DNA from: an uncultured Chloroflexia bacterium
Lineage (GTDB): Bacteria; Chloroflexota; Dehalococcoidia; DSTF01; JALHUB01
Length of the DNA stretch: 64,000 bases
NCBI GenBank assembly: GCA_963842845.1
Contig: CAWJHZ010000005.1
Coordinates: 1,308-65,307, forward strand
Direction of reading: 5' to 3'
The notes beneath the pieces are model-generated. The model was given only the letters and a program-made list of their open reading frames with translations. It was not told where the DNA came from and ran no database searches. Shown one piece after another: positions 1 through 64,000 of the stretch. Numbering within the stretch: position 1 is the first letter of the stretch; every line of letters begins with the position of its first letter. The position numbers and the translations under genes are program-made.

Positions 1-4
1 CCAG

Positions 5-490
5 ATGCCGGTCGTGCCGGCACAGCTGAACATCTCGGCGACGGCGCCGGCGGCGTTCACGCCCGCAGCGCCGGCCGGGCCGGCGGGTGCAGGCTCCGGC
101 TCGGGGCTCAATGCGTCGCTCTACGTCGACACGGTCGCCGGCACCGGACCGGTCGGCGCCGCGAAGAGGCCGGTCGGCTGCTCCCAGGCCAACGTGTTCA
201 AGCGCGGCGAGCAGGTCGTCGTCCGCACCTGGGGCACCGATCTCTCGACCAACGACGTCCTGTCGACGGACAACGTGAACTCTGCTCACGTGTCGATCGC
301 CGGCGTGCCGGACGTGACGCTGAACTGGGGCGCCCACGGCACGGCGGGCAGCCAGGTCTACTTCTGGTCGGCCCCGTGGATCATCCCGGCGACGTACCCG
401 CTCGGCGAGACGACGCTCCACGTCGTCCTCAACCTCGAGAGCGGCAAGACCGCGACGTACGACTACACGATCAACGTCATCCCGTCGTAG
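5..490 (+). CDS. secreted Ala/Gly/Thr-rich beta-type protein, 3' portion; the 5' end lies outside the window
   Basis: Open frame from the window edge to TAG at 488-490. High-GC codon bias with G/C at third positions. Low-complexity PAAPAGPAGAGSGSG linker followed by a Thr/Val-rich domain. Confidence 0.55.
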   Translation: MPVVPAQLNISATAPAAFTPAAPAGPAGAGSGSGLNASLYVDTVAGTGPVGAAKRPVGCSQANVFKRGEQVVVRTWGTDLSTNDVLSTDNVNSAHVSIAGVPDVTLNWGAHGTAGSQVYFWSAPWIIPATYPLGETTLHVVLNLESGKTATYDYTINVIPS

Positions 491-513
491 CTGAAGGCGA
501 AGGAGTCGCAACC

Positions 514-2070
514 ATGAGCATCCACTCAAGCCAGTTGCGGCCCTTGCGGCGCTGGCAGGAGCCCTGCTCCTGCCAGCGCTCGCAACCGCCGCGCCCACGC
601 CCCTCGTCATCCCGGCGCTCTCGGGCGTCGCAGCACTGCCCGGCCCGCTCGCGCCCGCCGCGACGCCGGCCGCGACCATGAAGACCCTGACGGCGAAGCC
701 CGACGACGCGGTCGCCGGGACGCCGTTCACCCTCACCGGCAGCGGACTGCCCGCGAGCAAGGCCGTCTCGATCGTCTGGAGCACGGCCAACGTGACGTGG
801 GTCGTCGACGCCCGGCCCGACAGCGTCGACTACCTCGGCCGCTCGGCCTCGAAGATCCAGGTCGTCCTCGCCCAGGCGCAGACCGACGCGCAGGGGAACC
901 TGTCCGTGAAGCTGACGGCGCCACAGGACTTCGGCGGCATCCACGACATCTACGCCGTGATCGACGGCGTCCAGGTCGCCCACGGCGGCTTCCTGGTCGC
1001 CCGCTCGGCGACGATCAGCCCGAAGCGGGGCCCGATCGGCACGATGATCACGATCACGTACAACGGGCTCGGTTCGTCGCTGTACGAGGGCGGCGCGTCG
1101 CTCCTGTACGACAACCACTACGTCGGCGCGATGATGGCGAACTGGACGCGCGGCACCGCCGTGGCGCACATCCGCGCCACCGGGCCGGTCGGCAAGCACA
1201 CGATCGAGGTCGCCGACGCGATCAGCTTCAAGTACCTCAACATCCAGCAGTCGCCGATCCCGTGGGGCACCGGCGAGAAGTTCACCTTCACGGTGACGAA
1301 GGACAACGGCCGTCCGAAGGCGCAGATCGACTGGCCGGCGAACGTCGCCCCGACGCTCGACGCGAAGACGACGCTCCAGCTCACCGCACTCGGCGCCCCC
1401 TCGGCGGCGAGCGCAGAGCTCGCCTCCTCCTCGGGCACCGTCAACTCGAAGGTCGCTCTCTCGGCGCAGGGCCTGACGCCCAATGCACCGGTGAACATGG
1501 AGTGGTCGACGGTCGTCGGCAACCGCGTCAACTGCACCGGCACCTGCTGGTCGTTCGTCTCGGTTCCGCTCGGGAACACGACAGCGACCTCCGACGGGAC
1601 GCTGGCCGGCAACGATCACGGTCCCGGACGGCCTGGGCGGCTGGCACGTCGTGCAGCTGCTCCAGGGCGGCCAGGTCAAGGCGCAGGTTCCCTACTACGT
1701 CAAGCGGAGCATCTTCGGCAAGGGCGTCTCGTCGCTCACGCTGAAGGAGGGCCAGCGCTTCACCGTGCACCTCAAGGGCCTCGGCTGGACGCAGCTCGAC
1801 AACACGATCGCGGTCGACTACGACAACAGCTACATCGGCTACGGCTGCGGCTTCAACAGCAACGGCGACACCGTCATGAACCTGGTGGCGACCGGCGGGC
1901 CCGGGACGCACCTGATCGACATGTACCCGCTGCTCTACACGCAGCAGCCGTCGTATCCCAACACTCCGTACGGCATGGTCCCCGTCCTGACGTATGCACA
2001 GGACGATCCCGGCCTCGCGCTCGGCTATCAGCTGGGCGCGATCCGGCTGGCGATCACCGTCGTCAAGTAA
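514..2070 (+). pseudogene. secreted repetitive protein gene interrupted by two frameshifts, or carrying two assembly indels
   Basis: AAGGAG sits 8 nt upstream of ATG 514. A signal-peptide-like stretch, AALAALAGALLLPALATAAPTP, is only reachable by a -1/+1 shift near 545-550. The main body 678-1620 and the tail 1651-2070 are in different frames and join naturally: ...TSDGTLAG / ITVPDGLGGWHVVQLLQGG.... Confidence 0.45.
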
Positions 2071-2116
2071 GCGAGGGCAACCGGGGGAGGAGCTTCGCGC
2101 TCCTCCCCCGCTCGTC

Positions 2117-3400
2117 TCATGCCTTCGAGTCCTGCACGCGCGCCAGGCGCGCGAATCGGGCGGGCAGCCACCAGTTGTAGCGGTCGAGGATCGCCATCAG
2201 CGCAGGCACGAGGCAGGCGCGAACGACGGTCGCGTCGACGAGCACGGCGAGCGAGAGTCCGACGCCGAACTCCTGCAGCCCGGCGATCTGGCCGGCGACG
2301 AAGCCGGAGAAGGCGGCGACCATGATCACGGCCGCAGCGGTGACGATCCGCCCCGTCCGCTCGAGCCCGTGCGCGACGGCGCGCGCGTTGTCGTGGACGT
2401 GGTCCCACGACTCGCGCATGCGCGTGACGAGGAAGACCTCGTAGTCCATCGAGAGGCCGAAGAGCATCGCGAACAGGAAGATCGGGATCCAGCCCTCGAT
2501 CTGCGGCACGCGGTAGAGGCCGAGCACGTCGGCGCCGACGCCCCAGCGGAAGATGACGACGAGCAGGCCGTAGACGGCGGCGACCGAGAGCAGGTTGAGC
2601 AGCACCGCCTTGAGCGGGAGCACGAGCGAGCGGAAGGCGCGCAGGAGCACGAGATACGTGAGCACGAGCGCGCCGAGCACGAGCCAGGGCAGCAGGCCGT
2701 ACGAGCGTGAGAGGTAGTCGACGCCCTGCGGCGGCGCGCCGCCGGCGTAGACCCGCACGCCGGCCGGGAAGTGCGCGGCGGGGACGAGCGTGTCGCGCAG
2801 CCGGTGCACGAAGGCCTGCGTTGCCTCGTCGCCGTACTCGTGCCGGCCCGCCACGATCACGCGTGCGTACCGGCCGCTCGGATCGACGTACGGCGCTCCC
2901 GGCCCGGTGGCGGTGACGAGCGCCTCGGGGTCGTGGAAGATCAGGCCGGAGAGCCGTTCGACTGCGGCGTGCACCGGCCCAGTGCGCGCGCGCCCCGGTG
3001 CGCCCGCGTCGACGACGACCTCCGTGGGTGTGAGCGCGCCCGCGCCGGCGTTGGCGCGCAGCAGCGCCAGCCCCTGCGCCGACGCGGTGTGGCCGGGCAG
3101 CGCGGAGATCGAGCCGGGCGTGACCTGGAGGAAGGCCGCGGGCACGGCGGCGGCGACGAGGATGGCGCGTGCCGACGGCCGAGGAAGGCGGCGGGCCGGC
3201 GCATGATCGCGCGGGCGAGCCGCGCCCAGAAGCCGCTGTCGACGTCGATCGTCCCGGGCAGGATGGGCAGGCGGATCGCCGAAGCGGGAGCGCAGCAGCG
3301 CGGCGACGGGCACGCGGCGGGCGCCGCGGCGGCCGAACACCGAGAGCAGCGCCGGCTGGAGCGTCGCGGCGGCGGCGATCGACGCGAGCAATACGTCGAG
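2117..3400 (-). CDS. MMPL-family (RND superfamily) transporter; only the C-terminal half is present, comprising the second periplasmic domain and TM7-12, and the 5' end is cut at the GC/AT junction
   Basis: Typical MMPL C-terminal TM bundle: LPWLVLGALVLTYLVLLRAFRSLVLPLKAVLLNLLSV...FLFAMLFGLSMDYEVFLVTRMRE. There is no ATG; the open frame simply runs into AT-rich DNA at 3400-3433. Confidence 0.7.
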   Translation of the reverse strand, partial: LDVLLASIAAAATLQPALLSVFGRRGARRVPVAALLRSRFGDPPAHPARDDRRRQRLLGAARPRDHAPARRLPRPSARAILVAAAVPAAFLQVTPGSISALPGHTASAQGLALLRANAGAGALTPTEVVVDAGAPGRARTGPVHAAVERLSGLIFHDPEALVTATGPGAPYVDPSGRYARVIVAGRHEYGDEATQAFVHRLRDTLVPAAHFPAGVRVYAGGAPPQGVDYLSRSYGLLPWLVLGALVLTYLVLLRAFRSLVLPLKAVLLNLLSVAAVYGLLVVIFRWGVGADVLGLYRVPQIEGWIPIFLFAMLFGLSMDYEVFLVTRMRESWDHVHDNARAVAHGLERTGRIVTAAAVIMVAAFSGFVAGQIAGLQEFGVGLSLAVLVDATVVRACLVPALMAILDRYNWWLPARFARLARVQDSKA

Positions 3401-3503
3401 TCGAAGGTCAACATAACAATACCCTTCTTGCAACTCAACGGCTATCTCAGGGGTGATGAAGTGTGTTGAGCCATCGATATGAGAGCGGAAGGTGACGCCC
3501 TCA

Positions 3504-3726
<223 letters not shown>

Positions 3727-3867
3727 TTTACTTCACCTTAAAATTAGAATCAACTGCCGAGTTTATAAAATTATTGCTTCCTTTGTTTTTCAGCAGGGCA
3801 AAAACGACATCTAAATAATTTATATGAATTAAAGAAAGCTATGAATTTCCATTTATGCAACCCGAGT

Positions 3868-4230
3868 TTACACCTGAGTTTCACTTTCTTTCTCCGTTTC
3901 CTCTGGTTTTTCTTCTTTCAGAGTACACATAGAGAAACGAGTCGTGATATCGGAGATAGTGCCATGTACTTTCTCTTTCGCCTGAACCGCATCATCATAC
4001 AGGGATTCAAGCTCTGGTCGAGAGGGAAACATCTGTTTCAACTCATCAATTTTCCCTATCCCTTCTGTTAAAATATGTTCTTTCCGTATCAGGTTTTCCA
4101 TGACTTTTGGCATCTCGTTACAATTCATAGTTAAAGGGTCGCATTCTTCATCGTCTTTCGTTTTTGTCGTTTTTGGGATGTCATCCATATCTTCTGGTTC
4201 GTCCATGAATGACAGAATGACGAAAACCAT
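3868..4230 (-). CDS. hypothetical acidic protein, 120 aa
   Basis: ORF with AT-rich codon usage; Asp/Glu-rich. Confidence 0.45.
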   Translation of the reverse strand: MVFVILSFMDEPEDMDDIPKTTKTKDDEECDPLTMNCNEMPKVMENLIRKEHILTEGIGKIDELKQMFPSRPELESLYDDAVQAKEKVHGTISDITTRFSMCTLKEEKPEETEKESETQV

Positions 4231-4270
4231 AAATAAACCTTTCGCATTACTTAAAAGAGAGGTAAAAAAA

Positions 4271-4582
4271 ATGCCAACAATAACTGATACATATACAATA
4301 ACTATTCAGATAACCCCTCATGGGATTGCTGATGTCATCCAGCCGGTGACCGCCCCTGCTACTGTTGACCCGAACACTGCGTTTGACCTCGCCTATACGG
4401 TGAAAAACATGGGTACAGTAACAGACCTGATTTATGGTCGTCTGACTATCGGGGGTGTCGAAGTAACGGGTAGCTATTGGTCACAAAATCTTGCGCCAAA
4501 TACAACGGTCACAAAAACATTTACATTCCAAGCGGGGATAACGGCTCAGACAACAATAGTTATTGAAGTCGGACACATATAA
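4271..4582 (+). CDS. CARDB-like (cell-adhesion-related) single-domain protein
   Basis: AGAGAGG RBS 9 nt upstream of ATG 4271. Motif VTAPATVDPNTAFDLAYTVKNMGTVTD. Paralogous to the ORFs at 61510-62206 and 49198-49833. Confidence 0.55.
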   Translation: MPTITDTYTITIQITPHGIADVIQPVTAPATVDPNTAFDLAYTVKNMGTVTDLIYGRLTIGGVEVTGSYWSQNLAPNTTVTKTFTFQAGITAQTTIVIEVGHI

Positions 4583-5069
4583 TCTTTTTAAATCTAATAT
4601 GCAAATTACTTTAGAAAAAGAGAAAAAATGTTCTCGATGTAAAAAAACATTACCTGTTTCTAATTTTCATAAAGATAAACATAATAAAGACGGATTTTAT
4701 CTTTTTTGCAAAGAATGTCGAAAATTTTACAGTTTAAACTATTGGAATACAATGAAATATGATGCTGAATTTAGGAGAGAATCAATAAAGAGATGTAAAA
4801 AATATGATGATAACATAAAACTTGATGTTTTTAAACATTATTCAAATGGAAAAATAGAATGCGCTATCTGTAAATGTGATGATTATCGGGTTTTAAACAT
4901 CGACCATATAGGTGGAGGAGGATTAAAAGAAAGAAGAAAACAAAATCTAGATGGTGGTGCTGTTTTCTTTAGATGGCTGATAAAAAACAATTATCCTGAA
5001 GGGTATCGTGTGCTATGTCGTAATTGTAATTGGTTAGAACAGGGGGTAGCTAATTGGCGACTTTTTTAG
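4563..5069 (+). CDS. HNH endonuclease with an N-terminal Cys4 zinc finger
   Basis: CxxC...CxxC N-terminus; HNH core ECAICKC...LNIDHIGG...LCRNCN. The real start may be ATG 4599. Confidence 0.8.
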   Translation: MKSDTYNLFKSNMQITLEKEKKCSRCKKTLPVSNFHKDKHNKDGFYLFCKECRKFYSLNYWNTMKYDAEFRRESIKRCKKYDDNIKLDVFKHYSNGKIECAICKCDDYRVLNIDHIGGGGLKERRKQNLDGGAVFFRWLIKNNYPEGYRVLCRNCNWLEQGVANWRLF

Positions 5070-5127
5070 GCTCATTAGCGACTTCTCGTTGGCGAGTTTT
5101 TATGGAAGAATTTAGGAGGGATATGAA

Positions 5128-6012
5128 TTGTTGAAAAATGAAGATATTTCTTTTTTAAATTGGATACTATTTATACTCTTAATATATCTAATATTTATGT
5201 TTGGAATATCTAACGATGCTCTCGCTGAAATTATTGTTATGCTCGTATTAGCAGTTATTGGTTTTTTATCTTGGCTGTTTTATGTGAAACCAAGATGGGA
5301 ACAACGATATGCTAAACAATGTAAGCTCAAAGAAGCTCATCTAAATGATATGATTAGCATTCTACAGGAATTAAGAATGTTAGTTATTGACTATAATAAT
5401 TTTAAAATCGAGATTTTGATAATAGGAGGAACTGCTTCTTCAGATTTTCATGAATCACCTGAACTAAGTTTGGCATTACAACATCTGAAAACTCAGAATT
5501 GGAATAAAATACGTGAGTCTGTTAAGAGAATAAACAATGATTTTAAAGATTTGGAAAACTATGTAAAAAACAGGATAAAAACTGAAATCATAGACGATTA
5601 CAACCATGAATTATTTGATACAATATGGGATATAACTAAGAAGATACTATCGAAAGAAGTAATAAATAAAATTGAGCCAAATGAATTAGAAATTCAAACT
5701 GAGCCCTCAAATTCTTCTTTTTCTGTTTCATTTGATAGCGACAGACCATGGCACCTTCATGTAAAAAAAATTGGAAAAAATGAAATCAAGACGTTTTTAT
5801 TAAATGTAATTAACGATACAGAGTATCAAGATAAATTAGGAACAGTTAAAACAAAAATAGAACCGACTAAAAGAGATTTCGATGATTTCCAAAAATATTT
5901 AACGGACCTATTAAAATTATCGGAAATTGAGTTACAGAGAGAACTGAGTAAAATGAAATGCGATAAGTGTAAATCATTTTTAAGGAAATGGTGGGTCATT
6001 ATCTTTATCTGA
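5128..6012 (+). CDS. hypothetical membrane-anchored protein, 294 aa
   Basis: AGGAGGG RBS; two N-terminal TM helices; C-terminal CxxC. Confidence 0.55.
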   Translation: MLKNEDISFLNWILFILLIYLIFMFGISNDALAEIIVMLVLAVIGFLSWLFYVKPRWEQRYAKQCKLKEAHLNDMISILQELRMLVIDYNNFKIEILIIGGTASSDFHESPELSLALQHLKTQNWNKIRESVKRINNDFKDLENYVKNRIKTEIIDDYNHELFDTIWDITKKILSKEVINKIEPNELEIQTEPSNSSFSVSFDSDRPWHLHVKKIGKNEIKTFLLNVINDTEYQDKLGTVKTKIEPTKRDFDDFQKYLTDLLKLSEIELQRELSKMKCDKCKSFLRKWWVIIFI

Positions 6013-6273
6013 TATCTCTGTGCATACAATCTCTGCCGAACCATCTATATTCTTATTATTATTACATATGAGCGGTTGATTTTGTCCAGAAGTTAAAACA
6101 TAATTTTTTGGGGTATCTATAAGCTCAATCTGTTCTATAATAGGACCATGAACTATTTCTAATGAACCGTTTGGATATTTTCTTACTACATAAGCTTTAG
6201 AATCGTAGAGTCTTGTTATTTTCGTTTTCCTCACCTCGTTACATGTTTCATTACGCCTATATGGCGTAATCAC
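5980..6273 (-). CDS. hypothetical protein, 97 aa
   Basis: ORF only. Confidence 0.3.
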   Translation of the reverse strand: MITPYRRNETCNEVRKTKITRLYDSKAYVVRKYPNGSLEIVHGPIIEQIELIDTPKNYVLTSGQNQPLICNNNKNIDGSAEIVCTEISDKDNDPPFP

Positions 6274-6340
6274 TATTTAAATATTACACCATAAAGGTGT
6301 AAAAAGATATTTATGACACCATTATTATTACCATATTATT

Positions 6341-6595
6341 ATGACAAACAAAAATGAAGAAACGAAACTGGATTGGAGTAGACCAGGTTCAGTAAAAATT
6401 CCAGCGTCTATCGTCAAAGCTATTGATGATTTTAAGGAAAAAAATGATTATTCCTCCAGAGGACAAGCTATAGTTGCCATGATAAAAATAGCCGAACAAC
6501 GAGATTTAGTTCAGAATATGTTTGAAAAAGAAAGAGAGAAAATCGTTAACGAAATACTTCAACAATTAGGTTCCCGTTTTTCAGGAAAAACATAG
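6341..6595 (+). CDS. ribbon-helix-helix (CopG/Arc-like) DNA-binding protein
   Basis: SVKIPASIVKAIDDF...SSRGQAIVAMI fits a beta-strand followed by two helices. It lies next to the 7.4-8.0 kb palindrome-rich intergenic region. Confidence 0.45.
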   Translation: MTNKNEETKLDWSRPGSVKIPASIVKAIDDFKEKNDYSSRGQAIVAMIKIAEQRDLVQNMFEKEREKIVNEILQQLGSRFSGKT

Positions 6596-6734
6596 TCAAT
6601 TTGCATAATACTTTAGGAACGGGGTTTTGGATGGTCTTACACGAATCGCATGTTTGACATAAACTAATCGGATTTACATGATTGCACTAATTTTAAGGAT
6701 TTACACTGGGATGCCCCACTTATGATAATTGACT

Positions 6735-7403
6735 TTATGATTTTGTATTTTTAAGATTTTCAAAGAGTATATTAATAAAAATTTCTGCTCCAAGTGTTGA
6801 AAAAATAAATAGCGAACTAAGAATAAGAAGTAAAACCTCATCGTTAGCAAAAAGAAAGGGCGTTTTATGCATTATAAACATCCACAGATAAAGATAAAGA
6901 ATTACTCCAAAGGGAAGCATAAATTCGATTACAAGTTTTGCCATATGTTTAGCTAATTCCAATTGTTTAGTATAATGAATGAACCTCAATAATATAAAAC
7001 CAAACCAAGAGGCGATAGCAGTTTCAACAATGCTTTTATGTGGAATAAAATAGAAATAGATAAAAAAAATAGCAAAATATACATAGGATACAATCAAATA
7101 ATTGATTATCCACTTTCCATTGTTTTCATTATAACTTTTTGTTGAAAAATCAATTAAATAAGAATGTACAAATCTTCTAATTCTTTCATAATATCCTTCT
7201 GACAAAAGAATCGCAAAAATGATTATAAAACCGAATATAAAAATTAATGGTAAGAAAATAGTTTGAAAACTAACAAGATAACTGGAAACCTTTAGGTATA
7301 ATGCAATCGATAAAAAGACAAAAGAACAAAAATAAACTAATAACAGTTGTATCATTTGTTTGTGTTTCTTTTCATCAAATCTTTGAAAAATGATTATAAA
7401 CAA
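6735..7403 (-). CDS. polytopic integral membrane protein
   Basis: Six or more hydrophobic helices; ORF of 222 aa. Confidence 0.55.
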   Translation of the reverse strand: MFIIIFQRFDEKKHKQMIQLLLVYFCSFVFLSIALYLKVSSYLVSFQTIFLPLIFIFGFIIIFAILLSEGYYERIRRFVHSYLIDFSTKSYNENNGKWIINYLIVSYVYFAIFFIYFYFIPHKSIVETAIASWFGFILLRFIHYTKQLELAKHMAKLVIEFMLPFGVILYLYLWMFIMHKTPFLFANDEVLLLILSSLFIFSTLGAEIFINILFENLKNTKS

Positions 7404-7789
7404 TATTATCGAAAAAATAATAAAAACAATTACAAATATGACATTTAATTGATTAATTTCTCCTCCCTGAATAAATGATAAAACAGAGAATGATATAGAA
7501 AATAGGGCACATAGAAAAAAGCCGAAAGTAAATAAAAATAATATTAGATTTTTTCTGTAAATATTATTTTACCTCCGTACGAGGACATTCTTGTGTCGTA
7601 ATTAATACTCATTTTTCTCACCGTAGTTCAGAAATCCTATAATGTCATATAAACATTATGAGAATCCATCCAGCTTTGCACGCAAAGTAATGTGTTTATG
7701 CGTAGAATTGGTTTTTGTACATAGACCTAGCTTTAAATCTGTTGGGGATATGGCACTTCTCAGTTGATTACATTGATATCTGTCTTGAT

Positions 7790-7911
7790 TTGGGCTAATT
7801 GGAATTGGCTAATTAGCCAATTTAAAAGGCTAATTAGCTTCCCTCCTTCTGGCTTCTCTTTAAAATAATTAACTATAAATACAACAATTTGCTAAACTCG
7901 CCAATTGGCGA
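7790..7911. promoter_or_regulatory. cluster of perfect palindromes (TTGGCTAATTAGCCAA, GGCTAATTAGC, CGCCAATTGGCG) in a 590-bp divergent intergenic region; putative operator or origin
   Basis: The 16-bp perfect palindrome is at 7805-7820 and the 12-bp palindrome at 7899-7910. Related GCTAATTGGCGAC and GCTCATTAGCGAC copies occur at 5048-5082. Confidence 0.5.
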
Positions 7912-7994
7912 CCACCAGAACATCTTAGACTTAAAGAACAAAAAGTAAATAAACCAGAATGACATTATCATTGTCATTGTGTCACTGGTGAAGC

Positions 7995-8273
7995 ATGTCA
8001 GGTGAGAATCCTCTATGGTTTAACTTAATAATGCTCGCTTTAGGGATATTGCTTCTTACCTATCTGCTTTATCGACACAGACCGAGGGAGATTATGGAAT
8101 CGAAATTTGAGATATTCAAGGATAAAAAGCAGAAGTTCCGCTTCCGGCTGATTGCTCCCAATGGGGAGATAATCTGCCAAAGTGAAGGCTATGAATCAAA
8201 ACAAGCATGTACGGATACGATGGCTGTGTTAGGCACATGGGCCCGAGATGCTAAAACAGTTGATTTAACCTAA
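7995..8273 (+). CDS. YegP/DUF1508-family protein with an N-terminal TM helix
   Basis: FEIFKDKKQKFRFRLIAPNGEIICQSEGYESKQAC matches the DUF1508 signature. Confidence 0.6.
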   Translation: MSGENPLWFNLIMLALGILLLTYLLYRHRPREIMESKFEIFKDKKQKFRFRLIAPNGEIICQSEGYESKQACTDTMAVLGTWARDAKTVDLT

Positions 8274-8360
8274 AATTATGAGGGGGGGCGATTAAACTTT
8301 TTTTATGTTTACCGACATGGTATACTTCACCTTCACTCCCCCTCCACCTAATTATTTTTT

Positions 8361-9350
8361 TTATGAAAAATTTGTTATTGTGATGTTTGCTGTTGCTGTG
8401 TTTGCGGTGGTATTCCCGTAGTTAATCAAGGCGTAGAGATATTGGTATGTTGTGGTGGTGCATACGATACTAAGGTGTGATACAAGAACTGTCCGTGCAG
8501 AGTCGCTATAGATATCCAGGGTGCAGGTGGTTCCTACTCTTTTTATAGTGAGGTAATACATTGTTCCTGTTGCTAGAGCAGGTGATACTGCTGATGTTCC
8601 CGCAGAAATGTCTCTCAGTTCAAGTGTATTCGTATTTATGGGAGACCAGCAAACAAATATTCCTGTTGAGGCATTTATCGCAAGCTGTATCGTGGTCTGT
8701 CCGTTAGTCAACCCGACTCCTGTTCTTAACCCTGCTCCTGAGTAGCTATTTAATTCCATGTCAACATTAAAGGTGAAATTACTGAAATGACCTACGCCAA
8801 AATCTTTTCGCACATAGGATGTGCTTGCTCTCATCATGCCTGTGCAGACAATTTGATTTGCGGTAAGCGTGAAAGAGCCGGGTGTTACATTATATGCTGT
8901 ATAGGTTGTGAAATCCTGATAGGTTGTCACATTGATTGTTACTGATACGCTGTCATCAATAATGTTGATTTGTGATAGGAAATTTGCTTGTAATGTAACA
9001 GCGGATGCTGGCATGGTGAATGATAGTGTTGCGTTTGTGTTTGTGTACGTCCCTGTCCAACCTGTGAATGTGTAACCTGTGTTTACGGTAGCGGTTACAG
9101 TGATAGCGGTTCCAGAAGCATAATTCCCATTAGCGGTTCCAGAGATAACGCCTCCTGCTATCGGGCTTTCTGTCGCTGTGAACTGGTAAGTAGCGGGGGG
9201 TGTAGAAAGATATTCATATGCCCCGATATCGTATGCTGTCCCTTGTGGTCTTATGTTCCCATCGTAATCAACGGTAACAATAGATTCTGCCATTCCAGCG
9301 TTTATTGCAGGGGACGTGCTTTGTAAATGAAAATCAGGTGTTGTCTGTAC
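8361..9350 (-). CDS. C-terminal part of a beta-helix adhesin: disaggregatase-like motif plus Listeria-Bacteroides-type GYxFxGW repeat domains
   Basis: PDFHLQSTSPAINAG...DYDGNIRPQGTAYDIGAYEY; TGYTFTGWTG. In sequence terms it is the continuation of ORF 9334-10545 after a frameshift. Confidence 0.55.
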   Translation of the reverse strand, partial: VQTTPDFHLQSTSPAINAGMAESIVTVDYDGNIRPQGTAYDIGAYEYLSTPPATYQFTATESPIAGGVISGTANGNYASGTAITVTATVNTGYTFTGWTGTYTNTNATLSFTMPASAVTLQANFLSQINIIDDSVSVTINVTTYQDFTTYTAYNVTPGSFTLTANQIVCTGMMRASTSYVRKDFGVGHFSNFTFNVDMELNSYSGAGLRTGVGLTNGQTTIQLAINASTGIFVCWSPINTNTLELRDISAGTSAVSPALATGTMYYLTIKRVGTTCTLDIYSDSARTVLVSHLSIVCTTTTYQYLYALINYGNTTANTATANITITNFS

Positions 9351-10545
9351 TGGTAAATAACGGGTTTTTAAGTATAGGATTTGTACCCCATCCAGAGCCA
9401 CTACTCCAACTATTTGTTGGGCTACTGGCACTGAAATTCCAGTAAAGATTGTTGCTAAGTGTGATAACAGAGGAGGGATATGAATAATTATTTATGGCAA
9501 GAACAGTCGCTCCTTGGGTAGTGAAGATATTGTTCTCGATGATAACATTCCCTGTGATTTCAGTGGTAGATAATCTGTTTTCCCACAGGGCAGGATATCC
9601 TATGGTTCTCACCGTGTTATTGAAGATGTAGATATCATGCATGGTTGAATTAGCAGTACCAAGACAAACAAGGCTGATACCATATGAAGATGTATCAATG
9701 ATATTGTTATAGATGTTGATGTTGTAGAGTGTTCCAGTGTTCTCTGACCCGAATGCCATTGAATTATCATCACCGGTTCCCCCTGAGATGTAGTTGTTAT
9801 AGATGTCAATGTCATGTTCATTTCCTCCTTGTGGGTCAAGATAGATTCCTACGTTATTCCATGCTTTTGATGTTGGATTGTTTATATAAATCGTATTATG
9901 ATGGAGAGACCCGGTGTAACAACCTCCTTTTACATCTATCCCTTCCCGTCCATAATATGAGAGACTGTTATCATGGATGTTGAAATTGTTGATGCTTGAA
10001 AGAGAGATTGCTTCTTGTCCTACTTGCTGGCCACCATTTGCTTGTAGATGCACACGATAGACTGTGTTATTATCAAACTCGACAGAGCTTATCGCATAAA
10101 ACTTTATCCCTGAACATTGACATTCATGGATGTAACAATGGTCGATACGGATATGACTATTTTCTGGGTTGCTCGGGTCAGATGAACCAGTATCAGTACC
10201 AATCCAGATTCCATCTAACAGAGAATTTGTTATCTCTAATCCCGTGATTCTGAGATAATGACAACCTGTGAGAATGAAGACCCCTTGACCCCAGCTGTTA
10301 CTTGTGACCCCTGTTCCGTCTACGATGACGGCAGAAGTGTTAGATGGATTCGGCTGCAATGTTATCCATGCGCTGCTCGTACCAGTTTTAGAGATAGTTA
10401 CTTGTTCATTATATATCCCTTGACTGATGTTGATGGTGTCTCCTGCTGAAACCTTACTTAACGCATATTGAATCGCCAGCCACGGGGCACTAGACGACCC
10501 TGAATTTGAGTTACTGCCTGATTTAGAAACATAATAATTCGTCAT
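9334..10545 (-). CDS. right-handed parallel beta-helix (PbH1/pectate-lyase fold) surface protein, N-terminal part; frameshift near 9340-9370
   Basis: Repeated NNTIY.N/IHDN coils such as NIHDNSLSYYG and NIYNNIIDTSSYGI. It ends NPLFTSTDNT, exactly where the conserved ...NPLF-DFHLQ... motif continues in the other frame. A T5 homopolymer lies at 9365-9369. Confidence 0.6.
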   Translation of the reverse strand: MTNYYVSKSGSNSNSGSSSAPWLAIQYALSKVSAGDTINISQGIYNEQVTISKTGTSSAWITLQPNPSNTSAVIVDGTGVTSNSWGQGVFILTGCHYLRITGLEITNSLLDGIWIGTDTGSSDPSNPENSHIRIDHCYIHECQCSGIKFYAISSVEFDNNTVYRVHLQANGGQQVGQEAISLSSINNFNIHDNSLSYYGREGIDVKGGCYTGSLHHNTIYINNPTSKAWNNVGIYLDPQGGNEHDIDIYNNYISGGTGDDNSMAFGSENTGTLYNINIYNNIIDTSSYGISLVCLGTANSTMHDIYIFNNTVRTIGYPALWENRLSTTEITGNVIIENNIFTTQGATVLAINNYSYPSSVITLSNNLYWNFSASSPTNSWSSGSGWGTNPILKNPLFTSTDNT

Positions 10546-10584
10546 AAAATAAATAATGAAGTATCTGTGATTTAAAGTTTATTG

Positions 10585-11337
10585 TTATTTCAGATAGAGT
10601 CCTTTATATCTCCCTGATTTCCCTCTTTTTATTGATAAACCATCATTATGGCGTGTTGACCACATTGGTTGCTCAGGGGGGATGTAAGTATCATTTATTT
10701 CAACGCAATCATACCATACTGTATACGAACTCCCTGTTTTTAAATCACCGAAATATATACCAACTAAAGGAGAATTAAGACCTCTTGTACCTGTCGTAAA
10801 ACCTGATACGCTTAATTCTAATCTCCCATTAATATAGAGTTTCGCCCATGAGGTGCTAGTTGTTTTATCTGCATACATGCCAAAGCAGAAACAGTACATC
10901 TTCATGAGTGCCACGGGTACCGTTCCTATTAGATTTACTGAGGTTGTCCCGTTATAATATTTTATGCACCAATATCCTGTTCCAGCAGAATTATATATGC
11001 CACATAGCCCAGGAGTACTTCCTGTAACTGTATCATAAAATGTCAGTATCCTTACCATATTACTCGCATCAGTAAGACTATCTGCCATCACATAGGCACG
11101 CATCCAACATGGATTACCACATGTTGGTCCTTGCAAAAACGCTTTCCCGTTGTTACCACTGTTTCCTGACGCTATAGTTGCAGCAGCACAGTATTTCCCA
11201 TGATGAGGATGTAATGTTGAATAGGTAAACGTGTTACCCGTGCCAGTTATTTGTGGATTAGGAAAGGCATTCCATTTTATCCAAGCTAATGTAGGGTCAT
11301 CCTCTGGTTCAAAACCATCAATGATATATCTAGTCAT
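10585..11337 (-). CDS. hypothetical secreted protein, possibly concanavalin-A/LamG-like jelly roll
   Basis: 250 aa, beta-rich, rich in Gly/Thr/Asn/Cys and aromatic residues. The fold assignment is a guess. Confidence 0.4.
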   Translation of the reverse strand: MTRYIIDGFEPEDDPTLAWIKWNAFPNPQITGTGNTFTYSTLHPHHGKYCAAATIASGNSGNNGKAFLQGPTCGNPCWMRAYVMADSLTDASNMVRILTFYDTVTGSTPGLCGIYNSAGTGYWCIKYYNGTTSVNLIGTVPVALMKMYCFCFGMYADKTTSTSWAKLYINGRLELSVSGFTTGTRGLNSPLVGIYFGDLKTGSSYTVWYDCVEINDTYIPPEQPMWSTRHNDGLSIKRGKSGRYKGLYLK

Positions 11338-11338
11338 C

Positions 11339-14300
11339 TTATGGGGCCGTCCCTATATAGTATAATAAATCACCGCTAATCACAGCACATGCGTGGACAT
11401 ACCCAATCTGACTAATATCAAGGTTGATTGCCTCGCCTGGGTCAAGAGGGAAACCAGCACCAGAGAACGGCATATGGTTTGCAGTATACCCGCCGATATA
11501 TAAAGTACCACTATTAGTCACAGCGGCTTTCACAAGGAGACTAAGTATTGCTCCTGAGTTCAATATAACCCCACCAGAGAAACAGCCAACGACTTTCGGG
11601 TTAGCGATACCACTGTATGTTGCGGCGATATTCCCTGAGCCGAAAGCGTTTGTCAAGATGGTAGTTGGCGTAACAACTAAAACCGAACCGCTAATCACTG
11701 TCACAGAACCCGAGACAAACACACCGCCGCTAATGATAGTCACCGCACCAGACATCACATGAACCTCACCAGACTGAACACCAACAAGACCCGAGACAGC
11801 AACCGTCCCAGAAACCTGGACAGCACCAGAAACCCATGCACCAACAGAGCCGCTCGTCACCCAAACCTTACCAGAAGTCGGGTCCATAAACTGAATAAGA
11901 CCGCTAATCACTGTCACAGAACCCGAGACAAACACACCGCCGCTAATGATAGTCACCGCACCAGACATCACATGAACCTCACCAGACTGAACACCAACAA
12001 GACCCGAGACAGCAACCGTACCAGAAACCTGGACAGCACCAGAAACCCATGCACCAACAGAGCCGCTCGTCACCCAAACCTTACCAGAAGTCGGGTCCAT
12101 AAACTGAATAAGACCGCTAATCACTGTCACAGAACCCGAGACAAACACACCGCCGCTAATGATAGTCACCGCACCAGACATCACATGAACCTCACCAGAC
12201 TGAACACCAACAAGACCCGAGACAGCAACCGTCCCAGAAACCTGGACAGCACCAGAAACCCATGCACCAACAGAGCCGCTCGTCACCCAAACCTTACCAG
12301 AAGTCGGGTCCATAAACTGAATAAGACCGCTAATCACTGTCACAGAACCCGAGACAAACACACCGCCGCTAATGATAGTCACCGCACCGCTCATTATATG
12401 GACTTCACCAGACTCCAAAGCCACCAGACCAGACTGCACACCCACCAACCCTGAGACAGCAACCGTACCAGACACCCATGCACCAACAACAGAAACCGCA
12501 CCACCAGACTGAATAGTCACAAACAGACCAGAGGCGAGAGTAACACCAACACCAGAAGCAGCATACGTACCAGAAGCAGCCGCCGCAACAACAAAGATAC
12601 CAGATGCCATATAGAAACCAGAATTTAGACTAATAATATTCCCGCTGATGCTTACAACATTACCACTCACACTCATTACACCAGACATTATGTGAATCTC
12701 ACCAGACTGAACACCCACAAGACCAGAGGTTATAATCGGAAGAACAGCACCACCCGATTGAATAGTCACAAACAGACCGCTCCCGATAGTCGTTGTGATA
12801 ACACCACTGATAACAGTAACAGAACCCGAGACAAACACACCGCCGCTGATGATGGTCACAGCACCAGACATCACATGAACCTCACCAGACTCCAAAGCCA
12901 CCAGACCAGACTGAACACCCACAAGACCCGAGATAGCGACCGTACCAGACACCTGAAGAGCACCAGAAACCTGAGCACCAACCACACCGCTAATCACCGT
13001 CACAGACCCGCTAATGAAGACACCACCGCTAATCACCGTCACCGCACCAGACATCACATGCACTTCACCAGATAAAATGCTGATAAAACCAGAGGTCTGA
13101 AGAACCTGAATCTGACCACTAATCACCTGAACCGCACCCGAGACAAACACACCACCAGAAATGATAGTGACTGCTCCAGACATAATATGGACTTCACCCG
13201 AAGTAACACCAATCAAACCAGAGAGAACAGCGACATTACCGCTCCCGATAGAAACATTACCAGAAACAATCACACCACCGGAAACAGTAACACCACCAGA
13301 AGTAATATGAACATCCACAAAACCGCTCATGATATGGACTTCACCAGACTGAACACCCACAAGACCCGAGACAGCAACCGTACCAGACACCCATGCACCA
13401 ACAGAGCCGCTAGTCACCCAAACCTTACCAGAAGTCGGGTCAGTAACCTGAATAAGACCACTGATAACTGTAACAGAACCCGAGACAAACACACCGCCGC
13501 TGATGATGGTCACAGCACCAGACATCACATGAACCTCACCAGACTCCAAAGCCACCAGACCAGACTGAACACCCACAAGACCCGAGATAGCGACCGTACC
13601 AGACACCTGAAGAGCACCAGAAACCTGAGCACCAACCACACCGCTAATCACCGTCACAGACCCGCTAATGAAGACACCACCGCTAATCACCGTCACCGCA
13701 CCAGACATCACATGCACTTCACCAGATAAAATGCTGATAAAACCAGAGGTCTGAAGAACCTGAATCTGACCACTAATCACCTGAACCGCACCCGAGACAA
13801 ACACACCACCAGAAATGATAGTGACTGCTCCAGACATAATATGGACTTCACCCGAAGTAACACCAATCAAACCAGAGAGAACAGCGACATTACCGCTCCC
13901 GATAGAAACATTACCAGAAACAATCACACCACCGGAAACAGTAACACCACCAGAAGTAATATGAACATCCACAAAACCGCTCATGATATGGACTTCACCA
14001 GACTGAACACCCACAAGACCCGAGACAGCAACCGTACCAGACACCCATGCACCAACAGAGCCGCTAGTCACCCAAACCTTACCAGAAGTCGGGTCAGTAA
14101 CCTGAATAAGACCACTGATAACTGTAACAGAACCCGAGACAAACACACCGCCGCTGATGATGGTCACAGCACCAGACATCACATGAACCTCACCAGACTC
14201 CAAAGCCACCAGACCAGACTGAACACCCACAAGACCCGAGATAGCGACCGTACCAGACACCTGAAGAGCACCAGAAACCTGAGCACCAACCACACCGCTA

Positions 14301-17143
14301 ATCACCGTCACAGACCCGCTAATGAAGACACCACCGCTAATCACCGTCACCGCACCAGACATCACATGCACTTCACCAGATAAAATGCTGATAAAACCAG
14401 AGGTCTGAAGAACCTGAATCTGACCACTAATCACCTGAACCGCACCCGAGACAAACACACCACCAGAAATGATAGTGACTGCTCCAGACATAATATGGAC
14501 TTCACCCGAAGTAACACCAATCAAACCAGAGAGAACAGCGACATTACCGCTCCCGATAGAAACATTACCAGAAACAATCACACCACCGGAAACAGTAACA
14601 CCACCAGAAGTAATATGAACATCCACAAAACCGCTCATGATATGGACTTCACCAGACTGAACACCCACAAGACCCGAGACAGCAACCGTACCAGACACCT
14701 GAACTGAACCAGAAACCTGCGTCATACCATACAAACCAGAGGCAAGATACACACCAGATTGAACAGTAACACCCACACCAGAATTAATGATGACACCTAC
14801 ACCAGAGGCACTATAAGTTCCTGATGCCGCGCCAGCAACAACAAAAATACCAGAAGCGAGATAAATACCAGATTGTACAACCACACCAGCGCCAGATTGA
14901 ATGACAACACCGACACCTGAGGCAAAATACTGCCCAGATGCAGAATATATCCCTGAAGCGGCGGCAGTAACAACAAATACGCCAGATGCAAGATAAATAC
15001 CTGATTCTAAAATAACACCAATACCCGATTGAACAACTACACCCACACCAGAAGCAGCATATGTTCCAGAGGCCGCAGCAGTCACCATATAAATACCAGA
15101 TGCAAAATATGAGCCGGATGCAATAGAAACAGTCTCACCAGAAACTTTAGCGATAAGCTGACCTGACATCACATAGATGTTACCGCTCAAAACCTGAACA
15201 TTACCTGAGACACCAACAATACCCGAAACCACAACAGAACCAGAAACAGTCACACCACCACTCGTAATATGAACATCCACGAAACCACTCATCACATGAA
15301 TTTCACCAGATTGGATGCCGACAAAACCAGAAGTCTGCAAAACCTGAATCTGACCACTAATCACCTGAACCGCACCCGAGACAAACACACCACCAGAAAT
15401 GATAGTCACAGCACCACTCATGATATGGACTTCACCCGAAGTAACACCAATCAAACCAGAGAGAACAGCGACATTACCGCTCCCGATAGAAACATTACCA
15501 GAAACAATCACACCACCGGAAACAGTAACACCACCAGAAGTAATATGAACATCCACAAAACCAGACATTATATGGATTTCACCAGATTGAAGAGCAACAA
15601 ATCCAGACGTCTGCAAAACCTGAATCTGACCGCTAATCACCGTCACAGACCCAGAGACAAACACACCACCAGAAATAATAGTCACATTACCGCTCATAAT
15701 ATGGATTTCACCAGAAAAAATGCTGACAAAACCAGAAGTCTGAAGAACCTGAATCTGACCACTAATCACCGTCACAGAACCGCTAATGAACACACCACCA
15801 GAAATGATAGTCACATTACCGCTCATCACATGAACCTCACCAGACTGAACACCCACAAGACCCGAGATAGCGACAGTACCAGACACCTGAACAGCACCAG
15901 AAACCCATGCACCAATACTGCCGCTCGTCACCCAAACCTTCCCAGAAGTCGCATCAACAACCCACGTACCAGACTGATAATACGAACCAGACAACAAGAA
16001 AATCGAGCCAGACACACCAACATTACCAGAGACAATCACAGAACCCGAGACAACAGGGACATTCACATACCCTGACATCACATAGATGTTACCGCTCAAA
16101 ACCTGAACATTACCAGAAACACCAACAATACCAGAAACCACAACCGCACCAGAAACCCAAGCACCAACAGAACCACTCATCACATGAACCTCACCAGAAG
16201 CTACACCGATAAGACCAGATTGAATAGCAACAAAACCAGAAGTCTGCAAAACCTGAATCTGACCACTAATCACCGTCACAGAACCCGAGACAAACACACC
16301 ACCAGAAATGATAGTGATTGCTCCAGACATAATATGGACTTCACCAGACTCCAAAGCAACCAAACCAGACTGAATACCAACCAACCCTGAGATAGCGACC
16401 GTACCAGACACCTGAAGAGCACCAGAAACCTGCGTCATACCATACAAACCAGAGGCAAGATACACACCAGATTGAACAGTAACACCCACACCAGAATTAA
16501 TGATGACACCTACACCAGAGGCAGAATATGTTCCTGATGCCGCGCCAGCAACAACAAAAATACCAGAAGCAATATACACACCAGATTCAACAAAAACATG
16601 TTGCCCTGAAATAAGTACGCCAGCACCAGATTGAATAACGACACCAACACCAGAAGCGAAAAACTGACCGGATGCACCATAAGTACCAGAGCCACCACCC
16701 GTGACAACATATAGACCAGAAGCGATATACACACCTGATTGTACGACGACACCTACACCAGAGGCAGAATATGTTCCTGATGCCGCGCCAGCAACAACAA
16801 AGATACCAGATGCAATATACACACCAGATTCAACAAAAAGATGCTGACCAGAAATCTCAACAATGTTCCCTGAAACCGTGACAGGCTGACCGCTGATATT
16901 CGCAGTTGCGGTAAACGTGCCAGCAACAAAAATGCCGGAGGCAATATACACACCTGATTCAACAAAAACATGGTCTCCCGATACAGTAACAGGTTGACCA
17001 GAGATATCTGTTTTTACATCAAAAACACCTTGAACAAATACTCCGCTTTCAACAAAAACGTGGTCTCCTGATACAGTAACAGGTTGACCAGAGACACTTA
17101 CTGTAGTTGTTGTAATCGGAGTCGGTATAATATCCATTCGCAT
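11339..17143 (-). CDS. giant (1934-aa) Ser-Gly/Val repeat beta-protein; putative fibre or surface layer protein
   Basis: Uninterrupted 5.8-kb ORF. TTTAAATA box and AGGTGAAGT RBS upstream. The protein is a long run of xSGxVxVx units with 71-aa and 218-aa higher-order repeats. Confidence 0.8.
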   Translation of the reverse strand: MRMDIIPTPITTTTVSVSGQPVTVSGDHVFVESGVFVQGVFDVKTDISGQPVTVSGDHVFVESGVYIASGIFVAGTFTATANISGQPVTVSGNIVEISGQHLFVESGVYIASGIFVVAGAASGTYSASGVGVVVQSGVYIASGLYVVTGGGSGTYGASGQFFASGVGVVIQSGAGVLISGQHVFVESGVYIASGIFVVAGAASGTYSASGVGVIINSGVGVTVQSGVYLASGLYGMTQVSGALQVSGTVAISGLVGIQSGLVALESGEVHIMSGAITIISGGVFVSGSVTVISGQIQVLQTSGFVAIQSGLIGVASGEVHVMSGSVGAWVSGAVVVSGIVGVSGNVQVLSGNIYVMSGYVNVPVVSGSVIVSGNVGVSGSIFLLSGSYYQSGTWVVDATSGKVWVTSGSIGAWVSGAVQVSGTVAISGLVGVQSGEVHVMSGNVTIISGGVFISGSVTVISGQIQVLQTSGFVSIFSGEIHIMSGNVTIISGGVFVSGSVTVISGQIQVLQTSGFVALQSGEIHIMSGFVDVHITSGGVTVSGGVIVSGNVSIGSGNVAVLSGLIGVTSGEVHIMSGAVTIISGGVFVSGAVQVISGQIQVLQTSGFVGIQSGEIHVMSGFVDVHITSGGVTVSGSVVVSGIVGVSGNVQVLSGNIYVMSGQLIAKVSGETVSIASGSYFASGIYMVTAAASGTYAASGVGVVVQSGIGVILESGIYLASGVFVVTAAASGIYSASGQYFASGVGVVIQSGAGVVVQSGIYLASGIFVVAGAASGTYSASGVGVIINSGVGVTVQSGVYLASGLYGMTQVSGSVQVSGTVAVSGLVGVQSGEVHIMSGFVDVHITSGGVTVSGGVIVSGNVSIGSGNVAVLSGLIGVTSGEVHIMSGAVTIISGGVFVSGAVQVISGQIQVLQTSGFISILSGEVHVMSGAVTVISGGVFISGSVTVISGVVGAQVSGALQVSGTVAISGLVGVQSGLVALESGEVHVMSGAVTIISGGVFVSGSVTVISGLIQVTDPTSGKVWVTSGSVGAWVSGTVAVSGLVGVQSGEVHIMSGFVDVHITSGGVTVSGGVIVSGNVSIGSGNVAVLSGLIGVTSGEVHIMSGAVTIISGGVFVSGAVQVISGQIQVLQTSGFISILSGEVHVMSGAVTVISGGVFISGSVTVISGVVGAQVSGALQVSGTVAISGLVGVQSGLVALESGEVHVMSGAVTIISGGVFVSGSVTVISGLIQVTDPTSGKVWVTSGSVGAWVSGTVAVSGLVGVQSGEVHIMSGFVDVHITSGGVTVSGGVIVSGNVSIGSGNVAVLSGLIGVTSGEVHIMSGAVTIISGGVFVSGAVQVISGQIQVLQTSGFISILSGEVHVMSGAVTVISGGVFISGSVTVISGVVGAQVSGALQVSGTVAISGLVGVQSGLVALESGEVHVMSGAVTIISGGVFVSGSVTVISGVITTTIGSGLFVTIQSGGAVLPIITSGLVGVQSGEIHIMSGVMSVSGNVVSISGNIISLNSGFYMASGIFVVAAAASGTYAASGVGVTLASGLFVTIQSGGAVSVVGAWVSGTVAVSGLVGVQSGLVALESGEVHIMSGAVTIISGGVFVSGSVTVISGLIQFMDPTSGKVWVTSGSVGAWVSGAVQVSGTVAVSGLVGVQSGEVHVMSGAVTIISGGVFVSGSVTVISGLIQFMDPTSGKVWVTSGSVGAWVSGAVQVSGTVAVSGLVGVQSGEVHVMSGAVTIISGGVFVSGSVTVISGLIQFMDPTSGKVWVTSGSVGAWVSGAVQVSGTVAVSGLVGVQSGEVHVMSGAVTIISGGVFVSGSVTVISGSVLVVTPTTILTNAFGSGNIAATYSGIANPKVVGCFSGGVILNSGAILSLLVKAAVTNSGTLYIGGYTANHMPFSGAGFPLDPGEAINLDISQIGYVHACAVISGDLLYYIGTAP
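11700..12420. repeat. 213-bp tandem repeat, about 3.3 near-identical copies, coding
   Basis: Identical reverse-strand pseudo-ORF peptides recur every 213 bp (11759, 11972, 12185). They encode the 71-aa repeat of the giant protein. Confidence 0.75.
12830..14710. repeat. 654-bp tandem repeat, about 2.9 essentially identical copies, coding
   Basis: 13076-13729 matches 13730-14383 base for base. Partial copies flank on both sides. 654 bp is 3 x 218 codons. Confidence 0.8.
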
Positions 17144-17235
17144 ACTTCACCTAAATAAACATCATTAATTGAGTATTTAAAAATTACATAGAAAAGTTTT
17201 TTATATTCTCATGCTGATGCTTTATGAGGTTAAGT

Positions 17236-17400
17236 ATGCCTCAGCGTATGTATCCATCAGATTATTATGGAGAATGTGTAACTGAACAGGTAACAGAGCC
17301 ATCTGTTATCCCTATCTGGGTTCCTGTCCTTATTGGAATTTCAATTATTGCTATAACCTTAGTTGCTCTATATGCCATTTCTAAATCATCTAAATCGTGA
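17236..17400 (+). CDS. small single-pass membrane protein, 54 aa (not in the ORF track)
   Basis: GAGGT RBS; MPQRMYPSDYYGEC...IPIWVPVLIGISIIAITLVALYAI. Its stop overlaps the start of the next gene. Confidence 0.35.
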   Translation: MPQRMYPSDYYGECVTEQVTEPSVIPIWVPVLIGISIIAITLVALYAISKSSKS

Positions 17401-17405
17401 ATACT

Positions 17406-18071
17406 ATGTTGAAAAAAGGCAACATTCCTTGGAATAAAGGATTGAAAATAGATAAAAATAAATATCCTGCTATGGGGTTTCAAAAAGGACATGCTAAATT
17501 ATATAAAATCAATGGACGGCTGGGAAAAAAACCTTGGAACAAAGAATTAACAAAAGAAACTGACGAGCGAGTCAAAAAAAATGGTGAAAATGCAGGAAAA
17601 ACAAAAAAATTACGGTATTCAACTGGGGAAATAACGAATTGGCTCAAAGATAAAAAAATTGATAGGGATAAATATCCTAATTTCGGTTATTTAAAACCAC
17701 ATACTACTGAAATGAAGAAAAAGATGTCTCAATCATTCAAAGGGAGGCATTTTTCCCCAAAAACTGAATTTAAAGAGGGGGATTTAATTGGTGAAAAACA
17801 TCCAAATTGGCGAGGAGGATATTCACCATATGGATTCGAGTTTAATAAAAAATTAAAGGAATTAATCAGAAAGCGAGATAATTATACTTGCCAAGAATGC
17901 AAATTTACGGAAAAACAATTAGGTTATACTCTTTCTGTGCATCATATAGATTTCAATAAAAAAAACAATGAACCTACAAATCTTATTTCTTTATGCAAAT
18001 CTTGTCATACTCAAACGAGTTTTAATAGAGCGGATTGGACTGATTATTTTCAAAGTAAAATGGGGATTTAA
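17406..18071 (+). CDS. HNH homing endonuclease with NUMOD3-like GNIPWNKG repeats
   Basis: Three G(N/K)xPWNKG repeats at the N-terminus; C-terminal CQEC...SVHHIDFNKKNNEPTNLISLCKSCH HNH core. Confidence 0.8.
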   Translation: MLKKGNIPWNKGLKIDKNKYPAMGFQKGHAKLYKINGRLGKKPWNKELTKETDERVKKNGENAGKTKKLRYSTGEITNWLKDKKIDRDKYPNFGYLKPHTTEMKKKMSQSFKGRHFSPKTEFKEGDLIGEKHPNWRGGYSPYGFEFNKKLKELIRKRDNYTCQECKFTEKQLGYTLSVHHIDFNKKNNEPTNLISLCKSCHTQTSFNRADWTDYFQSKMGI

Positions 18072-18073
18072 AA

Positions 18074-18208
18074 ATGGTTGAAAGAGCTACACCGCAAGAG
18101 TTCTTCGGGTTATTTGATGATAAAATGATTATAATAGGCATCATTGTTGTTGGTATTGTAGCTTGTGTCGCCTGTGTTACTATCGCAAGTATGAAGTGGG
18201 GAAAATGA
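18074..18208 (+). CDS. small TM protein, 44 aa (not in the ORF track)
   Basis: IIIGIIVVGIVACVACVTIA helix; its stop overlaps the next ATG in an ATGA arrangement. Confidence 0.3.
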   Translation: MVERATPQEFFGLFDDKMIIIGIIVVGIVACVACVTIASMKWGK

Positions 18209-18909
18209 GAAAAATACCGTTCTCTAATGTTTTTAATCCTACTCAAAGTATGGTGGTTTCTGCGAACGCTGAAGCGCGTGTTTTCTATGGTGAAATCCCT
18301 CAGGGTTATGTTGGTTTTCTTGGTGTTCTCTCCTCAAAAGTCTACCCGGGAGTTAGTTGGTCATGGTATATTGATAATGAATGTGTTGAAAGCAACATCA
18401 TGGATTCTCTTGGAGATAATACTATATTAAAACCTCCGTATGTTGTGAAAAAATATGTTGAAGTGAAAGCGAAGAATCCTTTCAATCAAGATGTGGCATT
18501 AGAGGCATCATGTAATGGCGTTTTTTATGAAGATACTAAATTTGTTCCTCTTCAGCTTATACCTTTGGAAGAAATAAAAATATTGAAAGAGATAAAAAAT
18601 GAGATGATAGCTAAAAATCCAAAGGGTGAGGTAACAGATGAGCTTATTAATGTCACAGATATTGTTCAGGATGTTCACCCGTCTGATTATGAGGCGAATC
18701 ATGGTTTGCATTGGACTGTCTGTGATGTCGTGAACCGTGGTCCAAATAATGTGTATATCGCGGTGAATGAATGGAAACAACCTGTCGCTCCGTTGTTGCC
18801 TGGTGAGGCACAGAATATCGACCTTGGAAAAAGAGGGTCTATCAAAAAGATTTACCTGAAATGCGATACTGGACAGACGGCTCAGGTACGATTCCATGTA
18901 TTAAAATAG
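18205..18909 (+). CDS. hypothetical protein, 234 aa
   Basis: ORF with ATGA coupling to the upstream mini-ORF. Confidence 0.5.
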   Translation: MRKIPFSNVFNPTQSMVVSANAEARVFYGEIPQGYVGFLGVLSSKVYPGVSWSWYIDNECVESNIMDSLGDNTILKPPYVVKKYVEVKAKNPFNQDVALEASCNGVFYEDTKFVPLQLIPLEEIKILKEIKNEMIAKNPKGEVTDELINVTDIVQDVHPSDYEANHGLHWTVCDVVNRGPNNVYIAVNEWKQPVAPLLPGEAQNIDLGKRGSIKKIYLKCDTGQTAQVRFHVLK

Positions 18910-18915
18910 AGGTGA

Positions 18916-19437
18916 TTGATTTTGAGTATATTGGGTAGATTTGGGAATACTGACTCAACTCATGATTCAGGTTTTGACCTTAGAACCAATATATGTTTTG
19001 GTCGTTTCCAGATGGATGCTAGGAAAGGAAAGGCTGTAACCATTTCTGCTTTGCTTTCAACAGTGGTGGCTAATGCTGGAACAGGGGAATTTGCGTTATA
19101 TGATGATAGCTTAAATTTCCTTGGCAATACGAGTCAGGTAGCAGTTCCAAACGTACAAGTTGATTATTTTACTTCAGGGTTAACAGCCCCATATATTTTA
19201 AATCCTGGCGCATTTTATTATCTTGCTGTATGGGGTAGTAATGATGGAGCACAACCAATCGCATGTGGTTGGAAAAATAGTGCTGGAGACCATGTGTACG
19301 TTGATAATCTTAATGTTTATGATGCTTGGCCTAACCCGATTGTTAAAGACCAAGATTTTGCTGATTACTTATTGATGGTATGGTTGGATTATGATTCATA
19401 TATTCAAGATGCGGTTTTAACTGGTTTCGCTAAATAA
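18916..19437 (+). CDS. hypothetical protein, 173 aa, with a TTG start
   Basis: GAGGTGA RBS immediately upstream. Confidence 0.45.
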   Translation: MILSILGRFGNTDSTHDSGFDLRTNICFGRFQMDARKGKAVTISALLSTVVANAGTGEFALYDDSLNFLGNTSQVAVPNVQVDYFTSGLTAPYILNPGAFYYLAVWGSNDGAQPIACGWKNSAGDHVYVDNLNVYDAWPNPIVKDQDFADYLLMVWLDYDSYIQDAVLTGFAK

Positions 19438-19451
19438 ATGTATTACAATCA

Positions 19452-19502
19452 TACAATATTACACAATTTTTTTTGTTTTTTTTCTAAAAATGTAATATTG
19501 TA
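19452..19502. terminator. bidirectional rho-independent terminator between convergent genes
   Basis: Inverted repeat TACAATATTACA ... TGTAATATTGTA with a loop rich in T8 runs. Confidence 0.5.
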
Positions 19503-19556
19503 ATATGTCAATAACTATCAATAACTAATCAATAAAATTACTTTCTCATTAAACTA

Positions 19557-20249
19557 TCAATAATTATTGATACTTGTTGATGGGATAATAACCTTCATCG
19601 CTATTACATTCAGGCTTATGAGATACCCGTCAAGGTCATATTTCGGGATGGCAGCAGCACTATTATCCTCGAATCCTTTTGGGAGGAAATCTTGCCATCG
19701 GTATCGTTTTACATCTACGAACCCGTGTTTCTCAAGATACCGTCGAAGGACAGTGAAATCAAAGGCGCATCCGTGTTTATCATAGGGTGTTTTGTGTCCA
19801 CCGACGATAGCCCCCCATAATCGCTCTAAATCTATTCCCTCACTGTACATTTTGACGGTCTTCTCAAAATCGCTGACAGCGACCCGCAAGATGCCCCCTT
19901 GCTTGAGAACCCTGTAACATTCAGATAATGCCTTATCTAGTTCTTCGTTGCGGCTGAGATGGTCAAGAACATGAGATGCGTAGATTTCATCAACAGAACA
20001 ATCATCAAATTTCAAATCAAGGATATCTATCTTCTTGAAAGCGCATCCATTTTTCGCTATCTGCTCTGTTACTCTTATATTTTCCGGTGAAACAATATCG
20101 CAATTAATCCATGGTTCAGGAAGTAATTTTTTTCCGCATCCGATGTTCAAACGAACCTCTTTTTTGTTGCTTGGGCAATCTGGATTCTCACAATAAGTTG
20201 TGTTTGTCATCTCTTGTCTGCAATACGCGCAATAAATACCTGAGAACAT
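19557..20249 (-). CDS. class I SAM-dependent methyltransferase with an N-terminal Cys4 knuckle
   Basis: LNIGCGKKLLPEPWINCDIV (motif I) ... VLKQGGILRVAVSD. Confidence 0.7.
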   Translation of the reverse strand: MFSGIYCAYCRQEMTNTTYCENPDCPSNKKEVRLNIGCGKKLLPEPWINCDIVSPENIRVTEQIAKNGCAFKKIDILDLKFDDCSVDEIYASHVLDHLSRNEELDKALSECYRVLKQGGILRVAVSDFEKTVKMYSEGIDLERLWGAIVGGHKTPYDKHGCAFDFTVLRRYLEKHGFVDVKRYRWQDFLPKGFEDNSAAAIPKYDLDGYLISLNVIAMKVIIPSTSINNY

Positions 20250-20467
20250 TATACTGCCTCCTCACCTAAAACTTCATCTATAAACTGAACAACTTCCCCA
20301 TATCCTGGGCCGTATCCAGCATATTCTTTTTTATATTCTTGCAATAATGTTTTTACATCTTTAATTGCTTGTGTATAATAAAACTCAAACATCATCCATT
20401 CATGTGCTGAATGCATTGTATCTGATTGGACTTTTGGTGGTTTTAAATCTTTTAAAGTTTTTTCCAT
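20249..20467 (-). CDS. hypothetical protein, 72 aa
   Basis: ORF; ATGA coupling. Confidence 0.4.
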   Translation of the reverse strand: MEKTLKDLKPPKVQSDTMHSAHEWMMFEFYYTQAIKDVKTLLQEYKKEYAGYGPGYGEVVQFIDEVLGEEAV

Positions 20468-21597
20468 TATAACGCCTCTTTTATTTTATCACAAATATAT
20501 CTCACATCGCTTTTTTCGAGTCTCGTGTGCATCGGGAGCATAATCCCATGTTCATAGAGGTAGTTTGCGTTAGGGAACTCGTCTTTCTCGTACATCAGAT
20601 GTTTCCAGCAGGGTTGCCGATGCAACGGATAGATTGCTTCATGGGTCTGAACACCGTTTTCCTCAAGATGTTTCATAACCTTCTTCTTATCATCAACCAG
20701 AATAGGACATCGTAAGGCAACATGATTGCTTCTAAGGTTTATATGCATCATTTTCACTTGAGAAGGCATAAAATCCTCGTACCATTTATAGATGGTTTTT
20801 CTTTTCTGTATCAGAGCAGACATTCTTTCGAGTTGAGCGTAACCGACCGCGCATTGCATGTCCGTTATCCTGAAGTTCATACCTATTTTTTCATGCTCAT
20901 AAGAACCACTTTGTATCCTCCCTTGGTTACGAAGATATTTGAGATTGAGATATGTTTTTTCATCATTGGTAACGACGACACCACCCTCCCCCATGATAAT
21001 GTGTTTATCAGAGAAAAAAGCAAAGATACCGGCATTACCGATTATTCCTACATGCTGGTCGTTAGTTACTACCTGTTTCTCAGAGGTTCGTTTGTTGAAC
21101 ATTAAATATTTTACGCCAAGACCTTGTGCTGCATCCTCCATGACAAGGAGTTTATTTTCCTTCGCTAAATTCATCAAAGGTTCCATATCAACAGACTGCC
21201 CGTAGAGATGAACTGGGATTATCGCCTTGATGTCAAACTCTTTTAGGATTTTCTTCATTTCTTTGACATCTATCTGCATTGTTTCCTTGTCCACATCGCA
21301 GAACACTGGTTTTGCTCCAAGAAACGGGAGGACGCTTGCTGTCGCATTGAATGTGATGTCAGGAACAATCACGTAATCCCCTTTTTTTATTCCAAGAGAA
21401 TATAAAGCCATGTAGATAGCAAGAGTGCCGTTTGGCGCGAGAACCGCATATTTCGCCTCAGTGATTTCCTTTATTTTCTCAAGGAACAACTCAGCGTATT
21501 TTCCCTCAGTAATCCACCTTCTTTTGAGGCAGTCTTTCACGTATTTTCGTTCTCGTCTGCCGATATCAGGCTCAACCTGTCTTATTTTGTAGCTCAT
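20467..21597 (-). CDS. DegT/DnrJ/EryC1/StrS-family PLP-dependent sugar aminotransferase
   Basis: LAPNGTLAIYMAL...DYVIVPDITFNATASV...AIIPVHLYGQ; typical length of 376 aa. Confidence 0.85.
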   Translation of the reverse strand: MSYKIRQVEPDIGRRERKYVKDCLKRRWITEGKYAELFLEKIKEITEAKYAVLAPNGTLAIYMALYSLGIKKGDYVIVPDITFNATASVLPFLGAKPVFCDVDKETMQIDVKEMKKILKEFDIKAIIPVHLYGQSVDMEPLMNLAKENKLLVMEDAAQGLGVKYLMFNKRTSEKQVVTNDQHVGIIGNAGIFAFFSDKHIIMGEGGVVVTNDEKTYLNLKYLRNQGRIQSGSYEHEKIGMNFRITDMQCAVGYAQLERMSALIQKRKTIYKWYEDFMPSQVKMMHINLRSNHVALRCPILVDDKKKVMKHLEENGVQTHEAIYPLHRQPCWKHLMYEKDEFPNANYLYEHGIMLPMHTRLEKSDVRYICDKIKEAL

Positions 21598-21695
21598 TTT
21601 CCCTCTCTTTCATTATCTTTCTCCTGTACCTTGTATTTCTCGTTCCATATCTATTGAATATTTTCTCCCAGAATGGCAGTTTCTTATTTTCAGGC

Positions 21696-22061
21696 TCAAC
21701 CTGTCTTATTTTGTACTTCATTTTTTTCCTCAATCTCCTTTATTCTAACTTTTAAAAACTCTTCAATATCTTGAAATCCTCTGCCCCAATCATTTATACA
21801 TCCATCAATACATAAAAAACTTTCATCAGAATCATATTCCGCTATTTCAAAAGAATTATTTGCGGGAATTGTATTTATTACAATCCCAGGTAATTCTTTT
21901 TCACCGAAGCGATATAAAGTTCCCCCTACACAGCTATTATATATTGGGTCTGCTTCATAAAATTTATTTCCATCAATATCAATATGTTCTACAATAGCCC
22001 ATGCGATTATTGGATTTAAATAAAAATACTTACTTTTTCTGATATCATCTATTGTTTTCAT
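21696..22061 (-). CDS. hypothetical protein, 121 aa
   Basis: ORF only. Confidence 0.45.
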   Translation of the reverse strand: MKTIDDIRKSKYFYLNPIIAWAIVEHIDIDGNKFYEADPIYNSCVGGTLYRFGEKELPGIVINTIPANNSFEIAEYDSDESFLCIDGCINDWGRGFQDIEEFLKVRIKEIEEKNEVQNKTG

Positions 22062-22065
22062 TTTT

Positions 22066-22410
22066 TCATCTCTTATCTGGCATATTCATCCACTTTACAT
22101 AGTTACGGGTTGTCTCATCCACGGTGTTCTTTTCTTCTTTTGTTACACCCCATTCCATCATAATGCAATCGGTCTCCGCTACCATCATGTGAATCGTGTT
22201 ATGAGGGATGAAAACAGACATCCCTTTTTTCAGGGTCATCCATTTATCATCAAGGAGAATGTTCACTGTCCCCTCAATCACCACTACATATTCATCGTTC
22301 AATAGATGGTATCCGCCGCCACGAGCGCAACCTGCTTTCGTAGTGTAAATCATCAGGTCTTTTTCAGGTACTGAGGGGGATAACATGCATCTCCCCTCGC
22401 TTGTCTTCAT
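22066..22410 (-). CDS. cupin-fold sugar 3,4-ketoisomerase (FdtA/WxcM-like)
   Basis: Cupin motifs RGGGYHLLNDEYVVVIEG ... VFIPHNTIHMMVAE. Its position between the aminotransferase and the formyltransferase supports this call. Confidence 0.6.
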   Translation of the reverse strand: MKTSEGRCMLSPSVPEKDLMIYTTKAGCARGGGYHLLNDEYVVVIEGTVNILLDDKWMTLKKGMSVFIPHNTIHMMVAETDCIMMEWGVTKEEKNTVDETTRNYVKWMNMPDKR

Positions 22411-22433
22411 TGATTTTCTTCATTTCTAACATT

Positions 22434-22772
22434 TTATTTTCCTCCTTTTTTACTTAAACCATATTTGTTCTTGAGATATTCGTTTCTTGCACGAAGAAGC
22501 ATCTCCTCCCCTTGATAATTATTCATATGTTTTGTGTTACTTCTAACTGGTTCTGGTGTGTCTGAGTTTAAATCAACCATTAACATAGGATATGTTCTGC
22601 TTTCAGTTTTATTATAATGTATAATGCAATATTTAATCGAGGTAACATCTCCACCAAGGAGAACTGACGGGTTTTTTTCTATGAATTTCGCTACATCTTC
22701 ATCGTAGAAGCCATGCTCAAGCAGAAAAACCTCTTTCTGCAAATCTCGGTACGACATTTTCTTGTAGTTCAT
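22434..22772 (-). CDS. hypothetical protein, 112 aa
   Basis: ORF only. Confidence 0.4.
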   Translation of the reverse strand: MNYKKMSYRDLQKEVFLLEHGFYDEDVAKFIEKNPSVLLGGDVTSIKYCIIHYNKTESRTYPMLMVDLNSDTPEPVRSNTKHMNNYQGEEMLLRARNEYLKNKYGLSKKGGK

Positions 22773-23035
22773 TTCATTCCTCCGTTGTAGATAGGGCAGT
22801 TCTTCTCACCGACACACTGACCCTTAAATATCTCTTCGTAAGTAATTTGTCTACATGTTTCTAATCCCTCCCTTAGATATTTAAATGGGCATGGGTGGTC
22901 TTTTATCCATTGCTCCTTTGATTTCTTGAGTTCCTCTACGAAACAGCTACCACAAACTTCCCCTTTGAATTGGATGTAATGCTCCTCTCCATCAGGTATT
23001 TTTTTCCCACAAATTTTACATATTTTTATCTTCAT
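22769..23035 (-). CDS. Cys-rich zinc-ribbon protein
   Basis: MKIKICKICGKKIPDGEEHYIQFKGEVCGSCF...CP. Immediately preceded by the shared 40-bp leader. Confidence 0.5.
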   Translation of the reverse strand: MKIKICKICGKKIPDGEEHYIQFKGEVCGSCFVEELKKSKEQWIKDHPCPFKYLREGLETCRQITYEEIFKGQCVGEKNCPIYNGGMK

Positions 23036-23085
23036 TGAGTAATCTTTTCTTCCTGTTCCTCGTGCCTCAAGCATTTTTTCATTTT

Positions 23086-23586
23086 TTACATTCTCGAACA
23101 TAGTTTATCTAACTCCTCTTTTGTTTTTGGTGCAAACGCTAATGCTCTGATTGTTTGTTTAAACAACTGAAAAAGATAATAATGCCCGATATCGCCTAAC
23201 TCTTGAGCCTCAACAGGAACCGACATCAAAGGAATATTCAACACACGTAAAACAGTTCCGCTATCAATACCCTTATCAACTACAAACAATGATACCCCCC
23301 ATTCCTTTAATTTCCCTCTTTTTAAATCATGTAACCCTCGTGCGTAATTCCCCCAATCACCATATGTTGGCAGTGGACCAGGATGAAAACAATACCAGGG
23401 TTTATCTTCAAGGGTTTCTTCATCAATTAACCAAGAATATGAATAGCATACTCCGATATCAAACGAGAACTCCTTCGGACCATATTGGCTTGTGCCAACA
23501 ACATACTTTATTTCTGGAGTATATTGATTAAGGAAATTAATTAATTTCACTGCATGTTGCTTGCTTGTCATGATGCCGTATATCAT
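23086..23586 (-). CDS. formyltransferase-family protein, Fmt N-terminal-domain-like; putative sugar N-formyltransferase
   Basis: FHPGPLPTYGDWGN (compare HPSLLPKYRG) and GVSLFVVDKGIDSGTVL (compare tih.vd...DtGpIl). Confidence 0.55.
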   Translation of the reverse strand: MIYGIMTSKQHAVKLINFLNQYTPEIKYVVGTSQYGPKEFSFDIGVCYSYSWLIDEETLEDKPWYCFHPGPLPTYGDWGNYARGLHDLKRGKLKEWGVSLFVVDKGIDSGTVLRVLNIPLMSVPVEAQELGDIGHYYLFQLFKQTIRALAFAPKTKEELDKLCSRM

Positions 23587-24503
23587 TTTTTCCTCAGTAT
23601 GAATGATTGAATCGACGAGTAGTTCCCTATCGGTGGTAAAAAGGAGAAGAATTTGACGAACTCAGTGTTTTTCTTTTGTTCTCCTTTTGTTACTAACGCA
23701 TGAAGCACCCGAGAAACAAAATAATGACTACTCAGGAAATTATTTGGTTCACAGCTTGTGAATTTAGTTCCCATCCATTGAAAAAACAGTTCTTTATCAA
23801 GGTATTTATTGAATGGTGCTTCATGTAATTCTGGTAAACCACATTCCACCCGTGCTTTATTATTGTTGATTAACCCATCGGTGAATGCCTCTATCATCAG
23901 GTAGTATCCGCCTGGTTTTAGAACCCTGTGTATCTCATCTAACGCTTTTTTTTGTTCCCCCCATGAGAGGATATTCTGGATGCAACGCTGAGTATAGACA
24001 ATATCATAGAAATGACTATGGCCCTCTGAAGAAGTAGCATTTTTTTCTATGAATACACAGTTTTTAAGGTTTCTTTCTTTTGCACGGTCAATCAATTCTC
24101 TTGTGATGTCAAAACCGAAGAAATCACAATCATATTCCTTGTATTTTTCTGAGAGTTTTTCGAGTGTGTATCCATCTCCGCATCCGACATCTACCACTCG
24201 TTCTGTCCATGGCTTCATGTGTCTATCGAAAAAGTTGAGTATCACATCAGTTTCTTTCTGCCTAGCTATCTCATCATCTAAAACACAGATGTTTCCATAT
24301 TTTTCTACTGCTTCTTTATAACGATTCATTTGGTTTTCCCCTTTTTTCTCCATAGATAAAATAAAATTTACAGTATTATATTCATGTTTTTTCAACCAAG
24401 ATAAAGGAACCCAATCTTCTAATGCTTCTGGGATATCTTTTAATGCTTTATTTTGTGATAATGCGCGATAGATTTCCTTTCCTGTTTTAATATGCTCATC
24501 CAT
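23583..24503 (-). CDS. class I SAM-dependent methyltransferase
   Basis: VVDVGCGDGYTLEKL ... VLKPGGYYLMIE. Confidence 0.75.
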   Translation of the reverse strand: MDEHIKTGKEIYRALSQNKALKDIPEALEDWVPLSWLKKHEYNTVNFILSMEKKGENQMNRYKEAVEKYGNICVLDDEIARQKETDVILNFFDRHMKPWTERVVDVGCGDGYTLEKLSEKYKEYDCDFFGFDITRELIDRAKERNLKNCVFIEKNATSSEGHSHFYDIVYTQRCIQNILSWGEQKKALDEIHRVLKPGGYYLMIEAFTDGLINNNKARVECGLPELHEAPFNKYLDKELFFQWMGTKFTSCEPNNFLSSHYFVSRVLHALVTKGEQKKNTEFVKFFSFLPPIGNYSSIQSFILRKK

Positions 24504-24621
24504 TTTCTTTCACCTCATAAAAAAAATAGAATAAAAAAAATAAGAGTATAGAAATAATAGCGATGATTACCATTATATCAAGTTCATGTTCTTGCCAGAA
24601 ATTCTTAATGCTCATTTTCTT

Positions 24622-24948
24622 TCACCATGTTGTTTGTGGGTAATTTCCTTCAATATTTATACCATCATAATATCGTGGTATATACCAATCAACAATAGTT
24701 GCTTTAATCAGCGTATCAATAGTCGGTGGTGTTTCTTTACCACATTTTTTGCATTCGTGAAAAAAACAAGGCAATAAACCTTCAAGACCTATGGAGTCCA
24801 TGTAGTCTTTTGTTTCATAAAACCAACCTTTTTTAATGTCGCTTATGTTTTCTTCAACCGTGAAATCAGGGTTATAAATAAAAAAATTATGAGTAACCCA
24901 CTCATGGCGGCAAAATACTTTTTTTATTCTGGCTAATAGTTCACTCAT
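24622..24948 (-). CDS. hypothetical protein, 108 aa
   Basis: ORF only. Confidence 0.4.
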   Translation of the reverse strand: MSELLARIKKVFCRHEWVTHNFFIYNPDFTVEENISDIKKGWFYETKDYMDSIGLEGLLPCFFHECKKCGKETPPTIDTLIKATIVDWYIPRYYDGINIEGNYPQTTW

Positions 24949-24958
24949 TTTTTTCTCC

Positions 24959-25777
24959 CTATAATATATATTTATATTTTTCTGTCATCATAAATTCATC
25001 ATGGATTCTAGCTAAATTAAAATCATTTACCCTCCAGATGTTGTCCTTAGACCATTGTTTTTTATCATATATCTGTTTGCATTCCTCTCCATACTCAGGT
25101 GGAGACATGGAGACATGAGGATACCGGTATATCATGAGCTTCTGGTCAACAACCACCGGGGTTTTTGCTACATACAGACGGTCAAGAAGCTCGTTATCCC
25201 ACCATTTACAGCCAACATCATACTCCTCGTTAATACCATTAAATCCATACCAAAAAAACCGTGACATGATGATAAACCCACTGGTTATAATAGGGAGGAT
25301 ACTTCGCAATCCTTCTCTCCCCAATGGATTACATGGTAAAATAAAATACCGCTGAGGAAATTTAATGTAACTCACCCATCGTACATCCCCGTTATTCGCC
25401 TCAAGCTCAACAGGTCGTATAGCAACGGAAATACCGAAGTTATCTATTGTTTCCATGAGATTATAAAAGAAATTTGCGGCAAACTCGTTTTTACCGCCAG
25501 TTATCATACAAAATGGTTCCTCTGCATACGCAAGCCCTGTGTTATACCCAGAGAGTAAATCATACCGCATGGTGTTAAAACGAATCTTGGGTGGGGCGTA
25601 CACGACTTTTTTTAATAATGGCACAAGGTCTCGAAACTGCTCTCCTTTCTGTTGTTCCCAGAGTGAATCAATGATAATGAGTTCGATTTCTTTAAGAATC
25701 TGCTTGTTCTGTGATTCAAGTTTCAATAGACGAAGTGAATCTAAATCACCTTTATTTGAAAAAATCAAAGAAAGCAT
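24959..25777 (-). CDS. GT-A fold glycosyltransferase, beta-1,4-galactosyltransferase-like C-terminal domain
   Basis: LPCNPLGREG...FFWYGFNGINEEYDVGCKWWDNELLDRL resembles the b4GalT motif FGGVSAL...INGF.N.YWGWGGEDDD..NRL. Confidence 0.55.
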   Translation of the reverse strand: MLSLIFSNKGDLDSLRLLKLESQNKQILKEIELIIIDSLWEQQKGEQFRDLVPLLKKVVYAPPKIRFNTMRYDLLSGYNTGLAYAEEPFCMITGGKNEFAANFFYNLMETIDNFGISVAIRPVELEANNGDVRWVSYIKFPQRYFILPCNPLGREGLRSILPIITSGFIIMSRFFWYGFNGINEEYDVGCKWWDNELLDRLYVAKTPVVVDQKLMIYRYPHVSMSPPEYGEECKQIYDKKQWSKDNIWRVNDFNLARIHDEFMMTEKYKYIL

Positions 25778-25783
25778 AAAAAA

Positions 25784-26698
25784 TCACTTGAACCCCCTAA
25801 TTTTCTCTATTATCATCTGTTCATTTATTAATTCTGATTCCCAGATAATTAGAGTTGAAAAACCAAATTTAGCAAACGCTTCTTTTCTACCTTCTTCTGT
25901 TTGATAATATTTCATGTTTTTTCTATTATGCCAATAATCCCCAAAAATTTCAATTATCTGCTTTTTTCCATTGCAGTTAATGAAATCAGGGCACAATCCG
26001 TTTATGATTACTTGCCCATCACCAACATAATCCCATTCATCAGGAAAATAATTCTGCAACAAACAATCAAGATAGAGTTCCAATCCATTTGGTTTTATAG
26101 TAAATCTTCTAAAGAAATTTTTCACATAGTTATCATCTTTGAAATGATTTTTATGTGCTACGCTAATTTTTTCTTTTGTTCTTTCTGATTTCGGTTTGTT
26201 AATATGCGTAAAACTTATTTTTTTCCTTATTTTTTCTGCTTTCTCATTACCAAAAAATTCATCTATAGTTTTTCCTTTAATTGGAGGGATTCTACCTAAA
26301 CTTGCTTTTCTAAGTTTTTCCATTGATTCTTCTGAAAAAATACCATTTTTCCCCTTGTTCCAAGGGATTTTCCCTTTCATTTTTTGTTTCCATTCTTCAG
26401 TATGATGTGTCCCAAATAAGGGGTTATTTATACCTTTTTTACCCCACATTGGATTACTTTTTCCAGAATTAATTCCTTTTTTTGCTTTACAAACTCCACA
26501 CATGCAATCTGATTTATGATTCAATGGTTTTCCGATATGAGCTAATTTTATTTTTTTCTTTGTTTCTTCGTTTAAATGTTTTCCTTTAATCCAGGGAATA
26601 TGTCCTTTTTTAAATAAAGTTGGTTCTAATTTTTTTAATGTTTTTTCAGAATGAGAAATTCCTTTGTTCCAAGGTATGTTACCTTTTTTAAACACCAT
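25784..26698 (-). CDS. homing-endonuclease-like protein: NUMOD3-like repeats plus a C-terminal Vsr/PD-(D/E)XK-like nuclease domain
   Basis: GNIPWNKG, GHIPWIKG, GKIPWNKG repeats. C-terminal GLCPDFINCNGKKQIIEIFGDYWHN...TLIIWESE. Paralogue of the C-terminus of ORF 35533-36426. Confidence 0.7.
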   Translation of the reverse strand: MVFKKGNIPWNKGISHSEKTLKKLEPTLFKKGHIPWIKGKHLNEETKKKIKLAHIGKPLNHKSDCMCGVCKAKKGINSGKSNPMWGKKGINNPLFGTHHTEEWKQKMKGKIPWNKGKNGIFSEESMEKLRKASLGRIPPIKGKTIDEFFGNEKAEKIRKKISFTHINKPKSERTKEKISVAHKNHFKDDNYVKNFFRRFTIKPNGLELYLDCLLQNYFPDEWDYVGDGQVIINGLCPDFINCNGKKQIIEIFGDYWHNRKNMKYYQTEEGRKEAFAKFGFSTLIIWESELINEQMIIEKIRGFK

Positions 26699-26810
26699 CT
26701 TTATCCAATATCTCCTCTTTGAGAAAAATAGCCCATGACCGTTTCGTTCCTTTTAATTTTAGAAGCTTATAATATTCATCTTCTTCAACATCTATCTGCA
26801 ATTTAACCAT
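26688..26810 (-). CDS. small RHH-like protein (40 aa) overlapping the endonuclease start; not in the ORF track
   Basis: MVKLQIDVEEDEYYKLLKLKGTKRSWAIFLKEEIL, consistent with a beta-strand followed by two helices. Its stop lies 8 nt inside the endonuclease ORF. Confidence 0.3.
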   Translation of the reverse strand: MVKLQIDVEEDEYYKLLKLKGTKRSWAIFLKEEILDKDGV

Positions 26811-26846
26811 ATAAGCAATATATATGATATATATTTAAAAATGTTT

Positions 26847-28142
26847 CTATTTCGCAGTTCGTCTCCCAAGAGATATAAGTTTTATATCAGCAGGGATATC
26901 AGTAATTATCCCCCAGGGGTCAACAATCTTACTCCCTGGGCAATAGTCAAATGTACGGAATTGTGGCCAGTTAGTAGAGATAAAAAATATTGACGGTCTC
27001 CTATCAGGGGTAACTGGGTCTGTTTCGGGGTCATAAAAAACTGCTTCAATATTCCTTTCCTTCAAGATATTAAATAGGAGTAAACCAGGACTTCCATATA
27101 TTAAATTGGTCCCGACTTTATACGTCTTTCCCATAATAATAACCTGTTGGTCAGGTGATTCCATTGCTTTCTGAATCTCATCAGCGAACCATTCTGCGTG
27201 TTTCTCACGAATTGTCATTGCAAAATCGAAAATGTTGTATCCTAGTCCTAGTTCATCAGATATATATGACATCGCAAGATTATCGCGACAATGGCAGCCG
27301 CCGCCATCTAGTCCGCCACCACGAAGATATTTTCCACTAGTAATTCTATCCCATGCTTTCGCAAATGCATCAGAAACTATATCGCAATTCGCCCCAAGCC
27401 TATCACAGAGATGCATAACTGTATTGGAAAAATTTATTTTCTGTGTGATATATAAATTATACCACACTTTTGTTCCTTCTGCTTCAGCCCATGTCATTCG
27501 TAATATAGGCGCATTATGAATTGTTTTATAGAATTTTTCAATGATATCTCCTGCAATACTTTTTCGTTGATGTTCACCGATAAGAGTGAACTCAGGGTTT
27601 GTGAAATCAGCGATAGTCTGCCCCATCGCGATGAAAGATGGAGAATAAATAATTGACCAGCCGTGCCCAATTTTTTTCTTGCAGTGTTTTTGCATTTCTG
27701 GGTAAACCTGTGATATTGTTGTTCCCGGGAGGACGGTGCTGATTATAGCGACTACTTTATATTCCTCGCATTTGTCGATTATTTTTGCGATATCATTGCA
27801 TACTTTTATAAGGTAGGTGTAGTCGAAATCTTTCCGCACATGGTTAAAACGCACCGAACCGTCTAGCTCAATCGGATGTGGTGTCTGCACGGCTACGAAT
27901 ATAATTTCTCCTTCGCGTACAGCATCTTCGAGTTCATTTGTTAGTAATAATCTCTGGTTCTTTATTTGTTCTTGTAGTTTTTTGTCTATATCTGGCTCAT
28001 AGAGGCCCGTTTTACCACTTCGGTATTTATTGATAAGCTCTTTGTTGATATCGTATCCAACTACGGTGTGTCCTTTTTCTGCGATTGCGACAGCAACCGG
28101 TAATCCCAGCTTTCCTATCCCGATAAAAGCCACATTTGTCAT
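26847..28142 (-). CDS. UDP-glucose/GDP-mannose 6-dehydrogenase family nucleotide-sugar dehydrogenase
   Basis: N-terminal Rossmann fold VAFIGIGKLGLPVAVAIAEKGHTVVGYD; 431 aa; catalytic-region motifs GGGC. Confidence 0.85.
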   Translation of the reverse strand: MTNVAFIGIGKLGLPVAVAIAEKGHTVVGYDINKELINKYRSGKTGLYEPDIDKKLQEQIKNQRLLLTNELEDAVREGEIIFVAVQTPHPIELDGSVRFNHVRKDFDYTYLIKVCNDIAKIIDKCEEYKVVAIISTVLPGTTISQVYPEMQKHCKKKIGHGWSIIYSPSFIAMGQTIADFTNPEFTLIGEHQRKSIAGDIIEKFYKTIHNAPILRMTWAEAEGTKVWYNLYITQKINFSNTVMHLCDRLGANCDIVSDAFAKAWDRITSGKYLRGGGLDGGGCHCRDNLAMSYISDELGLGYNIFDFAMTIREKHAEWFADEIQKAMESPDQQVIIMGKTYKVGTNLIYGSPGLLLFNILKERNIEAVFYDPETDPVTPDRRPSIFFISTNWPQFRTFDYCPGSKIVDPWGIITDIPADIKLISLGRRTAK

Positions 28143-28300
28143 AAATTCATATAATATTATTCTTATTTATATCTCTTTTGTATGTCTTTACGAAACCTTT
28201 ATTAATGAAATGCGAAATTCTGTTGTCATGGACATAAACGAAGATATTAAACGCTATTGGGAAAACAGAACACCGTAACTCATGGGGTGGCTATGAAGAA

Positions 28301-28906
28301 ATGCGAAAATTACGCTACGGGCTTCAGGACTATATGGCTAAAACCTTTGAGTTTGATAAATGGAGAGACAAGAAAGTATTGGAGATAGGTGCTGGTGTCG
28401 GCATTGATGCGATAGAGTATGCTAAATATGGCGCAAAGGTGTATGCGACAGATATGACCGATACAGCAGTTGCGTTTATCGCAGATAATTTTATGGATGC
28501 GGGGGTCGAAGCAAAGGAGATACGGAAAGCTGATGCGAACCAGTTACCATATGAAGATAATTTCTTTGACCTTGTGTATTGTTTTGGTGTCATTCATCAT
28601 AACCCTGAGCCAAAGGAAATCATCAGAGAAATACATCGTGTTCTTAAACCAAATGGGAAAGTATATATGATGCTTTATCATAAAGACAGTTTGTTGTATT
28701 ATTTCAGCATCATTTATCTCCGTGGTATCGTAAAAGGGGGTTTTTCTGAGGGGTTAACAGAGGAACAATTACTCTCAAGATATAGTGAGGGGAAAGAAGG
28801 GATGCCCTTATACAAAAGCATATACGGTAGAGGATGCAGAAAACCTTTTAAAATACTCAACAACATGGAATGTATCAGCATTTTCAGATATAAATATCTC
28901 CATTGA
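28301..28906 (+). CDS. class I SAM-dependent methyltransferase
   Basis: VLEIGAGVGIDAIEYAKYGAKVYATDMTD ... VLKPNGKVYMM. Confidence 0.7.
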   Translation: MRKLRYGLQDYMAKTFEFDKWRDKKVLEIGAGVGIDAIEYAKYGAKVYATDMTDTAVAFIADNFMDAGVEAKEIRKADANQLPYEDNFFDLVYCFGVIHHNPEPKEIIREIHRVLKPNGKVYMMLYHKDSLLYYFSIIYLRGIVKGGFSEGLTEEQLLSRYSEGKEGMPLYKSIYGRGCRKPFKILNNMECISIFRYKYLH

Positions 28907-29005
28907 ATACCCTGTTATAGATACGCTTACCGAGCGGAAAAAAAAGATGCCAGGATTACCTAAACATCTTGGATGGCATCTGATTGTGAAAGCGGAGAAA
29001 AAACC

Positions 29006-29959
29006 ATGAAGATTCTTGTAACTGGCGGCGCAGGCTATATTGGCTCTATACTGACAAGTAAACTCCTTGAACATGGTTACGAGGTTGATGTGCTGGATTC
29101 TCTTGTTTTTGGTGGTCAATCTCTGTTGCAGCATTTCTATAACCCTGCGTTTAGTCTTATTGTTGGTTCTATCGCCTCGGTAAAAAAAAGCATGATTGTT
29201 GATTATGATGCGGTGTTGCATCTTGCAGCATTGGCATTCACTCAAGGGGAGTATATGGCAGACCGGCTCAATGATGTTAATTTCGAGTGTACAAAAAATA
29301 TTGTTGAACTCTGTAAGAAATATAAGAAGAAACTCATTCTTTCTTCAACCTGTAGTAATTATGGTGTTTCTTCACATTTTTTAGCAAATGAACAAAGCCC
29401 GTTGCATCCAACGAATGCGTATGCTCGCTCTAAGGTAAATGCAGAGCAATATATTTTGAAGAACTACCCGTCAGCGGTGATAATTCGATTTGCTACTGTT
29501 TTCGGGTTATCTCCTCGGATGCGGTTTGATACGACTATTAATGAATTTGTTTTAAATGCTGTTAGCACGGGTTATTTGAGCGTCTACAATTATGACTCAT
29601 GGAGACCCTATATCCATATTGATGATGCGACAAATGCGTTCCTGTTCTTTTTACAAGAGAAACATAAAGGGGTCTATAATGTCGGGGATAACAAGATGAA
29701 TTATACGAAAAGAGATGTCTGTGATGTGATAAAGAAATATGTCCCTGCTCTGAATGTTGAACTCATAAAAGAAGTTAATGAGCCACGGGACTATCAGGTT
29801 TCCTTCAATAAACTAAATGATGTTGGATTCAGGGCAAAACGAACGATTGAAGAAGGAGTAACTGAGATTAAACAAGCATTAGATAACCATATTTTTGAGA
29901 ACCCATCTGGCGCTATTCATAATAATTTTAAAACATATCAACGATATTACTCAGAATAA
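29006..29959 (+). CDS. NAD-dependent nucleotide-sugar epimerase/dehydratase (SDR family)
   Basis: GGAGA RBS; MKILVTGGAGYIGS; catalytic YxxxK at NAYARSK. Confidence 0.8.
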   Translation: MKILVTGGAGYIGSILTSKLLEHGYEVDVLDSLVFGGQSLLQHFYNPAFSLIVGSIASVKKSMIVDYDAVLHLAALAFTQGEYMADRLNDVNFECTKNIVELCKKYKKKLILSSTCSNYGVSSHFLANEQSPLHPTNAYARSKVNAEQYILKNYPSAVIIRFATVFGLSPRMRFDTTINEFVLNAVSTGYLSVYNYDSWRPYIHIDDATNAFLFFLQEKHKGVYNVGDNKMNYTKRDVCDVIKKYVPALNVELIKEVNEPRDYQVSFNKLNDVGFRAKRTIEEGVTEIKQALDNHIFENPSGAIHNNFKTYQRYYSE

Positions 29960-30095
29960 AAACAGGTGAAGAATGTGGGATGCATTCATCAAGCAGTTTC
30001 CTCAATGTGAGAACTGCCCTTTTCTTGGTTTTGTGATAGATAGCATGGGTCCGTTGGAGTTCACGTTTATCTGTAAGAAAAAAGAATGTATTTAC

Positions 30096-30169
30096 GTGGA
30101 TGGCAGGATTTGAACCTGCGTACAATCGGTTAACGGCCGATTACTTGAACCTGACTCAGCTACATCCAC
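30096..30169 (-). tRNA. tRNA-like gene, anticodon GUU (Asn), with atypical C33 and a weak D-stem
   Basis: 7-bp acceptor GTGGATG/CATCCAC; T-arm GCAGG-TTCAAAT-CCTGC; anticodon arm ATCGG-CCGTTAA-CCGAT; 74 nt; no CCA encoded. Confidence 0.5.
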
Positions 30170-30178
30170 TAAAAAGAT

Positions 30179-30601
30179 TTACCAGCCTTTCCCTGTCACT
30201 ACCAGCCCTGATACTGCACATGCATAAACATCTCGGAGCTTTCTGGTTTCTGTAAGTCCAGTAAGACTCTCTCGTATTGCGTTATTTATAAAACGAGCAT
30301 CTATGAGTATTTCAGATTCTTCTAATGACTCGAAAAAAGCGATGTATCCTTTTACTATGTCTGTCTGGCTTGGTCTTTCAGGTTTTGAGCTTGGTGGATT
30401 TACCTGTTTTGAACCAGGGTTTTTTGCAATAAAATCACTATATAATTTCACGCTTTTTTTCCATAGTTTTATTGCTTCATCATATTTTGAGTTGATGTCT
30501 TTCTCTATTTCTTTTAATTTCTCAAGAATAGTCTCTGTTTTGAATTTTATTTTATTGTCTGCTTCTTCGATAAGATTTTTTATTTCTGTTATATCATACA
30601 T
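30179..30601 (-). CDS. hypothetical protein, 140 aa
   Basis: ORF only. Confidence 0.4.
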   Translation of the reverse strand: MYDITEIKNLIEEADNKIKFKTETILEKLKEIEKDINSKYDEAIKLWKKSVKLYSDFIAKNPGSKQVNPPSSKPERPSQTDIVKGYIAFFESLEESEILIDARFINNAIRESLTGLTETRKLRDVYACAVSGLVVTGKGW

Positions 30602-30842
30602 TTTTTCTCACACCTCTTGTCAAACTGTCATAATGTCAAAAGATATATAAATTATTTTTGGTTTACATATTTGAAGATGATGTCGAACTATTTTATTTGA
30701 ATAGGGGGAGAAAGCAGGAAAAACCCCCTATTCTCGTTAGTGAGGTGGTGAGGAGATGTGCAGTGCCGGTAGTTGCGGAACGGACAAGCCTAACCAACAA
30801 ACATGAAACGGTTGCTATGTTTATAAATTTGGCGGTCTAAAA

Positions 30843-31659
30843 ATGTTCTCAATCATCATATCGACCATACGTGAGGATGTCATGGCGTTAAGACCTGTTT
30901 TTATGACTTCTTCTAAGGATGCGGAGGTTATTATTATAGATTCTTTTTATAATGAGCATACCAAAAAAATTCTTCAGGAATTGGAACATTGTTATAATAA
31001 AGTTATATATGCGCCCCCTAAGCAGCGTACCTGAAGTCAGGGAGTATCAGTTTCTTTCCTCGCATAATACGGGTCTTGCGTACGCTGAGGGGCCTTGGTG
31101 TCTTGCTGTGAATGATAACATTGAGTTTAAACCGGATTTCTTTTATCGGTTGAAAGAAACCATTGATTCCTATTCTCCTTTGTATCAGCATAGGTTTGTG
31201 GTGCGTCCTGTTGACCTTGAGCAGAATTGCAATGATATACGATGGGAGAGTTATATTTTTTTTAAACAACGGTATTTCCATCTTCCTTGTGGTCCTCTTG
31301 GGAAAGGAGGGATGCGCCAGTTTGTTCCTATTTTGACCTGTGGGGCAGTCGTGGCTCATCTGGAAACATGGTTTTTGCTGAATGGTTTCGATGAGCGATA
31401 TGATATTGGGCTTTCTTGGTTTGATAACGAGTTGTTTGACCGGTTGGTTATCATGCGTTATCAAATTGTTCTTGACCAGCAACTCATGATTTATCACCTT
31501 CCCTATATAGTAAGTTCTATTGGGAAAGAGGAATGTAAAAAACTCTATGATTCTACGATGATGGAGAGGAATAATAGTATCCGTTCCCCTAATTCCTTTG
31601 ATTTACGGGGGATGCATGATGCTCTGATGAAAGAAAAAGAGAAGTATGTGATATGTTGA
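30843..31659 (+). pseudogene. second copy of the b4GalT-like GT-A glycosyltransferase, frameshifted near 31015-31035
   Basis: ORFs 30843-31034 and 30952-31659 align in series with the single paralogue 24959-25777 (...VIYAPPKQR / EYQFLSSHNTGLAYAE...). A C5 homopolymer lies at 31015-31019. Confidence 0.55.
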
Positions 31660-31662
31660 TTT

Positions 31663-32013
31663 TTGATAGGTCTTCGTTTTTACGGCTTCTTGCTTCTCTC
31701 TGAGATACTTGAGCATCTAGATAACCCGTTAGATGTTTTAAATGAGGCGCAACGTGTCGCAAAAACAATTCTCTTTTGTGTGCCAAATGAATATCAATGG
31801 GGGGATGAAAATAAACCGTTTACTCATGCCGAGCATAAAACAAATTTCACTGAAAAAAAAGTATTTGATTTAGTGTTAAAATCAAGATTAGGAATTATTA
31901 CATATTTTAAACTTATTTATTATGGTTGGAGTTATTTTATAGTCCAGGGTAAATCAAAATATTGTAAACAGAATATTGTGAAACAAAGCATTCGGTTTAA
32001 GTTACCTTCTTAA
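31663..32013 (+). pseudogene. C-terminal fragment of a class I methyltransferase; the SAM-binding N-terminus is missing
   Basis: EILEHLDNPLDVLNEAQRVAKTILFCVPNE matches the methyltransferase motif II/III region, with no motif I upstream. Confidence 0.4.
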
Positions 32014-32254
32014 TCCCTGTTTTTATATCTACTTTTGCGTCAACAACTCTTGTTTTTGGTTGCTCTGGTTTTATCAAATCAAGGGTTTCATATGCGTTTT
32101 TGAATTTACCCTCTAAACCTGCCCGTCGTTGACCATCGAGTTTAATGCGGTCTGCGAGTTCCATGGTCTCTTCTTCAATCTGTTTCAAATATTCTTTTAC
32201 AGCATTTACTTCTTTCGGTATATCAACAATCAATACCATTACATTCACCAGCAT
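31997..32254 (-). CDS. hypothetical coiled-coil protein, 85 aa
   Basis: ORF only. Confidence 0.35.
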   Translation of the reverse strand: MLVNVMVLIVDIPKEVNAVKEYLKQIEEETMELADRIKLDGQRRAGLEGKFKNAYETLDLIKPEQPKTRVVDAKVDIKTGIKKVT

Positions 32255-32285
32255 CTAATAGAAAAGAAAGCATTTAAAGTTTTTC

Positions 32286-34007
32286 CTATTTCTCTGCTTC
32301 TACAATCACAGAAAGCGACGGGAATGTATTTATTGTCTGCGTCTGAATCACTTTTGACCTTGATGAAAACGGTGATGCTATTTGTATGTTCTTGAATCCT
32401 GTTTCCTCAAGTAATTTAATTAAAGCATCTTCATCATAGAGTGTTTTATGGTTTGCATATAGTAATTCATGGAGTGCTTCAGCATCATCATGAGCTCGTT
32501 CCACCCCTACATTAACATAGCGGTATTCTTTTATTTCTCCATTAAGATATTTCCGTGTTATTTTAGCGGTATCTGGTACGCTTATCCTGATGATTCCTCC
32601 TGGCTTCAAAACACGGCAGCATTCTGTTAGAAACTGTTTACCTTCTACTCTAGTAAAATGTTCAAGGAGATGTGAATGGAAAATGATGTCTACAATGTTA
32701 TCCTCGCAGGGTATCCCTTTTGATATGTCTATTTGTCTGAAACGGTATGCCTGTGTATCCGCAAATTGTCTCAAATCAATGATATCTATGTTCACCCATC
32801 CATAATAAAACATGTTCTTGTATGACCCGATGTTTAATTTATAGAGGTCGTCAATATATTTTATTACGCCGTTTTCTCCCCATAGTCCCGGGGCCATTGA
32901 TGTTGGTGGCTGCTGATACGGGTTTTCATATTCTACCGTCCGTGGATACTCTATTTGAATAGGATACTCAGGGGCGATTGATTTGAATTTATCTAACCAA
33001 AACTGCTTGTTTTTCATCGTCACATGCGTTATATCAATATCTTTATCTGCCTCAACATACCCATGGTCAGTGAAATGAATCGCATGCAGTCCTCTTTTTG
33101 ACACGCGTACCATTTCCTGTATCACGGAATCAATTTTATCCTCTGGTATGTGTTCAAGGAGGTTACTGCTAAAACAAAGGTCTATTGCTTTGTTTGCGAA
33201 TCCCCATGGTGTAATTGTTATATCGCAAACCCTCATGCTGTCTGTTGCTCTGGTGTGCCAACAATGATGACTAATGTCAAGTCCTGTTACTTTTATCCCC
33301 TCGTTCTCAAGCACACGGATGACATATCCACGACCGCAACCGACATCAAGGACGCTCTCTGGTTTTAATTTCGCTATAAACCGTGCTGTGGAATAATGGG
33401 TGCAGAAATCACGATATTCTCTATATCCGATGGTTCCGTCCTCGAAATACTCACGTTCAAAAACTTCTCCTTGCATTTTAAACACCTCGATAATCATGTC
33501 TGTCTTGGAGACAGGATGTGGTAACACCGTTACTTTAAAGCCTGCTTCTCCAAATAATTTTTTTGCGTATTCAGGGCTGAAACCAGCTTTATGGCAACCA
33601 CCATAATTCGGGAACTCTTGGCTACCAAAAATACGCTCAACTGTCCCTTTATTTACTCCTTCTTCAACCACACTTCTGCATTGTTCAAGGAGATTCGCTG
33701 TAATAATCACGGCTCTCCCATTTGGTTTCAGGATACGATGAATTTCTTTAATGAAATCTATTGTTTTTCTCCATTCAACATGCTCTATAGTATATTGACA
33801 GAAAACGCCATCATACTCCCCTGTTTTCAACGGCCAGGGGAAACATGAAAGGTCATGGATGATGTCAACAGTCGGCTCTTTGATAATGTCGACATTCGGG
33901 CGTATGATAGGGTTTTTCCCCCCCCCAAGCTCTATTGTTTTTCCTGAAAACGGGAGGATGTAACTATATTGGTTTTTAGTAAGCGGAACGTATGGCATTA
34001 CAAACAT
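32286..34007 (-). CDS. methyltransferase with three tandem class I methyltransferase domains
   Basis: Three independent motif I/post-I sets: IELGGGKNP...ILKPNGRAVI; VLDVGCGRGYVIRVL...VSKRGLHAI; YYGWVNIDII...VLKPGGIIRISVPD. Confidence 0.7.
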   Translation of the reverse strand: MFVMPYVPLTKNQYSYILPFSGKTIELGGGKNPIIRPNVDIIKEPTVDIIHDLSCFPWPLKTGEYDGVFCQYTIEHVEWRKTIDFIKEIHRILKPNGRAVIITANLLEQCRSVVEEGVNKGTVERIFGSQEFPNYGGCHKAGFSPEYAKKLFGEAGFKVTVLPHPVSKTDMIIEVFKMQGEVFEREYFEDGTIGYREYRDFCTHYSTARFIAKLKPESVLDVGCGRGYVIRVLENEGIKVTGLDISHHCWHTRATDSMRVCDITITPWGFANKAIDLCFSSNLLEHIPEDKIDSVIQEMVRVSKRGLHAIHFTDHGYVEADKDIDITHVTMKNKQFWLDKFKSIAPEYPIQIEYPRTVEYENPYQQPPTSMAPGLWGENGVIKYIDDLYKLNIGSYKNMFYYGWVNIDIIDLRQFADTQAYRFRQIDISKGIPCEDNIVDIIFHSHLLEHFTRVEGKQFLTECCRVLKPGGIIRISVPDTAKITRKYLNGEIKEYRYVNVGVERAHDDAEALHELLYANHKTLYDEDALIKLLEETGFKNIQIASPFSSRSKVIQTQTINTFPSLSVIVEAEK

Positions 34008-35082
34008 CCTTGTAGCGACTTTGTATTTTCTCCCAGGTATATTTTTCTGCGGTTTTCCGTGCGTTTTTCCCCATTCTATCAATTTCTTCAGGGTTGTCCT
34101 TGAAGTATTGCAGTTTCGTTAGTATGCTCTCAGCATCGCGTCTGGGAACGACAAAACCATCTTTGCCGTCTGTGATGAGTTCTGACATCCCTGCTCCTTC
34201 TGACACGATTACAGGTCGGTTGAATGCCATCGCTTCAAGCGGTGTGATTCCAAAACCTTCAATGACGGAGGGTTGAACATAGACGCTTATTTTACTATAG
34301 AACTCAGGTAAAGATGTTTCACCGAGGACATGAATTGTCTCGTTTGATTCTAAATTAGCTGCTTCTCGTCCACCAATTATTAATTGCATGTTGTTTTTTT
34401 GTATTGCGGTTAATAGATATATTATTCCTTTGTCTTTCCCGAGGCTACCGAAATACCCTGGCATGAACTCCGCTGGTGGTTCAGGTATCTCAGATGGAAG
34501 ATAGCAACCATGTGGTATCACTATTGGTTTTTCTGTAAGTTTTGCCTCATTCATGATATATTCCGCTGATGAATGAGAATGGACTATTACTTTATCCGCA
34601 AGTCGTAGTTGTTTCAAATATAACTCAAGAAGATATTGATTTGTAAGGTGGGGATAGGGATATTGATGCGGAATATATTTAAGATGCTCTTCCCTGCTGA
34701 TTTTGATATTATGCGGGGCGAGGTCACAGATGACTTTGCAGAATGATTCTTTTTTAAGGGTTCTTACTGTCTCACCGAACGGGCATCCGTAGGTTATCGC
34801 TAGGTCAAAATCCTTATATCGTACCATTGAATTTGCGAAGTAATCATAGAAAAAAGGGTCATCATATCCAAACTGCCGAGGGTCAAGACATTGAGCATAA
34901 ATGGGAATTACTATATCCGCTATTGCAGATAAATACCTTCCATCTTGAAAATGCTGATTGGAGAGAATAAGCTCTACTGTTGATATGGATTTTAATACTT
35001 CCAGCAGATTATAGCTGACGATGCCGCCTCCGCTGTATTGGTTCACACCAGAATTAGTGATGAGTGCTGATTTCATTTCCAC
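33976..35082 (-). CDS. GT4-family (GT-B) glycosyltransferase
   Basis: C-terminal EGFGITPLEAMAFNRPVIVSEGAGMSELI signature. Confidence 0.85.
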   Translation of the reverse strand: MEMKSALITNSGVNQYSGGGIVSYNLLEVLKSISTVELILSNQHFQDGRYLSAIADIVIPIYAQCLDPRQFGYDDPFFYDYFANSMVRYKDFDLAITYGCPFGETVRTLKKESFCKVICDLAPHNIKISREEHLKYIPHQYPYPHLTNQYLLELYLKQLRLADKVIVHSHSSAEYIMNEAKLTEKPIVIPHGCYLPSEIPEPPAEFMPGYFGSLGKDKGIIYLLTAIQKNNMQLIIGGREAANLESNETIHVLGETSLPEFYSKISVYVQPSVIEGFGITPLEAMAFNRPVIVSEGAGMSELITDGKDGFVVPRRDAESILTKLQYFKDNPEEIDRMGKNARKTAEKYTWEKIQSRYKDVCNAIRSAY

Positions 35083-35200
35083 ACCACGGACATAATCCTT
35101 TTTTTTTATACCCGTAATAATTCAATATTGTCGCTAATACCATGCCACCGAATAAACCAAGGAGAAAACCGATAATTATGTCTTTTGTGTCTTTTTTCAT

Positions 35201-35536
35201 TTATCCCCCAACATAGGGTGTTTTTTCTTTCTCACCCTCTATTTTCATGGCTTCAGCGACATGAATCGTATACGTGTTTTTTAATTTCTGTGACCTCATT
35301 AATAGGTTAAGAATAAAATTAACTGATACCATATCATAGACAAGATTTTTCATCGTTGGGTGTCCATTGAAATTCTCTTTACATATCTTTTCAGTTTCGT
35401 CAGCAAGATGACGCATTACTTCTTGAAGAAGTTTATTCATCTTTTCAACATCAAAATCAAGGGTTTTTAAAATACTCTCATCCTGGAGTTGTTTCAGTTT
35501 TTTTTTATCTATCCCTATGTTGATTTCTTTTATCAT
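35201..35536 (-). CDS. hypothetical protein, 111 aa
   Basis: ORF only. Confidence 0.4.
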   Translation of the reverse strand: MIKEINIGIDKKKLKQLQDESILKTLDFDVEKMNKLLQEVMRHLADETEKICKENFNGHPTMKNLVYDMVSVNFILNLLMRSQKLKNTYTIHVAEAMKIEGEKEKTPYVGG

Positions 35537-36426
35537 TTATCCTCCTCGTTGAAATCTTCAATCTTTTTTGCTATTTCTTCATCTGATAATTTTCTCATTT
35601 CATCATCCCACAAAATAAGGGTTTCGTATCCTGCTTTTGAAAGAATTATTTTTCTAATTTTTTCAGTTCTTCTTGGAGGGGGAGAGAATGCTCCATCTTT
35701 ATCATGGAATGCTCTTCCAAAAACCTCTATTATTCTATTATTGGAATTATTTATAAAATCAGGATTTAAACCATTTATCCAAATACTTTTATTTCCAACA
35801 TATTTAAAAGGTAGTTTGTATTTCTTTAGAATGTTCTCGATTCTAATTTCTGGCTTTGTTTTATTGTCTCCATTTACATATGTCCATGGTTTTCGGTCTG
35901 TACAATTTTTTGATGCTTGCTTTCCAATACAGTCTTTTGTCTTGTGTAATCCTAATGAATTTGCTTTTACTTGTATTGAAGCATATCGATGATTTGGTAT
36001 CAACTCTATCAATTCTAATTTAGATGATGCGGCATAATTTTCAATTAGATTTTTCATCTCTTCAGCCATCCATGTTCTTGGATTTTTACTCCATCTAGAA
36101 AAACGTTCTATCTCACGTTGGTTAAATTTTTTTGATTTCTCAAATCCAACTCTTTTCGCTTTATGCTCAATACTTCGCATAGTTCTTCCAGGAAATAGAG
36201 ATATAAGTTCGCTTAGATATTTATCTGGATAATTGTCTCTTAAAATTTTAATTTCTTTTTTTGACCATTTATTCTTTTTTTTAAGACCATACTTATTTAT
36301 TTTTTGTTGTATGCTAGATATCGTTCTACTGGACAGTAGTCTCTGGAGTTCTTGATAGGAAGATGCTGTAGAAAAATATTTTTTTAATGTTTCTACTTCT
36401 TGTTCTTCCCAATGTTTATTTCCCAT
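35533..36426 (-). CDS. homing-endonuclease-like protein: N-terminal Myb/SANT-like helix-turn-helix repeats plus a C-terminal Vsr/PD-(D/E)XK-like nuclease
   Basis: C-terminus GLNPDFINNSNNRIIEVFGRAFHD...TLILWDDE is paralogous to 25784-26698. The N-terminus has two W...W...RT..S...K.K repeats. Confidence 0.6.
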   Translation of the reverse strand: MGNKHWEEQEVETLKKYFSTASSYQELQRLLSSRTISSIQQKINKYGLKKKNKWSKKEIKILRDNYPDKYLSELISLFPGRTMRSIEHKAKRVGFEKSKKFNQREIERFSRWSKNPRTWMAEEMKNLIENYAASSKLELIELIPNHRYASIQVKANSLGLHKTKDCIGKQASKNCTDRKPWTYVNGDNKTKPEIRIENILKKYKLPFKYVGNKSIWINGLNPDFINNSNNRIIEVFGRAFHDKDGAFSPPPRRTEKIRKIILSKAGYETLILWDDEMRKLSDEEIAKKIEDFNEEDK

Positions 36427-36461
36427 TAATTAAACAATGGGTTTGACGTATTTAAACATTT

Positions 36462-37574
36462 CTACCAAGTATTACCCGATAAAATTTGCTTATATAGGGA
36501 TAGATATTCCCTAGCCATCCTTTCATATGAAAACCACTCTGCGTGTCGTCTACAATCTTCTGGTCGTATCTCATCAATCCTTTTGATATAATACATAAAT
36601 TCTTCGTCACTGTTAGCGAAAAAACCATTGAAACCATGTACCGTTGTCTCGTTCCATCCACCAGATGGGCATACCACGGTTGGTGTTCCGCAGGCGTTTG
36701 CTTCTGGGACAATCAAGCCGAAAGGCTCTATGAAATGATTCGCTTGACCTGGGAGACCGGTATAGGTTTCTACGCTTGGCATCACGACCGCTTTCGCATT
36801 CTGGTACATCTCGAGTTTCTTCTCAAAAGGAACTGCTTTGCCGAGTTCACCAACAACTGATACTTGACTGCTTTTTGAGAGTTTCTCATTGATGAATTTG
36901 AGGTAATCAGGGTCTTGTCCGAAGCTGCCGCCAAGGATAAATCCTTTCATCTTGAGTTTATCGCAAATATCTATGAAACGATGAGCTCCTTTTGGAGGGA
37001 AAATACGGCTCACCCATAGGAGGTAATCTTGTTTCTCTTTTTTAAAAGGGTATTTTGTTAAATCAATGCCGTTCTGAACGCCCCTCCATATGCATCCCAT
37101 CGGGGGAGAAAACGTCCCATCTGGTTTTATCCATCGAAACTCTGTGAGATTCTTCGCATGGTTCTGTGAAACACCACAGAGATTTGCATTAAAAGCGGGT
37201 TTTTCTCTGAAGCCAGGGTCAGGGCCATGATGTGTTTTTATGATACGTCCGTTGCGCTCATTGTAGAGAGAATAAGGAAAATAATTCCATGAATGGTCAT
37301 GGAGAATATCTGCTTCAAGTAACGCTTTTTTCGCCTGAGGATTATCCATATACATCTTCCAAGCGTTGATTTCATCGACTGCCCCTGGTTGCCCTGCCGC
37401 ATAGATAAACCCATGCTGTGGCTGATACGAGCCCATAGGCGCAAAATGATGTACCTCGTGTCCATGGTCATCAAAATATTTCGCCAATAATCCAACTATC
37501 AATTCAAGACCAGCATACCCTTTCAAATCAGGATGTGATGCAAAGATTTGTGTGCTATATAGTGCTATTTTCAT
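36462..37574 (-). CDS. GT4-family glycosyltransferase
   Basis: AAGGAAGG RBS; MKIALYSTQ...; C-terminal FIEPFGLIVPEANACGTPTVV. Its start overlaps the endonuclease stop in an ATGA arrangement. Confidence 0.8.
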   Translation of the reverse strand: MKIALYSTQIFASHPDLKGYAGLELIVGLLAKYFDDHGHEVHHFAPMGSYQPQHGFIYAAGQPGAVDEINAWKMYMDNPQAKKALLEADILHDHSWNYFPYSLYNERNGRIIKTHHGPDPGFREKPAFNANLCGVSQNHAKNLTEFRWIKPDGTFSPPMGCIWRGVQNGIDLTKYPFKKEKQDYLLWVSRIFPPKGAHRFIDICDKLKMKGFILGGSFGQDPDYLKFINEKLSKSSQVSVVGELGKAVPFEKKLEMYQNAKAVVMPSVETYTGLPGQANHFIEPFGLIVPEANACGTPTVVCPSGGWNETTVHGFNGFFANSDEEFMYYIKRIDEIRPEDCRRHAEWFSYERMAREYLSLYKQILSGNTW

Positions 37575-38368
37575 ATTGCAACCTTCCTTAATATACATGG
37601 TTTTATGTTTTTAATCAATTCTTTCACTTCCCTATCTCTATACATCCCAATTTTATAGATGTCGCTTTTATCTTTTTCCCGTTTCTTTCGTTTTGCTTTT
37701 CTGATGGTTGGATGAAACCCTAATTCCTCAAGAAATTGCTTTATCATTGATAATGTTTTTTCATTTGAATTAATTATTTCTATAGCATAGCATCCGTTAT
37801 TATTTAGCAGAGAACCTTCAGATTCGTACATGCCTTGTATAAAAGCGAATTTAAATTTATCTTCTATTGCATTTTTTTGTATCCATTCTAACGGTGTTTT
37901 TTTATACCATTCTACAAATATTTTGCAATATGCTCTTGTTTTAAAGGCATCATTCCACTTTTCATTTTTCTTTTTCTCCGTAAAAATCCACCCACTGTGA
38001 GAGATTCCTATAGATTTTAATGAAGAAATGAATGCCTCTACAAAACATTTATCAGTGGAAGTAAGTTCTATTTTATAATGGTTACAACCATTTTTAGTAG
38101 GTTGTATGGATACACTACCATCTCCTTTTAATATTCCAAGTAAATAAAAAAGATTTTCTGATTCTTTTGGTTTCCATCCATCTACTGTATTTTCCCAATA
38201 TCTTAAATCTAATTTTGATAATGAAGTCTGGTCTGCTTGTTTGCGAATAAAAAAACCTGATTCGGAGAATCTTCGTTTCAAAGTATGTCTACTTATGTGT
38301 TCTTTTTTTGATATTTCAGATAAACTTAATCCAGATTCGTATTGGTTATATACAGATGCTATCTTCAT
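37571..38368 (-). CDS. free-standing LAGLIDADG homing endonuclease with an N-terminal helix-turn-helix
   Basis: Two motifs, LLGILKGDGSV and FAFIQGMYESEGSL. ATGA overlaps with the glycosyltransferase genes on both sides. Confidence 0.8.
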   Translation of the reverse strand: MKIASVYNQYESGLSLSEISKKEHISRHTLKRRFSESGFFIRKQADQTSLSKLDLRYWENTVDGWKPKESENLFYLLGILKGDGSVSIQPTKNGCNHYKIELTSTDKCFVEAFISSLKSIGISHSGWIFTEKKKNEKWNDAFKTRAYCKIFVEWYKKTPLEWIQKNAIEDKFKFAFIQGMYESEGSLLNNNGCYAIEIINSNEKTLSMIKQFLEELGFHPTIRKAKRKKREKDKSDIYKIGMYRDREVKELIKNIKPCILRKVAI

Positions 38369-39132
38369 AGTGTCAGTTTCCCGTCTAACGCCCGTCGTTT
38401 GCCAACGGGGAATAAAAGATGGTCACATTTTATGGCTGTCGCAAGATGCGGTTTAATCCCGAGTTCCCTGTTTAAACGGTCGCAGAAATAGAAATCCTCT
38501 GACATCTGCAACAATGGTTTCCCGGTGTTTTCATCCTTTCGAGTTAGCCCCCATTGGAAATAGGGTTTATTCGGGTTGCTTGCATCGAGTTTCTTAAATA
38601 ACTCTGTTTTTATCAAAAGACATCCTGCGCCCACGACATCAACTTCTACAAGAGCGTTTTTATCAAGATATGGTTTAAGCTCATTCTCAATGCTTTTATA
38701 ACTAACCATATTTTTGTTGAGGTCTTCGCCTATTTTCGCCCAGGCGCATGGCATTGGTGTCTCCTCATGTTTCTTCGCCCAGTACAATCCTGATATCAAG
38801 GGTTTGTTTTGCTGATTGGCCAGTTGAATAAGTTGAATTACTGCATCACGAGGGGGAACTACATCTGTATCAATAAAGTAAATCCATTCAGGGTTATGTG
38901 CTTTCAATATCTCCTGTACCACCATGTTCCGTGAGCAATCATATGGCATGTTGCTCCCATGAAAATACACATGGTTCCATGGTATGTTCAGATATCTGAA
39001 ACTTAATGCCCATTCCATGGTCACGATGCCAGTGTGAATGATGCCTAACCCAAGAACGGGGTTAACGCCTCCTCCCCCTTGTACGCTTGGTGTTGGTCCT
39101 GATAAAACCCCTGGTGTCTCCCAAAAAGCCAT
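38365..39132 (-). CDS. GT-A fold glycosyltransferase (DxD-type)
   Basis: IYFIDTDVV (DxD) ... SEDFYFCDRL, as seen in GT-A enzymes. Family unassigned. Confidence 0.5.
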   Translation of the reverse strand: MAFWETPGVLSGPTPSVQGGGGVNPVLGLGIIHTGIVTMEWALSFRYLNIPWNHVYFHGSNMPYDCSRNMVVQEILKAHNPEWIYFIDTDVVPPRDAVIQLIQLANQQNKPLISGLYWAKKHEETPMPCAWAKIGEDLNKNMVSYKSIENELKPYLDKNALVEVDVVGAGCLLIKTELFKKLDASNPNKPYFQWGLTRKDENTGKPLLQMSEDFYFCDRLNRELGIKPHLATAIKCDHLLFPVGKRRALDGKLTL

Positions 39133-39181
39133 AATTATGTCACAATGACACAGAATAATAAAAGCATTAATAAATGTTTGT

Positions 39182-39607
39182 TTAAGATTGTACCTGAACC
39201 ATCTCGCAGAGATATGTTATAGGGCTTCCGCTTGTCTCCGCTGCTGCTCGAATATACCCGAGGTTTAATGGTTGTAACTTTATTTCTTCTCCAGGTCCGA
39301 TGAATAATCCTCTGCCACTTGCAATAATGCCACTACCAATATATGGTCTATATGGGGTAGCGCCGCCTATCCATATTCCTCGTAAAGTATCCCCTGAGTT
39401 CACGAAAAAATTATGAGATTGAATGCCTGATGCAAAAATCATTGGTACTTTTACGACAACATTATTGACTACAAACCCTGATGTCTGTAGACCACTTCCT
39501 ATCGCCTGTCCACCGCTTGCGCTCGTTATCAGCACTGTTTCTGCTTTAATTATATTCCCTTCACCAATTAACTGTATTTTCTGCCTACCTTCAGCTATCA
39601 TCACCAT
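39182..39607 (-). CDS. hypothetical Gly/Ser-rich beta-protein with the conserved leader; start of the small-gene operon
   Basis: AAGGTGATTAAAAATG leader; 141 aa. Confidence 0.45.
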   Translation of the reverse strand: MVMIAEGRQKIQLIGEGNIIKAETVLITSASGGQAIGSGLQTSGFVVNNVVVKVPMIFASGIQSHNFFVNSGDTLRGIWIGGATPYRPYIGSGIIASGRGLFIGPGEEIKLQPLNLGYIRAAAETSGSPITYLCEMVQVQS

Positions 39608-39609
39608 TT

Positions 39610-39834
39610 TTAATCACCTTTTTTAACTGGCATTTTTTTTCTATCTATATTTCTTTTTATTATGAAAACAGGTAATTCTCCTGTTGTTGTAATATATGTA
39701 CCATCATCATTTTCTCTCATGTGACGAACTAATATTTTTGCTGGTTTCGGGAAATCAACGCCATCTACGTTCTGCCAATCTCTATTATGTTCTTTGTCTT
39801 TCTTCACATCTGGTTTAAGTTTATCAGAGTCCAT
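39610..39834 (-). CDS. hypothetical basic protein, 74 aa
   Basis: Tightly packed ORF in the operon. Confidence 0.4.
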   Translation of the reverse strand: MDSDKLKPDVKKDKEHNRDWQNVDGVDFPKPAKILVRHMRENDDGTYITTTGELPVFIIKRNIDRKKMPVKKGD

Positions 39835-40096
39835 ATACTACTTTCTCCTGAATCATATACGCTACTAAATTCAGCCCGTCCGTAGTCTCAAGATAATTCC
39901 CTCGTGGTAAACTTGGATATGGATTATCGAGAATCATATTCCATGCGAGTATTAGACAAAATGTTGCATCATATACTATTCCTTTTGTAAAATTAAGTTC
40001 AGCTCTCCCATATCCTGATGTTGTTCCGAAATAATCATCGTTTATTGGGATGTACGTCGCAGCGACATCATATGACGGACATTTATAGAGTTGCAT
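39824..40096 (-). CDS. hypothetical protein, 90 aa
   Basis: ORF in the operon. Confidence 0.4.
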   Translation of the reverse strand: MQLYKCPSYDVAATYIPINDDYFGTTSGYGRAELNFTKGIVYDATFCLILAWNMILDNPYPSLPRGNYLETTDGLNLVAYMIQEKVVYGL

Positions 40097-40109
40097 AATA
40101 ATTAAATTA

Positions 40110-40376
40110 TTACTTTGTGAAGTGGCGATTATCTTTTGGATATAATGATGGTCTGGTTCCCAATAGAATGGGTCTAAACTTGGTGTTGGGGGAGGGCAAC
40201 AATGCTATTCCAACCATATTCGGCCAGTCATATGAGTAATTTGCGAACAATGCACCAGGGAGGTTAAATACATGTCTTCTTTGATGTGACCGTATCGTTG
40301 TAGCTGTTGCATACTCCACATTTTCAGAATAATCCACTCTACCTGTTCCAACTGATGATACAAGCGTCATACTCAT
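40110..40376 (-). CDS. hypothetical protein, 88 aa
   Basis: ORF in the operon. Confidence 0.4.
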   Translation of the reverse strand: MSMTLVSSVGTGRVDYSENVEYATATTIRSHQRRHVFNLPGALFANYSYDWPNMVGIALLPSPNTKFRPILLGTRPSLYPKDNRHFTK

Positions 40377-40771
40377 CCTATTCTCAGATAATATTCTTTT
40401 TCTGCAGTATACATTCCATTCATGGATACATCAACATCAATAATTTTATCACTATAATTGGAGAGTATTAATCGTATTGTCTTAAAAAATGGGAAACCTG
40501 CTGGGATGTTTTGATAAACGCTTGTATATCCTGCTCCATATGTTACATCAGCAATAGTTCCATCTGTTCCAATCGCTTGTACTTTAAGACCTGTGAGAAC
40601 ATGAGCAAAAGTGCAGAGCCTAAAATCATAGACAAAAACAACACTATCTAATGGTATGTCAACATCAACAGTGATATCAGTTAATGGGGGGAAATCTATA
40701 TATTCAGAAAAATATTTATATAACTGTTGATAACTCCTTATGACGGGTTCTACGATATACTCGATGTTCAT
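40373..40771 (-). CDS. hypothetical protein, about 132 aa, preceded by the shared 40-bp leader
   Basis: ATG at 40769-40771 directly follows a leader copy identical to the one upstream of 22769-23035. Confidence 0.45.
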   Translation of the reverse strand: MNIEYIVEPVIRSYQQLYKYFSEYIDFPPLTDITVDVDIPLDSVVFVYDFRLCTFAHVLTGLKVQAIGTDGTIADVTYGAGYTSVYQNIPAGFPFFKTIRLILSNYSDKIIDVDVSMNGMYTAEKEYYLRIG

Positions 40772-40812
40772 TGAATAATCTTTTCTTCCTGTTCCTCGTG
40801 CCTCAACCGTCG

Positions 40813-41154
40813 TCATTTGTTTTCCCCTTCACCTTTCCCATCTATATGCATCGTAACAGTAATAGTATGTGCATTTGTATCATCGTGATTAAGTAATACC
40901 ACTTGAATCATCTCATTAATATCAACATCTATGTTCATTGCAAATGTGCCTGTGAAATCATCTAATGCTAAAGGGTCTGGGGGGAAAGGAAAAATCTGTT
41001 GAGTTCCTTTTTGAATAACAGCATCAACTAAACCGTTACATCCTGCGGGGTAATGAAAAAGAAGCCGTGTTATTTTCCCCGTTATTGGAGAGCATTTTGT
41101 CTGTGTTGTACTCGTTAAGAGCGGGACTGTTTGTCTATATACCATTTCTTCCAT
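40813..41154 (-). CDS. hypothetical protein, 113 aa
   Basis: GAGGT RBS; ORF. Confidence 0.45.
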   Translation of the reverse strand: MEEMVYRQTVPLLTSTTQTKCSPITGKITRLLFHYPAGCNGLVDAVIQKGTQQIFPFPPDPLALDDFTGTFAMNIDVDINEMIQVVLLNHDDTNAHTITVTMHIDGKGEGENK

Positions 41155-41213
41155 TTTTTTCCGACCTCGGTAAAAAGAAATAGAGTGGTAAGTTATTAAA
41201 ACTTACCATGATT

Positions 41214-41657
41214 TTATTCGTATGGCTGTGGGTCGATTTGTATGACTGCTGTTACTGTGCCGCCTAGCTGTGAGCCACCGCTTACCATGACGATGCCGCT
41301 TACATATGGTCCGAGTGCTGGTTCTAATTTGACGATGAAGCTACCACCCAATGCTTGACCACTTGAGATGATGTAATCAACAGCGTAAGCGTTTCCTGAT
41401 ATTTGGAAACCTGATTGTGCGGTTGCGGCATCAGCCCATATCAGTTCAACAGGGTAAATACCGCTTTTATTTGTAACGATGAACTCTTTTAGATACGCGA
41501 CTTTACCGCTTGCTACAGGGAATATCCCTGAGCCGGGGAACTCTCCGCTGATGAATGTTTTCGTTGCATATTGAATCGACCGTAATGAATCAAGAGGGAC
41601 GACAAATGCGCCTTCTTTTGTTCTTACTTGTTGTCTCTCATATTCTACTTCTCCCAT
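41214..41657 (-). CDS. hypothetical beta-rich protein, 147 aa
   Basis: GAGGAGGTG RBS. Confidence 0.45.
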   Translation of the reverse strand: MGEVEYERQQVRTKEGAFVVPLDSLRSIQYATKTFISGEFPGSGIFPVASGKVAYLKEFIVTNKSGIYPVELIWADAATAQSGFQISGNAYAVDYIISSGQALGGSFIVKLEPALGPYVSGIVMVSGGSQLGGTVTAVIQIDPQPYE

Positions 41658-41660
41658 TGT

Positions 41661-42350
41661 TTACACCTCCTCGGGTAAAACCATGTATTGCTGGTAGTCT
41701 TCAAGCATCCAATTTGGTGCTTTAATAGGTCGGTCTCCGTCACCCATTGTTCTGATATGCGCTGGTTTCTCTTTATGGAGATATTGCAGTATCTTTGGTT
41801 TTTCTCTGATGACTTTGTAAGAATAAATGTTGATGTAGAATGCGACAGCGATATTGATTGATTTTCCTGTTATCGGAGGATTCTCAGCGTTGAAATGCGG
41901 GTAGAGGTCATGTACTGTCCAGAGTTCTGTCTCTGGCGCAGGGTCGTCGTAGAGTGAGGAGTTTCCATCCCAATAACCAAATGCCCCAGGAACCGGTCGT
42001 GGAACGATAAGGTTCATCCGGTCTACTCGTTGTGTGTATTGGAGATAGATTTTCGCTTGGGTTGGAGAGATGCCTGTGAAGAACTGATAAATGTATTCTT
42101 CTTCTCGTGGCTCAAGATATCGTCTTGCTGAGGCATCTGTTGGGGTCTGCCAGTTGCTTGTGCCTCCTGCGGCTATTGGTGCTACTAACCCTGTGGTGGT
42201 ATCAATAAACTCATATGGTTTATATCTAGTAAGTTGCTGTTTGCGCAATATCTGTACAAACCAGTATCCTTCATCAAAAAGAAGCCCCACAGTATAGTTT
42301 TCTTTTGGTATAAACTCTTTTTCTTCTATTTCCATCATAGTATTTTTCAC
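41661..42350 (-). CDS. hypothetical protein, 229 aa
   Basis: AGGTGAAAAATACTATG leader. Confidence 0.45.
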   Translation of the reverse strand: MKNTMMEIEEKEFIPKENYTVGLLFDEGYWFVQILRKQQLTRYKPYEFIDTTTGLVAPIAAGGTSNWQTPTDASARRYLEPREEEYIYQFFTGISPTQAKIYLQYTQRVDRMNLIVPRPVPGAFGYWDGNSSLYDDPAPETELWTVHDLYPHFNAENPPITGKSINIAVAFYINIYSYKVIREKPKILQYLHKEKPAHIRTMGDGDRPIKAPNWMLEDYQQYMVLPEEV

Positions 42351-42404
42351 CTTCTATATATATCTACAGGTGTTTTTTAAAGGAAAGAGACTAAGGCTTT
42401 CGCC

Positions 42405-42881
42405 TTAGTAGATACTTCCGAATGCGATGATGTCGACTCTGCCAGAGTTTGCTACAAGCGTTCCTGATGCCCAGCACATTGCACCGGACATAAAGAACCC
42501 GCTGTTACCCTGGATTAATGCATAGTGGATGAGAGCAACGTTTCCGCTGATTCCACCAATACCTGATTCAACATTTGCGTAGGTTGCCTGGTCACATGCT
42601 GCTTGCAGGTTCGGGTTTTTCGGTGTCACAAATATCTTGTGAACCTCACTCAGTTCAGGAATACGGATGCATCCCCAACCTGAGTCGTTGATGGGTTGAA
42701 CATCAACATCACCTGACTCGAACCAGTAGCCGCTTGCTCCTGCATCGCTAGAACCGCAGATACCAGAATAGATGACTTTTGTTCCAGCCCAGACCAATGC
42801 GAGGTCCGCCTTGCTGACGACAACGACATCTTCTTCTGTTCCTTTTGTGACTGCACCTGATGTTTTAATCGGCCATGCCAT
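42405..42881 (-). CDS. hypothetical beta-rich protein, 158 aa; candidate small structural protein
   Basis: AGAGGTGAAGAAAAATG leader; Gly/Ser-rich beta composition. Confidence 0.45.
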   Translation of the reverse strand: MAWPIKTSGAVTKGTEEDVVVVSKADLALVWAGTKVIYSGICGSSDAGASGYWFESGDVDVQPINDSGWGCIRIPELSEVHKIFVTPKNPNLQAACDQATYANVESGIGGISGNVALIHYALIQGNSGFFMSGAMCWASGTLVANSGRVDIIAFGSIY

Positions 42882-42907
42882 TTTTCTTCACCTCTAAGTA
42901 ACTCCAA

Positions 42908-43639
42908 TTACACTGAGGCTGTGACTGTGACTGCAACTTGGTTAGTATTTGCTGCGTAGCTTGTTGCGTTCAGGAAAGCACCTTGTCCGATGGTGAATCC
43001 ACCAAGCCGTGGTTCAGTGACCCCGGGGGCAAGGAATCCGAGTGCGACAAGGACATCCATGTTCTTTAACCAGAATGTTGTCGGTAATGGAATGAGATTT
43101 GTACCTGTCTGATAGTCTCGCAATCGTGCGGCTCGGACATCATAATGGAGGATGTTTGTACGTCCGATATCCATCTTGATTGTCTGTATCTTCGGACATG
43201 CGTTTTCCTCGACGATGTACATTGGGTAGACGGCATAGGTGGTGGCGATGTTAAACGCGGTTGTTGCGGTTGTCGGACTATGAATCCAGTTCTCCAATCC
43301 CACAGTGTTTGCTTCCTTCCGGCAGTCATGCTTCCATTTCCAGACATTATCTGCCTCGGGAACCGCACCATTCACCAATCCGACATGTCCCGGTCTGATT
43401 GGGCTTATTCCAATTTCACTGTTACCACAGTTGAAACCACCAAACTTGAGTTCATCAAGGGCGTTCTTTGCTACTGCGGCGAATAGTTTTACGGTTTCAA
43501 ATTTACTGCCTATGAATTGGCGCTCGAAACCCCAGCTTGGGATATAGAGGTCATTCCATTGACCTACTAAAAGGTTCATCTCATCTGGTGTTAAGTCGGT
43601 TTGCGCAAATTCCTCGTTTTGGATTGCTAATCTTACCAT
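42908..43639 (-). CDS. hypothetical beta-rich protein, 243 aa; candidate structural protein and first gene of the operon
   Basis: TATA-like TTATATAC about 45 nt upstream, then the AAGGTGAAGTAATG leader. Confidence 0.45.
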   Translation of the reverse strand: MVRLAIQNEEFAQTDLTPDEMNLLVGQWNDLYIPSWGFERQFIGSKFETVKLFAAVAKNALDELKFGGFNCGNSEIGISPIRPGHVGLVNGAVPEADNVWKWKHDCRKEANTVGLENWIHSPTTATTAFNIATTYAVYPMYIVEENACPKIQTIKMDIGRTNILHYDVRAARLRDYQTGTNLIPLPTTFWLKNMDVLVALGFLAPGVTEPRLGGFTIGQGAFLNATSYAANTNQVAVTVTASV

Positions 43640-43750
43640 TACTTCACCTTGAGAAAAACAATTTCATCGAAAGTATATAATGGTTGTTGTCTCGATACAT
43701 TACTTGTGTATACAGAAACAGTTAAATAATATAGTATTGATTTATACAAT

Positions 43751-43921
43751 ATGACTAAAAAATTTGCAACAATTCTTGTAAATGTTAAACTCCCTGATGA
43801 CATTGTAAAAAAAATGGATTCCCTCATCGAAAAACATGAATTTGATACCCGCTCAAGCCTCATTAGAAAAGCTGTTGTTGAATATCTAAAAAAATATGAA
43901 GAAAAAACATTAATATCTTAG
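43751..43921 (+). CDS. ribbon-helix-helix (CopG-like) transcription regulator, 56 aa; not in the ORF track
   Basis: MTKKFATILVNVKLPDDIVKKMDSLIEKHEFDTRSSLIRKAVVEYL fits the classic beta-strand plus two helices. It is divergent from the structural-like operon. Confidence 0.55.
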   Translation: MTKKFATILVNVKLPDDIVKKMDSLIEKHEFDTRSSLIRKAVVEYLKKYEEKTLIS

Positions 43922-44196
43922 AAAAATTCCAGATGGCTTTAGAGTATTATGTAGAAATTGCAACTGGATAGAGAGATTAAAAATGATTAAAAAATGACAC
44001 TTTGACATAATCTTTAAATAGTGATAAAGTAATTATTCCCCATGGCTGAAACTGTGAGACCAACGAATGTCGACCGTGAGAAATATGTCTCTTTTGTGAA
44101 TAACTGCCGGAGCAATGATAAAAACATTCGTTTTGAGTTAGAAAGTCTCCTTGATTCTTATAATAAAAAAAATAAAAAATAAATTGGTGAAATGTT

Positions 44197-44625
44197 TTAA
44201 GCGATGATAACGCCAGATGATACTCGCCCTAAGCCTGTGCCTTCATACCCTGGCACTTTACTGGTGACGTACCACGGGTTGTTGACTTGTGTATAATATC
44301 CTTGTGTCGCTACTGTTTTCATCGGGGCAGCTCGTGATGTCATTGCGTATGCGCAAGGCCAAATATATTGAAGGATTCCGTAGATGATTGCTGGAACACT
44401 ATATGCCATGATAAATGTGTTTACATTGTCTTTTTTAATAAGTTTCGTGAAAAATGCAGCAATGAGACCGATACCACCTGTTGCTATCGGGATTAACACT
44501 GATGGTCTAAACCCGAAGATGCTTGGGTATTGTGGGTCAAGATATTTTGCTATTAATGTTGGAACAAGGATGCCTGTTCCTGCTCCCGCTCCTATCACGG
44601 CTAATTGTTTTTTATAGGGGTCCAT
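44197..44625 (-). CDS. small membrane protein; paralogue A of a tandem pair
   Basis: MDPYKKQLAVIGAGAGTGILV...; 3-4 TM segments; paralogous to 44651-45076. Confidence 0.5.
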   Translation of the reverse strand: MDPYKKQLAVIGAGAGTGILVPTLIAKYLDPQYPSIFGFRPSVLIPIATGGIGLIAAFFTKLIKKDNVNTFIMAYSVPAIIYGILQYIWPCAYAMTSRAAPMKTVATQGYYTQVNNPWYVTSKVPGYEGTGLGRVSSGVIIA

Positions 44626-44650
44626 AGATTTTACCTTCTATGTTTTTTTT

Positions 44651-45076
44651 TTAAGCGACGATGGTTTTATTGGAGATGCCTGTTGGTGTTTGCATTCCAT
44701 TCCCCAGGACGGGGGTTACTGCCGCCGACCGGACTATTTGCCGATTGGTCGACATTCTAAGTCCAGCGCCAGGGGTTGATTCGACAAACCCGGTGATTAA
44801 GGAACTGAACAGTGCGGCGAACCCGTACATTGCAAGTGAGTCGTTTATGAATGCATGTTTTCGGGATATCCAGTCTGTGAATTGTGTGATAACTAAGGAT
44901 GCTGCACCAGTAACAAGTGGTACAAACACATGGTATGTTCCCCAGACTCCGAGTGTGTTGAGATATGGTACTTGTGTGCCAATCATTGGCTCAACGTATT
45001 TTTTCAAAACAGGGCTCATTATTGCACCGACGCTAGCGCCGGCACCCATCGCTAAAATTCTTTTCTCAAAGCGCAT
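44651..45076 (-). CDS. small membrane protein; paralogue B of a tandem pair
   Basis: MRFEKRILAMGAGASVGAIM...; doubled GGTGAA leader. Confidence 0.5.
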   Translation of the reverse strand: MRFEKRILAMGAGASVGAIMSPVLKKYVEPMIGTQVPYLNTLGVWGTYHVFVPLVTGAASLVITQFTDWISRKHAFINDSLAMYGFAALFSSLITGFVESTPGAGLRMSTNRQIVRSAAVTPVLGNGMQTPTGISNKTIVA

Positions 45077-45155
45077 TTTTATTTCACCTTTGGTTTTACT
45101 TCACCTTATACTAAGAATAAATTAAACAGTATTTAAAACTTTCTTGTCATTCAAT

Positions 45156-45461
45156 TTATCGACCGCGAATGGCACTTGCTGTTCGTTGACCAGCTGCACC
45201 AAGGACGCTTCTTCCTGTCGCTGTCGCAAATAAGGCAACAAGAATGCCGCCGACAATCATGCCGCCCACAAAACTTCCCCAATCGAAACCAAGTTTCTGT
45301 GTCTGTCCATTCATGCTGGTTGTATATTGCTGAGTTGGAGTTTGTTGAATTTCTTGAGAATAGGGATAATGTACATCTTGTCCTGGTTGCGACCTCCCTA
45401 TGATATCACGTCCCATGATGCTTGGGTTGTCAACAACAACACCACAATTACTGCATACCAT
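45156..45461 (-). CDS. hypothetical protein with a C-terminal TM anchor, 101 aa
   Basis: Conserved leader; hydrophobic WGSFVGGMIVGGILVALFATA. Confidence 0.45.
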   Translation of the reverse strand: MVCSNCGVVVDNPSIMGRDIIGRSQPGQDVHYPYSQEIQQTPTQQYTTSMNGQTQKLGFDWGSFVGGMIVGGILVALFATATGRSVLGAAGQRTASAIRGR

Positions 45462-45503
45462 TTTTACTTCACCTTACTAAAGAAAATAAAATATCAGGTA
45501 TAT

Positions 45504-46340
45504 CTATTTTTTCACTGCGAGATAAATAATCCCGACAACAAATACGATGGGGATGAGAATTGCGGGGTTGAATAATGTTTTTTGCTGTGCGATGCTATGA
45601 CAACTTGTTCCATCCCAGGTGCATCCTGCGGCTGTACAATCCGCTTCGTTTGTTATGTAGTCACATTGGGTTAATGCAACAAGACCATCTCGGTTATGGG
45701 CAAGCCACATGATGCAATCCTGCGATGACGGGTCGCCAGGGTTGTCATGATACCAGTAAGAAATCCAATCATTATATTTCTGTATAGATGCTTGAACTGC
45801 CTCAATAAAAGAACTGCCGTTGCTTAATGCAATCATAAGCTCATTTGCTGATTCGTAGAAACCTTTTGCATATTTATCTTGATATGGGTCTACATAAATA
45901 AAATTGTTATCTGTGTCTGTCTCCGCTATCCATGTCCATTCGACATTGAAACCAGCGTACGCGAGAGCCCCTTTTTTCATTATCATTGGGCCAAGAGAAT
46001 TTGCTGTAAGACAACTTAAAAGATAGACCATTCTCCCATTTAGATTATCACAGGAATTTGTATTCCAAATATCTTCTCTATGTTGAGCAGTAAAACGGTC
46101 GTTATTCCCATGACCGAAACCATAGATAACGCCAGGGTCGTTTGTAGCGATAGATGAGTAAACCGCCTCCTGGTTCGCCTGTTCATCAGCTAAATCAAAG
46201 GTTGCCCATTTTGTTTGAGCGTCTTGTTCAACATGTCCAACGGCATTAAAACCCTGGAGACATGTATCGCATGATTCCGCTGGAGAACAATCATCACAAC
46301 GCTTCGCTCGGATGAAAAGTATTTTACTCATATCAGGCAT
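45504..46340 (-). CDS. putative clan-CD-like cysteine peptidase with a C-terminal membrane anchor
   Basis: A hydrophobic block then His-Gly (VIYGFGHGN), and a hydrophobic block then Cys (MVYLLSCLTAN), fit the His/Cys dyad pattern of C11/C13/C25-type enzymes. C-terminal TM helix. Confidence 0.35.
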   Translation of the reverse strand: MPDMSKILFIRAKRCDDCSPAESCDTCLQGFNAVGHVEQDAQTKWATFDLADEQANQEAVYSSIATNDPGVIYGFGHGNNDRFTAQHREDIWNTNSCDNLNGRMVYLLSCLTANSLGPMIMKKGALAYAGFNVEWTWIAETDTDNNFIYVDPYQDKYAKGFYESANELMIALSNGSSFIEAVQASIQKYNDWISYWYHDNPGDPSSQDCIMWLAHNRDGLVALTQCDYITNEADCTAAGCTWDGTSCHSIAQQKTLFNPAILIPIVFVVGIIYLAVKK

Positions 46341-46350
46341 ATTTTACCTC

Positions 46351-47196
46351 TTAACTAGGTTTTGGAGGAAGATAATATTGTTGTTTTCTACTTAATAAGC
46401 CAGGGACTACTTTTGCTACAACATAGATACCAGCGACAGCTGCTACCCCTATAATAATTACATTGACTAGGTTTTTCCATGTTTGTTGGTCAAGTAATTT
46501 ATTATATAACGCTGTGGTATCAATCCCTTGTTGTTGTACACAAACTGATTTTCCGCAACTTGCTTGGTTAAACGTCTGCCCGGCTTGATTTAACGGGATA
46601 TCAATGATTTCTCCATTGTTTAATGTACGTCGCTCTAAAGTATCTCCAGTGGTATAGGTAGAATGTACTGCTCCTGTTCCACTATTTATAAATTCACGTT
46701 CTTTTATGTCTTGTGACTGTGCAGCTACATCATAGGCATGGATATTCGCATTTTGTTGATTAACTTGAACCCAAGAATTTGCAATTATCGCTAGAGCACC
46801 CACTAAAATAACGATACAAACAAGAACAATAATAAAAATAGGAATTGGTAACCCATGTATCATCGTCATTGTTATTTGTTCAGGGTTTTTAACTTGATTT
46901 AATTCTATCGGATGTCCCATGAAGATTGGTGCGCCATTGCTAGCTGTATCAATTTTTGTCCCAATCATACTATTTAATATTGTTGCTGATACTGTTGTTC
47001 CATCAGCAAGAGATAGCATCCCCCCTGTGGTAACAGGTTGTATAACATAAAAACGGTTTGATGTTAAAGTCTCTTGATGCGGTTGATTTATAAGTATTGT
47101 ACTGTTCGGTGCTTGATATACTGAGACATTTGTTTCAGTTGTGTAGGGATAGGCATAACCAAATGTAGTTGGTATAAGATATGGGTAGAGGGACAT
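46351..47196 (-). CDS. hypothetical membrane protein, 281 aa
   Basis: Conserved leader; internal TM helix IPIFIIVLVCIVILVGALAIIA and a C-terminal TM. Confidence 0.5.
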   Translation of the reverse strand: MSLYPYLIPTTFGYAYPYTTETNVSVYQAPNSTILINQPHQETLTSNRFYVIQPVTTGGMLSLADGTTVSATILNSMIGTKIDTASNGAPIFMGHPIELNQVKNPEQITMTMIHGLPIPIFIIVLVCIVILVGALAIIANSWVQVNQQNANIHAYDVAAQSQDIKEREFINSGTGAVHSTYTTGDTLERRTLNNGEIIDIPLNQAGQTFNQASCGKSVCVQQQGIDTTALYNKLLDQQTWKNLVNVIIIGVAAVAGIYVVAKVVPGLLSRKQQYYLPPKPS

Positions 47197-47230
47197 TTTA
47201 CTTCACCTTCTTTTGAATCATCTTATTTGT

Positions 47231-48166
47231 TTATAAAACTTTCTCTGAAAATGTTAAATTCCATGATTTTATAGGACTATATTCGGGGGGGAGGACAGTT
47301 CTGCACCAAGCGTACATATTCCAACTCACTAATTTTTTTTCTGTAAAATTAACATTAACATTTAACTGACTCTGGTTTTCATTCCACCCTGACTGATATA
47401 TAAGAGTAGATGCCCCATAGACATCTACAACATTAATAGCACATGAGCGTGTAACATAACCCCAGCATGAATTTACACCGATTGTTCCCTCTAAATGATT
47501 CATTGTATATTGTTTATCAAAAGCGATATTACATCCTGAAATCTCTGCGCCGCTATAAGTGAAATTAACAGTTGGCATCCATATCATATTATCCACCCCT
47601 GCTATTTGACAAGCACTATTTTTCTGTAGAGGACATCCGCCTGGATATTGATAATCGCTTGTTATAGGGATATAGGGAAAATTAGTATCATAATACCCTG
47701 CCGCTGAAGCATGAGTGCTATAAACACCAAATGGTATGTTTGCTATGTACCAATATCCATTTAAATCACTAACACCAGTATAGGTTTGATTGGTGTCTTT
47801 ATTGGTGAATGTTATCGTCATCCCTGCGACAGGGCCAAGCCGTACGTTTTCATAATATCCCATTGCTTGTCCACCAATTATTGTTGTTGTGGGGGCATCT
47901 GGTACGCAAAATCCATCGGTACAATGTTCACCCGTGGGACAATTAGCATTACTTGAACAATTAGTATCTAACTGACATGTACCATCTGTTCCACATATTT
48001 GACCTTGTGGACAATCTGAATTTGATGCACAGGAAACTTTTTTATTTCCACCTAAATATCCGTTTTGCCATGCCCAATAAACTACATATCCTCCTATTCC
48101 TACTGCTGCTAATCCAGCGATAATTGCCGCCCAATTTGTTCCCTTTTTAGAAGGAAAGTAATACAT
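47231..48166 (-). CDS. membrane-anchored Cys-rich secreted protein with a carboxypeptidase-regulatory-like beta-sandwich
   Basis: N-terminal TM helix; three CxxGxxC(T/G)DGxC modules; MTITFTNKDTNQTYTGVSDLNGYWYIANIPFGVY. Confidence 0.45.
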   Translation of the reverse strand: MYYFPSKKGTNWAAIIAGLAAVGIGGYVVYWAWQNGYLGGNKKVSCASNSDCPQGQICGTDGTCQLDTNCSSNANCPTGEHCTDGFCVPDAPTTTIIGGQAMGYYENVRLGPVAGMTITFTNKDTNQTYTGVSDLNGYWYIANIPFGVYSTHASAAGYYDTNFPYIPITSDYQYPGGCPLQKNSACQIAGVDNMIWMPTVNFTYSGAEISGCNIAFDKQYTMNHLEGTIGVNSCWGYVTRSCAINVVDVYGASTLIYQSGWNENQSQLNVNVNFTEKKLVSWNMYAWCRTVLPPEYSPIKSWNLTFSEKVL

Positions 48167-48278
48167 GGGTGGAGGAGGATAATATGGTGGTTCTTGAAAA
48201 ACATTCGGTTGATGGTCGTATCTATTCTTAGGAATAATAATTCACCAAACAAATAATGAATTGTGGAGTATTAAAAAG

Positions 48279-48497
48279 TTATGCTATCCCACCAAGTTTT
48301 AATAGCTCATCATGGAGTTTCTTCTCCGCTATGAGTATCTGCTCCCCCACGGTGCTCCCTGATTGTGCTTCTCGTATCATGTCTTCAGGGCTGTAATATT
48401 GTCCTATCATGAATACGCCTTTTAAATCACCGGATTCATACCGCTGTTGTAATCGTTGGAGTAGAATCTGTTTTGTCGTCTGGTCTATGAGTTCCAT
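48279..48497 (-). CDS. hypothetical protein, 72 aa
   Basis: Conserved leader. Confidence 0.4.
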   Translation of the reverse strand: MELIDQTTKQILLQRLQQRYESGDLKGVFMIGQYYSPEDMIREAQSGSTVGEQILIAEKKLHDELLKLGGIA

Positions 48498-48650
48498 TTT
48501 ATTTCACCTGTTGCCATATCGCGTCATTTGCTTGTGCGTGTTGCAAGAGCCCTCGTGGTGTCATCACCACTCCTTTTATATCAAACGGTGTGTCTGCTTG
48601 ACCGAGTGGTTCAAGCTGTCTCACCCATGTTTCTACTTGTGCTAAATCCA

Positions 48651-49187
48651 TTATTCTCTTTCTCCTTTTTTACGTCCCATGAGTAAACCTAATAGAAGAA
48701 TACCCCCGAATCCAGCAAGCATTATCACCCCGCCAGCAGTTGTTGGTGGTGTTGCGCATGATTCTGTTGTTGGATTCCATGTGCCATTAATGCAATCATT
48801 CCAATAACCATTAATGCATTCCCTTGCGCCCTCGCTGCATCCTCCTTCGATATGCCCAACCCGTATCTCTCCAAAGAATGCATCTGAGATACCATCCGGG
48901 AATGAAACAACTACAGATTTGTTTCCTCCTGCTATAATTTGTGCTTCCCAATAGGTTCCTATAACCTCCTGATTCAACACAGTATCCCATAGCATTCCAT
49001 ATGCAGTTAATGATGCAGTGGCAGCGTTTGTTGCAGTATAAGATATATTAAAAACTGTTCCTGGTTCAACTGGTGATGGGGAAACCAGGTCAGTGATATT
49101 CATGAATGAACCGAAATTTTGTACTCCGTTTCTGCCCCCTATGCTATCAAGGACATATTGCATACTTTTTCCTCTATCAATCGTCAC
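48651..49187 (-). CDS. hypothetical secreted/anchored protein, 178 aa
   Basis: ORF; C-terminal TM helix. Confidence 0.45.
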   Translation of the reverse strand: MTIDRGKSMQYVLDSIGGRNGVQNFGSFMNITDLVSPSPVEPGTVFNISYTATNAATASLTAYGMLWDTVLNQEVIGTYWEAQIIAGGNKSVVVSFPDGISDAFFGEIRVGHIEGGCSEGARECINGYWNDCINGTWNPTTESCATPPTTAGGVIMLAGFGGILLLGLLMGRKKGERE

Positions 49188-49197
49188 GTTTCAGGCT

Positions 49198-49833
49198 TTA
49201 TTGAATATGTCCTGCTAACAACTGTCCTGTGAAAGCAGCATTTACTGTAACAGTTACAGATTCGGTTGCTGTTGCTCCAGCAGCTACAGCTACTTCTACA
49301 TAACCGCCAATTAAATTCGGGGTTGGTGTCGCTAAATCATAGAGACCCGCCCAAAGCGTTCCTGGTCCACCATTGTTCTTTATTGTATAACCGATTGTAC
49401 AGTTTGTTGTTGGTTCTACCGTCTGACTTGGGCTATATGTTATTGTTCCAGTGAATGCTGCTGAGGGATACGCCTGATAAGCGACAGTTACACTCATTGT
49501 GTCATCAAGGACTTGAGTACTAGTCCCTAGATAATGTCCACAATCTACTCTAATCACTGTTGCTGCACTACCCATAGTAAATGAATATGTCGCTGATGAC
49601 CATGTTGCTCCGGCCCCTATTGATGCTGTTACTGTATCCACCAGAGAACCATCCCTATAGACTTTTCTCCAGAGGGTGTCTGCTGCTCCTGTGTTTGTGA
49701 TGGTTGGGGTTACAACAACAGTTGCATTTGGCAACGAGGGGTTTGGATTTGCAACAAGATTTGTTATATCAGCAAAACCTTGCGCTAAAACATAAATTGA
49801 CACTGATGCGGTTGCATCTTGTATGTTCGTCAT
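49198..49833 (-). CDS. tandem CARDB-like-domain protein
   Basis: Two modules resembling NATVVVTPTITNTGAADTLW...; TTTATAT box and GGTGAAGTAAGTATG leader. Confidence 0.5.
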   Translation of the reverse strand: MTNIQDATASVSIYVLAQGFADITNLVANPNPSLPNATVVVTPTITNTGAADTLWRKVYRDGSLVDTVTASIGAGATWSSATYSFTMGSAATVIRVDCGHYLGTSTQVLDDTMSVTVAYQAYPSAAFTGTITYSPSQTVEPTTNCTIGYTIKNNGGPGTLWAGLYDLATPTPNLIGGYVEVAVAAGATATESVTVTVNAAFTGQLLAGHIQ

Positions 49834-49935
49834 ACTTACTTCACCAAGAACGAATCACAATATCAGAATATAAACTTTTTGTTAAAAAATAAAAAATTTC
49901 ACCAGTGCTATCTCCACTGGTGAATCCTCATCTTT

Positions 49936-50253
49936 TTAACTTGTCGATGTAGTTGGCGTTATCCAAGTAATGATTTTATTGAGGATGTCGTCACTTGCCC
50001 AGCCAAACCCAAAGGCTAATGCAAAGACATTTAATAACGATGTTGCAGGTATTGAAAACATCGGGAATACTAATATTGCTGCGACCCCGCCACCAATCAC
50101 AACAAGGACGAACGATAACACATATTTCACTTGGAAGTTAATTGTGTTATCATCTTTGTGTTTAAAGACATAGGGTATCGTTGTTCGCAATATACAGGCG
50201 AGCAGTATTCCAATGAACGCAACAGCCTCGGGACTTATATTTATGCCTAACAT
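49936..50253 (-). CDS. small polytopic membrane protein, 105 aa
   Basis: Conserved leader; three TM helices. Confidence 0.5.
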   Translation of the reverse strand: MLGINISPEAVAFIGILLACILRTTIPYVFKHKDDNTINFQVKYVLSFVLVVIGGGVAAILVFPMFSIPATSLLNVFALAFGFGWASDDILNKIITWITPTTSTS

Positions 50254-50425
50254 TACTTCACCATTTAAGAAAAATTGATTGTCTCTATTTAATACTTTCT
50301 AGAAAAACTTATTAAACATCAATAAAACCTGTACCAATAATAGCATTCTTTCTCAAAACAGCAGAGATACATCCAAGGGCAATACGGGTAGCAATATCTT
50401 TTCTCAGATGTTTCTTTCGCCTCCG

Positions 50426-50677
50426 TCATATTTTGTCAAACCATTCTAATATGAACCAACATCCAAATGCGATAAAAAACATGATTGTATACAATATTGC
50501 TAATTTCATAATATATTTTTGCCTAAGCTCATCGTTTTCTCTCATGGTAAAACTGTTAATCCTGGGACTTTTGGTTTGAAGTAATTCACTGGTGGATAAT
50601 TCATATTGCGGTGAGGGTTCTTTGAACAGACCATGCAATATTGTTCTTTGTTTTGGCAATGGCGGAGCATACGGCAT
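50426..50677 (-). CDS. hypothetical protein with a C-terminal TM, 83 aa
   Basis: ORF; alternative to the overlapping frame 50542-50814. Confidence 0.35.
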   Translation of the reverse strand: MPYAPPLPKQRTILHGLFKEPSPQYELSTSELLQTKSPRINSFTMRENDELRQKYIMKLAILYTIMFFIAFGCWFILEWFDKI

Positions 50678-50792
50678 TGTATCTGTGTAATGCTTTTCAT
50701 CATCGCTTGTTCTTTTTGCTGGATAAGGCTCTGTTGTTGTTTCTGTCTTCTTATTTGTTGTCGCATCTGTTCTTGTTCACGAAGATATAATG

Positions 50793-50996
50793 TCATATTA
50801 CCGTCCCGAGCCATTCCAATATTGCGTCTTTCCCTTCAAGCGATGTTCCATCCTCAAGCACAAGGATTGGTGTTCTGTTCTCATATTCTGGTGCGCCCTG
50901 TACATTAACAAATGTAAAGACTATTCCATAATGGTCTAGCATCTGTTTTGTCTCCCGACATGGTGCGCAGGTCGGGTCTCCATAATATATCAACAT
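50793..50996 (-). CDS. glutaredoxin/NrdH-like small redoxin (CxxC)
   Basis: YYGDPTCAPCRETKQ...PILVLEDGT thioredoxin-fold signature. Confidence 0.55.
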   Translation of the reverse strand: MLIYYGDPTCAPCRETKQMLDHYGIVFTFVNVQGAPEYENRTPILVLEDGTSLEGKDAILEWLGTVI

Positions 50997-51264
50997 GTTT
51001 TTCCTCCATTCACAAAGGATACCAAACGGTTTCCTTGAATTTAATATATTCGATATTCGCTTTTTCTAGTATCTTTCCTATTGATTCTATAAGCTCTGTT
51101 TTTCTTGCGTCCGTCACCATAATATCACTCGCTGTTTTAATGATTATTTTCATTGTTTTTTTCTCCTTTTTAAAAATACGGTTTCTGAGATTTGCTGAGA
51201 TGGTTTTATTACAGGCTCTAAAACAACCTGTCTGACTATCTCATATTTCTTTTTTTTCATTTTT

Positions 51265-51447
51265 TTAATATTCCTCTGGTTTTATCTCTACTAGCTCAAT
51301 GGAATATTTTTTCTGGTTTTTCATTATGATGTTAACCAGTTTTGCATCGAGATGTTTCTCAAGTTTTCGTAATGCTTTATGAAATGAATTTGTGCGTATC
51401 TCTATTAATGATTTAACCCCATCACATCTGAATAGATATGTCGTCAT
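51265..51447 (-). CDS. hypothetical protein, 60 aa
   Basis: ORF only. Confidence 0.35.
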   Translation of the reverse strand: MTTYLFRCDGVKSLIEIRTNSFHKALRKLEKHLDAKLVNIIMKNQKKYSIELVEIKPEEY

Positions 51448-51668
51448 TTTCCCTCCTTAAATGCCCCTGAGAAATATTTTTTTGCGAACTCTTGAGCGGT
51501 AAGTGTCTCCACCGGTTTCAACCCATAGTGTTTTTTCATGATATCTATGATGCATCCGAGACAATACACGATGATTGTTTTATCGTTGTAAAGTTCATAC
51601 CATGAGTTCTCCAAAGTTGCTGGATGCCCACAAGGACGCAATGGGATAAAGGGCTGCATCTCAGGCAT
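51444..51668 (-). CDS. hypothetical protein, 74 aa
   Basis: ORF only. Confidence 0.4.
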   Translation of the reverse strand: MPEMQPFIPLRPCGHPATLENSWYELYNDKTIIVYCLGCIIDIMKKHYGLKPVETLTAQEFAKKYFSGAFKEGK

Positions 51669-53474
51669 TTATACCTCCCCGAAACATATTTTCGTGTTCT
51701 CCTCAGAGCCTTGTACCTCGTATTCCATGACTATGCCATCAAGTACAAGACCTGTTTTTTTCTTTGTTTTATGGTTGAATAACACGTTAATCATGCGGTT
51801 GCTTTTGCCATCAAGCATACAGCGGATGGAATTATGACATAAAATTCCTTCTGCAACAAAAGATTCTGTTGGTTTTATCTCAATATCATATACATCTTTT
51901 TTTCCAATATATTCTATCTTTCTTATTTTTCGTAGATAAATATCGTAGTTCTTTTTTCCACCATTGACAATATATTTATTTCTCTTGTATTTTTTAATGA
52001 ATCCTATCTTTTGTAAAAATTTTTTTACAGAATTTCTTTGTTCTATAGTTAAGGTATATATCTCTTTTGGTGATTGATTGAAACCACCATTGAAACCACC
52101 AGATTGTTTTCGATGATTTATATTTGATTCGATACCCAGTTTAGATAACAATGTTTTAATTCCATAAATTAATTCCTTAGAAATTGAACATGCTGTAATA
52201 ACTGATTGTTTATGGCTAAAAGTTAAACAACCATCTCCGCTAAAATATCCTTTTAATAAGCAAGCTATATATTCATTTGGTAAAACATATACAAATGATG
52301 GTATTTTTTTTGAATCTGAATAACCGTTGAATCCAAGTTGTTTCATTATTCCAACGAGATAAAAAGATGAAAATATCACATCTCCCTTTCTAAATCTTGA
52401 TTCATTTATTTTTATTGATTTTCTATATATGTTTTGTCTTTTATTACAAAAATCTTTAATCCAATTTATAATTTCCTTGTTTCCACCTGTTGATATGTGT
52501 ATCTGTGGTCCGTCGTAACAACCATCAGCAAGCCATAAACCACAAAATGTTAGAAGATTTTTTAATTCTTTCATTATTTTTTCTTTGTATGCTTCATCAA
52601 TTGCTTCATTAATTCTCCATTTTCGCCATACTTTATTCCTTTCATCAATTAAAGCTATTTTACCTATTTTCGCAAACCAATACATTAACCCATTTAATGT
52701 ATCTCTTGAAATTTCTCCGTTTTTTTCCCTAAAGCATCTATAAAGTTCCCTGCTTGTCAAAATCTTTGCTTCATTTTCGCATAATATTTTATATAATTCT
52801 AAGGGTTTTTTGTCATGCACGGTAAACATTTTTGATTGCAAATATATATCCAATGCAGTATCAAGGTCATAATCAATTATTTCTTTATCAACGGAAGCAA
52901 CTACCTCTAAATTACTTAATTTAAGAGGGATTATCTTATTCGCTATTCCTTGTTTTTTTTCTTGACCAAACAGAGAATGGTCTTTTGTTATTTCTATCTG
53001 TTTTCCGTTATTTACTTCTATAAGATATACTTCCTTTTCACCACGATACCAACAATCTTGTATCTCACCCCATATTATTTCTGTATATGGCTGCGTCATT
53101 AATAATCTAAGATTCGTATTATTACATTTTTTCTCTTTTATTTTTGCAGTTAATACCTCTATTTTGTTTCCATTTTTAAAGCTAGTATATAATACGGATA
53201 TTTTTGTAAATTTTAATTTCCCATTTTCTTTCCAGTAAAGATTTGTATCAGCAGAAATAGAATCATCACCTGCTTTTCGACGTATTTTCAGCAATTTTTT
53301 TAACGGAACTCCTTTATCTGACCAAGCTATTGCATGGAAACCGTGCTCTGAACTTGATAATTTTACTGTTAGTTCTTTAGTAAAACCATAACGTTTGAAT
53401 ACCTTTAGACAGCGAATGAGAAACTTGATATCTCTTGTATCTAGGTCACACGTAATTCTAGTAATTTTTTTCAT
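51669..53474 (-). CDS. intein-containing protein; the extein of about 170 aa carries primase-polymerase (AEP)-like DxD and sxH motifs
   Basis: Intein blocks: TKDH (block B), two LAGLIDADG motifs (LTFCGLWLADGCYDG and LLKGYFSGDGCLTF), and C-terminal VAEGILCHN/S. The N-extein carries ITCDLDTRD and SSSEHGFHAIAW. Confidence 0.65.
   Translation of the reverse strand: MKKITRITCDLDTRDIKFLIRCLKVFKRYGFTKELTVKLSSSEHGFHAIAWSDKGVPLKKLLKIRRKAGDDSISADTNLYWKENGKLKFTKISVLYTSFKNGNKIEVLTAKIKEKKCNNTNLRLLMTQPYTEIIWGEIQDCWYRGEKEVYLIEVNNGKQIEITKDHSLFGQEKKQGIANKIIPLKLSNLEVVASVDKEIIDYDLDTALDIYLQSKMFTVHDKKPLELYKILCENEAKILTSRELYRCFREKNGEISRDTLNGLMYWFAKIGKIALIDERNKVWRKWRINEAIDEAYKEKIMKELKNLLTFCGLWLADGCYDGPQIHISTGGNKEIINWIKDFCNKRQNIYRKSIKINESRFRKGDVIFSSFYLVGIMKQLGFNGYSDSKKIPSFVYVLPNEYIACLLKGYFSGDGCLTFSHKQSVITACSISKELIYGIKTLLSKLGIESNINHRKQSGGFNGGFNQSPKEIYTLTIEQRNSVKKFLQKIGFIKKYKRNKYIVNGGKKNYDIYLRKIRKIEYIGKKDVYDIEIKPTESFVAEGILCHNSIRCMLDGKSNRMINVLFNHKTKKKTGLVLDGIVMEYEVQGSEENTKICFGEV
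51831..53135 (-). mobile_element. intein with a double-LAGLIDADG homing-endonuclease domain; approximate boundaries
   Basis: The C-terminal splice junction HN/S is well defined at 51831. The N-terminal junction is tentatively the Cys at residue 117. Confidence 0.5.
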
Positions 53475-53482
53475 AAATTATT

Positions 53483-54376
53483 TTATCTCCAAACAAAACC
53501 GTTTGAATCAATTTCTAATCCCTGTTTTTTTAGAACTTCATTTATTCTATCATTCAGATAGATATATCGGTCTAATTCATGAGATTTATATGATGATTCA
53601 TTCAAGACACGTACATATTTAATGCAGGTAAGAAAATCGTTTTCCTGTCCATGGTGAGTAGTATCGGTTTCGTAATCCATGTAAAGTGTTCTCGGAAATT
53701 CAGGGAAACGTTTTCTCAGCAGGATTTTATCTTTCACATAATCTATTGCTCCGATATGTTCAGCCCATGACATCTTGCTATATGGGGCTATTTTCCTATC
53801 TTCTTTTGGTTTTGGTCTATCGAAAAAATATTCCAATATGTTTATAATGGTGATTTCTAAGGCATTTTGCAAGAGCATAAATCGCCCATCATGAAGGAAA
53901 CCATTCGGGCTTAACTTCAAGTCATAGACTTTATCCTCAGGTTGATAATACATCTTTGGCATAGCTGATAAATATGTGCTCCTTAATTCTGCGAGAAATG
54001 GATATTCAACATCCTCTGTCGCAGTATAATTTCTTACTGCTAGATTTCTGTACGCATAATTCATGCGTTCAGCAATGAGTTTTGCTGCGGGTTTTCTGAA
54101 ATTAAAATCAATGATGACCCGCCCCCTATATTTGTTGCATTCCGCTATCGGCATGTAGTTCCTTCGTAGCCCCTCGAGTAACACCGGATGACTGGCGATA
54201 TCCTCAGATATTGTCCATCTCCATTTTCCCTCTACAACCTCCGCTGGATAGGTTTTCCCCATGTGCTCTACTTCAACATATCGTTCTATAACTGTTATTC
54301 TTCTTTTTCTTGGGAAAGCATATCCTCTTATTTTAGCAAGGATGGTTGATTCGGGTTTAATCTTTAATGCATCCAC
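53483..54376 (-). CDS. hypothetical protein, 297 aa, immediately upstream of the intein gene; possible replication-associated protein
   Basis: ORF; weak DnaQ-like exo-I-type MDYETDTT motif near the C-terminus. It ends 8 nt before the intein gene in a +1 offset. Confidence 0.4.
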   Translation of the reverse strand: MDALKIKPESTILAKIRGYAFPRKRRITVIERYVEVEHMGKTYPAEVVEGKWRWTISEDIASHPVLLEGLRRNYMPIAECNKYRGRVIIDFNFRKPAAKLIAERMNYAYRNLAVRNYTATEDVEYPFLAELRSTYLSAMPKMYYQPEDKVYDLKLSPNGFLHDGRFMLLQNALEITIINILEYFFDRPKPKEDRKIAPYSKMSWAEHIGAIDYVKDKILLRKRFPEFPRTLYMDYETDTTHHGQENDFLTCIKYVRVLNESSYKSHELDRYIYLNDRINEVLKKQGLEIDSNGFVWR

Positions 54377-54443
54377 TACTCTTTTTGGTAGCCATACCCG
54401 CCCGTAGAATGGTCGTGCTTCCCAACGGTAGATAAGATGAGCA

Positions 54444-54728
54444 TCAAACCAGAAGGTACGGTGCTGCCTGTATCTTTATCGAAATGACTTTGTTCAGGTC
54501 GAAATTCAATGGTTCCATCTGGTTCTTATAGAGGAAAACAGGGAGTCTCCCGTCTTTGCTTCTTTGACCGGTCTGTAATCGTATCCATCGTGGGTACTCA
54601 TGGAAATACCCTGGCACTTCCTCTTCCCTCTCCCGTACTGCCCCAGGTGGTAACACCTCATCAGGCAACTCAACATACAAGGGAGCACCTGTTCTTCTCC
54701 CGTTTACCTCATAGACACCGACATTCAT
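54444..54728 (-). CDS. hypothetical protein, 94 aa
   Basis: ORF only. Confidence 0.35.
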   Translation of the reverse strand: MNVGVYEVNGRRTGAPLYVELPDEVLPPGAVREREEEVPGYFHEYPRWIRLQTGQRSKDGRLPVFLYKNQMEPLNFDLNKVISIKIQAAPYLLV

Positions 54729-54951
54729 ATTCTATTGCCTCTAATGCTCTCTCCACTCTTTCAAACCAATGCTGAATATTTAACTGAATGACTCTTCTTT
54801 CTAAAGCATGGATAAGAGCATTCAGAATAATCACATTATCGGTATTGTACGCTTTTGCTATTGTATCGAAGAAATCAAATGCCTCACACATGCTTCTTAT
54901 AAACTCAGGGTCATTGATTGCTTCTTTAATGATTTCTTCTGCTGTCTTCAT
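54709..54951 (-). CDS. hypothetical protein, 80 aa
   Basis: ORF only. Confidence 0.35.
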   Translation of the reverse strand: MKTAEEIIKEAINDPEFIRSMCEAFDFFDTIAKAYNTDNVIILNALIHALERRVIQLNIQHWFERVERALEAIEYECRCL

Positions 54952-54954
54952 TAA

Positions 54955-55233
54955 TTACCTCCAACGGAAATCATAACCTCCAACTGAAACTCTAATCTCT
55001 TCTTTAAGACAATCGCAATCCGGCTTGAATGTGTGTTCATCTATTTTTTTATATTTCTTGCTACAGTAATAGCAACGTAACCTATCTCCAATAGTCGCCT
55101 CAACAAATTTTCTACATGCAGTTTCAAGACCTGTTACATGCTTTTTTCTTGGTTCGCACCACATGAGATGATATGTTAATTCTTTACAGTTGCCGCAGAT
55201 TTTCTCAATAGGCATGTGCCTCCAGTGTTTCAA
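54955..55233 (-). CDS. Cys-rich zinc-finger protein, 92 aa
   Basis: CGNC...C...C...CYYC...CDC pattern. Confidence 0.45.
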   Translation of the reverse strand: MKHWRHMPIEKICGNCKELTYHLMWCEPRKKHVTGLETACRKFVEATIGDRLRCYYCSKKYKKIDEHTFKPDCDCLKEEIRVSVGGYDFRWR

Positions 55234-55450
55234 CTTCTAATTGGGAGAATCCCTCATCAGGCAACCATTCTTCTTGAGGGTCGAGTTCTCCACCTTTTGT
55301 CTTATGCGCCTTATACCCCATGCTAAACCCTGTGAGAAACGCATGTTTCTCTTCTACACTTGGCTCAACTTGCTTTGCTTTTGTGAGACCGTTTCTCCAT
55401 TTTTTGAAATATTTTCTTCTTAATAGGATTTTTATTTTATCTCTCGTCAT
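55205..55450 (-). CDS. hypothetical protein, 81 aa
   Basis: ORF only. Confidence 0.35.
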   Translation of the reverse strand: MTRDKIKILLRRKYFKKWRNGLTKAKQVEPSVEEKHAFLTGFSMGYKAHKTKGGELDPQEEWLPDEGFSQLEVETLEAHAY

Positions 55451-55800
55451 GCTCCCTCCAATTTGAAATCTCTTTTCAACCGCATATTGAGCGCACGTTT
55501 CTCTTCATCTGACATAAAATGGTTTTGCACCCATGCCTCAAGATGCTCTTTATCAATATAGTAAAGCCTCATCCCTGAGTATTCAGTGAAAAACTTATAT
55601 TTGCAAGACGTGTTGTTCCCGATGACGACATAACGGATTTTATCTTTTTTTACCATGGTGCGAAGTCGAGAAATCAATGATGCTGTATATCCAAGTGCTT
55701 TTGATAACTCCGGCTCGGTCATTGCATCATGCGCATTGATGGTTTTTATTATCTGGTTATCTGTTTTCTTCCTATGTTTCTGTTTTGGTTTTTCGCTCAT
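55447..55800 (-). CDS. winged-helix/helix-turn-helix DNA-binding protein
   Basis: MTEPELSKALGYTASLISRLRTM helix-turn-helix segment. Confidence 0.45.
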   Translation of the reverse strand: MSEKPKQKHRKKTDNQIIKTINAHDAMTEPELSKALGYTASLISRLRTMVKKDKIRYVVIGNNTSCKYKFFTEYSGMRLYYIDKEHLEAWVQNHFMSDEEKRALNMRLKRDFKLEGA

Positions 55801-56096
55801 GTTCCGATGCTCTGTATAAATCTCAAATCTGCACGTATTTTAATGTCCAGTATTTTTATGAGGTCCATTTCATAACGGTAAATAAACACCCCGTTTTTTC
55901 TCCAGGGGAAATTAGTGAGAGGCGTTATGTCTACTCCTTCATGGGCTACAAGATACATAGGGAGATGTTTTTCTTCCGCCATATGGCAGTCATAGAGCGT
56001 TTTTTCTTTGTTGTAGTCATTATCTTTTATTACTAAGACAAACGCCTCTGCTGTTTCTAACCTCACCACCATGCCCTCATCTCTCCTTTCTGCCAA
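55797..56096 (-). CDS. hypothetical protein, 99 aa
   Basis: ORF only. Confidence 0.35.
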   Translation of the reverse strand: MAERRDEGMVVRLETAEAFVLVIKDNDYNKEKTLYDCHMAEEKHLPMYLVAHEGVDITPLTNFPWRKNGVFIYRYEMDLIKILDIKIRADLRFIQSIGT

Positions 56097-56195
56097 TCAC
56101 AGGCAAGGTGATGAAAGGATTTCGGAGAGAAAGACTAGCATCACCCTGACTGTATCGGCAAAAAAAAGAATACTATCCTATATTTATATACGTTT

Positions 56196-56441
56196 CTATT
56201 TTTTCCATAGTTTTTCCCAAAGAAGGCGCAAAGGAGTAGATGCCGTGATGGTGTGTTCTATCACATCATCTATGAAGATGTATGTTCCTACGCCAAGAAA
56301 ACCCTGGAATAAAGGAATAAGACTGACATATAGCCCATTGTTGATGTCCATGTACCAGAAGAATGCACCGAAAGCCATGAAAAATAATCCGAGGTATCCA
56401 TGATGAATCCCTCTCCAGTTAAATGGATTTTTTGGTTTCAT
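56196..56441 (-). CDS. small membrane protein, 81 aa
   Basis: Two TM helices. Confidence 0.4.
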   Translation of the reverse strand: MKPKNPFNWRGIHHGYLGLFFMAFGAFFWYMDINNGLYVSLIPLFQGFLGVGTYIFIDDVIEHTITASTPLRLLWEKLWKK

Positions 56442-56638
56442 TGTTTTTTCTTTTTCCCATCTATTTTTACTTCAAATTCAAGACCTTGTTGTTTTACTTG
56501 TTGCCATATCTCAGAGATGGTTTTTGTTATAAATGGTTTCATGATTTTGAATGCAAGCCATCCGAATATCGCGCTGGCGACAAACATCCCTGTTCCTGCA
56601 ATAAAACCTTGTGCAAAGTTTTCTAAAATGCTCATCAT
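56438..56638 (-). CDS. small membrane protein, 66 aa
   Basis: TM helix; ATGA coupling. Confidence 0.4.
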   Translation of the reverse strand: MMSILENFAQGFIAGTGMFVASAIFGWLAFKIMKPFITKTISEIWQQVKQQGLEFEVKIDGKKKKQ

Positions 56639-56964
56639 TTTTCTGCAACTCCTTCTATTTTAACAACCTCTACTTTTGATGCTTCTTGTTTTACTTCAAT
56701 CAGAGGATTAGCGGGTGGAACAGTTATTGCTTCTCCTGCGAGGATACTGTTCCCACAAAGATTAATTACTGGTGGAATCGGTTGCATCGGCATTGGTTTT
56801 AATCTCGGCATCTCACGTCCTCTTTCATCTTTGACGCTTATCCGAGCTAAAGGTGTCGCGTCACGGAATATTGTCATCTGCTGCTTCAAAAATTCTTTCT
56901 CCATCGGGTTCTTCCAGCGCATTGTCGCTGTATCCCCATGGAACCGTATTTTTATTGCCATCAA
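56635..56964 (-). CDS. hypothetical protein, 109 aa
   Basis: ORF only. Confidence 0.4.
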   Translation of the reverse strand: MMAIKIRFHGDTATMRWKNPMEKEFLKQQMTIFRDATPLARISVKDERGREMPRLKPMPMQPIPPVINLCGNSILAGEAITVPPANPLIEVKQEASKVEVVKIEGVAEK

Positions 56965-57197
56965 TCAACCATCCATACGATTATCCATTCGATTATAAAA
57001 AGCAAAATATAGAGAAATACGGATATGACTGTCATCGCTGCTGTCTGCCAAAACCCATTTGGTTTAAGAGCCATCCACAGGAAACTAATAATGAAACAAG
57101 GTATCATCATTAAAACCAGGATGAAAGAAATAAGACCAATTCCTGATAGTTTATCAAGTATTCTACCCATACATTTCGCTCTCTTTTTTCTCCTCAA
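56961..57197 (-). CDS. small membrane protein, 78 aa
   Basis: Two TM helices. Confidence 0.4.
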   Translation of the reverse strand: MRRKKRAKCMGRILDKLSGIGLISFILVLMMIPCFIISFLWMALKPNGFWQTAAMTVISVFLYILLFIIEWIIVWMVD

Positions 57198-57888
57198 GGA
57201 TGCCCATGAGGGTTTTCACGCATTTCTCTTTTTCTTCTCCATCGAAGTTCCGGCAGAGTTTATCAACCGTCCCATCACGCATCGCCATCTGAAATACATT
57301 TTTCATGAATTTCGTCCGTATTTTAGCGGCTTCCGCTGCAACCTGCTCTAACCCCTCAGGGGATTTCACTGAGAGTATCTTATGTCGTAAGTCCCGTGAT
57401 TCATTCAATGCCTCTAACGCTATTTTTCTTTCGTGACCATCAAGTGTAATCATTTTTTGTGGCGATAAATCAATGCGCTCCATGATGTTCAATTCATCTG
57501 ATGCGATGCCGAGCCGGTCTTGTACCTCGGGATGGTTGATGCCTTCTTTCCGTGCGAATCGTAACGCCTCGCTTAATGCCCCTGATGCGGTGCTGAAATG
57601 GTCTTTTGAACAGGCGAGACACGCGGTTCCTTTCTCAATCTTGCTTGTTGTTAAATCCTTTTCTGGTACTGCAATGTATTCTCTCTCTTTCTCCGGTTCT
57701 TCTTCTTTAGGATGTTGATATCTTGCTTCTTTCTGCGCATTTGCCACTATCTTTGATGCTTTCGCATAATACTCGTTTTGAAGTTCCTCGTATTTATCGC
57801 TAGTCCCTTTTAACTGAGTTTGAATAACTGTGCCAGCAAGGTTAAAAACTGCATTAAGAACTTGCATTTTAAAATCTTCAAACGCCAT
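57163..57888 (-). CDS. hypothetical protein, 241 aa
   Basis: ORF only. Confidence 0.45.
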   Translation of the reverse strand: MAFEDFKMQVLNAVFNLAGTVIQTQLKGTSDKYEELQNEYYAKASKIVANAQKEARYQHPKEEEPEKEREYIAVPEKDLTTSKIEKGTACLACSKDHFSTASGALSEALRFARKEGINHPEVQDRLGIASDELNIMERIDLSPQKMITLDGHERKIALEALNESRDLRHKILSVKSPEGLEQVAAEAAKIRTKFMKNVFQMAMRDGTVDKLCRNFDGEEKEKCVKTLMGILEEKKESEMYG

Positions 57889-57922
57889 GATTCCACATAT
57901 TCTTTATTGAGTATTTAGTTTT

Positions 57923-58645
57923 TTACTTTATTCTGCGAACAGGGATATAGGATATAATTTCATCTACAGTCACAGGCATGCCTGTGTTGTTTAGGTTTCC
58001 TAAGCCATATCCCATGCCCCATCGGTATGTAATGGGCATTAATGGAGTATTTGATGCGACCATCAGATGATGACTGAAACATTCACAGTTTACTTTAAGG
58101 TAATAAATGACTTTAAGCCCTGCTTTATTCATTGTTTCATTGAGGGTTTCTCTAGTATGAAATATTTTATGTTTGTCCAACTCTTTCTGCACATTTTTAT
58201 TAAACTGGATGTTTTCAGGCCACTCCCATTCATTTGGTGTGGAGAGAATAACGTAATCTGCAACTCTCCCTGATTCTTTCAAAATAGCGGTGGTTTCTGC
58301 TTCGTCAAGGTGTTCTATTACCTCTGATAAGACAGCGCAATCAAATGTCTTATCATCGAAAGGTATTTTTTTTGTTGCATCTGCTTGTACATAATTTGCT
58401 GTTTTCCCATCAGGAAATACTATTTTGAACCAATCATAGAGTATCTTATCTGTTTTCTCCACCAGTTTTATCATTTCCTCATTAGGGATTTTATCTAAAT
58501 TAGTAGCGGTGTTGCCGAATGTTGTCCCTAGACCACATCCGACATCAATGATTTTCCCAAAAGCAAATAACCGAAGCATGCTTAATCTTCCAAGAATCAC
58601 TGGTTCCCCTTTCTCTATAAAAAAAAACGGGAGAATGTCACTCAT
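57923..58645 (-). CDS. class I SAM-dependent methyltransferase
   Basis: IIDVGCGLGTTFG ... DCAVLSEVIEHL. Confidence 0.65.
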   Translation of the reverse strand: MSDILPFFFIEKGEPVILGRLSMLRLFAFGKIIDVGCGLGTTFGNTATNLDKIPNEEMIKLVEKTDKILYDWFKIVFPDGKTANYVQADATKKIPFDDKTFDCAVLSEVIEHLDEAETTAILKESGRVADYVILSTPNEWEWPENIQFNKNVQKELDKHKIFHTRETLNETMNKAGLKVIYYLKVNCECFSHHLMVASNTPLMPITYRWGMGYGLGNLNNTGMPVTVDEIISYIPVRRIK

Positions 58646-58655
58646 GTTTTATCCT

Positions 58656-58979
58656 CTATAATTTAGATACGTATTCTACTAATCGTTTTAGACAATCGAG
58701 CGTAAGATACTCCCCACCAATGTTTATTGCCCAATGAGGCCCTATTTCACCAGCTTCAACGAAAAATATATCCCCTACAATAGTCCCGTTCTCTCGCTTT
58801 ATAACATGTTGCCTGTTTTCAAATACTGCATCAGTTTTAACGTAAGTAATATGATTCCAAACTCGTTCTATTTTTCCCTCTTTCACATCTTGGAGTGATT
58901 TGTCTATCTTTTGTTTTTCTTCTTGTGTAAATTCCTGTTTTTTTTTCTTTAATATTAATACTTTTCCGAATATGGTCAT
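58656..58979 (-). CDS. hypothetical protein, 107 aa
   Basis: ORF only. Confidence 0.4.
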   Translation of the reverse strand: MTIFGKVLILKKKKQEFTQEEKQKIDKSLQDVKEGKIERVWNHITYVKTDAVFENRQHVIKRENGTIVGDIFFVEAGEIGPHWAINIGGEYLTLDCLKRLVEYVSKL

Positions 58980-59374
58980 AGTTTTTTTATCTCCTCTTTT
59001 ATTTTCCTTACTTGAGCATCAAGCCATTGGTATTCTTTTTCTTGTGGTGGTGAGAATGGGTCTGGTTGGATGATGCTGTAAAGATGCGGCTGGTCATAAC
59101 TAAGCCAGGTGAGTATCAACTGTGTATCAACATGTTCATCAAAATATTTCTTGAATGCATCCCCGTATGTTCCTTTCATGATGCCACCGACGCTTCTCAT
59201 CCAGCCTGGGGTTGCTCCCCATAAATCCTCCTTATCGTCAATGGCTTTCTGTAACTCTGCTGGAGTGAATTTCCCTATCGCGCCGTTAAGAAACCCACGG
59301 GCTGCACGTATGGCTATTGTTTCAAATATGTTCATTGGCTTCCTTTTCCTGTATATATTGATTGATAGCACCAA
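58976..59374 (-). CDS. hypothetical protein, 132 aa
   Basis: ORF only. Confidence 0.4.
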   Translation of the reverse strand: MVLSINIYRKRKPMNIFETIAIRAARGFLNGAIGKFTPAELQKAIDDKEDLWGATPGWMRSVGGIMKGTYGDAFKKYFDEHVDTQLILTWLSYDQPHLYSIIQPDPFSPPQEKEYQWLDAQVRKIKEEIKKL

Positions 59375-59546
59375 AACCTATTATCCATTTCCCGTCCTCA
59401 AGAATCAATACCGGTATCTCTCCAGCCCCGCTGTAGTCAAGATTTCCTGCATCCTCAAGCCTCCAATCTAATGAGGTTTTCCTGAGTAACGTCTGTGCTT
59501 GTTTACAGGAATTACATGATTCGCGTCCGTATAATATAGCGGTCAT
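59322..59546 (-). CDS. glutaredoxin/NrdH-like small redoxin (CxxC), second copy
   Basis: LYGRESCNSCKQ ... IPVLILEDGKWIIGF. Confidence 0.55.
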   Translation of the reverse strand: MTAILYGRESCNSCKQAQTLLRKTSLDWRLEDAGNLDYSGAGEIPVLILEDGKWIIGFGAINQYIQEKEANEHI

Positions 59547-59700
59547 TTTAAACCCTTCATCTCTTTATTGCAAAAAGGGCAATAGTATCTCTCTTTTTTC
59601 TCGACAGGGCTAGTGAATGAGCCTCCACAAGGACATTGAAAATGAAAAAAAGAAAAAGTATATCCTCCTGCTGAAAGGCATCCTGCTCTTTCAGAGTTAC

Positions 59701-60873
59701 TCATTGGCTTTCTACTCCCGCCTCCCCTGGTCTTATATCTGATGGTGGTGTTGGTACTACTCGTGGTGGTGGTGATGCTTGTTGTTGTGGTTGCTCTATG
59801 TATTTATGGGCTATCCCTGTTTCAAGGTCTACCTCTATCTTACCATTACAGGAGGGGCATACCCCATATCGGACATTCGGTGGGAGTACTAACGGAGTCC
59901 CACAATGAGGACATTGGTTTTGAATTTGCTTTCCCTCTTGCCCTGGTGCGTTCTGTTGTAGTTTCCCCATTCCTCTTCCAAGTCCTTCACCGAATGTACC
60001 AGCAACAGTTTTCAGGGTATCTCCCCATTGACCAGTTTTCTTGTCTTCAATATCAAGTTTTTTTACGCCAAGTGCGAGTTCATTTCGTATTTTTTCCATG
60101 TCTACTTCTGTCTGTGTTGGACCATGAGATACATTTGAGAGTTTTTTATCAATCATGTCCTCAAGGTTTTTTTCTACAAGGAGTTGAGACCGATATTGTT
60201 CAACTGTGTCTTTTAGGTATGTTTTTATTTCTTCTGCTGATGGTGTGTTATGAGCCATTGTTTTCATTAGTTCTTCTGCTTGTCGTACTCTTTCAAGAAT
60301 TGTTTGTTCTTTCAGTTGTTCATATTGCTCTCGTGTGCGTTTGTTCTCCATCTCCATCGCCTCAATTTTCTGCTCAAGGCGACTTCCGCCACCACCACCG
60401 CCCCCTGTTTGTAATGTCTGTTGTAATGCGGATAATTGTGATTTTAAATCAGAGTTTTCCTGGTCTCTCCTTCTGCGGTCTTCATCATCACGTTTTCGAG
60501 CGTCGTCTCGTAAACGTATGAGTTCATCCTCCATCCATGTCGTTGGTGCTGCTCCCCCTCCCCGGTATGTACGTGGAGGCTCTATAGGGTATGGGTCATA
60601 TTCTCTTCTCATTTGTATGCCTCGATGTTGATAGTCCATCGGTCTTTCTCTTTCCCGTGTTCTTATTCCTCTCCCATAGTTTCTATCTATCTCTACTTTG
60701 TTAAGGTAATCATCTAATGCTGCCTCGTAGAATTGTCTGATGTAATATGCTTCTGTGTCATTTTTTACACCAGAATCCATGCGTTTCAAATCATTTTCAA
60801 GGTCCATGGGGTCTGGGAGTTCATTATAAAGACGGACGCGCTGTTGCATGAAACCGATGAACTTGTCCTTCAC
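59701..60873 (-). CDS. coiled-coil protein with a Gly7 linker, a C-terminal zinc ribbon and a Pro-rich tail
   Basis: CPHCGTPLV...CPSCNGKIE; GGGGGGGS; ...QQQASPPPRVVPTPP. Confidence 0.5.
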   Translation of the reverse strand: MKDKFIGFMQQRVRLYNELPDPMDLENDLKRMDSGVKNDTEAYYIRQFYEAALDDYLNKVEIDRNYGRGIRTRERERPMDYQHRGIQMRREYDPYPIEPPRTYRGGGAAPTTWMEDELIRLRDDARKRDDEDRRRRDQENSDLKSQLSALQQTLQTGGGGGGGSRLEQKIEAMEMENKRTREQYEQLKEQTILERVRQAEELMKTMAHNTPSAEEIKTYLKDTVEQYRSQLLVEKNLEDMIDKKLSNVSHGPTQTEVDMEKIRNELALGVKKLDIEDKKTGQWGDTLKTVAGTFGEGLGRGMGKLQQNAPGQEGKQIQNQCPHCGTPLVLPPNVRYGVCPSCNGKIEVDLETGIAHKYIEQPQQQASPPPRVVPTPPSDIRPGEAGVESQ

Positions 60874-60899
60874 ACTTGCTTGTGTTTTTAAAAAATTCG

Positions 60900-61187
60900 C
60901 TATCCATTCATCCGGTAATGGTACTCATTTATGGGTATTTCGATTTTCTGAGGTGCTTTGGATAATTTCTGAAATTCTGGTTCTTCTTTTTCTTTTTTCT
61001 CTTCTTTTTCCTCTATGATGTAATGGTCTATGGGTTGTTTTTTAAATTCCTCTAACTTGTCAGCATGGCTTGTTGCTACATGGGTTTCAAGGTTTCTTTC
61101 TCCGAGTTTCGGGTTATTTGGTGGTCCGCGCACTGTCTTATCACAATAAGGGCATCCATACGTTGGTATATCATATTCTTTTGTCAT
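60900..61187 (-). CDS. zinc-ribbon protein, 95 aa
   Basis: YGCPYCDKTVRGPPNN...HVATSH. Confidence 0.45.
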   Translation of the reverse strand: MTKEYDIPTYGCPYCDKTVRGPPNNPKLGERNLETHVATSHADKLEEFKKQPIDHYIIEEKEEKKEKEEPEFQKLSKAPQKIEIPINEYHYRMNG

Positions 61188-61509
61188 AACGTCACAAAGT
61201 CAAAATGACAAATGCTGTATTTATATTTTATGGGGTATGGGGTCATTGAGTTTTCTAGGGAGGCGGCGAGGTGAGAAAGAAAACGAGTAAATGAGAGAAA
61301 AAAGGAAAGAAGAATATCATATCCGTTTACTTTCCTCTCGCCAATTATTAAATAACTGGTCAAGTATTTAGAATTTTTGATTATGACTGAAAATGCGCTC
61401 TGGAATCATCCGAGTCATTGCGATAGTTGTATAGAATCAGGTGACTGTGAGGATAAAAAACGTGCGGAGGATAATGGCATCAGGGTTTATTTCTGTAAAA
61501 AATATGTCT

Positions 61510-61920
61510 CTAAGTGACTGTTATTAAAACATCATGATAATCCAATAATGTGTTGTGGATGTCATCTTTTACTTGATAACTGAATGTTGTCGTGACTGGT
61601 GGTGTGAATGTAAATTCTTCTTCTACCGTCCCGAGGGAGGGGATGGTTGCTATTTGCGACATATAGAGCAGGTTGTTGTCTTTATCCCATAATTCAACCC
61701 GTGCTGTTATAGCCTGATTTGTTTGATTTACTATGTCTGCCTGAAATCGTATTGTAGTCCCATATGTGATATTTGTCGCTGTGGCAACAAAATTAGTGAT
61801 TTTCAGAATAGTTGCAGCTTTTACTCTTTTTGCTAAAAAATAAAGTAAGAGTAATCCTGCGCCAATGCTTAAAACAATACCTACTTTCTCCTGGTTGCTC
61901 ATTTTTCTATTTGTTATCAT
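61510..61920 (-). CDS. membrane-anchored CARDB-like domain protein
   Basis: N-terminal TM helix; beta-sandwich-like TNITYGTTIRFQADIVNQTN. Confidence 0.45.
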   Translation of the reverse strand: MITNRKMSNQEKVGIVLSIGAGLLLLYFLAKRVKAATILKITNFVATATNITYGTTIRFQADIVNQTNQAITARVELWDKDNNLLYMSQIATIPSLGTVEEEFTFTPPVTTTFSYQVKDDIHNTLLDYHDVLITVT

Positions 61921-62206
61921 TTAATATCCCGGCCTCAAGTTTGATGGCTTCTGGTAATGGTACTCCTGGGTGGTGATATGTTTTTGTTACTGTGCCGTTC
62001 ACGGTGATTTTCTGCGACCATCTGCTGTTTGTGAGTTCTTTCCCGTTAAACGTAAGATGCGCCCAGAGATAATCTGTGTATCTCCCTGTGTTTTTAATGC
62101 TGTATGTTATGTTGAATGGTTTGTTTGGGTCTACTGTCGCTGGAGATAATACAGGACGGAGTATGGTTGCGATGCCGTGTCTACTGATGAATTGAGTTAA
62201 GCCCAT
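61907..62206 (-). CDS. CARDB-like domain protein, paralogue of 4271-4582
   Basis: LSPATVDPNKPFNITYSIKNTGRYTDYLW aligns to VTAPATVDPNTAFDLAYTVKNMGTVTDLIY. Confidence 0.5.
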   Translation of the reverse strand: MGLTQFISRHGIATILRPVLSPATVDPNKPFNITYSIKNTGRYTDYLWAHLTFNGKELTNSRWSQKITVNGTVTKTYHHPGVPLPEAIKLEAGILNDNK

Positions 62207-62314
62207 TGATTTCTATATCAAAACATGAGAATTTAAAACTTCTGTTCTTTTTTATGTCTTCATCATGGGAGTTCAATGGGTTTTTTCAAAAATTAGAACA
62301 GTGGTGAACATTGG

Positions 62315-62491
62315 TTAAGGTTTGTGTCGGGGCATATCGGGATGCCACATGCCTACAACGTAGAGGGTTTCTTTATGTTGGCATTTAGGGCAGACCCACA
62401 GGTGGTTGAGTTTGCCGACTTCTTCATGCAGCAGAGGGACATGGCAGAACGGACATGATTTCTCAGGGATACGGGGCTTAATGGCAGACAT
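62315..62491 (-). CDS. Cys4 zinc-ribbon mini-protein, 58 aa; not in the ORF track
   Basis: CPFC...CPKC. Confidence 0.35.
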   Translation of the reverse strand: MSAIKPRIPEKSCPFCHVPLLHEEVGKLNHLWVCPKCQHKETLYVVGMWHPDMPRHKP

Positions 62492-62500
62492 GCCGTAACC

Positions 62501-62653
62501 TCAGGATATAATCATCATGCCTGTGCCTATTAGTATCCGCATGATTCTCCCCATGTTGCTGACGGGTCGCTGGTCATTGGATGCTACAATGGATAACCCC
62601 GCCTCAAAAACAATGAATGCACCAGCGATTCCCCAATAGTTAATCTTCGCCAT
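62501..62653 (-). CDS. small TM mini-protein, 50 aa; not in the ORF track
   Basis: Two hydrophobic segments. Confidence 0.3.
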   Translation of the reverse strand: MAKINYWGIAGAFIVFEAGLSIVASNDQRPVSNMGRIMRILIGTGMMIIS

Positions 62654-62705
62654 GAATAGTATGAAACAACTACTGGTTAAAAAAAGTTATCTTATTTTTT
62701 TATAG

Positions 62706-63134
62706 TTACGCTGTTTCATTCTTTTTTAATGTCTCATTTTTTTCTCTCAGTTTTTTATTTTCTATTAAGAGAGCTTTCTTTTCACGTTCAAGCATTTGTT
62801 CCATTGTTTTTTGTGTTTTTATTAAATTGTTTTGTAAAAAAAACTGGTTTTCATATAGCGTCATGTTTTCTTCATGGAGAAGAAAGTGCTGTCTTTGGAG
62901 ATATTGACAATATGCCATGAGATAATTTATCATATCGTTTAGGCTCATAAGTCGTTTTTCTTTCATCGCTCGTATTGGTATCTCTTCCATCTTTCTGCTA
63001 AAACCATCTCGTGTTTTTTGCAATCGTTTAATCCGTCTTGCTCGTTCGGCAGTTGTTTCCTTAAAAACAGATGCGCTATGCATTGGTTTTCTTAATCCTT
63101 CTTTACTTTTTTTCTCCATAAATTCCACCACCAT
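62706..63134 (-). CDS. coiled-coil protein, 142 aa
   Basis: Heptad-rich basic protein. Confidence 0.4.
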   Translation of the reverse strand: MVVEFMEKKSKEGLRKPMHSASVFKETTAERARRIKRLQKTRDGFSRKMEEIPIRAMKEKRLMSLNDMINYLMAYCQYLQRQHFLLHEENMTLYENQFFLQNNLIKTQKTMEQMLEREKKALLIENKKLREKNETLKKNETA

Positions 63135-63991
63135 TTCTTTTTTTGAATAGGGAATAATTTATGTAGAGTAACCTGTATTTCTTCTTCTGATACTCCTTTT
63201 GATGATGCCATTTCTTTATATGCTGTTGTAATCCCTTTAATGAGCTTCATCACGTCTGGTAATTCGCAGTAGGTGAGCCATTGTGGTTTATAATCTTCTA
63301 CATGGGTTTCATTGTTTACTCTGTGGATGCTGAGGGCGAGAGCGGATTCCATGCCACGGTGTTCTTTGAGAAGCAGGATGTTGATATGTTGTGTGAATTT
63401 TATGAGAGGTAATGCTTTTATGTCAGTTTCTAATTCAATGGTATTTGATTTTTTGTACCCCAGCATTTTTTCTTCTGGTGTGAGAAATATCTTAGGCATA
63501 TTGAACTGATGGATGAGAAAGTAGAGCACAGCGCAGATGTGTTTACAAAGCATCGCACTGTTATCCCGATAATGGCTCATGATATGGTCTTGGCATGTGC
63601 AATCCACGTAGAGGTCAGCGATATATTCTTCCCGTTCATATAAACGCTGTGGTAATGTCTCAGGTAAATAATTTTTGATGATGATAGTATAGTTGTTTTT
63701 CTCTGATTGTACTACCGCATGGACATCTCCGCCTCGATGTGTCGTCACTGTATTCTTGATGATTGCTTTATTGCGATATAGCTCCAGCCCTTTTGTTACT
63801 CTACGGTCATCAATGAGTTTATGTACCTCCTGGAGGTCTCTTCGTTTCTGGTAGTGTGCTACATTTAAGATTGCCTTATACCAGTACCTGGTCGATATTT
63901 CGTGAGGTGATTGAAAGACTACGGGGATGACATTCTTTCTGCTCTGTGGTTTGGTTTCCTTTTTCGTCAAAATGATATACTGTTTTCTCAA
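63092..63991 (-). CDS. SWIM zinc-finger domain protein
   Basis: CxC-x(n)-CxH signature: DCTCQDHIMSHYRDNSAMLCKHICAV. Confidence 0.5.
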   Translation of the reverse strand: MRKQYIILTKKETKPQSRKNVIPVVFQSPHEISTRYWYKAILNVAHYQKRRDLQEVHKLIDDRRVTKGLELYRNKAIIKNTVTTHRGGDVHAVVQSEKNNYTIIIKNYLPETLPQRLYEREEYIADLYVDCTCQDHIMSHYRDNSAMLCKHICAVLYFLIHQFNMPKIFLTPEEKMLGYKKSNTIELETDIKALPLIKFTQHINILLLKEHRGMESALALSIHRVNNETHVEDYKPQWLTYCELPDVMKLIKGITTAYKEMASSKGVSEEEIQVTLHKLFPIQKKKWWWNLWRKKVKKD

Positions 63992-64000
63992 CCATTTTTA

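What the first reader, a model, noticed from the sequence alone, without database searches (positions are those of the whole stretch)
11339..17143. 1934-aa giant protein made of SG-punctuated Val/Ile beta-units, encoded by perfect 654-bp x3 and 213-bp x3 tandem DNA repeats
The protein is an almost uninterrupted series of 6-9 residue units (SGxVxVx) with no obvious signal or anchor. Higher-order 71-aa and 218-aa repeats are identical at the nucleotide level. That implies recent expansion or contraction and a locus prone to length variation by slipped or recombinational events. Together with the adjacent lectin-fold, beta-helix/disaggregatase-like and GYxFxGW-repeat proteins (8.3-11.3 kb) it forms a surface-fibre or adhesin module. 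I do not recognise the SG-V unit as a described family.
Basis: partly seen in the sequence, partly recalled or inferred. Interest (0 to 1): 0.7.

Follow-up and report, generated by a model that had tools for sequence, protein, structure and literature searches.

The report
Giant repeat fibre of archaeal virus
The 1,934-residue protein is real and is most likely a very long surface fibre of a tailed virus, probably of archaea; it belongs to an undescribed family defined by a small C-terminal jellyroll domain behind a variable-length shaft of 7-residue "SG" beta-units, and here the shaft has grown about five-fold by recent tandem duplication.

Summary
ORF 11339-17143(-) encodes 1,934 aa with 258 SG-punctuated units of mostly 6-7 residues. 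A 654-nt block is exactly repeated 2.88 times, and a 213-nt block 3.3 times with one synonymous SNP.

It is not an orphan. An exhaustive HMMER search found 233 relatives, all unannotated. They share an ~85-aa C-terminal domain that AlphaFold models confidently (pLDDT 91.7) as an eight-stranded jellyroll. The N-terminal part varies from almost nothing to long SG shafts, sometimes with carbohydrate-binding-like domains.

Relatives lie on tailed-virus contigs (terminase, portal, HK97-type capsid), several with archaeal MCM, Cdc6 or Hjc genes, and one on a Bathyarchaeota MAG contig. Family genes are repeatedly linked to a glycosyltransferase/methyltransferase cassette that the window also carries, next to a second, 141-aa paralogue.

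A syntenic relative (L011) has a 513-aa, 52-unit orthologue in the same slot, so shaft length evolves by block duplication.

Best reading: a virion attachment or decoration fibre with a beta-solenoid-like shaft. The shaft fold, the oligomeric state and which end is anchored remain unresolved. The exact copy number needs long reads. It is an undescribed family of a known kind.

The parts
11339..17143 (-). Giant fibre gene: 1,934 aa, 258 SG units, no SG-free stretch of 40 aa or more
17147..17152 (-). Shine-Dalgarno AGGTGA, 3 nt upstream of the ATG
   Evidence: read directly from the sequence
16814..17143 (-). N-terminal module (about aa 1-110): repeated 'SGQPVTV SGDHVFVE SG..DVKTDI'. It is conserved in the 513-aa orthologue of L011, and 'SGQHVFVE' units recur across the family
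12816..14699 (-). 654-nt (218 aa, 31 units) tandem array, 2.88 copies, 100% identical
11687..12388 (-). 213-nt (71 aa, 10 units) tandem array, about 3.3 copies, one synonymous SNP
11348..11605 (-). Family-defining C-terminal jellyroll domain (aa 1847-1932)
10585..11337 (-). 250-aa gene starting 1 nt after the giant's stop codon, so probably co-transcribed. No detectable family; the lectin fold is unverified
8361..10545 (-). Right-handed beta-helix (tailspike-like), InlB B-repeat and a C-terminal beta-sandwich domain. Annotated as two ORFs (9334-10545 and 8361-9431) that look like one gene split by a +1 frameshift near 9335
   Evidence: Pfam PF13229, PF18998 and phrog_2234; the motif NPLF..DFHLQ..SPAINAG..DIGAYEY spans the two frames; the L011 orthologue is one 457-aa ORF; the C-terminal domain is 33% identical to the N-terminal domain of family member P0140
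18163..18909 (+). Conserved partner gene (248 aa, no family). Homologues lie directly upstream of family genes in L011, L012 and L005-7
39182..39607 (-). Second, short paralogue (141 aa) made essentially of the jellyroll domain
   Evidence: HMM E 4e-12
32286..39132 (-). Glycosyltransferase/methyltransferase cassette linked to family genes in several of the related viral loci: GT-like 38365-39132, GT4 36462-37598, GT4 33976-35082, MTase 32286-34082. Here it is interrupted by homing-endonuclease genes at 37571-38368 and 35533-36426

Best explanation
The gene encodes a structural surface fibre (host-attachment or decoration fibre) of a large tailed double-stranded DNA virus, most probably one infecting archaea.

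The protein has three parts:
- a short conserved N-terminal module;
- a very long shaft of 258 short beta-strand units. In each unit the Ser-Gly makes the turn and the alternating Val/Ile residues at positions 4 and 6 make the core, so the units would stack as a beta-solenoid or beta-helix-like rod roughly 40-125 nm long, depending on how many units form one rung;
- an ~85-residue C-terminal jellyroll domain, the constant family-defining element. It most likely serves as the assembly, oligomerisation or attachment module.

Shaft length is an evolvable parameter. Multi-unit blocks of 10 and 31 units duplicate in tandem by unequal recombination or slippage between near-identical DNA. That produced a shaft about five times longer than in the orthologue of a related virus.

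Shown: the ORF, the unit pattern, the repeats, the family, the jellyroll fold (as a model), the viral context, and the length difference between orthologues.

Inferred: virion location, the beta-solenoid fold of the shaft, the oligomeric state, the archaeal host, and the attachment function.
For: Observation:
- ORF, unit pattern and repeats.

Family:
- 233 proteins at E<=1e-3 and 84 at E<=1e-10, nearly all aligned through their extreme C-termini and carrying the same unit types.
- Best viral model hit is a Nitrosopumilus spindle-shaped virus protein at 29% identity, E 2e-6. NSV1 has short fibres at one pole (PMC8491892).

Viral context:
- L003 and L004 carry terminase, portal, prohead protease and an HK97-type capsid gene, with a family gene three genes after the capsid gene.
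- L005-7 carry MCM and Cdc6, and L008 carries Hjc.
- L002 is a Bathyarchaeota MAG contig syntenic with window 32-39.6 kb.
- The window itself is rich in homing endonucleases, has an intein, and has a tailspike-like beta-helix gene after the giant gene and its 250-aa neighbour.

Shaft as beta-solenoid:
- The AF2 model is all short strands, but at low confidence.
- SG regions of homologues exceed Pfam gathering scores for LbR_Ice_bind (a 7-residue half-turn beta-roll), Bactofilin and FapA.

Length evolution:
- The syntenic orthologue in L011 has 513 aa and 52 units, with the same N- and C-terminal modules. L012 has 911 aa.
- P0145 has a 189-aa exact internal repeat.
- Internal copies range from 62% to 100% identity.

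Modular architecture:
- Other members have a variable N-terminal globular domain, then the SG shaft, then the constant jellyroll.
Against: - No virion proteomics or imaging exists, so the structural role rests on context and analogy.
- No capsid, portal or terminase gene was recognised inside the window itself.
- The shaft model is unreliable (pLDDT 39).
- The giant's own segments reach only E 0.9-4.4 for LbR_Ice_bind.
- No 2- or 3-unit superperiod was found.
- The archaeal host is inferred from relatives, not from the window.
- Perfect 654-nt repeats are exactly what assemblers get wrong, so the count of 258 units may be off.
- In the one pair of near-identical relatives available (L001 and L008) no unit-level length change was seen.
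Confidence: 0.6

Rival explanations
1. Classical tail-fibre polarity. The N-terminal module docks to the tail or baseplate. The SG units form an intertwined trimeric triple beta-helix, one unit per rung, giving a fibre of about 124 nm. The C-terminal jellyroll is the distal trimerising, receptor-binding knob, as in the adenovirus, PRD1 P5 or PM2 P1 fibres.
For: - The N-terminal module is conserved between the giant and its L011 orthologue.
- The domain is shared with a morphologically unrelated spindle virus, which fits an exchangeable host-recognition module better than a capsid anchor.
- There is no 2- or 3-unit superperiod, as expected if all units are equivalent in a symmetric trimer.
- Between near-identical L001 and L008, identity falls from 98.9% to 80-88% exactly in the C-terminal domain. 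Such mosaicism is typical of receptor-binding tips.
- A tailspike-like gene lies nearby.
Against: - Across the family the C-terminal domain is the constant part, while the N-terminal part is the variable one and carries the CBM-like or lectin-like domains.
- Minimal members of about 100 aa are the domain alone.
- In L003 and L004 the gene sits beside the capsid gene, not in a recognisable tail module.
- The trimeric state is untested.
Confidence: 0.3
2. Hoc-like polarity. The constant C-terminal jellyroll anchors the protein to the virion, possibly the capsid, and the SG shaft projects outward as a spacer. It displays either itself or, in other members, an N-terminal carbohydrate-binding domain. 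The protein would then be a head or surface decoration fibre for reversible adhesion.
For: - The architecture is a constant C-domain with a variable N-terminal display.
- A family gene lies three genes downstream of the HK97-type capsid gene in two viruses whose capsid proteins are 57% identical.
- Each genome has 2-3 paralogues of different length.
- Precedent from general knowledge: T4 Hoc binds the capsid through its C-terminal domain. HFTV1, an archaeal tailed virus, carries capsid turrets with sugar-binding domains (PMC12494034).
Against: - A homologue exists in a spindle-shaped virus with an unrelated capsid.
- In the window the giant gene lies near a tailspike-like gene, not a capsid gene.
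- No capsid-binding evidence exists.
Confidence: 0.3
3. The gene is real, but its extreme length is partly an assembly artefact. The exact 654-nt and 213-nt arrays have a different true copy number, or vary within the population, and the 1,934-aa figure is one arbitrary resolution.
For: - 1,884 nt and about 700 nt of (near-)perfect tandem repeat exceed short-read length.
- The exact protein is not on record elsewhere.
- The window itself seems to join two unrelated sequences at about 3.4-3.7 kb, so the assembly or concatenation needs care.
Against: - Collapsing both arrays to one copy each still leaves about 1,361 aa, the longest member seen.
- The graded series of older copies (62-92% identity) shows genuine serial duplication.
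- Other family members from independent assemblies also have long internal repeats.
Confidence: 0.25
4. Ena-like polymer. The jellyroll domains stack or interlock into a pilus-like appendage, as Bacillus endospore appendage subunits (DUF3992) do, and the short paralogues are the major subunits.
For: - There is a faint profile match to DUF3992 covering the whole domain (E 0.28).
- Minimal members are 100-120 aa, like Ena subunits, and occur as tandem paralogues.
Against: - E 0.28 is not significant and identity is 11-13%.
- Cupins and viral jellyrolls score almost as well.
- The alignment shows no conserved Cys-containing N-terminal connector.
- The idea does not explain a 1,850-residue extension.
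Confidence: 0.05
5. A cellular adhesin or S-layer-associated protein of a prokaryote, not viral.
For: - One relative lies on a contig binned as a Bathyarchaeota MAG.
- The neighbours are adhesin-like (beta-helix, B-repeat), and sugar-biosynthesis genes resemble a cell-envelope island.
Against: - There is no signal peptide or anchor.
- Relatives sit beside terminase, portal, protease and capsid genes.
- The window is dense in small ORFans, homing endonucleases and an intein.
- The MAG contig is only 10 kb and is syntenic with viral contigs.
Confidence: 0.05

Closest known systems
Viral attachment fibres with a repetitive beta shaft and a C-terminal jellyroll or beta-sandwich knob (adenovirus fibre, PRD1 P5, PM2 spike P1, reovirus sigma1)
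   Different: No sequence relationship was found. The unit is 6-7 residues (SGxVxVx) rather than the 15-residue triple beta-spiral repeat (from general knowledge). Here the C-terminal domain is the most conserved part of the family instead of the most variable. The trimeric state is untested.
Triple-stranded beta-helix needles and fibres of phages (T4 gp5 C-terminal VxGxxxxx repeats, T4 gp34/gp37, endosialidase stalks)
   Same: Short Gly-punctuated units with alternating hydrophobic residues that could each form one rung. The absence of a 2- or 3-unit superperiod fits equivalent units in a symmetric trimer.
   Different: The period is 7 rather than 8. There are 258 units against about 11-25 (from general knowledge). 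No sequence match was found, and intertwining cannot be tested here.
Single-chain beta-solenoids with Gly turns: Lolium ice-binding protein beta-roll (Pfam LbR_Ice_bind, 7-residue half-turns), bactofilin, FapA
   Same: SG regions of homologues P0008 and P0112 pass the curated Pfam thresholds of these families. The dominant 7-residue period matches the LbR_Ice_bind half-turn.
   Different: The giant's own segments score only 8-10 bits against a threshold of 30. The Asn ladder of the ice-binding repeat is absent (Asn is 1.6% of residues). The biology is entirely different, and the similarity may be pattern convergence.
Bacillus endospore appendage subunits (Ena, DUF3992)
   Different: Sequence similarity is not significant (E 0.28). 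The cysteine-bearing N-terminal connector is not conserved, and the context is viral rather than spore-related.
Capsid-borne adhesion modules: T4 Hoc and the turrets of the archaeal tailed virus HFTV1
   Same: The possible logic is the same: a constant virion-binding module with outward-projecting, carbohydrate-binding or spacer parts for reversible adhesion to the host surface (PMC12494034).

Membership tests
   aa 1847-1932 match positions 12-97 of a 40-sequence HMM. phmmer gave 233 hits.
   The window carries the cassette beside the short paralogue and the w18163-like gene beside the giant.
Pfam LbR_Ice_bind (PF21300, grass antifreeze beta-roll) | Score at or above the gathering threshold (30 bits) | tested here: not met
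   The giant's segments score 10.1 and 7.9 bits (E 0.93 and 4.4). Homologue P0008 scores 32.4 bits.
Pfam LbR_Ice_bind (PF21300, grass antifreeze beta-roll) | 7-residue half-turn repeat with an inward Asn/Val ladder (xxNxVxG, from general knowledge) | tested here: inconclusive
   The 7-residue period dominates (114 of 257 spacings) with V/I at positions 4 and 6, but Asn is only 1.6% of residues.
Bactofilin (PF04519) / FapA beta-solenoid (PF03961) | Profile match at or above the gathering threshold | tested here: not met
   Neither family was listed for the giant or its segments, even at E<=10. Homologue P0112 passes both.
Hexapeptide left-handed beta-helix (Hexapep) | Profile match and a strict 6-residue period | tested here: not met
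   Hexapep_2 scores E 1.5 and 9 bits against a threshold of 27. Unit length is mixed, 6 to 9 residues.
   The period is 6-7, not 3, and no such Pfam family was listed.
Trimeric viral fibre (triple beta-helix or beta-spiral shaft with a C-terminal knob) | Compact beta-sandwich or jellyroll domain at the C-terminus | tested here: met
Trimeric viral fibre (triple beta-helix or beta-spiral shaft with a C-terminal knob) | Homotrimeric, intertwined shaft | not testable with these tools
   Only monomer prediction was available, and the monomer shaft model is poor (pLDDT 39).
Ena / DUF3992 endospore appendage subunits | Significant profile similarity to DUF3992 | tested here: not met
   The A2 profile scores E 0.28 against 8pdz_R. 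Pfam lists no DUF3992 hit for the giant or the short paralogue.
Ena / DUF3992 endospore appendage subunits | Jellyroll fold of about 100 residues | tested here: met
Cupin metalloenzymes | Conserved His/Glu metal-binding motifs | tested here: not met
   The invariant and near-invariant columns of A2 are G, S, L, K, N and P only, with no conserved His.
Phage tailspike / right-handed beta-helix (the neighbouring gene, not the giant) | Beta_helix Pfam match and a PHROG tail-spike match | tested here: met
   PF13229 E 3e-11 (43.5 bits against a threshold of 25.9); phrog_2234 E 8e-8

The most novel reading that the evidence does not exclude
The jellyroll/SG proteins and the adjacent virus-encoded glycosyltransferase/methyltransferase cassette form one functional unit, a previously unrecognised virion appendage system of archaeal viruses. 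The unit is shared across morphologically unrelated lineages (tailed viruses and Nitrosopumilus spindle viruses). In it the jellyroll either binds, or is decorated with, a virus-made methylated glycan, and a solenoid shaft of freely evolvable length (from 0 to about 260 rungs) sets the reach of the appendage. The giant protein would be the extreme of a length-tuning mechanism that works through recombination-prone DNA repeats.
Probability: 0.15. Interest if true: 0.75.

Novelty: new variant of a known kind. Interest (0 to 1): 0.55.

Why it matters
Very little is known about how uncultivated archaeal viruses recognise their hosts. This work delimits an unannotated family that appears to be a recurring virion-module gene of such viruses: 233 cluster representatives, absent from Pfam, PHROGs and the PDB by sequence. 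The family gives a searchable marker (the C-terminal jellyroll) and a confident domain model. It also shows a repeated genomic link to a glycosylation cassette and a clear natural example of fibre-length evolution by block duplication (52 units versus 258 in orthologous slots). If the shaft is a regular beta-solenoid of up to about 260 rungs, it would be among the longest such rods known and a useful model for repeat-driven length control. The jellyroll shared with Nitrosopumilus spindle viruses would add a link to a virus whose proteins, the polymerase apart, were reported as unrelated to those of other viruses.

Tried and rejected
- **Word-indexed protein searches.** The whole protein gave one weak hit. 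The bare C-terminal domain gave none. The family appeared only with the exhaustive HMMER search.
- **Deposited phage genomes.** No DNA or protein match. NSV1 is not in the collection.
- **IMG/VR with the single proteins.** Nothing. A2 was too diverse for the locus finder; the tighter A3 worked.
- **Shaft structure.** Single-sequence AF2 of aa 1655-1934 gave pLDDT 39 and was unusable. A pseudo-MSA of internal paralogues (A1) was misaligned by MAFFT and was not used.
- **Solved structures by sequence.** Nothing significant for the shaft plus domain, the domain profile or the 250-aa neighbour. Foldseek against PDB gave nothing below E 1e-3. AFDB50 was unavailable.
- **Superperiod test.** No 2- or 3-unit periodicity in unit length or side-chain class, so single-chain roll, solenoid and trimer cannot be told apart.
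- **Glycosylation.** N-x-S/T sequons are not enriched: 7 against 6.4 expected in the giant, and 254 against 244 across the family. N-glycosylation of the shaft is therefore unsupported.
- **Copy-number variation between strains.** L001 and L008 are 98.9% identical. They show only 1-nt insertions, probably sequencing errors, and no unit-level change.
- **Literature.** Papers on Bathyarchaeia, ammonia-oxidising archaea, alkane-oxidiser viruses, HFTV1 and NSV do not describe this family. The sample accessions were not found in any paper.
- **RNA families.** Rfam found only the tRNA.
- **Rejected readings.** Collagen or PPE-like repeat, hexapeptide LbH membership, cupin enzyme, cellular adhesin.
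Full report
**1. Observation**

The window holds an ATG-initiated ORF at 11339..17143 on the minus strand encoding 1,934 aa. An AGGTGA Shine-Dalgarno lies 3 nt upstream of the ATG. The next gene starts 1 nt after the stop codon.

The protein contains 258 'SG' dipeptides. Their spacing is 7 residues (114 times), 6 (74), 8 (31) or 9 (17). In 7-residue units position 4 is V/I in 110 of 114 and position 6 is V/I/L in 109 of 114. Positions 3, 5 and 7 are mixed. Composition is V 20%, G 18%, S 16%, I 9%, with one Arg and two Cys.

At the DNA level a 654-nt block (31 units) is exactly identical over 12816-14699, which is 1,884 nt or 2.88 copies. A 213-nt block (10 units) is repeated about 3.3 times over 11687-12388, with a single synonymous difference. 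Other copies of the same blocks in the gene are 92, 80, 75, 68 and 62% identical, so duplication has been serial.

**2. Not an orphan**

Curated libraries give nothing significant for the protein: Pfam, PHROGs, PDB sequences and deposited phage genomes. The word-indexed search of 5.8 billion clusters gave one weak hit, P0001. P0001 shares the unit types and a non-repetitive C-terminal stretch.

An exhaustive phmmer search with the last 351 residues found 233 proteins at E<=1e-3 and 84 at E<=1e-10. Almost all matched through their extreme C-termini.

Their common element is an ~85-aa domain, consensus ..SGG..L.SG.V.SVTVKAL..NSGDIYVGG...PYSG.GF.LEPGEAINLDVDN...V.A.VSGD.VTY.GV. The N-terminal part ranges from almost nothing (101-117-aa proteins) to hundreds of residues of SG units, including units identical to ours such as SGQHVFVE, SGEVHIM and SGAVQVSGIVGVSG.

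Some members insert or prepend globular domains. P0144 and P0133 have weak CBM_4_9 matches. P0140 carries an N-terminal domain 33% identical to the C-terminal domain of the window's own neighbouring gene. A few proteins (P0039, P0043, P0044, P0047) combine the same shaft with a different C-terminus.

The giant is the longest member seen, and the only long one without an SG-free stretch of 40 aa or more.

**3. The C-terminal domain**

With a 40-sequence alignment (A2), AlphaFold2 gives pLDDT 91.7 and pTM 0.83 for an eight-stranded all-beta domain.

Foldseek against the PDB finds nothing below E 1e-3, and the profile-against-PDB search is not significant (DUF3992 E 0.28). No His is conserved, so it is not a cupin enzyme.

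Among predicted viral structures the best match is a 136-aa protein of Nitrosopumilus spindle-shaped virus (29% identity, E 2e-6, TM 0.75). Many small uncharacterised Caudovirales proteins follow.

**4. The shaft**

A single-sequence AF2 model of the last 280 residues is all short strands but unreliable (pLDDT 39). No multimer tool was available.

There is indirect evidence for a beta-solenoid. The SG region of homologue P0008 passes Pfam's threshold for LbR_Ice_bind, the Lolium ice-binding beta-roll made of 7-residue half-turns. P0112 passes Bactofilin and FapA.

The giant's own segments reach only 8-10 bits for LbR_Ice_bind, although they span nearly the whole model. I therefore treat this as 'works like', not membership.

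Unit-level autocorrelation shows no 2- or 3-unit superperiod. This is compatible with equivalent units in a symmetric oligomer but is not decisive.

Taking about 4.8 Å per rung (a textbook value), 258 units would give about 124 nm with one unit per rung (triple beta-helix), 62 nm with two (beta-roll) or 41 nm with three (triangular solenoid).

**5. Context: a tailed virus, probably archaeal**

From about 4 kb onward the window is a dense array of small, mostly unannotatable genes. It also holds:
- several HNH and LAGLIDADG homing endonucleases and an intein;
- one tRNA;
- many methyltransferases and glycosyltransferases;
- sugar-nucleotide enzymes.

After the giant gene come a 250-aa gene of unknown family, then a right-handed beta-helix protein (PF13229; PHROG 'tail spike') with an InlB B-repeat.

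Related loci found with the domain alignment:
- **L003, L004 (IMG/VR).** Terminase, portal, prohead protease and an HK97-type major head protein, with a family gene three genes after the capsid gene.
- **L005-7 (54-72-kb contigs).** MCM and Cdc6/Orc1.
- **L008 (99-kb contig).** Hjc.
- **L002.** A contig of a Candidatus Bathyarchaeota MAG.

The window holds a second, 141-aa paralogue at 39182-39607.

Next to family genes a cassette recurs in L002, L003, L005-7, L009/10, L012 and the window: a GT-like gene, GT4 and methyltransferase, at up to 52% identity to the window's genes. In the window it is interrupted by homing endonucleases. A w18163-like gene is a further conserved neighbour.

**6. Length evolution**

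L011 is an 89-kb metagenome contig at 40.6% GC. It is syntenic with window 7.9-24.5 kb:
- DegT aminotransferase, 66% identity
- methyltransferase, 85%
- w18163 homologue, 42%
- beta-helix protein, 27%
- w7995 homologue, 83%

The slot orthologous to the giant gene holds a 513-aa protein. It has the same N-terminal module (SGQPVTI SGDHVFVE ..DVKTDI) and the same jellyroll, but 52 units instead of 258. L012 has a 911-aa member, and P0145 has a 189-aa exact internal repeat.

The shaft is thus the evolvable part, and the window's gene is an extreme expansion. Collapsing the two perfect arrays to one copy each would still leave about 1,361 aa.

The only pair of near-identical relatives, L001 and L008 (98.9% identity), shows no unit-level change. 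It shows only 1-nt insertions typical of long-read error. Identity drops to 80-88% in the C-terminal domain, with no similarity downstream.

**7. Interpretation**

The best-supported reading is a virion surface fibre for host attachment or decoration. Its shaft is a beta-solenoid or beta-helix-like stack of SG units. Its constant C-terminal jellyroll is the assembly or attachment module.

Two polarities remain open.
- **Classical fibre polarity (C-terminal knob distal).** This is favoured by the canonical fibre plan, the PM2 P1 match, the sharing of the domain with a spindle virus, and the mosaic C-terminus.
- **Hoc-like polarity (C-terminal anchor, N-terminus distal).** This is favoured by the constancy of the C-domain against variable, carbohydrate-binding-like N-terminal domains, by the minimal domain-only members, and by the position next to the capsid gene.

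The linkage to the glycosylation cassette is striking but unexplained. N-glycosylation sequons are not enriched.

**8. Novelty**

The kind of object is known: a viral fibre with a repetitive beta shaft and a jellyroll end, whose length varies by repeats. The family, its SG heptad unit, its distribution in probably archaeal viruses, its cassette linkage and the size of this member are not described in the libraries or papers I could search.

I rate it a new variant of a known kind, with moderate interest.

Noticed in passing
window 1-3700: The first ~3.4 kb are 65-79% GC and carry an MMPL-family ORF (2117-3433, minus strand). GC falls to 30-40% between about 3400 and 3700, and the rest of the window is viral-like. 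There are no N's. This looks like a junction of two unrelated sequences (concatenated contigs or a chimera) rather than a prophage boundary.
   Followed up: partly
window 9334-9431 (overlap of ORFs 9334-10545 and 8361-9431, minus strand): The canonical C-terminal motif of right-handed beta-helix proteins (..NPLF....DFHLQ..SPAINAG....DIGAYEY) is split between two reading frames. A +1 shift near 9335 would join them into one protein of about 740 aa. The L011 orthologue is one uninterrupted 457-aa ORF. The cause could be a sequencing error, a pseudogene or a programmed frameshift.
   Followed up: partly
window 39182-39607 (-) and 32286-39132 (-): A short 141-aa paralogue of the jellyroll family lies next to a GT-like/GT4/GT4/methyltransferase cassette that is conserved beside family genes in several related viral contigs. 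In the window the cassette is interrupted by a LAGLIDADG endonuclease gene (37571-38368) and an HNH/D5-like gene (35533-36426).
   Followed up: yes
window 51669-53474 (-): A 601-aa ORF consists mostly of an intein with a LAGLIDADG endonuclease (Pfam Intein_splicing, LAGLIDADG_3). The extein, about 150 aa, matches no family.
   Followed up: no
window 4563-5069 (+), 17397-18071 (+), 25784-26698 (-), 37571-38368 (-), 35533-36426 (-): The density of free-standing homing endonuclease genes (HNH, LAGLIDADG) is unusually high. One lies immediately upstream of the giant gene, in divergent orientation.
   Followed up: no
window 20467-21597 (-), 26847-28142 (-), 28973-29959 (+), plus methyltransferases at 19557-20249, 23583-24503 and 57923-58645: A virus-encoded sugar-nucleotide pathway is present: DegT-type aminotransferase, UDP-glucose dehydrogenase and an NDP-sugar epimerase, with many SAM methyltransferases. 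This suggests synthesis of a modified, possibly methylated, amino sugar. Several of these genes are 65-85% identical in L011.
   Followed up: partly
window 18163-18909 (+): A 248-aa protein with no family match has homologues directly adjacent to family genes in L011 (42% identity), L012 and L005-7. It is a conserved partner of unknown role, possibly a chaperone or assembly factor.
   Followed up: partly
window 7995-8273 (+): A 92-aa protein is 83% identical to an ORF in L011 and L013, far more conserved than its neighbours. Its C-terminal half (FEIFKDKKQKFRFRL.APNGEII..SEGY.SK) looks to me like a YegP/DUF1508-type domain. That is from memory and was not tested.
   Followed up: no
window 30095-30169 (-): A single tRNA-Asn (GTT) is the only RNA family detected in the window by ARAGORN and Rfam.
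   Followed up: yes
L001 2823-6650 versus L008 6620-10474: The same 1,275-aa family gene appears as three ORFs in L008 because of 1-nt insertions. Such insertions also occur outside the gene, so they are probably long-read indel errors. Identity falls from 98.9% to 80-88% within the C-terminal domain and vanishes downstream, marking a recombination (mosaic) boundary inside the 3' end of the gene.
   Followed up: yes
proteins P0039, P0043, P0044, P0047 (no window coordinates): These have the same SG-unit shaft but a different conserved C-terminus (..GLQ.N.GLWV......W..F[KR]SG[FY]). The shaft is therefore a module combined with at least two kinds of end domain.
   Followed up: no
giant protein shaft versus positions 15-52 of the C-domain HMM (window 11339-17143): Shaft units repeatedly give partial matches to the first strands of the jellyroll profile (SGG..L.SG.V.SVTVKA..NSG). 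The shaft units may have arisen by duplication of strand-turn elements of the domain itself, or the profile may simply share their composition.
   Followed up: no

What the first reader, a model, noticed from the sequence alone, without database searches (positions are those of the whole stretch)
17397..38368. Five homing endonucleases of three families interleaved with the glycosylation genes, several translationally coupled to their neighbours
The glycan island carries two HNH endonucleases with NUMOD3-like repeats (17406-18071 and, at the left end, 4563-5069). It also carries two NUMOD3 or Myb-like proteins with Vsr/PD-(D/E)XK C-termini (25784-26698 and 35533-36426) and a LAGLIDADG enzyme (37571-38368). 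The LAGLIDADG gene sits between two glycosyltransferase genes with ATGA overlaps on both sides. The Vsr-like gene at 25784 is overlapped by a 40-aa RHH-like mini-ORF. This density of free-standing homing endonucleases in metabolic rather than replication genes is typical of large virus genomes and is unusual for cellular loci. The two Vsr-like C-termini are clear paralogues, implying intragenomic spread.
Basis: partly seen in the sequence, partly recalled or inferred. Interest (0 to 1): 0.65.

Follow-up and report, generated by a model that had tools for sequence, protein, structure and literature searches.

The report
Selfish nuclease genes in viral sugar island
An uncultivated, virus-like DNA element carries several selfish DNA-cutting "homing endonuclease" genes wedged between its sugar-modification genes, and close relatives that lack two of them show exactly where they were inserted; this is a clean example of a known phenomenon, not a new one.

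Summary
The core observation holds. The window encodes five free-standing homing-endonuclease (HE) genes of three families: HNH (17397-18071; 4563-5069), LAGLIDADG (37571-38368) and two proteins with a Vsr-like nuclease domain (25784-26698; 35533-36426). By profile and predicted fold, the Vsr-like pair belong to the known EDxHD/I-Bth0305I family. I also found an intein-borne LAGLIDADG enzyme (51831-53261) and a decayed HNH relic (43929-43976).

Relatives give HE-less alleles. In L090/L091 the three glycosyltransferase genes abut with overlapping stop/start codons. L089 also lacks the LAGLIDADG gene and the Myb-Vsr gene. In L087 (93% identical DNA), homology ends exactly at the ATGA where the LAGLIDADG gene begins.

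The LAGLIDADG cassette took over the downstream gene's first 12 nt and regenerates them at its 3' end. All HE ORFs have 27-31% GC, against 39% for other genes.

Corrections:
- 4563-5069 has no NUMOD3 repeats and lies outside the island.
- The 40-aa mini-ORF is real and conserved in one relative, but not demonstrably RHH.
- The two Vsr-like domains belong to different subfamilies, so they are not a recent intragenomic duplication.
- Free-standing LAGLIDADG genes in glycosylation clusters are already reported in cellular Haloferax.

Verdict: new members of known kinds; moderate interest.

The parts
37571..38368 (-). Free-standing LAGLIDADG homing-endonuclease gene (265 aa). It has an N-terminal HTH-like region and two LAGLIDADG motifs: LGILKGDGS at residues 77-85 and IQGMYESEGS at 177-186.
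   Evidence: PF14528 E=4.2e-17, two stretches. Best solved homologue is I-DmoI (E=7e-5), with both motifs and the D/E acidic residues aligned. ATGA overlaps on both sides. Absent from relatives L087, L089, L090 and L091. GC 0.297 against 0.43-0.44 for the flanking glycosyltransferase genes. The junctions are reproduced in an independent Logan assembly, L088.
38357..38368 (-). Left copy of a 12-bp direct repeat, ATGAAGATAGCA. It is the ancestral start of the GT4b gene and now serves as the start of the LAGLIDADG ORF.
   Evidence: The HE-less alleles L090/L091 read ctATGAAGATAGGtttg at the GT2-like/GT4b junction. The window reads ctATGAAGATAGCAtctg at the HE start.
37563..37574 (-). Right copy of the direct repeat, ATGAAAATAGCA. 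It is the regenerated start of GT4b and is preceded by a Shine-Dalgarno-like aaggaagg that lies inside the 3' end of the HE gene.
   Evidence: Read directly from the sequence.
35533..36426 (-). Free-standing EDxHD/Vsr-like homing-endonuclease gene 'VsrB' (297 aa). The N-terminus carries Myb/SANT-like HTH repeats. The C-terminal nuclease domain carries E193, D223, E234, H241 and E255.
   Evidence: phrog_323 E=2.6e-16, weak Myb/GcrA hits. C-terminus homologous to VsrA. Invariant family residues are retained. Absent between GT4b and GT4a in L089, L090 and L091. GC 0.300. A TTTAAATA motif lies 23-30 nt upstream of its ATG.
35201..35536 (-). 111-aa ORF of unknown function, coupled to VsrB by an ATGA overlap and part of the same insert.
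   Evidence: Overlap read from the sequence. Absent from L089/L090/L091. No significant Pfam hit (best E=0.036, below cutoff) and no PHROG hit. GC 0.321.
35054..35200 (-). 48-aa predicted membrane mini-ORF between the 111-aa ORF and GT4a (probable GT4a ATG at 35076).
   Evidence: L089 has an unrelated 78-aa membrane ORF in the same slot.
25784..26698 (-). Free-standing EDxHD/Vsr-like homing-endonuclease gene 'VsrA' (304 aa). It has N-terminal NUMOD3 repeats and a C-terminal nuclease domain with E207, D238, E250, H257 and E268.
   Evidence: NUMOD3 E=1.1e-11. 405 homologues. Family profile against the PDB: I-Bth0305I catalytic domain 3r3p E=4.2e-7. The AF2 C-terminal domain has pLDDT >95. Foldseek: 3r3p TM 0.75, prob 1.0; 3hrl 0.69; Vsr 0.50. 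Homologues sit at different positions in relatives L002, L004, L058 and L183. GC 0.294.
26688..26810 (-). 40-aa mini-ORF overlapping the VsrA start by 11 nt, with a TTTTAAATATATA motif upstream. Possible regulator; function not established.
   Evidence: Called as a gene in L001. Conserved at 26/40 residues upstream of the HE in L002/L003. Absent from about 75 other HE loci. No RHH profile hit.
17397..18071 (+). Free-standing HNH endonuclease gene (224 aa; probable ATG at 17406). Motif: CxxC ... HH ... N ... CxxCH. Its N-terminal GNIPWNKG repeats are shared with VsrA.
   Evidence: PF01844 E=2.9e-7, phrog_8446 E=4e-20. N-terminal similarity to VsrA E=2e-5. Motif positions. GC 0.307. No HE-less allele was found.
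4563..5069 (+). Second HNH/EndoVII-like endonuclease gene (168 aa): zinc ribbons plus DH...CxxCN. It lies outside the glycosylation island.
   Evidence: phrog_2255 E=3.7e-15, phrog_1035 (endonuclease VII) E=4e-11, no Pfam hit. GC 0.290.
43929..43976 (+). Decayed relic of an HNH gene. IPDGFRVLCRNCNWIE matches 12/16 residues of the C-terminus of 4563-5069.
   Evidence: tblastn E=5e-5 within the window. An in-frame stop lies just upstream.
51831..53261 (-). Intein (S72...HN548, +1 Ser) carrying a LAGLIDADG endonuclease, inside ORF 51669-53474.
   Evidence: PF14890 E=1.2e-16 and PF14528 E=1.3e-16. Boundaries read. GC 0.275 against 0.34/0.41 in the exteins.

Best explanation
The window is part of an uncultivated, virus-like element of about 73 kb. 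Its glycan-synthesis island has been colonised by selfish, free-standing homing-endonuclease genes (HEGs).

The genes are one I-DmoI-like LAGLIDADG gene, two EDxHD (I-Bth0305I/Vsr-fold) genes with different DNA-binding N-termini (NUMOD3 and Myb-like), and an HNH gene at the island edge. Elsewhere in the window there is a second HNH gene, an intein-borne LAGLIDADG enzyme and an HNH relic.

Proposed mechanism (inferred from what is known of these families):
1. An HE-plus and an HE-minus relative meet in one cell.
2. The enzyme cuts the HE-minus allele at or near the empty junction.
3. Repair copies the HEG and flanking markers from the HE-plus genome ('intronless homing').
4. The insert splits the recognition site and so protects its carrier.

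The LAGLIDADG cassette is inserted with ORF precision. It uses the initiation region and first 12 nt of the downstream glycosyltransferase gene. At its 3' end it supplies a new Shine-Dalgarno-like sequence and a copy of those 12 nt. Translational coupling of the operon is therefore kept on both sides.

The two EDxHD cassettes instead bring an AT-rich TTTAAATA-like upstream element and small accessory ORFs (40 aa; 111 aa).

Shown: the ORFs, family membership, retained catalytic residues, presence/absence polymorphism with exact breakpoints, variable positions among relatives, and low GC. Inferred: nuclease activity, target sites and homing itself.
For: Family membership:
- (LAGLIDADG, HNH).
- (EDxHD). 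The profile hits 3r3p at E=4.2e-7. The fold match has TM 0.75. E207, D238, E250 and H257 are invariant in 37 sequences. An acidic residue occurs at E268 in 29 of 37.
- The residue roles come from the I-Bth0305I paper, PMC3239194.

HE-less alleles:
- L090/L091 have GT2-like, GT4b and GT4a abutting with overlapping stop/start codons.
- L089 is collinear from the 243-aa structural gene (89% identity) to the 598-aa methyltransferase. It lacks both HEGs and the 111-aa ORF.
- L087 is 92.9% identical over 765 nt. Homology stops at window 38364/38365, the ATGA junction, and a 32-aa ORF follows instead of the HEG.
- L004 has small ORFs in that slot, plus inteins inside both GT4 genes.

Other evidence:
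- The 12-bp direct repeat flanks the LAGLIDADG insert.
- All HE ORFs have GC 0.275-0.307, against 0.389 +/- 0.044 for other genes.
- Homologues of VsrA sit beside different genes in L002, L004, L058 and L183. Many IMG/VR contigs carry 2-3 copies.
- There is no intron in the window.
- Independent Logan contigs L001 and L088 reproduce the junctions.
- The HNH relic shows a cycle of gain and decay.
Against: - No cleavage activity or target site has been demonstrated.
- No HE-less allele was found for the HNH gene 17397-18071 or, at an orthologous position, for VsrA.
- The HE-less relatives L089-L091 are only about 73% identical in the glycosyltransferases, so the time and direction of events (gain versus loss) is inferred. 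Only L087 is close, and it is 868 bp long and does not reach GT4b.
- Classical homing does not create a target duplication, so the 12-bp repeat needs an extra assumption: the original insertion was illegitimate, or the cassette was selected to restore the downstream start.
- The viral nature of the element is not proven. PHROGs give no hit and fold searches of the 243-aa protein are inconclusive.
Confidence: 0.8

Rival explanations
1. The nucleases are retained because they benefit the element. They could act as weapons against co-infecting relatives (marker exclusion or degradation of competitor DNA). They could also drive gene conversion that swaps glycan-synthesis cassettes, rather than being purely selfish passengers.
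For: - The HEGs cluster in the island that is most conserved and shared within the lineage. The GT4b family has about 76 members at 31-73% identity.
- Relatives carry other mobile elements in the same genes: inteins at the EX7E motif region of both GT4 genes in L004.
- Shalev et al. proposed HE-initiated gene conversion of glycosylation islands in Haloferax (PMC5867893).
- Nuclease genes mark the boundaries of genetic exchange between phages (PMC10448857; title and abstract seen).
Against: Sequence alone cannot distinguish this from selfish homing. The low GC, the patchy distribution and the HNH relic fit neutral or selfish turnover. No fitness data exist.
Confidence: 0.12
2. The 40-aa ORF and the nuclease 25784-26698 form a toxin-antitoxin-like addiction pair: a small DNA-binding antitoxin or repressor placed upstream of, and overlapping, a nuclease toxin.
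For: - The two ORFs overlap by 11 nt.
- The mini-ORF is conserved at 26/40 residues in L002/L003, while the adjacent HE is only 39% identical.
- A beta-strand/helix/helix pattern can be read by eye.
- An RHH-like 57-aa ORF overlaps a homologous HE in L050.
Against: - No RHH profile hit at E<=1 and no PDB profile hit.
- About 75 of about 80 homologous HE loci lack any such ORF.
- The nuclease carries long sequence-specific DNA-binding repeats typical of homing enzymes.
Confidence: 0.04
3. The Vsr-like proteins are DNA-repair enzymes of the Vsr type (T:G mismatch nicking after 5-methylcytosine deamination), or domesticated regulators, and not homing enzymes.
For: - JGI annotates some homologues as 'very short patch repair endonuclease'.
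- The Vsr fold is recovered.
- LAGLIDADG and Myb/HTH domains can be domesticated as regulators. For example, the WhiA-like Pfam model also hits the LAGLIDADG protein (E=1.5e-7).
Against: - The family profile hits I-Bth0305I at E=4e-7 but Vsr only at E about 0.6-1.
- The fold match to Vsr is poorer: TM 0.50 against 0.75.
- The Pfam Vsr model is not among the hits.
- Vsr His64 is Phe here (alignment; column counts).
- The multicopy, patchy, low-GC and position-variable distribution is not that of a repair gene.
Confidence: 0.03
4. The apparent insertions are assembly artefacts, that is, chimeric joins.
For: The contig does appear chimeric at its left end. Positions 1 to about 3500 are 65-80% GC and encode an MMPL transporter fragment.
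Against: - Independent Logan contigs L001 and L088 reproduce the UGDH/mini-ORF/VsrA/272-aa junctions and the GT2-like/LAGLIDADG/GT4b junctions at 100% protein identity.
- Reading frames and ATGA couplings are intact at every junction.
Confidence: 0.01

Closest known systems
EDxHD homing endonucleases (prototype I-Bth0305I, PDB 3R3P; Dassa 2009; Taylor 2011, PMC3239194)
   Same: The domain order matches: an N-terminal modular DNA-binding region (NUMOD) followed by a C-terminal Vsr-fold nuclease. I-Bth0305I is the best sequence-profile hit and the best fold hit. The conserved Glu, Asp, His and acidic residue are retained. The family is reported to include free-standing members.
   Different: I-Bth0305I is encoded in a group I intron in a phage recA gene and uses NUMOD2/HTH motifs. 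Here the genes are free-standing between glycosylation genes. One uses NUMOD3 repeats and the other Myb-like repeats. The last acidic residue is Glu rather than Asp. tblastn finds no match in the GenBank phage collection.
I-DmoI (monomeric archaeal LAGLIDADG homing endonuclease)
   Same: It is the best solved homologue (E=7e-5). It is a single chain with two LAGLIDADG motifs, and Asp and Glu sit at the motif ends.
   Different: I-DmoI is intron-encoded in an archaeal rRNA gene (my own knowledge). The window protein is free-standing, has an extra N-terminal HTH-like region of about 60 aa, and shares only weak sequence similarity.
Free-standing HEGs of T4-like phages (Seg, Mob; 'intronless homing', Belle et al. 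2002, cited in PMC5867893)
   Same: They are free-standing genes between conserved genes, variably present among relatives, with a density of roughly one per 10 kb (the T4 figure is my own knowledge). The presumed mechanism is the same: cleavage near the empty site and co-conversion of flanking markers.
   Different: The T4 enzymes are GIY-YIG and HNH types and lie mostly near replication or nucleotide-metabolism genes. Here LAGLIDADG and EDxHD types lie in a glycan-synthesis island.
Free-standing LAGLIDADG genes in Haloferax alternative glycosylation clusters (Shalev et al. 2018, PMC5867893)
   Same: They are free-standing LAGLIDADG genes inside variable glycosylation gene clusters. The authors suggested that they promote gene conversion of the island.
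   Different: Those are cellular haloarchaeal chromosomes, the Pfam family is different (LAGLIDADG_2), and the flanks are non-coding. Here the gene sits in a virus-like element and is inserted precisely between two translationally coupled genes.
E. coli Vsr mismatch endonuclease / DUF559
   Same: The core fold is shared, as are the Asp (D51 = D238) and His (H69 = H257) positions and the Trp before the His.
   Different: Only marginal profile similarity (E about 1). His64 is replaced by Phe. The proteins are fused to long DNA-binding repeats and have a mobile, multicopy distribution.

Membership tests
LAGLIDADG homing endonucleases (37571-38368) | Two LAGLIDADG motifs in one chain (or one motif per subunit of a homodimer) | tested here: met
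   PF14528 E=4.2e-17 with two stretches. Motifs at residues 77-85 and 177-186. Both align to I-DmoI.
LAGLIDADG homing endonucleases (37571-38368) | A catalytic acidic residue at the end of each motif | tested here: met
   GDG (Asp83) and SEG (Glu184) align with the corresponding GDG and AEG of I-DmoI.
LAGLIDADG homing endonucleases (37571-38368) | Mobility: presence/absence polymorphism at a defined site | tested here: met
   Absent in L087, L089, L090 and L091. The breakpoint is exactly at the ATGA junction.
LAGLIDADG homing endonucleases (37571-38368) | Site-specific double-strand cleavage of the empty allele | not testable with these tools
   Needs biochemistry.
EDxHD / I-Bth0305I family (25784-26698 and 35533-36426) | C-terminal Vsr-like nuclease fold | tested here: met
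   AF2 C-terminal domain pLDDT >95. Foldseek 3r3p TM 0.75, prob 1.0. Profile against 3r3p E=4.2e-7. The model is of 25784-26698; 35533-36426 is linked by homology.
EDxHD / I-Bth0305I family (25784-26698 and 35533-36426) | Conserved E, D, H and D active-site residues | tested here: met
   E207/E193, D238/D223 and H257/H241 are invariant in 37 sequences. The last position is Glu (E268/E255; acidic in 29 of 37) and aligns within one residue of I-Bth0305I D222 / Vsr D97.
EDxHD / I-Bth0305I family (25784-26698 and 35533-36426) | N-terminal modular DNA-binding region (NUMOD) | tested here: met
   NUMOD3 x3, E=1.1e-11, in 25784-26698. In 35533-36426 the region is replaced by Myb/GcrA-like repeats, for which only weak Pfam hits exist.
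EDxHD / I-Bth0305I family (25784-26698 and 35533-36426) | Site-specific cleavage and homing | not testable with these tools
   Indirect evidence only. 35533-36426 is absent from L089-L091. Homologues of 25784-26698 sit at different positions in relatives.
Vsr mismatch-repair endonuclease | Significant match to Vsr sequences and conservation of His64 | tested here: not met
   Profile against Vsr chains gives E=0.6-1.1. No Pfam Vsr hit. The His64 position is Phe in 33 of 37 sequences (alignment; counts).
HNH endonucleases (17397-18071) | HNH motif with flanking Cys pairs | tested here: met
   PF01844 E=2.9e-7, above the gathering score. CQEC at 165, HH at 182-183, CKSCH at 200.
HNH endonucleases (4563-5069) | HNH motif recognised by a curated profile | tested here: inconclusive
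   No Pfam hit. PHROG HNH E=3.7e-15 and EndoVII E=4e-11. DH...CxxCN is read by eye.
NUMOD3-bearing proteins (4563-5069) | NUMOD3 repeats | tested here: not met
   No NUMOD3 hit at E<=0.1. No similarity to the repeat regions of the other HEs.
Ribbon-helix-helix proteins (mini-ORF 26688-26810) | Match to RHH profiles or structures | tested here: not met
   No Pfam family at E<=1. No RHH chain in the PDB profile search. A genuine RHH gene in the window (43751-43921) scores 1.6e-6 in the same search.
Inteins (51831-53261) | Splicing blocks: N-terminal Ser/Cys, C-terminal His-Asn followed by Ser/Cys/Thr | tested here: met
   PF14890 E=1.2e-16. The sequence reads S72-ISADT ... LCHN548 | S549.

The most novel reading that the evidence does not exclude
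In this uncultivated virus lineage the glycan-synthesis island, not the replication module, is the main arena for homing elements. At least three nuclease families target the same few glycosyltransferase genes, both as free-standing cassettes and as inteins. The inteins sit at the EX7E catalytic motif region of two GT4 enzymes in relative L004.

The resulting double-strand breaks could drive exchange of glycan-synthesis alleles between co-infecting viruses, a kind of 'serotype' shuffling.

The LAGLIDADG cassette would also illustrate an undescribed insertion design: it captures the downstream gene's start codon and regenerates that start plus a ribosome-binding site at its own 3' end.
Probability: 0.25. 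Interest if true: 0.6.

Novelty: new member of a known kind. Interest (0 to 1): 0.4.

Why it matters
The finding gives a well-resolved natural example of free-standing homing-endonuclease turnover outside the usual replication genes, with filled and empty alleles in hand.

- The empty junctions (L090/L091, L087) give concrete candidate target sites. These could be tested with recombinant LAGLIDADG and EDxHD enzymes. The EDxHD family has only one biochemically characterised prototype in the literature I read (PMC3239194).
- The case extends the link between homing endonucleases and glycosylation islands, noted before in Haloferax chromosomes, to a virus-like element.
- It points to inteins in glycosyltransferases in a relative.
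- It does not reveal a new kind of system.

Tried and rejected
Searches that gave nothing:
- Viral-contig scan with the single GT4b protein: no relatives.
- Exact-protein look-ups of GT4b (378- and 370-aa forms) and of DegT: not on record.
- tblastn against GenBank phages with the 243-aa protein, the LAGLIDADG protein, VsrA and the GC-rich ORF: no match.
- Metagenome-contig scan with the 272-aa family alignment: only false pattern matches.
- Exact DNA pattern of the empty junction in metagenome contigs: no hit.
- Genome-contig scan with the GT4b alignment: only distant bacterial GT4 genes (<=34% identity), so no host assignment.
- Paper search for the accession prefix JBGGGZ: nothing.

Tests that did not settle a question:
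- PHROGs on ten structural or other proteins: no hits.
- AF2 model of the 243-aa protein (pLDDT 88) searched against PDB and BFVD: only weak jelly-roll-type hits (TM <0.3 on the query). The virion type is undetermined.
- RHH test of the mini-ORF by Pfam and PDB profile: negative.
- Pfam on the spliced extein of the intein ORF: nothing. My guess that it is a primase-polymerase rests only on DxD and HGFH motifs read by eye.

Ideas rejected:
- That this HE family is specific for glycosyltransferase genes in general. The immediate neighbours in 136 IMG/VR cases are diverse: capsid, baseplate, DNA polymerase, RecA, RNR; GT2 in only 4.
- That the free-standing LAGLIDADG derives from the GT4 inteins of L004, or from the window's own intein. 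No similarity was found.

Full report
**What is in the window**

From about position 3,700 onward the window has 30-48% GC and is densely packed with mostly co-oriented ORFs. Most of these have no Pfam or PHROG match.

Between about 19.5 and 39.1 kb lies a genuine glycan-synthesis island. It contains:
- a DegT aminotransferase;
- a UDP-glucose dehydrogenase;
- an NAD-dependent epimerase;
- a cupin;
- seven SAM-methyltransferase-domain ORFs;
- two GT4 glycosyltransferases (GT4b at 36462-37574; GT4a at 33976-35076);
- a GT2/Anp1-like gene (38365-39132);
- two paralogues of a lineage-specific GT2-like family, at 24959-25777 and 30952-31659 (43% identity; GT2 hits in relatives).

No housekeeping genes are present and there is only one tRNA. 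Relatives occur in IMG/VR but not in GTDB representative genomes. The element is therefore most likely a virus or another mobile element. I could not establish the virion type or the host.

**Checking the observation**

All five ORFs are present.

- *17397-18071* is an HNH enzyme (PF01844 E=2.9e-7; phrog_8446 E=4e-20). Its N-terminal GNIPWNKG-type repeats also occur at the N-terminus of 25784-26698.
- *4563-5069* matches only PHROG HNH/EndoVII families. It has no NUMOD3 repeats and lies 12 kb from the island.
- *37571-38368* is a two-motif LAGLIDADG protein. Its best solved homologue is the archaeal monomeric enzyme I-DmoI, and the Asp and Glu at the motif ends are kept.
- *25784-26698 ('VsrA')* has three NUMOD3 stretches.
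- *35533-36426 ('VsrB')* has weak Myb/GcrA-like hits. The two share a C-terminal domain (37% identity, E=6e-15).

The ATGA overlaps on both sides of the LAGLIDADG gene are real. VsrB is ATGA-coupled to a 111-aa ORF.

The 40-aa ORF (correct coordinates 26688-26810) overlaps the VsrA start by 11 nt. Rfam finds no intron in the window, so the genes are free-standing.

- an intein with a LAGLIDADG domain at 51831-53261;
- a 16-residue relic of an HNH gene at 43929-43976.

**What the Vsr-like domain is**

A search of 5.8 billion proteins returned 405 homologues. Most carry NUMOD3 and some carry DUF559.

In an alignment of 37 members that includes both window proteins, these residues are invariant (VsrA numbering): E207, G226, P237, D238, E250, G253, H257 and W286.

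A profile of this alignment hits the catalytic domain of the homing endonuclease I-Bth0305I (PDB 3R3P) at E=4.2e-7. It hits E. coli Vsr only at E about 0.6-1.

An AlphaFold model has pLDDT >95 over residues 200-304. Foldseek ranks 3R3P first (TM 0.75 on the target, probability 1.0). The DUF559 protein 3HRL follows (0.69), then Vsr (0.50).

The residue roles come from the I-Bth0305I paper (PMC3239194), which equates D196/N208/H213/D222 with Vsr D51/H64/H69/D97. The window proteins map as follows:

| I-Bth0305I | Vsr | VsrA | VsrB |
|---|---|---|---|
| D196 | D51 | D238 | D223 |
| N208 (variable 'x') | H64 | F252 | F236 |
| H213 | H69 | H257 | H241 |
| D222 | D97 | E268 | E255 |

The last row aligns within one residue. 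Both window proteins are therefore members of the known EDxHD family with an intact active site.

**Empty alleles**

The GT4b protein has only about 76 homologues at E<=1e-30, so it marks a specific lineage.

- *L090 and L091* (GT4b 73% identical). The three glycosyltransferase genes abut directly. The GT2-like stop overlaps the GT4b start (ctATGAagatagg). The GT4b stop overlaps the GT4a start (ggATGGTAAaatc).
- *L089* is collinear with the window from the 243-aa structural gene (89% identity) through to the large methyltransferase. It has neither the LAGLIDADG gene, nor VsrB, nor the 111-aa ORF.
- *L087* is an 868-bp NCBI contig, 92.9% identical to window 39128-38364. Homology ends exactly at the ATGA where the LAGLIDADG gene starts, and a 32-aa ORF follows.
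- *L004*, a more distant relative, has a similar 31-aa ORF and a 72-aa ORF in that slot.

The LAGLIDADG gene and the VsrB-plus-111-aa cassette are therefore presence/absence polymorphisms with defined breakpoints.

**Anatomy of the LAGLIDADG insert**

The HE ORF begins ATGAAGATAGCA. This matches the ancestral GT4b start (ATGAAGATAGG in L089, L090 and L091).

GT4b in the window begins ATGAAAATAGCA, 798 nt downstream. It is preceded by aaggaagg, which lies within the 3' end of the HE gene.

The cassette is thus flanked by a 12-bp direct repeat (11 of 12 identical). It keeps stop/start coupling on both sides. It presumably splits whatever site the enzyme recognises.

**The other cassettes**

VsrB has a 35-nt spacer with a TTTAAATA motif 23-30 nt upstream of its ATG. 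The mini-ORF/VsrA pair has TTTTAAATATATA at a similar distance. These resemble archaeal TATA boxes. This is a resemblance from my own knowledge and was not tested.

Homologues of VsrA lie next to different genes in related islands:
- between a methyltransferase and a 169-aa gene in L002;
- between a methyltransferase and an RGP gene in L004;
- upstream of a GT2-like gene of the 272-aa family in L183, as in the window.

Across IMG/VR the family's neighbours are diverse, and many contigs carry two or three copies.

The mini-ORF is conserved upstream of the HE only in L002/L003 (26 of 40 residues). An RHH-like ORF occupies that position in L050. I could not verify an RHH fold for the mini-ORF.

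**Composition**

Every HE ORF has 27.5-30.7% GC, against 38.9 +/- 4.4% for 26 other genes. The glycosyltransferases flanking the LAGLIDADG gene have 43-44%. This fits foreign or selfish origin.

**Paralogy**

The VsrA nuclease domain is 70-80% identical to proteins on unrelated contigs. The VsrB domain is 37% identical to VsrA but 44-45% identical to other foreign proteins. The two therefore belong to different subfamilies, and recent intragenomic spread is not supported.

**Mechanism and rivals**

The best-supported reading (confidence 0.8) is selfish free-standing HEGs that spread by cleavage of empty alleles and recombinational repair during co-residence with relatives.

- Shown: family membership, intact active sites, empty alleles, variable positions, low GC, and a decayed relic.
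- Inferred: activity, target sites and homing.

The rivals are set out in their own section:
- a beneficial role in competition or in cassette exchange;
- a toxin-antitoxin-like pair for the mini-ORF and VsrA;
- Vsr-type repair or domesticated regulators;
- assembly artefact. Independent Logan contigs L001 and L088 reproduce the junctions and argue against this.

**Comparison with the known, and novelty**

- EDxHD enzymes with N-terminal NUMODs, including free-standing ones, are described in PMC3239194.
- Free-standing HEGs between conserved phage genes are classical ('intronless homing', cited in PMC5867893).
- Free-standing LAGLIDADG genes inside glycosylation clusters have been reported in Haloferax chromosomes, with the suggestion that they promote gene conversion of the island (PMC5867893).

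The finding is therefore new members of known kinds. Three features may merit a note:
- the start-capturing, coupling-preserving design of the LAGLIDADG cassette;
- the concentration of three nuclease families on a few glycosyltransferase genes;
- the inteins at the EX7E motif region of both GT4 genes in relative L004. These are inserted at EANA^CGTP and YVQP^SVTEGFG.

Interest 0.4.

Noticed in passing
window 1-3700: The first ~3.5 kb are 65-80% GC and encode an MMPL-family transporter fragment (2117-3433, minus strand; PF03176 E=5.9e-33). GC falls to about 35% between 3450 and 3700. This is most likely a chimeric assembly join with a high-GC cellular genome.
   Followed up: partly
window 51669-53474 (intein 51831-53261): A LAGLIDADG-type intein (S72...HN548, +1 Ser) sits in a small ORF whose spliced extein is only 124 aa. 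By eye the extein has DLD and HGFH motifs and the intein follows 'AGDD', which suggests a primase-polymerase-like protein. Pfam finds nothing for the extein.
   Followed up: partly
L004:1528-3723 and L004:4628-6754: In a related 84-kb contig both GT4 glycosyltransferases carry LAGLIDADG inteins. They are inserted at EANA^CGTP and YVQP^SVTEGFG, in or next to the EX7E motif. The window's orthologues are uninterrupted.
   Followed up: partly
window 43929-43976: A 16-residue relic of an HNH gene (12/16 identical to the C-terminus of 4563-5069) lies just downstream of a genuine RHH regulator gene (43751-43921; PF01402 E=1.6e-6).
   Followed up: yes
window 11339-17143: A 1934-aa protein built almost entirely of Ser/Gly/Val-rich repeats (…VSGxVxVxSG…). 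The DNA has extreme strand skew (GC skew -0.33, AT skew +0.48). It is probably a fibre or surface protein. Beta-helix and InlB B-repeat proteins lie next to it (8361-10545).
   Followed up: no
window 24959-25777 and 30952-31659; L182, L183: A lineage-specific GT2-like family with only 14 homologues in 5.8 billion proteins is present twice in the window (43% identity). In L183, as in the window, a VsrA-type endonuclease gene sits immediately upstream of a member of this family.
   Followed up: partly
window 42908-43639: A 243-aa protein heads a conserved structural-looking block and is 89% identical in L089. It has only 36 homologues among 1.84 billion representatives. The confident AF2 model (pLDDT 88) is a beta-sandwich with N-terminal helices. 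Fold hits are only weak jelly-roll types (birnavirus VP2, CBM35), so the virion type is unresolved.
   Followed up: partly
window 30095-30169: A tRNA-Asn (GTT) gene lies inside the glycosylation island.
   Followed up: no
L087:3-764: In the 93%-identical relative the GT2-like gene is split by an in-frame stop into 101-aa and 129-aa ORFs. This could be a pseudogene or a sequencing error.
   Followed up: no
window, upstream of 26810, 36426, 17143 and 30601: TTTAAATA/TTTATATA motifs recur upstream of operon-leading genes (23-50 nt before the ATG), while internal genes have GGAGG-like sequences. This is compatible with an archaeal host but was not tested statistically.
   Followed up: no
window 35201-35536: A 111-aa ORFan is co-inserted with the Myb-Vsr endonuclease gene and ATGA-coupled to it. 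It has no significant Pfam match (best E=0.036), no PHROG match and no homologue in any fetched locus. It may be cargo or an accessory factor of the cassette.
   Followed up: partly

What the first reader, a model, noticed from the sequence alone, without database searches (positions are those of the whole stretch)
19557..39132. 20-kb glycan-decoration island: a 3-formamido-deoxyhexose route, dehydrogenase, epimerase, six glycosyltransferases and five methyltransferase genes
A cupin 3,4-ketoisomerase (FdtA-like), a DegT aminotransferase and a formyltransferase-like protein occur consecutively at 20.5-23.6 kb. In the established pathway this order generates an NDP-3-formamido-3,6-dideoxyhexose. 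Adding a UDP-sugar 6-dehydrogenase, an SDR epimerase/dehydratase, four GT-A and two GT4 transferases and the methyltransferases, the island encodes a heavily N-formylated and O-methylated glycan. This is probably the decoration of the neighbouring surface or structural proteins. No nucleotidyltransferase or 4,6-dehydratase start enzyme is recognisable, so the pathway may draw on host precursors.
Basis: partly seen in the sequence, partly recalled or inferred. Interest (0 to 1): 0.7.

Follow-up and report, generated by a model that had tools for sequence, protein, structure and literature searches.

The report
Virus-borne island for formylated, methylated glycan
An uncultivated, probably viral genome carries a real 20-kb block of sugar-making, sugar-attaching and methylating genes, but its core most likely makes a GDP-linked 4-formamido (perosamine-type) sugar, not the 3-formamido sugar first proposed.

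Summary
The island is real and is conserved in related metagenomic contigs. Confirmed genes: a DegT aminotransferase, a cupin, a 166-aa protein with a formyltransferase fold, an NDP-sugar 6-dehydrogenase, one SDR, two GT4 and three GT-A-like transferases. There are four intact methyltransferase genes (six domains) and one remnant. Three homing-endonuclease genes and a tRNA-Asn are interspersed.

The FdtA/FdtB/FdtF reading is only partly supported:
- The cupin matches FdtA only below threshold. Its nearest sugar-nucleotide relative is the Zn-dependent epimerase domain of CapF.
- The aminotransferase is closest to GDP-perosamine synthase and LegC/PseC, which are C4 enzymes.
- The SDR is 42% identical to PDB 6VO6 (from memory, the GDP-heptose C4-dehydrogenase Cj1427).
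- In four distinct related contigs a GDP-mannose 4,6-dehydratase sits beside the module.

Together these point to a gmd/per/wbkC-like route to a GDP-linked 4-formamido sugar.

Two caveats apply to this genome. Its formyltransferase has Cys where 20 of 21 family members have the catalytic Asn. The cupin and one GT-A gene each carry a one-base frameshift in the same 9-mer, probably an assembly error.

No lipid-carrier or export genes are present. I infer direct protein glycosylation, possibly of the adjacent 1,934-aa Ser-Gly-repeat protein. This is a new variant of a known kind, of moderate interest.

The parts
19557..20249 (-). Class I SAM methyltransferase (230 aa) with an N-terminal Cys-rich motif. 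It is the last gene of the sugar module.
   Evidence: Pfam Methyltransf_11 E 3.5e-12. An orthologue follows the DegT gene in L004, L005, L006 and L018, and in L002. In L001 the orthologue carries an intein.
20467..21597 (-). PLP-dependent sugar aminotransferase (DegT family), full length, with the Lys-containing motif FSDKHIIMGEGG present.
   Evidence: PF01041 E 7e-95 over 2-359/360. NCBIfam best matches are LegC 262 bits and PseC 260 bits, both below cut-off. Best PDB matches: GDP-perosamine synthase 3bn1/3dr4/3dr7 at 200-202 bits, against QdtB 137, WbpE 125 and ArnB 105-110.
21696..22061 (-). 121-aa ORF of unknown function between the cupin and DegT genes.
   Evidence: No Pfam or PHROG match.
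22066..22432 (-). Cupin gene (121 aa when intact). In this assembly one extra base breaks it, so only a 114-aa ORF (22066-22410) is listed.
   Evidence: Cupin_2 E 1e-8. The true start at 22432 reads MLEMKKINEDKRGEMHVIPLST*. An independent assembly, L007, has the intact gene and differs only at this site. Family invariants are D10, R12, G13, R37, G38, G39, H42 and H81; D10, R12 and G13 lie upstream of the frameshift. The model has pLDDT 96. CapF is the only sugar-nucleotide cupin among the top fold matches. Among family members, PF14667 reaches 3e-7 and PF05523 reaches 4e-4, both below cut-off.
22434..23101 (-). Two small ORFs (112 and 110 aa) lying between the formyltransferase and cupin genes. 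They are absent at this position in L001, L006, L011, L012 and L016.
   Evidence: No significant family match. Synteny comparison. The first 42 bp of the 110-aa ORF are repeated at 40764-40805.
23086..23586 (-). Minimal formyltransferase-fold protein (166 aa), the candidate sugar N-formyltransferase. It has Cys66 in place of the catalytic Asn; His68 and Asp108 are present.
   Evidence: PHROG 9240 E 1.7e-3. PDB GART 3av3 E 9e-3, with H68 and D108 aligned. In family alignment A1, H68 and D108 are invariant and Asn66 is present in at least 90% of sequences, with this copy the exception. Model pLDDT 91. Foldseek top hits are WbtJ 4nv1, Rv3404c, VioF, FdtF, WlaRD and the LgrA F domain, TM up to 0.75. 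The Cys is also present in the independent assembly L008.
23583..24503 (-). Class I SAM methyltransferase (306 aa) immediately upstream of the formyltransferase gene, with overlapping stop and start codons.
   Evidence: Methyltransf_25 E 3e-17. It holds the same position in L001, L011 and L012.
24622..24948 (-). 108-aa ORF of unknown function.
   Evidence: No family match.
24959..25777 (-). GT-A-like (GT2-like) glycosyltransferase, 272 aa.
   Evidence: No Pfam match of its own. It is 40% identical to the L005 protein that carries a weak PF00535 hit, and 32% identical to the L001 protein with a faint PF10111 hit. One relative of the paralogue family carries PF00535.
25784..26698 (-). Homing-endonuclease-like gene: NUMOD3 repeats plus a C-terminal nuclease-like domain.
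   Evidence: PF07460 E 1e-11. Its C-terminal ~100 aa are 37% identical to those of ORF 35533-36426. NUMOD3 genes occupy other positions in the island in L002 and L004.
26847..28142 (-). NDP-sugar 6-dehydrogenase (431 aa); substrate unresolved between UDP-glucose and GDP-mannose.
   Evidence: PF03721 E 3e-36 and PF00984. NCBIfam TIGR03026 scores 220.7 bits, above its cut-off. Best PDB match is GDP-mannose 6-dehydrogenase 1mfz at 126.9 bits, against UDP-glucose dehydrogenase 3vtf at 122.9. The L001 orthologue is 66% identical.
28301..28906 (+). Class I SAM methyltransferase (201 aa).
   Evidence: Methyltransf_11 E 6e-24. Orthologues occur in L001 and L013.
28973..29959 (+). Extended SDR (328 aa), the candidate NDP-sugar C4-dehydrogenase and the likely source of the 4-keto sugar in this genome.
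   Evidence: PF01370 E 2e-35. It is about 42% identical over 292 residues to PDB 6vo6, E 1e-51; the next best match, UDP-xylose synthase, is only E 3e-20. The motif STCSNYG lacks the acidic residue of 4,6-dehydratases and decarboxylases (read from the sequence). The L001 orthologue (60-63% identical) has an intein inserted exactly in this motif.
30095..30169 (-). tRNA-Asn (GTT) inside the island.
   Evidence: ARAGORN; Rfam RF00005 61 bits.
30179..30601 (-). 140-aa ORF of unknown function, next to the tRNA gene.
   Evidence: No Pfam match at E <= 0.01; it was not scanned against PHROGs.
30843..31659 (+). Second GT-A-like gene, 43% identical to 24959-25777. One extra base near 31029 breaks it; only the 235-aa 3' part (30952-31659) is listed as an ORF.
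   Evidence: Paralogy. The N-terminal part (...DAEVIIIDSFYNEH...YAPPKQRT*) lies in another frame. Deleting one A restores a full-length ORF. Relatives are 267-272 aa.
31663..32013 (+). Remnant of a methyltransferase gene: C-terminal part only, with no SAM-binding motif I.
   Evidence: 46% identical to residues 72-168 of the 169-aa methyltransferase of L004. No Pfam match.
32286..34082 (-). Protein with three class I methyltransferase domains. The ORF is 598 aa; the likely start is at 34007 or 33998.
   Evidence: Methyltransf_11 E 2e-33 in three stretches. Orthologues (57-59% identical) occupy the same position after the GT4 pair in L004 and L017. Start candidates.
33976..35082 (-). GT4 (GT-B fold) glycosyltransferase.
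   Evidence: PF00534 E 2e-29. Orthologues in L004 and L017.
35201..35536 (-). 111-aa ORF of unknown function.
   Evidence: No family match.
35533..36426 (-). Second homing-endonuclease-like gene: N-terminal DNA-binding repeats plus the same C-terminal nuclease-like domain as 25784-26698.
   Evidence: PHROG 323 E 3e-16 and PHROG 1891 (HNH endonuclease) E 9e-5. C-terminal domain shared with the NUMOD3 protein, E 5e-15. Absent between the two GT4 genes of L004 and L017.
36462..37598 (-). GT4 (GT-B fold) glycosyltransferase.
   Evidence: PF00534 E 1e-17 and PF13439. Orthologues in L004 and L017.
37571..38368 (-). Free-standing LAGLIDADG homing endonuclease gene.
   Evidence: PF14528 E 4e-17 in two stretches. 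The same neighbour sits upstream of the GT4 pair in L004.
38365..39132 (-). GT-A-like glycosyltransferase (255 aa) with a DTD motif.
   Evidence: PHROG 34859 'glycosyltransferase' E 4e-10 and PHROG 1574 E 1.5e-13. Pfam Anp1 E 1e-5, below cut-off.
11339..17143 (-). 1,934-aa Ser-Gly-repeat protein just outside the island. It is the candidate glycan acceptor; this is inference only.
   Evidence: 258 SG dipeptides against 56 expected, spaced 6-7 residues apart. SG-rich ORFs also lie near the module in L001 and L006.

Best explanation
The segment is a conserved glycosylation island of an uncultivated, probably viral, genome of a prokaryotic host. Its core is a nucleotide-sugar module. A 4-keto sugar is made from a host NDP-hexose, most likely GDP-mannose or a close relative. 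In this genome the enzyme for that step is probably the Cj1427-like SDR at 28973-29959; in four related contigs it is a GDP-mannose 4,6-dehydratase. A small, probably metal-dependent, CapF-like cupin then rearranges the keto sugar; I favour epimerisation next to the keto group. A perosamine-synthase-like DegT enzyme aminates it, most likely at C4. A minimal 160-aa formyltransferase N-formylates the amine from 10-formyl-tetrahydrofolate. The methyltransferase that follows the DegT gene may methylate the sugar. The expected product is a GDP-linked 4-formamido-4-deoxy or 4,6-dideoxy hexose, analogous to N-formylperosamine (gmd/per/wbkC).

A separate 6-dehydrogenase supplies a uronic acid. Two GT4 and two or three GT-A transferases assemble the sugars, and four methyltransferase proteins (six domains) O-methylate the glycan. 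No lipid-carrier, flippase, polymerase or oligosaccharyltransferase gene is present. Assembly is therefore probably sequential and direct onto protein, in the manner of flagellin glycosylation islands. The likeliest acceptors are the adjacent 1,934-aa Ser-Gly-repeat protein and the small SG-rich proteins.

Shown here: the gene families, the two folds, the conserved gene order, and the dehydratase in relatives. Inferred: the nucleotide carrier, the position of the amine, the cupin's reaction, the methylation targets and the acceptor.
For: - Gene families.
- Formyltransferase fold. Its family keeps Asn/His/Asp.
- DegT: closest to GDP-perosamine synthase and LegC/PseC. The same ranking holds for the orthologues in five related loci.
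- SDR: about 42% identical to 6vo6. Cj1427 is a GDP-heptose C4-dehydrogenase that releases the 4-keto product (PMC10680097).
- Dehydratase in relatives: gmd-like proteins (NCBIfam 352-362 bits) lie directly beside the module in L002/L010 and L004. Their homologues do so in L014 and L017.
- Known pathway: gmd, per and wbkC make N-formylperosamine in Brucella (PMC2698832).
- Cupin: its nearest sugar-nucleotide relative is the CapF cupin domain, which is a Zn-dependent epimerase of a 4-keto sugar (PMC5393024).
- Gene order: formyltransferase-cupin-DegT-methyltransferase is conserved, with overlapping genes.
- No lipid-carrier machinery: no Pfam match to phosphoglycosyl transferases, Wzx/Wzy, ABC exporters or STT3 among the ORFs scanned.
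- Analogy: flagellin glycosylation islands combine glycosyltransferases, DegT aminotransferases, formyltransferases and methyltransferases (PMC4875605).
- Acceptor: SG-repeat proteins lie next to the module in three loci.
Against: - No enzyme here has been assayed, and similarity does not fix the position of amination within the DegT family.
- All NCBIfam equivalog scores are below their cut-offs.
- This genome's formyltransferase has Cys at the catalytic Asn position. From memory, mutation of that Asn abolishes activity in ArnA.
- The cupin is frameshifted in this assembly.
- That 6VO6 is Cj1427 rests on my memory of the deposit name, not on a tool result.
- The window's SDR is not orthologous to the dehydratase of relatives, so the sugar made here may differ from theirs.
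- If the amine goes to C4, the cupin has no obligatory role.
- No capsid, portal or terminase gene was identified in the window, so the viral nature and the 'virion protein' acceptor are circumstantial.
Confidence: 0.55

Rival explanations
1. The cupin is a 3,4-ketoisomerase that converts the 4-keto-6-deoxy sugar into the 3-keto isomer. The DegT enzyme aminates C3 and the formyltransferase gives a 3-formamido-3,6-dideoxyhexose, that is, N-formyl-mycosamine or a Fuc3NFo/Qui3NFo-type sugar.
For: The cupin always lies between the formyltransferase and DegT genes, and a direct C4 amination does not need it. Four of five family members give weak PF05523 (FdtA) matches, best E 4e-4. The 3-N-formyltransferases FdtF, QdtF and WlaRD are among the structural matches of the formyltransferase. 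From my own knowledge, the GDP-mycosamine aminotransferases of polyene pathways resemble perosamine synthases, and no isomerase is known for that route.
Confidence: 0.22
2. An Arn-like or uronate route. The 6-dehydrogenase makes UDP-glucuronate. The SDR oxidises it at C4, with or without decarboxylation. The DegT enzyme gives a 4-amino pentose or 4-amino uronate, which is then N-formylated as in ArnA/ArnB.
For: The dehydrogenase and the SDR are neighbours here and in L001. After 6vo6, the next best solved relatives of the SDR are UDP-xylose synthases, and ArnA matches weakly. This route would explain the absence of a 4,6-dehydratase.
Against: The SDR lacks the Ser-Glu of the STSEVYG motif that I recall in UXS and ArnA decarboxylases; it has STCSNYG. 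It is far closer to 6vo6 (179 bits) than to UXS (75 bits) or ArnA (41 bits). The DegT scores only 105-110 bits against ArnB. Four related contigs lack the dehydrogenase in the sequenced flanks and use Gmd instead. The dehydrogenase itself is as close to GDP-mannose dehydrogenase as to UDP-glucose dehydrogenase.
Confidence: 0.1
3. The island does not decorate virion proteins. It remodels the host cell envelope during infection or lysogeny (serotype conversion, superinfection exclusion), or it glycosylates the element's own DNA.
For: Phage glycosyltransferases are known to do both (review passages in PMC12619734). Cyanophages and huge phages carry DegT genes. No virion hallmark gene was found, so the neighbours cannot be tied to a particle.
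Against: No lipid-carrier priming enzyme, flippase, polymerase or ligase is present, and en bloc envelope glycan synthesis would need them. No hydroxymethylase or other DNA-base-modifying gene was seen in the ORFs scanned. The methyltransferases are small-molecule or protein types, not DNA methylases. SG-repeat proteins co-occur with the module.
Confidence: 0.1

Closest known systems
N-formylperosamine pathway of Brucella (gmd, per, wbkC) and related GDP-perosamine routes
   Same: Relatives of this element have a GDP-mannose 4,6-dehydratase, a perosamine-synthase-like aminotransferase and a formyltransferase side by side. This window has the same aminotransferase and formyltransferase. The known pathway is described in PMC2698832.
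   Different: This window has no gmd; it has a 6vo6-like SDR instead. An extra cupin is always present. The formyltransferase is about 160 aa, whereas the solved sugar N-formyltransferases it matches are about 230-270 aa or longer. Here it has Cys for the catalytic Asn. There is no O-antigen export or priming machinery. The carrier is a probable virus.
FdtA/FdtB/FdtF (QdtA/B/F) route to dTDP-3-formamido-3,6-dideoxyhexoses
   Same: It uses the same three protein folds (cupin, DegT aminotransferase, formyltransferase), encoded together.
   Different: The cupin does not reach the FdtA family threshold and is structurally nearer to CapF. The aminotransferase is nearer to C4 enzymes. The context is GDP-mannose-type, not dTDP-glucose-type: Gmd in relatives, and no RmlA or RmlB.
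Campylobacter jejuni capsular heptose modification (Cj1427 C4-dehydrogenase, cupin C3/C5 epimerases, C4 reductases)
   Same: An SDR about 42% identical to PDB 6vo6 (Cj1427, from memory) is combined with a small cupin acting on a GDP-4-keto sugar.
   Different: The final step here would be transamination and N-formylation rather than reduction. The cupin is a Cupin_2/CapF-type protein of 121 aa, not an RmlC-type epimerase. The substrate is unknown.
Flagellin glycosylation islands of bacteria
   Same: These are mosaic islands that combine glycosyltransferases, DegT aminotransferases, formyltransferases and several SAM methyltransferases, some fused to each other. They work without lipid carriers, by direct O-glycosylation of a surface filament protein (PMC4875605).
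   Different: The carrier here is a probable virus, and the acceptor would be a Ser-Gly-repeat protein rather than flagellin. The island is riddled with homing endonucleases, and in relatives with inteins.
Autonomous glycosylation clusters of giant viruses (Mimiviridae, chloroviruses) and glycosylated mycobacteriophage virions
   Same: Virus-encoded nucleotide-sugar enzymes, glycosyltransferases and methyltransferases decorate virion proteins with rare, partly methylated amino sugars (PMC4691112; Freeman et al. 2023 as cited in PMC12619734).
   Different: The host here is prokaryotic, judged from Shine-Dalgarno leaders. No sequence relative exists in the 50,697 phage records at DNA level, and only remote DegT relatives exist at protein level. 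I found no report of N-formylation in a viral cluster in the searches made.

Membership tests
Sugar N-formyltransferases (formyl_trans_N fold; WlaRD, FdtF, VioF, WbtJ, ArnA-N, WbkC) | Formyltransferase N-terminal (Rossmann-like) fold | tested here: met
   The AlphaFold model has pLDDT 91. Foldseek probability is 1.0 and TM 0.70-0.75 to WbtJ 4nv1, the Shewanella enzyme 6v2t and FdtF 5uij.
Sugar N-formyltransferases (formyl_trans_N fold; WlaRD, FdtF, VioF, WbtJ, ArnA-N, WbkC) | Catalytic Asn-x-His ... Asp triad | tested here: not met
   His68 and Asp108 are present and aligned to GART. The Asn position is Cys66 in this copy, while 20 of 21 family members have Asn. The Cys is confirmed in an independent assembly.
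Sugar N-formyltransferases (formyl_trans_N fold; WlaRD, FdtF, VioF, WbtJ, ArnA-N, WbkC) | Pfam PF00551 match above the gathering score | tested here: not met
   There is no Pfam match at E <= 0.01 for the window protein. One relative (P0013) carries a precomputed PF00551 hit.
Sugar N-formyltransferases (formyl_trans_N fold; WlaRD, FdtF, VioF, WbtJ, ArnA-N, WbkC) | Transfer of formyl from 10-formyl-THF to an NDP-amino sugar | not testable with these tools
   This needs an enzyme assay.
FdtA/QdtA 3,4-ketoisomerases (Pfam PF05523, WxcM-like C-terminal) | PF05523 match above the gathering score (23 bits) | tested here: not met
   The window protein scores 14.8 bits, E 0.025. The best of four matching relatives is E 4e-4.
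FdtA/QdtA 3,4-ketoisomerases (Pfam PF05523, WxcM-like C-terminal) | Closest structural relatives are FdtA or QdtA | tested here: not met
FdtA/QdtA 3,4-ketoisomerases (Pfam PF05523, WxcM-like C-terminal) | Conserved catalytic His pair (R-G-x-H-x-H, recalled from memory) | tested here: inconclusive
   The family has R37-G38-G39-x-x-H42. The second His position is invariant and the first is Gly, Cys or His. No FdtA sequence was aligned here.
CapF-type cupin epimerase domain (Pfam PF14667) | PF14667 match above the gathering score (28.7 bits) | tested here: not met
   The window protein scores 17.6 bits. Four of five family members match, best E 3e-7. Several relatives carry precomputed PF14667 hits.
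CapF-type cupin epimerase domain (Pfam PF14667) | Metal-binding His/Glu ligands of the cupin motifs | tested here: inconclusive
   H42 and H81 are invariant, and E47 is conserved in at least 90% of the family. Metal binding was not modelled.
DegT/DnrJ/EryC1/StrS sugar aminotransferases | Full-length PF01041 match and the PLP-binding Lys | tested here: met
   318.7 bits over 2-359/360. The motif FSDKHIIMGEGG is read from the sequence.
GDP-perosamine synthase (C4 aminotransferase) subgroup | Amination at C4 of a GDP-4-keto sugar | not testable with these tools
   This subgroup contains the best solved relatives (202 bits), but similarity does not fix the position of amination.
Cj1427-type NDP-sugar C4-dehydrogenase (SDR) | Close homology to the solved enzyme, and an active site without the dehydratase or decarboxylase acid | tested here: met
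   About 42% identity over 292 residues to 6vo6, E 1e-51. STCSNYG and YARSK are read from the sequence. That 6vo6 is Cj1427 is from memory.
Cj1427-type NDP-sugar C4-dehydrogenase (SDR) | Release of a 4-keto product, with recycling of tightly bound NADH by 2-oxoglutarate | not testable with these tools
   Described for Cj1427 in PMC10680097. This needs an assay.
NDP-sugar 6-dehydrogenases (UDP-glucose/GDP-mannose dehydrogenase family) | NCBIfam TIGR03026 above its cut-off; N-terminal and central domains present | tested here: met
   220.7 bits against a cut-off of 189.8. PF03721 and PF00984 are above their cut-offs; the C-terminal domain is below its cut-off.
Virus (bacteriophage or archaeal virus) | Hallmark genes (capsid, portal, terminase or equivalent) | tested here: not met
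   None were found among 20 proteins scanned against PHROGs and 55 against Pfam. tblastn of two candidate proteins against phage records found nothing. The indirect signs are homing endonucleases, an intein, a tRNA, fibre-like beta-helix proteins and no housekeeping genes.

The most novel reading that the evidence does not exclude
A lineage of uncultivated viruses of prokaryotes makes a sugar not yet described. It would be a 4-formamido-4-deoxy hexose or hexuronate that keeps its C6 oxygen, because the 4-keto intermediate comes from a Cj1427-like dehydrogenase and not from a 4,6-dehydratase. Alternatively it would be GDP-N-formyl-mycosamine, made through a previously unknown GDP-sugar 3,4-ketoisomerase (the cupin). 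In either case the last step uses a new minimal 160-aa formyltransferase. The O-methylated glycan is displayed on a 1,934-aa fibre with about 258 Ser-Gly sites, giving the virus a mucin-like coat.
Probability: 0.2. Interest if true: 0.75.

Novelty: new variant of a known kind. Interest (0 to 1): 0.5.

Why it matters
Virus-encoded glycosylation is well documented for giant viruses of eukaryotes. Among viruses of prokaryotes it is documented for only a few. This island would extend it to an unknown lineage, with one of the richer gene sets seen for such a virus.

It also yields three testable enzymes. The first is a minimal formyltransferase family, very rare in public data: 8 clusters at E <= 1e-30 among 1.84 billion representatives. 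The second is a CapF-like stand-alone cupin. The third is a Cj1427-like SDR that may replace the usual 4,6-dehydratase. If the acceptor is the Ser-Gly-repeat protein, the system would be a compact model for dense O-glycosylation of a viral fibre. It would also be a source of enzymes for making rare N-formyl amino sugars.

Tried and rejected
- Megablast of the whole island against 50,697 phage records found nothing. tblastn of the GT-A 255-aa protein, a candidate structural protein and the 297-aa protein found nothing useful.
- PHROG and Pfam scans of the larger ORFs outside the island found no capsid, portal or terminase.
- Scans of GTDB genomes and IMG/VR for the formyltransferase family found no relative, so there is no host clue.
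- The exact products of the window's formyltransferase, cupin and GT-A paralogue are not on record, so the name of the source record could not be recovered. Cluster look-up gave no accession.
- Attempts to confirm from the literature that 6VO6 is Cj1427 failed: the two primary papers are not held, and a text search for the code gave nothing relevant.
- A search for the PDB codes of the other top DegT relatives gave nothing relevant.
- The best-matching isolate 'phage' record with a DegT gene (Aphanizomenon phage Yong-DA) looks plasmid-like and has no comparable island.
- Rfam found only the tRNA. There is no group I intron around the homing endonucleases.
- Considered and rejected: legionaminic or pseudaminic acid synthesis, because the scanned ORFs contain no NeuB-like synthase or CMP-transferase; and an alternative genetic code as the explanation of the in-frame TGA codons, because the conserved protein continues in the +1 frame, not in the same frame.

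Full report
**1. What is in the sequence**

The window has two parts. Bases 1 to about 3550 are 69% G+C and encode an MMPL transporter fragment. From there on the sequence is 35-40% G+C. It is densely packed with short genes, mostly on the minus strand, and most are preceded by a strong AGGTGA-type Shine-Dalgarno motif. The host is therefore a prokaryote, and the high-GC head looks like a chimeric join.

The window comes from an NCBI/ENA contig of 73,459 bp. Contigs assembled independently from run ERR10755942 are 99.85-99.98% identical to it over 6.6 kb.

Pfam, NCBIfam and PHROG scans of every ORF of at least 100 aa in 19.5-39.1 kb give the following genes, in minus-strand reading order from 39132 down:
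- GT-A-like transferase, 38365-39132
- LAGLIDADG homing endonuclease
- GT4 transferase
- homing-endonuclease-like gene
- 111-aa ORF
- GT4 transferase
- protein with three methyltransferase domains
- on the plus strand: a methyltransferase remnant and a second, broken GT-A gene
- 140-aa ORF
- tRNA-Asn
- on the plus strand: the SDR and a methyltransferase
- NDP-sugar 6-dehydrogenase
- NUMOD3 homing endonuclease
- GT-A-like transferase
- 108-aa ORF
- methyltransferase
- formyltransferase-like gene
- two small ORFs
- cupin
- 121-aa ORF
- DegT aminotransferase
- methyltransferase

The corrections are listed under the observation check: three GT-A-like genes rather than four, four intact methyltransferase genes plus a remnant, and three homing-endonuclease genes that were not mentioned.

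**2. The formyltransferase-like protein**

Sequence evidence alone is weak: PHROG 9240 at E 1.7e-3 and PDB GART at E 9e-3. The protein belongs to a small family of 160-175-aa proteins. There are 21 clusters in 5.8 billion proteins. An exhaustive profile search of 1.84 billion representatives finds 8 at E <= 1e-30 and 38 at E <= 1e-10. GTDB genomes and IMG/VR contain none.

An AlphaFold model built from the family alignment is confident (pLDDT 91). Its best PDB matches are sugar N-formyltransferases (WbtJ, Rv3404c, VioF, FdtF, WlaRD), the formylation domain of LgrA, and GAR transformylases, with TM up to 0.75. The fold is confirmed.

The family keeps the Asn-x-His...Asp triad, but this genome's copy reads Y-C-F-H, with Cys66 at the Asn position. 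The independent assembly has the same residue, so it is not a sequencing error. From memory, this Asn is needed for activity in ArnA and is less critical in GAR transformylase. The activity of this copy is therefore uncertain.

**3. The cupin**

The listed 114-aa ORF is the tail of a 121-aa gene. The true start at 22432 reads MLEMKKINEDKRGEMHVIPLST and then hits a stop codon. The independent assembly has CTCGGT-CCTG where the window has CTCAGTACCTG, and it encodes the intact protein P0142. These are the only differences in 1,351 bp. The family's invariant D-x-R-G motif lies upstream of the break.

The family has 137 members at E <= 1e-3. Members match Cupin_2, PF14667 (the CapF C-terminal cupin, best E 3e-7) and PF05523 (FdtA, best E 4e-4). 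The last two are below their gathering scores.

The cupin is thus plausibly a keto-sugar epimerase or isomerase, but it is not demonstrably FdtA-like.

**4. The aminotransferase, the SDR and the dehydrogenase**

The DegT protein is full length. Its best solved relatives are GDP-perosamine synthases at 200-202 bits. QdtB scores 137, WbpE 125, PseC 119 and ArnB 105-110. The best NCBIfam models are LegC and PseC. All of the top relatives aminate C4.

The SDR is about 42% identical to PDB 6vo6 at E 1e-51. The next relatives, UDP-xylose synthases, reach only E 3e-20. The deposit name matches the C. jejuni Cj1427c annotation as I remember it. Cj1427 oxidises GDP-heptose at C4 and releases the keto sugar (PMC10680097). 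The motif STCSNYG has no acidic residue of the kind used by 4,6-dehydratases and decarboxylases.

The 6-dehydrogenase passes the NCBIfam subfamily cut-off. It is equally close to GDP-mannose dehydrogenase and to UDP-glucose dehydrogenases.

**5. Related loci**

Contigs carrying the formyltransferase family were fetched and annotated with tblastn.
- The order formyltransferase-cupin is seen in ten distinct related loci and in the window.
- DegT follows the cupin in seven of them.
- The small methyltransferase follows DegT in L004, L005, L006 and L018, and also in L002.
- In L006 the four genes overlap.

Two sub-lineages appear. In L004, L014 and L017 a gmd-like gene sits directly upstream of the formyltransferase. 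In L002/L010 the order is gmd-cupin-...-hexapeptide transferase-DegT-methyltransferase-NUMOD3-formyltransferase. The gmd-like proteins of L002 and L004 score 352-362 bits against NCBIfam gmd. In the window, L001, L011 and L012, a 306-aa methyltransferase precedes the formyltransferase. The window and L001 instead carry the 6vo6-like SDR and the dehydrogenase.

The SDR of L004 is not orthologous to the window's SDR. The SDR of L001 is orthologous, and it has an intein inserted in the STC|SNYG motif.

Gmd + perosamine-synthase-like DegT + formyltransferase is the gene set of the Brucella N-formylperosamine pathway (PMC2698832). This is the strongest evidence that the module works on GDP-linked manno-type sugars and that the amine is at C4.

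**6. Assembly and acceptor**

The ORFs scanned with Pfam across the window contain no phosphoglycosyl transferase, flippase, polymerase, ABC exporter or oligosaccharyltransferase. That fits sequential, direct protein glycosylation. Flagellin glycosylation islands work this way, and they likewise mix glycosyltransferases, DegT enzymes, formyltransferases and methyltransferases (PMC4875605).

Just upstream of the island lies a 1,934-aa protein with 258 Ser-Gly dipeptides against 56 expected, spaced 6-7 residues apart. Three small SG-rich ORFs lie on the other flank. SG-rich ORFs also lie near the module in L001 and L006. This makes them candidate acceptors, but nothing here tests that.

**7. Frameshifts**

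The second GT-A gene (30843-31659) is also broken by one extra base. Both breaks lie in the same 9-mer, GTACCTGAA, which occurs only three times in the window. The cupin break is absent from the independent assembly. The contig also has a chimeric head. A k-mer-specific assembly error is therefore the most economical explanation, and I treat both genes as probably intact in nature. Real variants or +1 slippage are not excluded.

**8. Is it a virus?**

No hallmark gene was found, and there is no DNA similarity to known phages. The indirect signs are:
- four homing-endonuclease genes in or beside the island;
- an intein-bearing gene at 51669-53474, and inteins in three island genes of L001;
- a tRNA;
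- beta-helix and B-repeat proteins;
- no housekeeping genes in 60 kb;
- a recurrent strong leader before putative structural genes.

I regard a viral origin as likely but unproven.

**9. Verdict**

The general interpretation holds: a glycan-decoration island that makes an N-formylated, methylated glycan. The specific 3-formamido FdtA/B/F pathway is not supported. A GDP-linked 4-formamido (perosamine-type) product is the best reading, at about 0.55. A C3 variant stands at about 0.2.

It is a new variant of known kinds of system: bacterial N-formyl amino-sugar pathways, flagellin glycosylation islands, and viral glycosylation clusters. Interest is moderate. The rare minimal formyltransferase family, the possible replacement of the dehydratase by a C4-dehydrogenase, and the Ser-Gly-repeat candidate acceptor are the parts worth following up.

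Noticed in passing
window 1-3550: This stretch is 69% G+C and carries an MMPL transporter fragment (2117-3433, minus strand). It joins abruptly to the 35-40% G+C remainder, so the contig head is probably a chimeric assembly join.
   Followed up: partly
window 11339-17143 (-), 39182-39607 (-), 41214-41657 (-), 42405-42881 (-): A 1,934-aa protein is made of V/G/S/I-rich repeats with 258 Ser-Gly dipeptides (56 expected), spaced 6-7 residues apart. Its C-terminal ~120 residues loosely resemble the 141-aa ORF at 39182. Three small ORFs on the other flank of the island are also 4-5-fold enriched in SG. None has a Pfam family match above the gathering score; the only hit is a sub-threshold DUF4437 match in the 1,934-aa protein.
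   Followed up: partly
window 22363-22371 (-), 31027-31035 (+), 39190-39198 (+): The 9-mer GTACCTGAA occurs three times. Two occurrences are exactly the sites of one-base frameshifts in island genes, and its TGA ends the upstream frame in both. An independent assembly lacks the extra base at the cupin site.
   Followed up: partly
window 23028-23069 and 40764-40805: A 42-bp repeat (95% identical) forms the 5' ends of two otherwise unrelated ORFs, 22769-23101 and 40373-40816. Both begin with ...EARGTGRKDYSM. The first of these ORFs is one of the two inserted between the formyltransferase and the cupin in this genome only.
   Followed up: no
window 51669-53474 (-); L001 326-2362, 11111-13408, 14325-16193: A 601-aa ORF carries an intein with a LAGLIDADG domain. 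In the related 89-kb contig, the orthologues of the SDR, the DegT and the small methyltransferase each carry an intein. The SDR intein sits in the active-site motif.
   Followed up: partly
window 57923-58645 (-): A further class I SAM methyltransferase (240 aa) lies 19 kb outside the island.
   Followed up: no
window 8361-10545 (-): A right-handed beta-helix protein (403 aa) and a protein with an InlB-type B-repeat (356 aa) lie upstream of the Ser-Gly-repeat gene. They look like receptor-binding or depolymerase-type fibre proteins.
   Followed up: no
window 44197-49833 (-): A run of small predicted membrane proteins and Cys- or Thr-rich secreted-type proteins: two ~140-aa hydrophobic proteins, and a 311-aa protein with DUF7107 and carboxypeptidase-regulatory-like domains. 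Several share the leader AAGGTGAAGTAAAA before the ATG. This may point to a membrane-containing particle.
   Followed up: no
L005 9033-10244: A TnpB/Cas12f-like (OrfB_IS605) gene lies in a related contig, near the sugar module.
   Followed up: no
L001 5504-7133; L002 6462-8104; L006 3416-4063: Relatives carry a hexapeptide-repeat acyltransferase, which lies next to a DegT gene in L001 and L002. In L001 that DegT is a second copy. Some members of the lineage therefore probably make an N-acetylated amino sugar as well as the N-formylated one.
   Followed up: no
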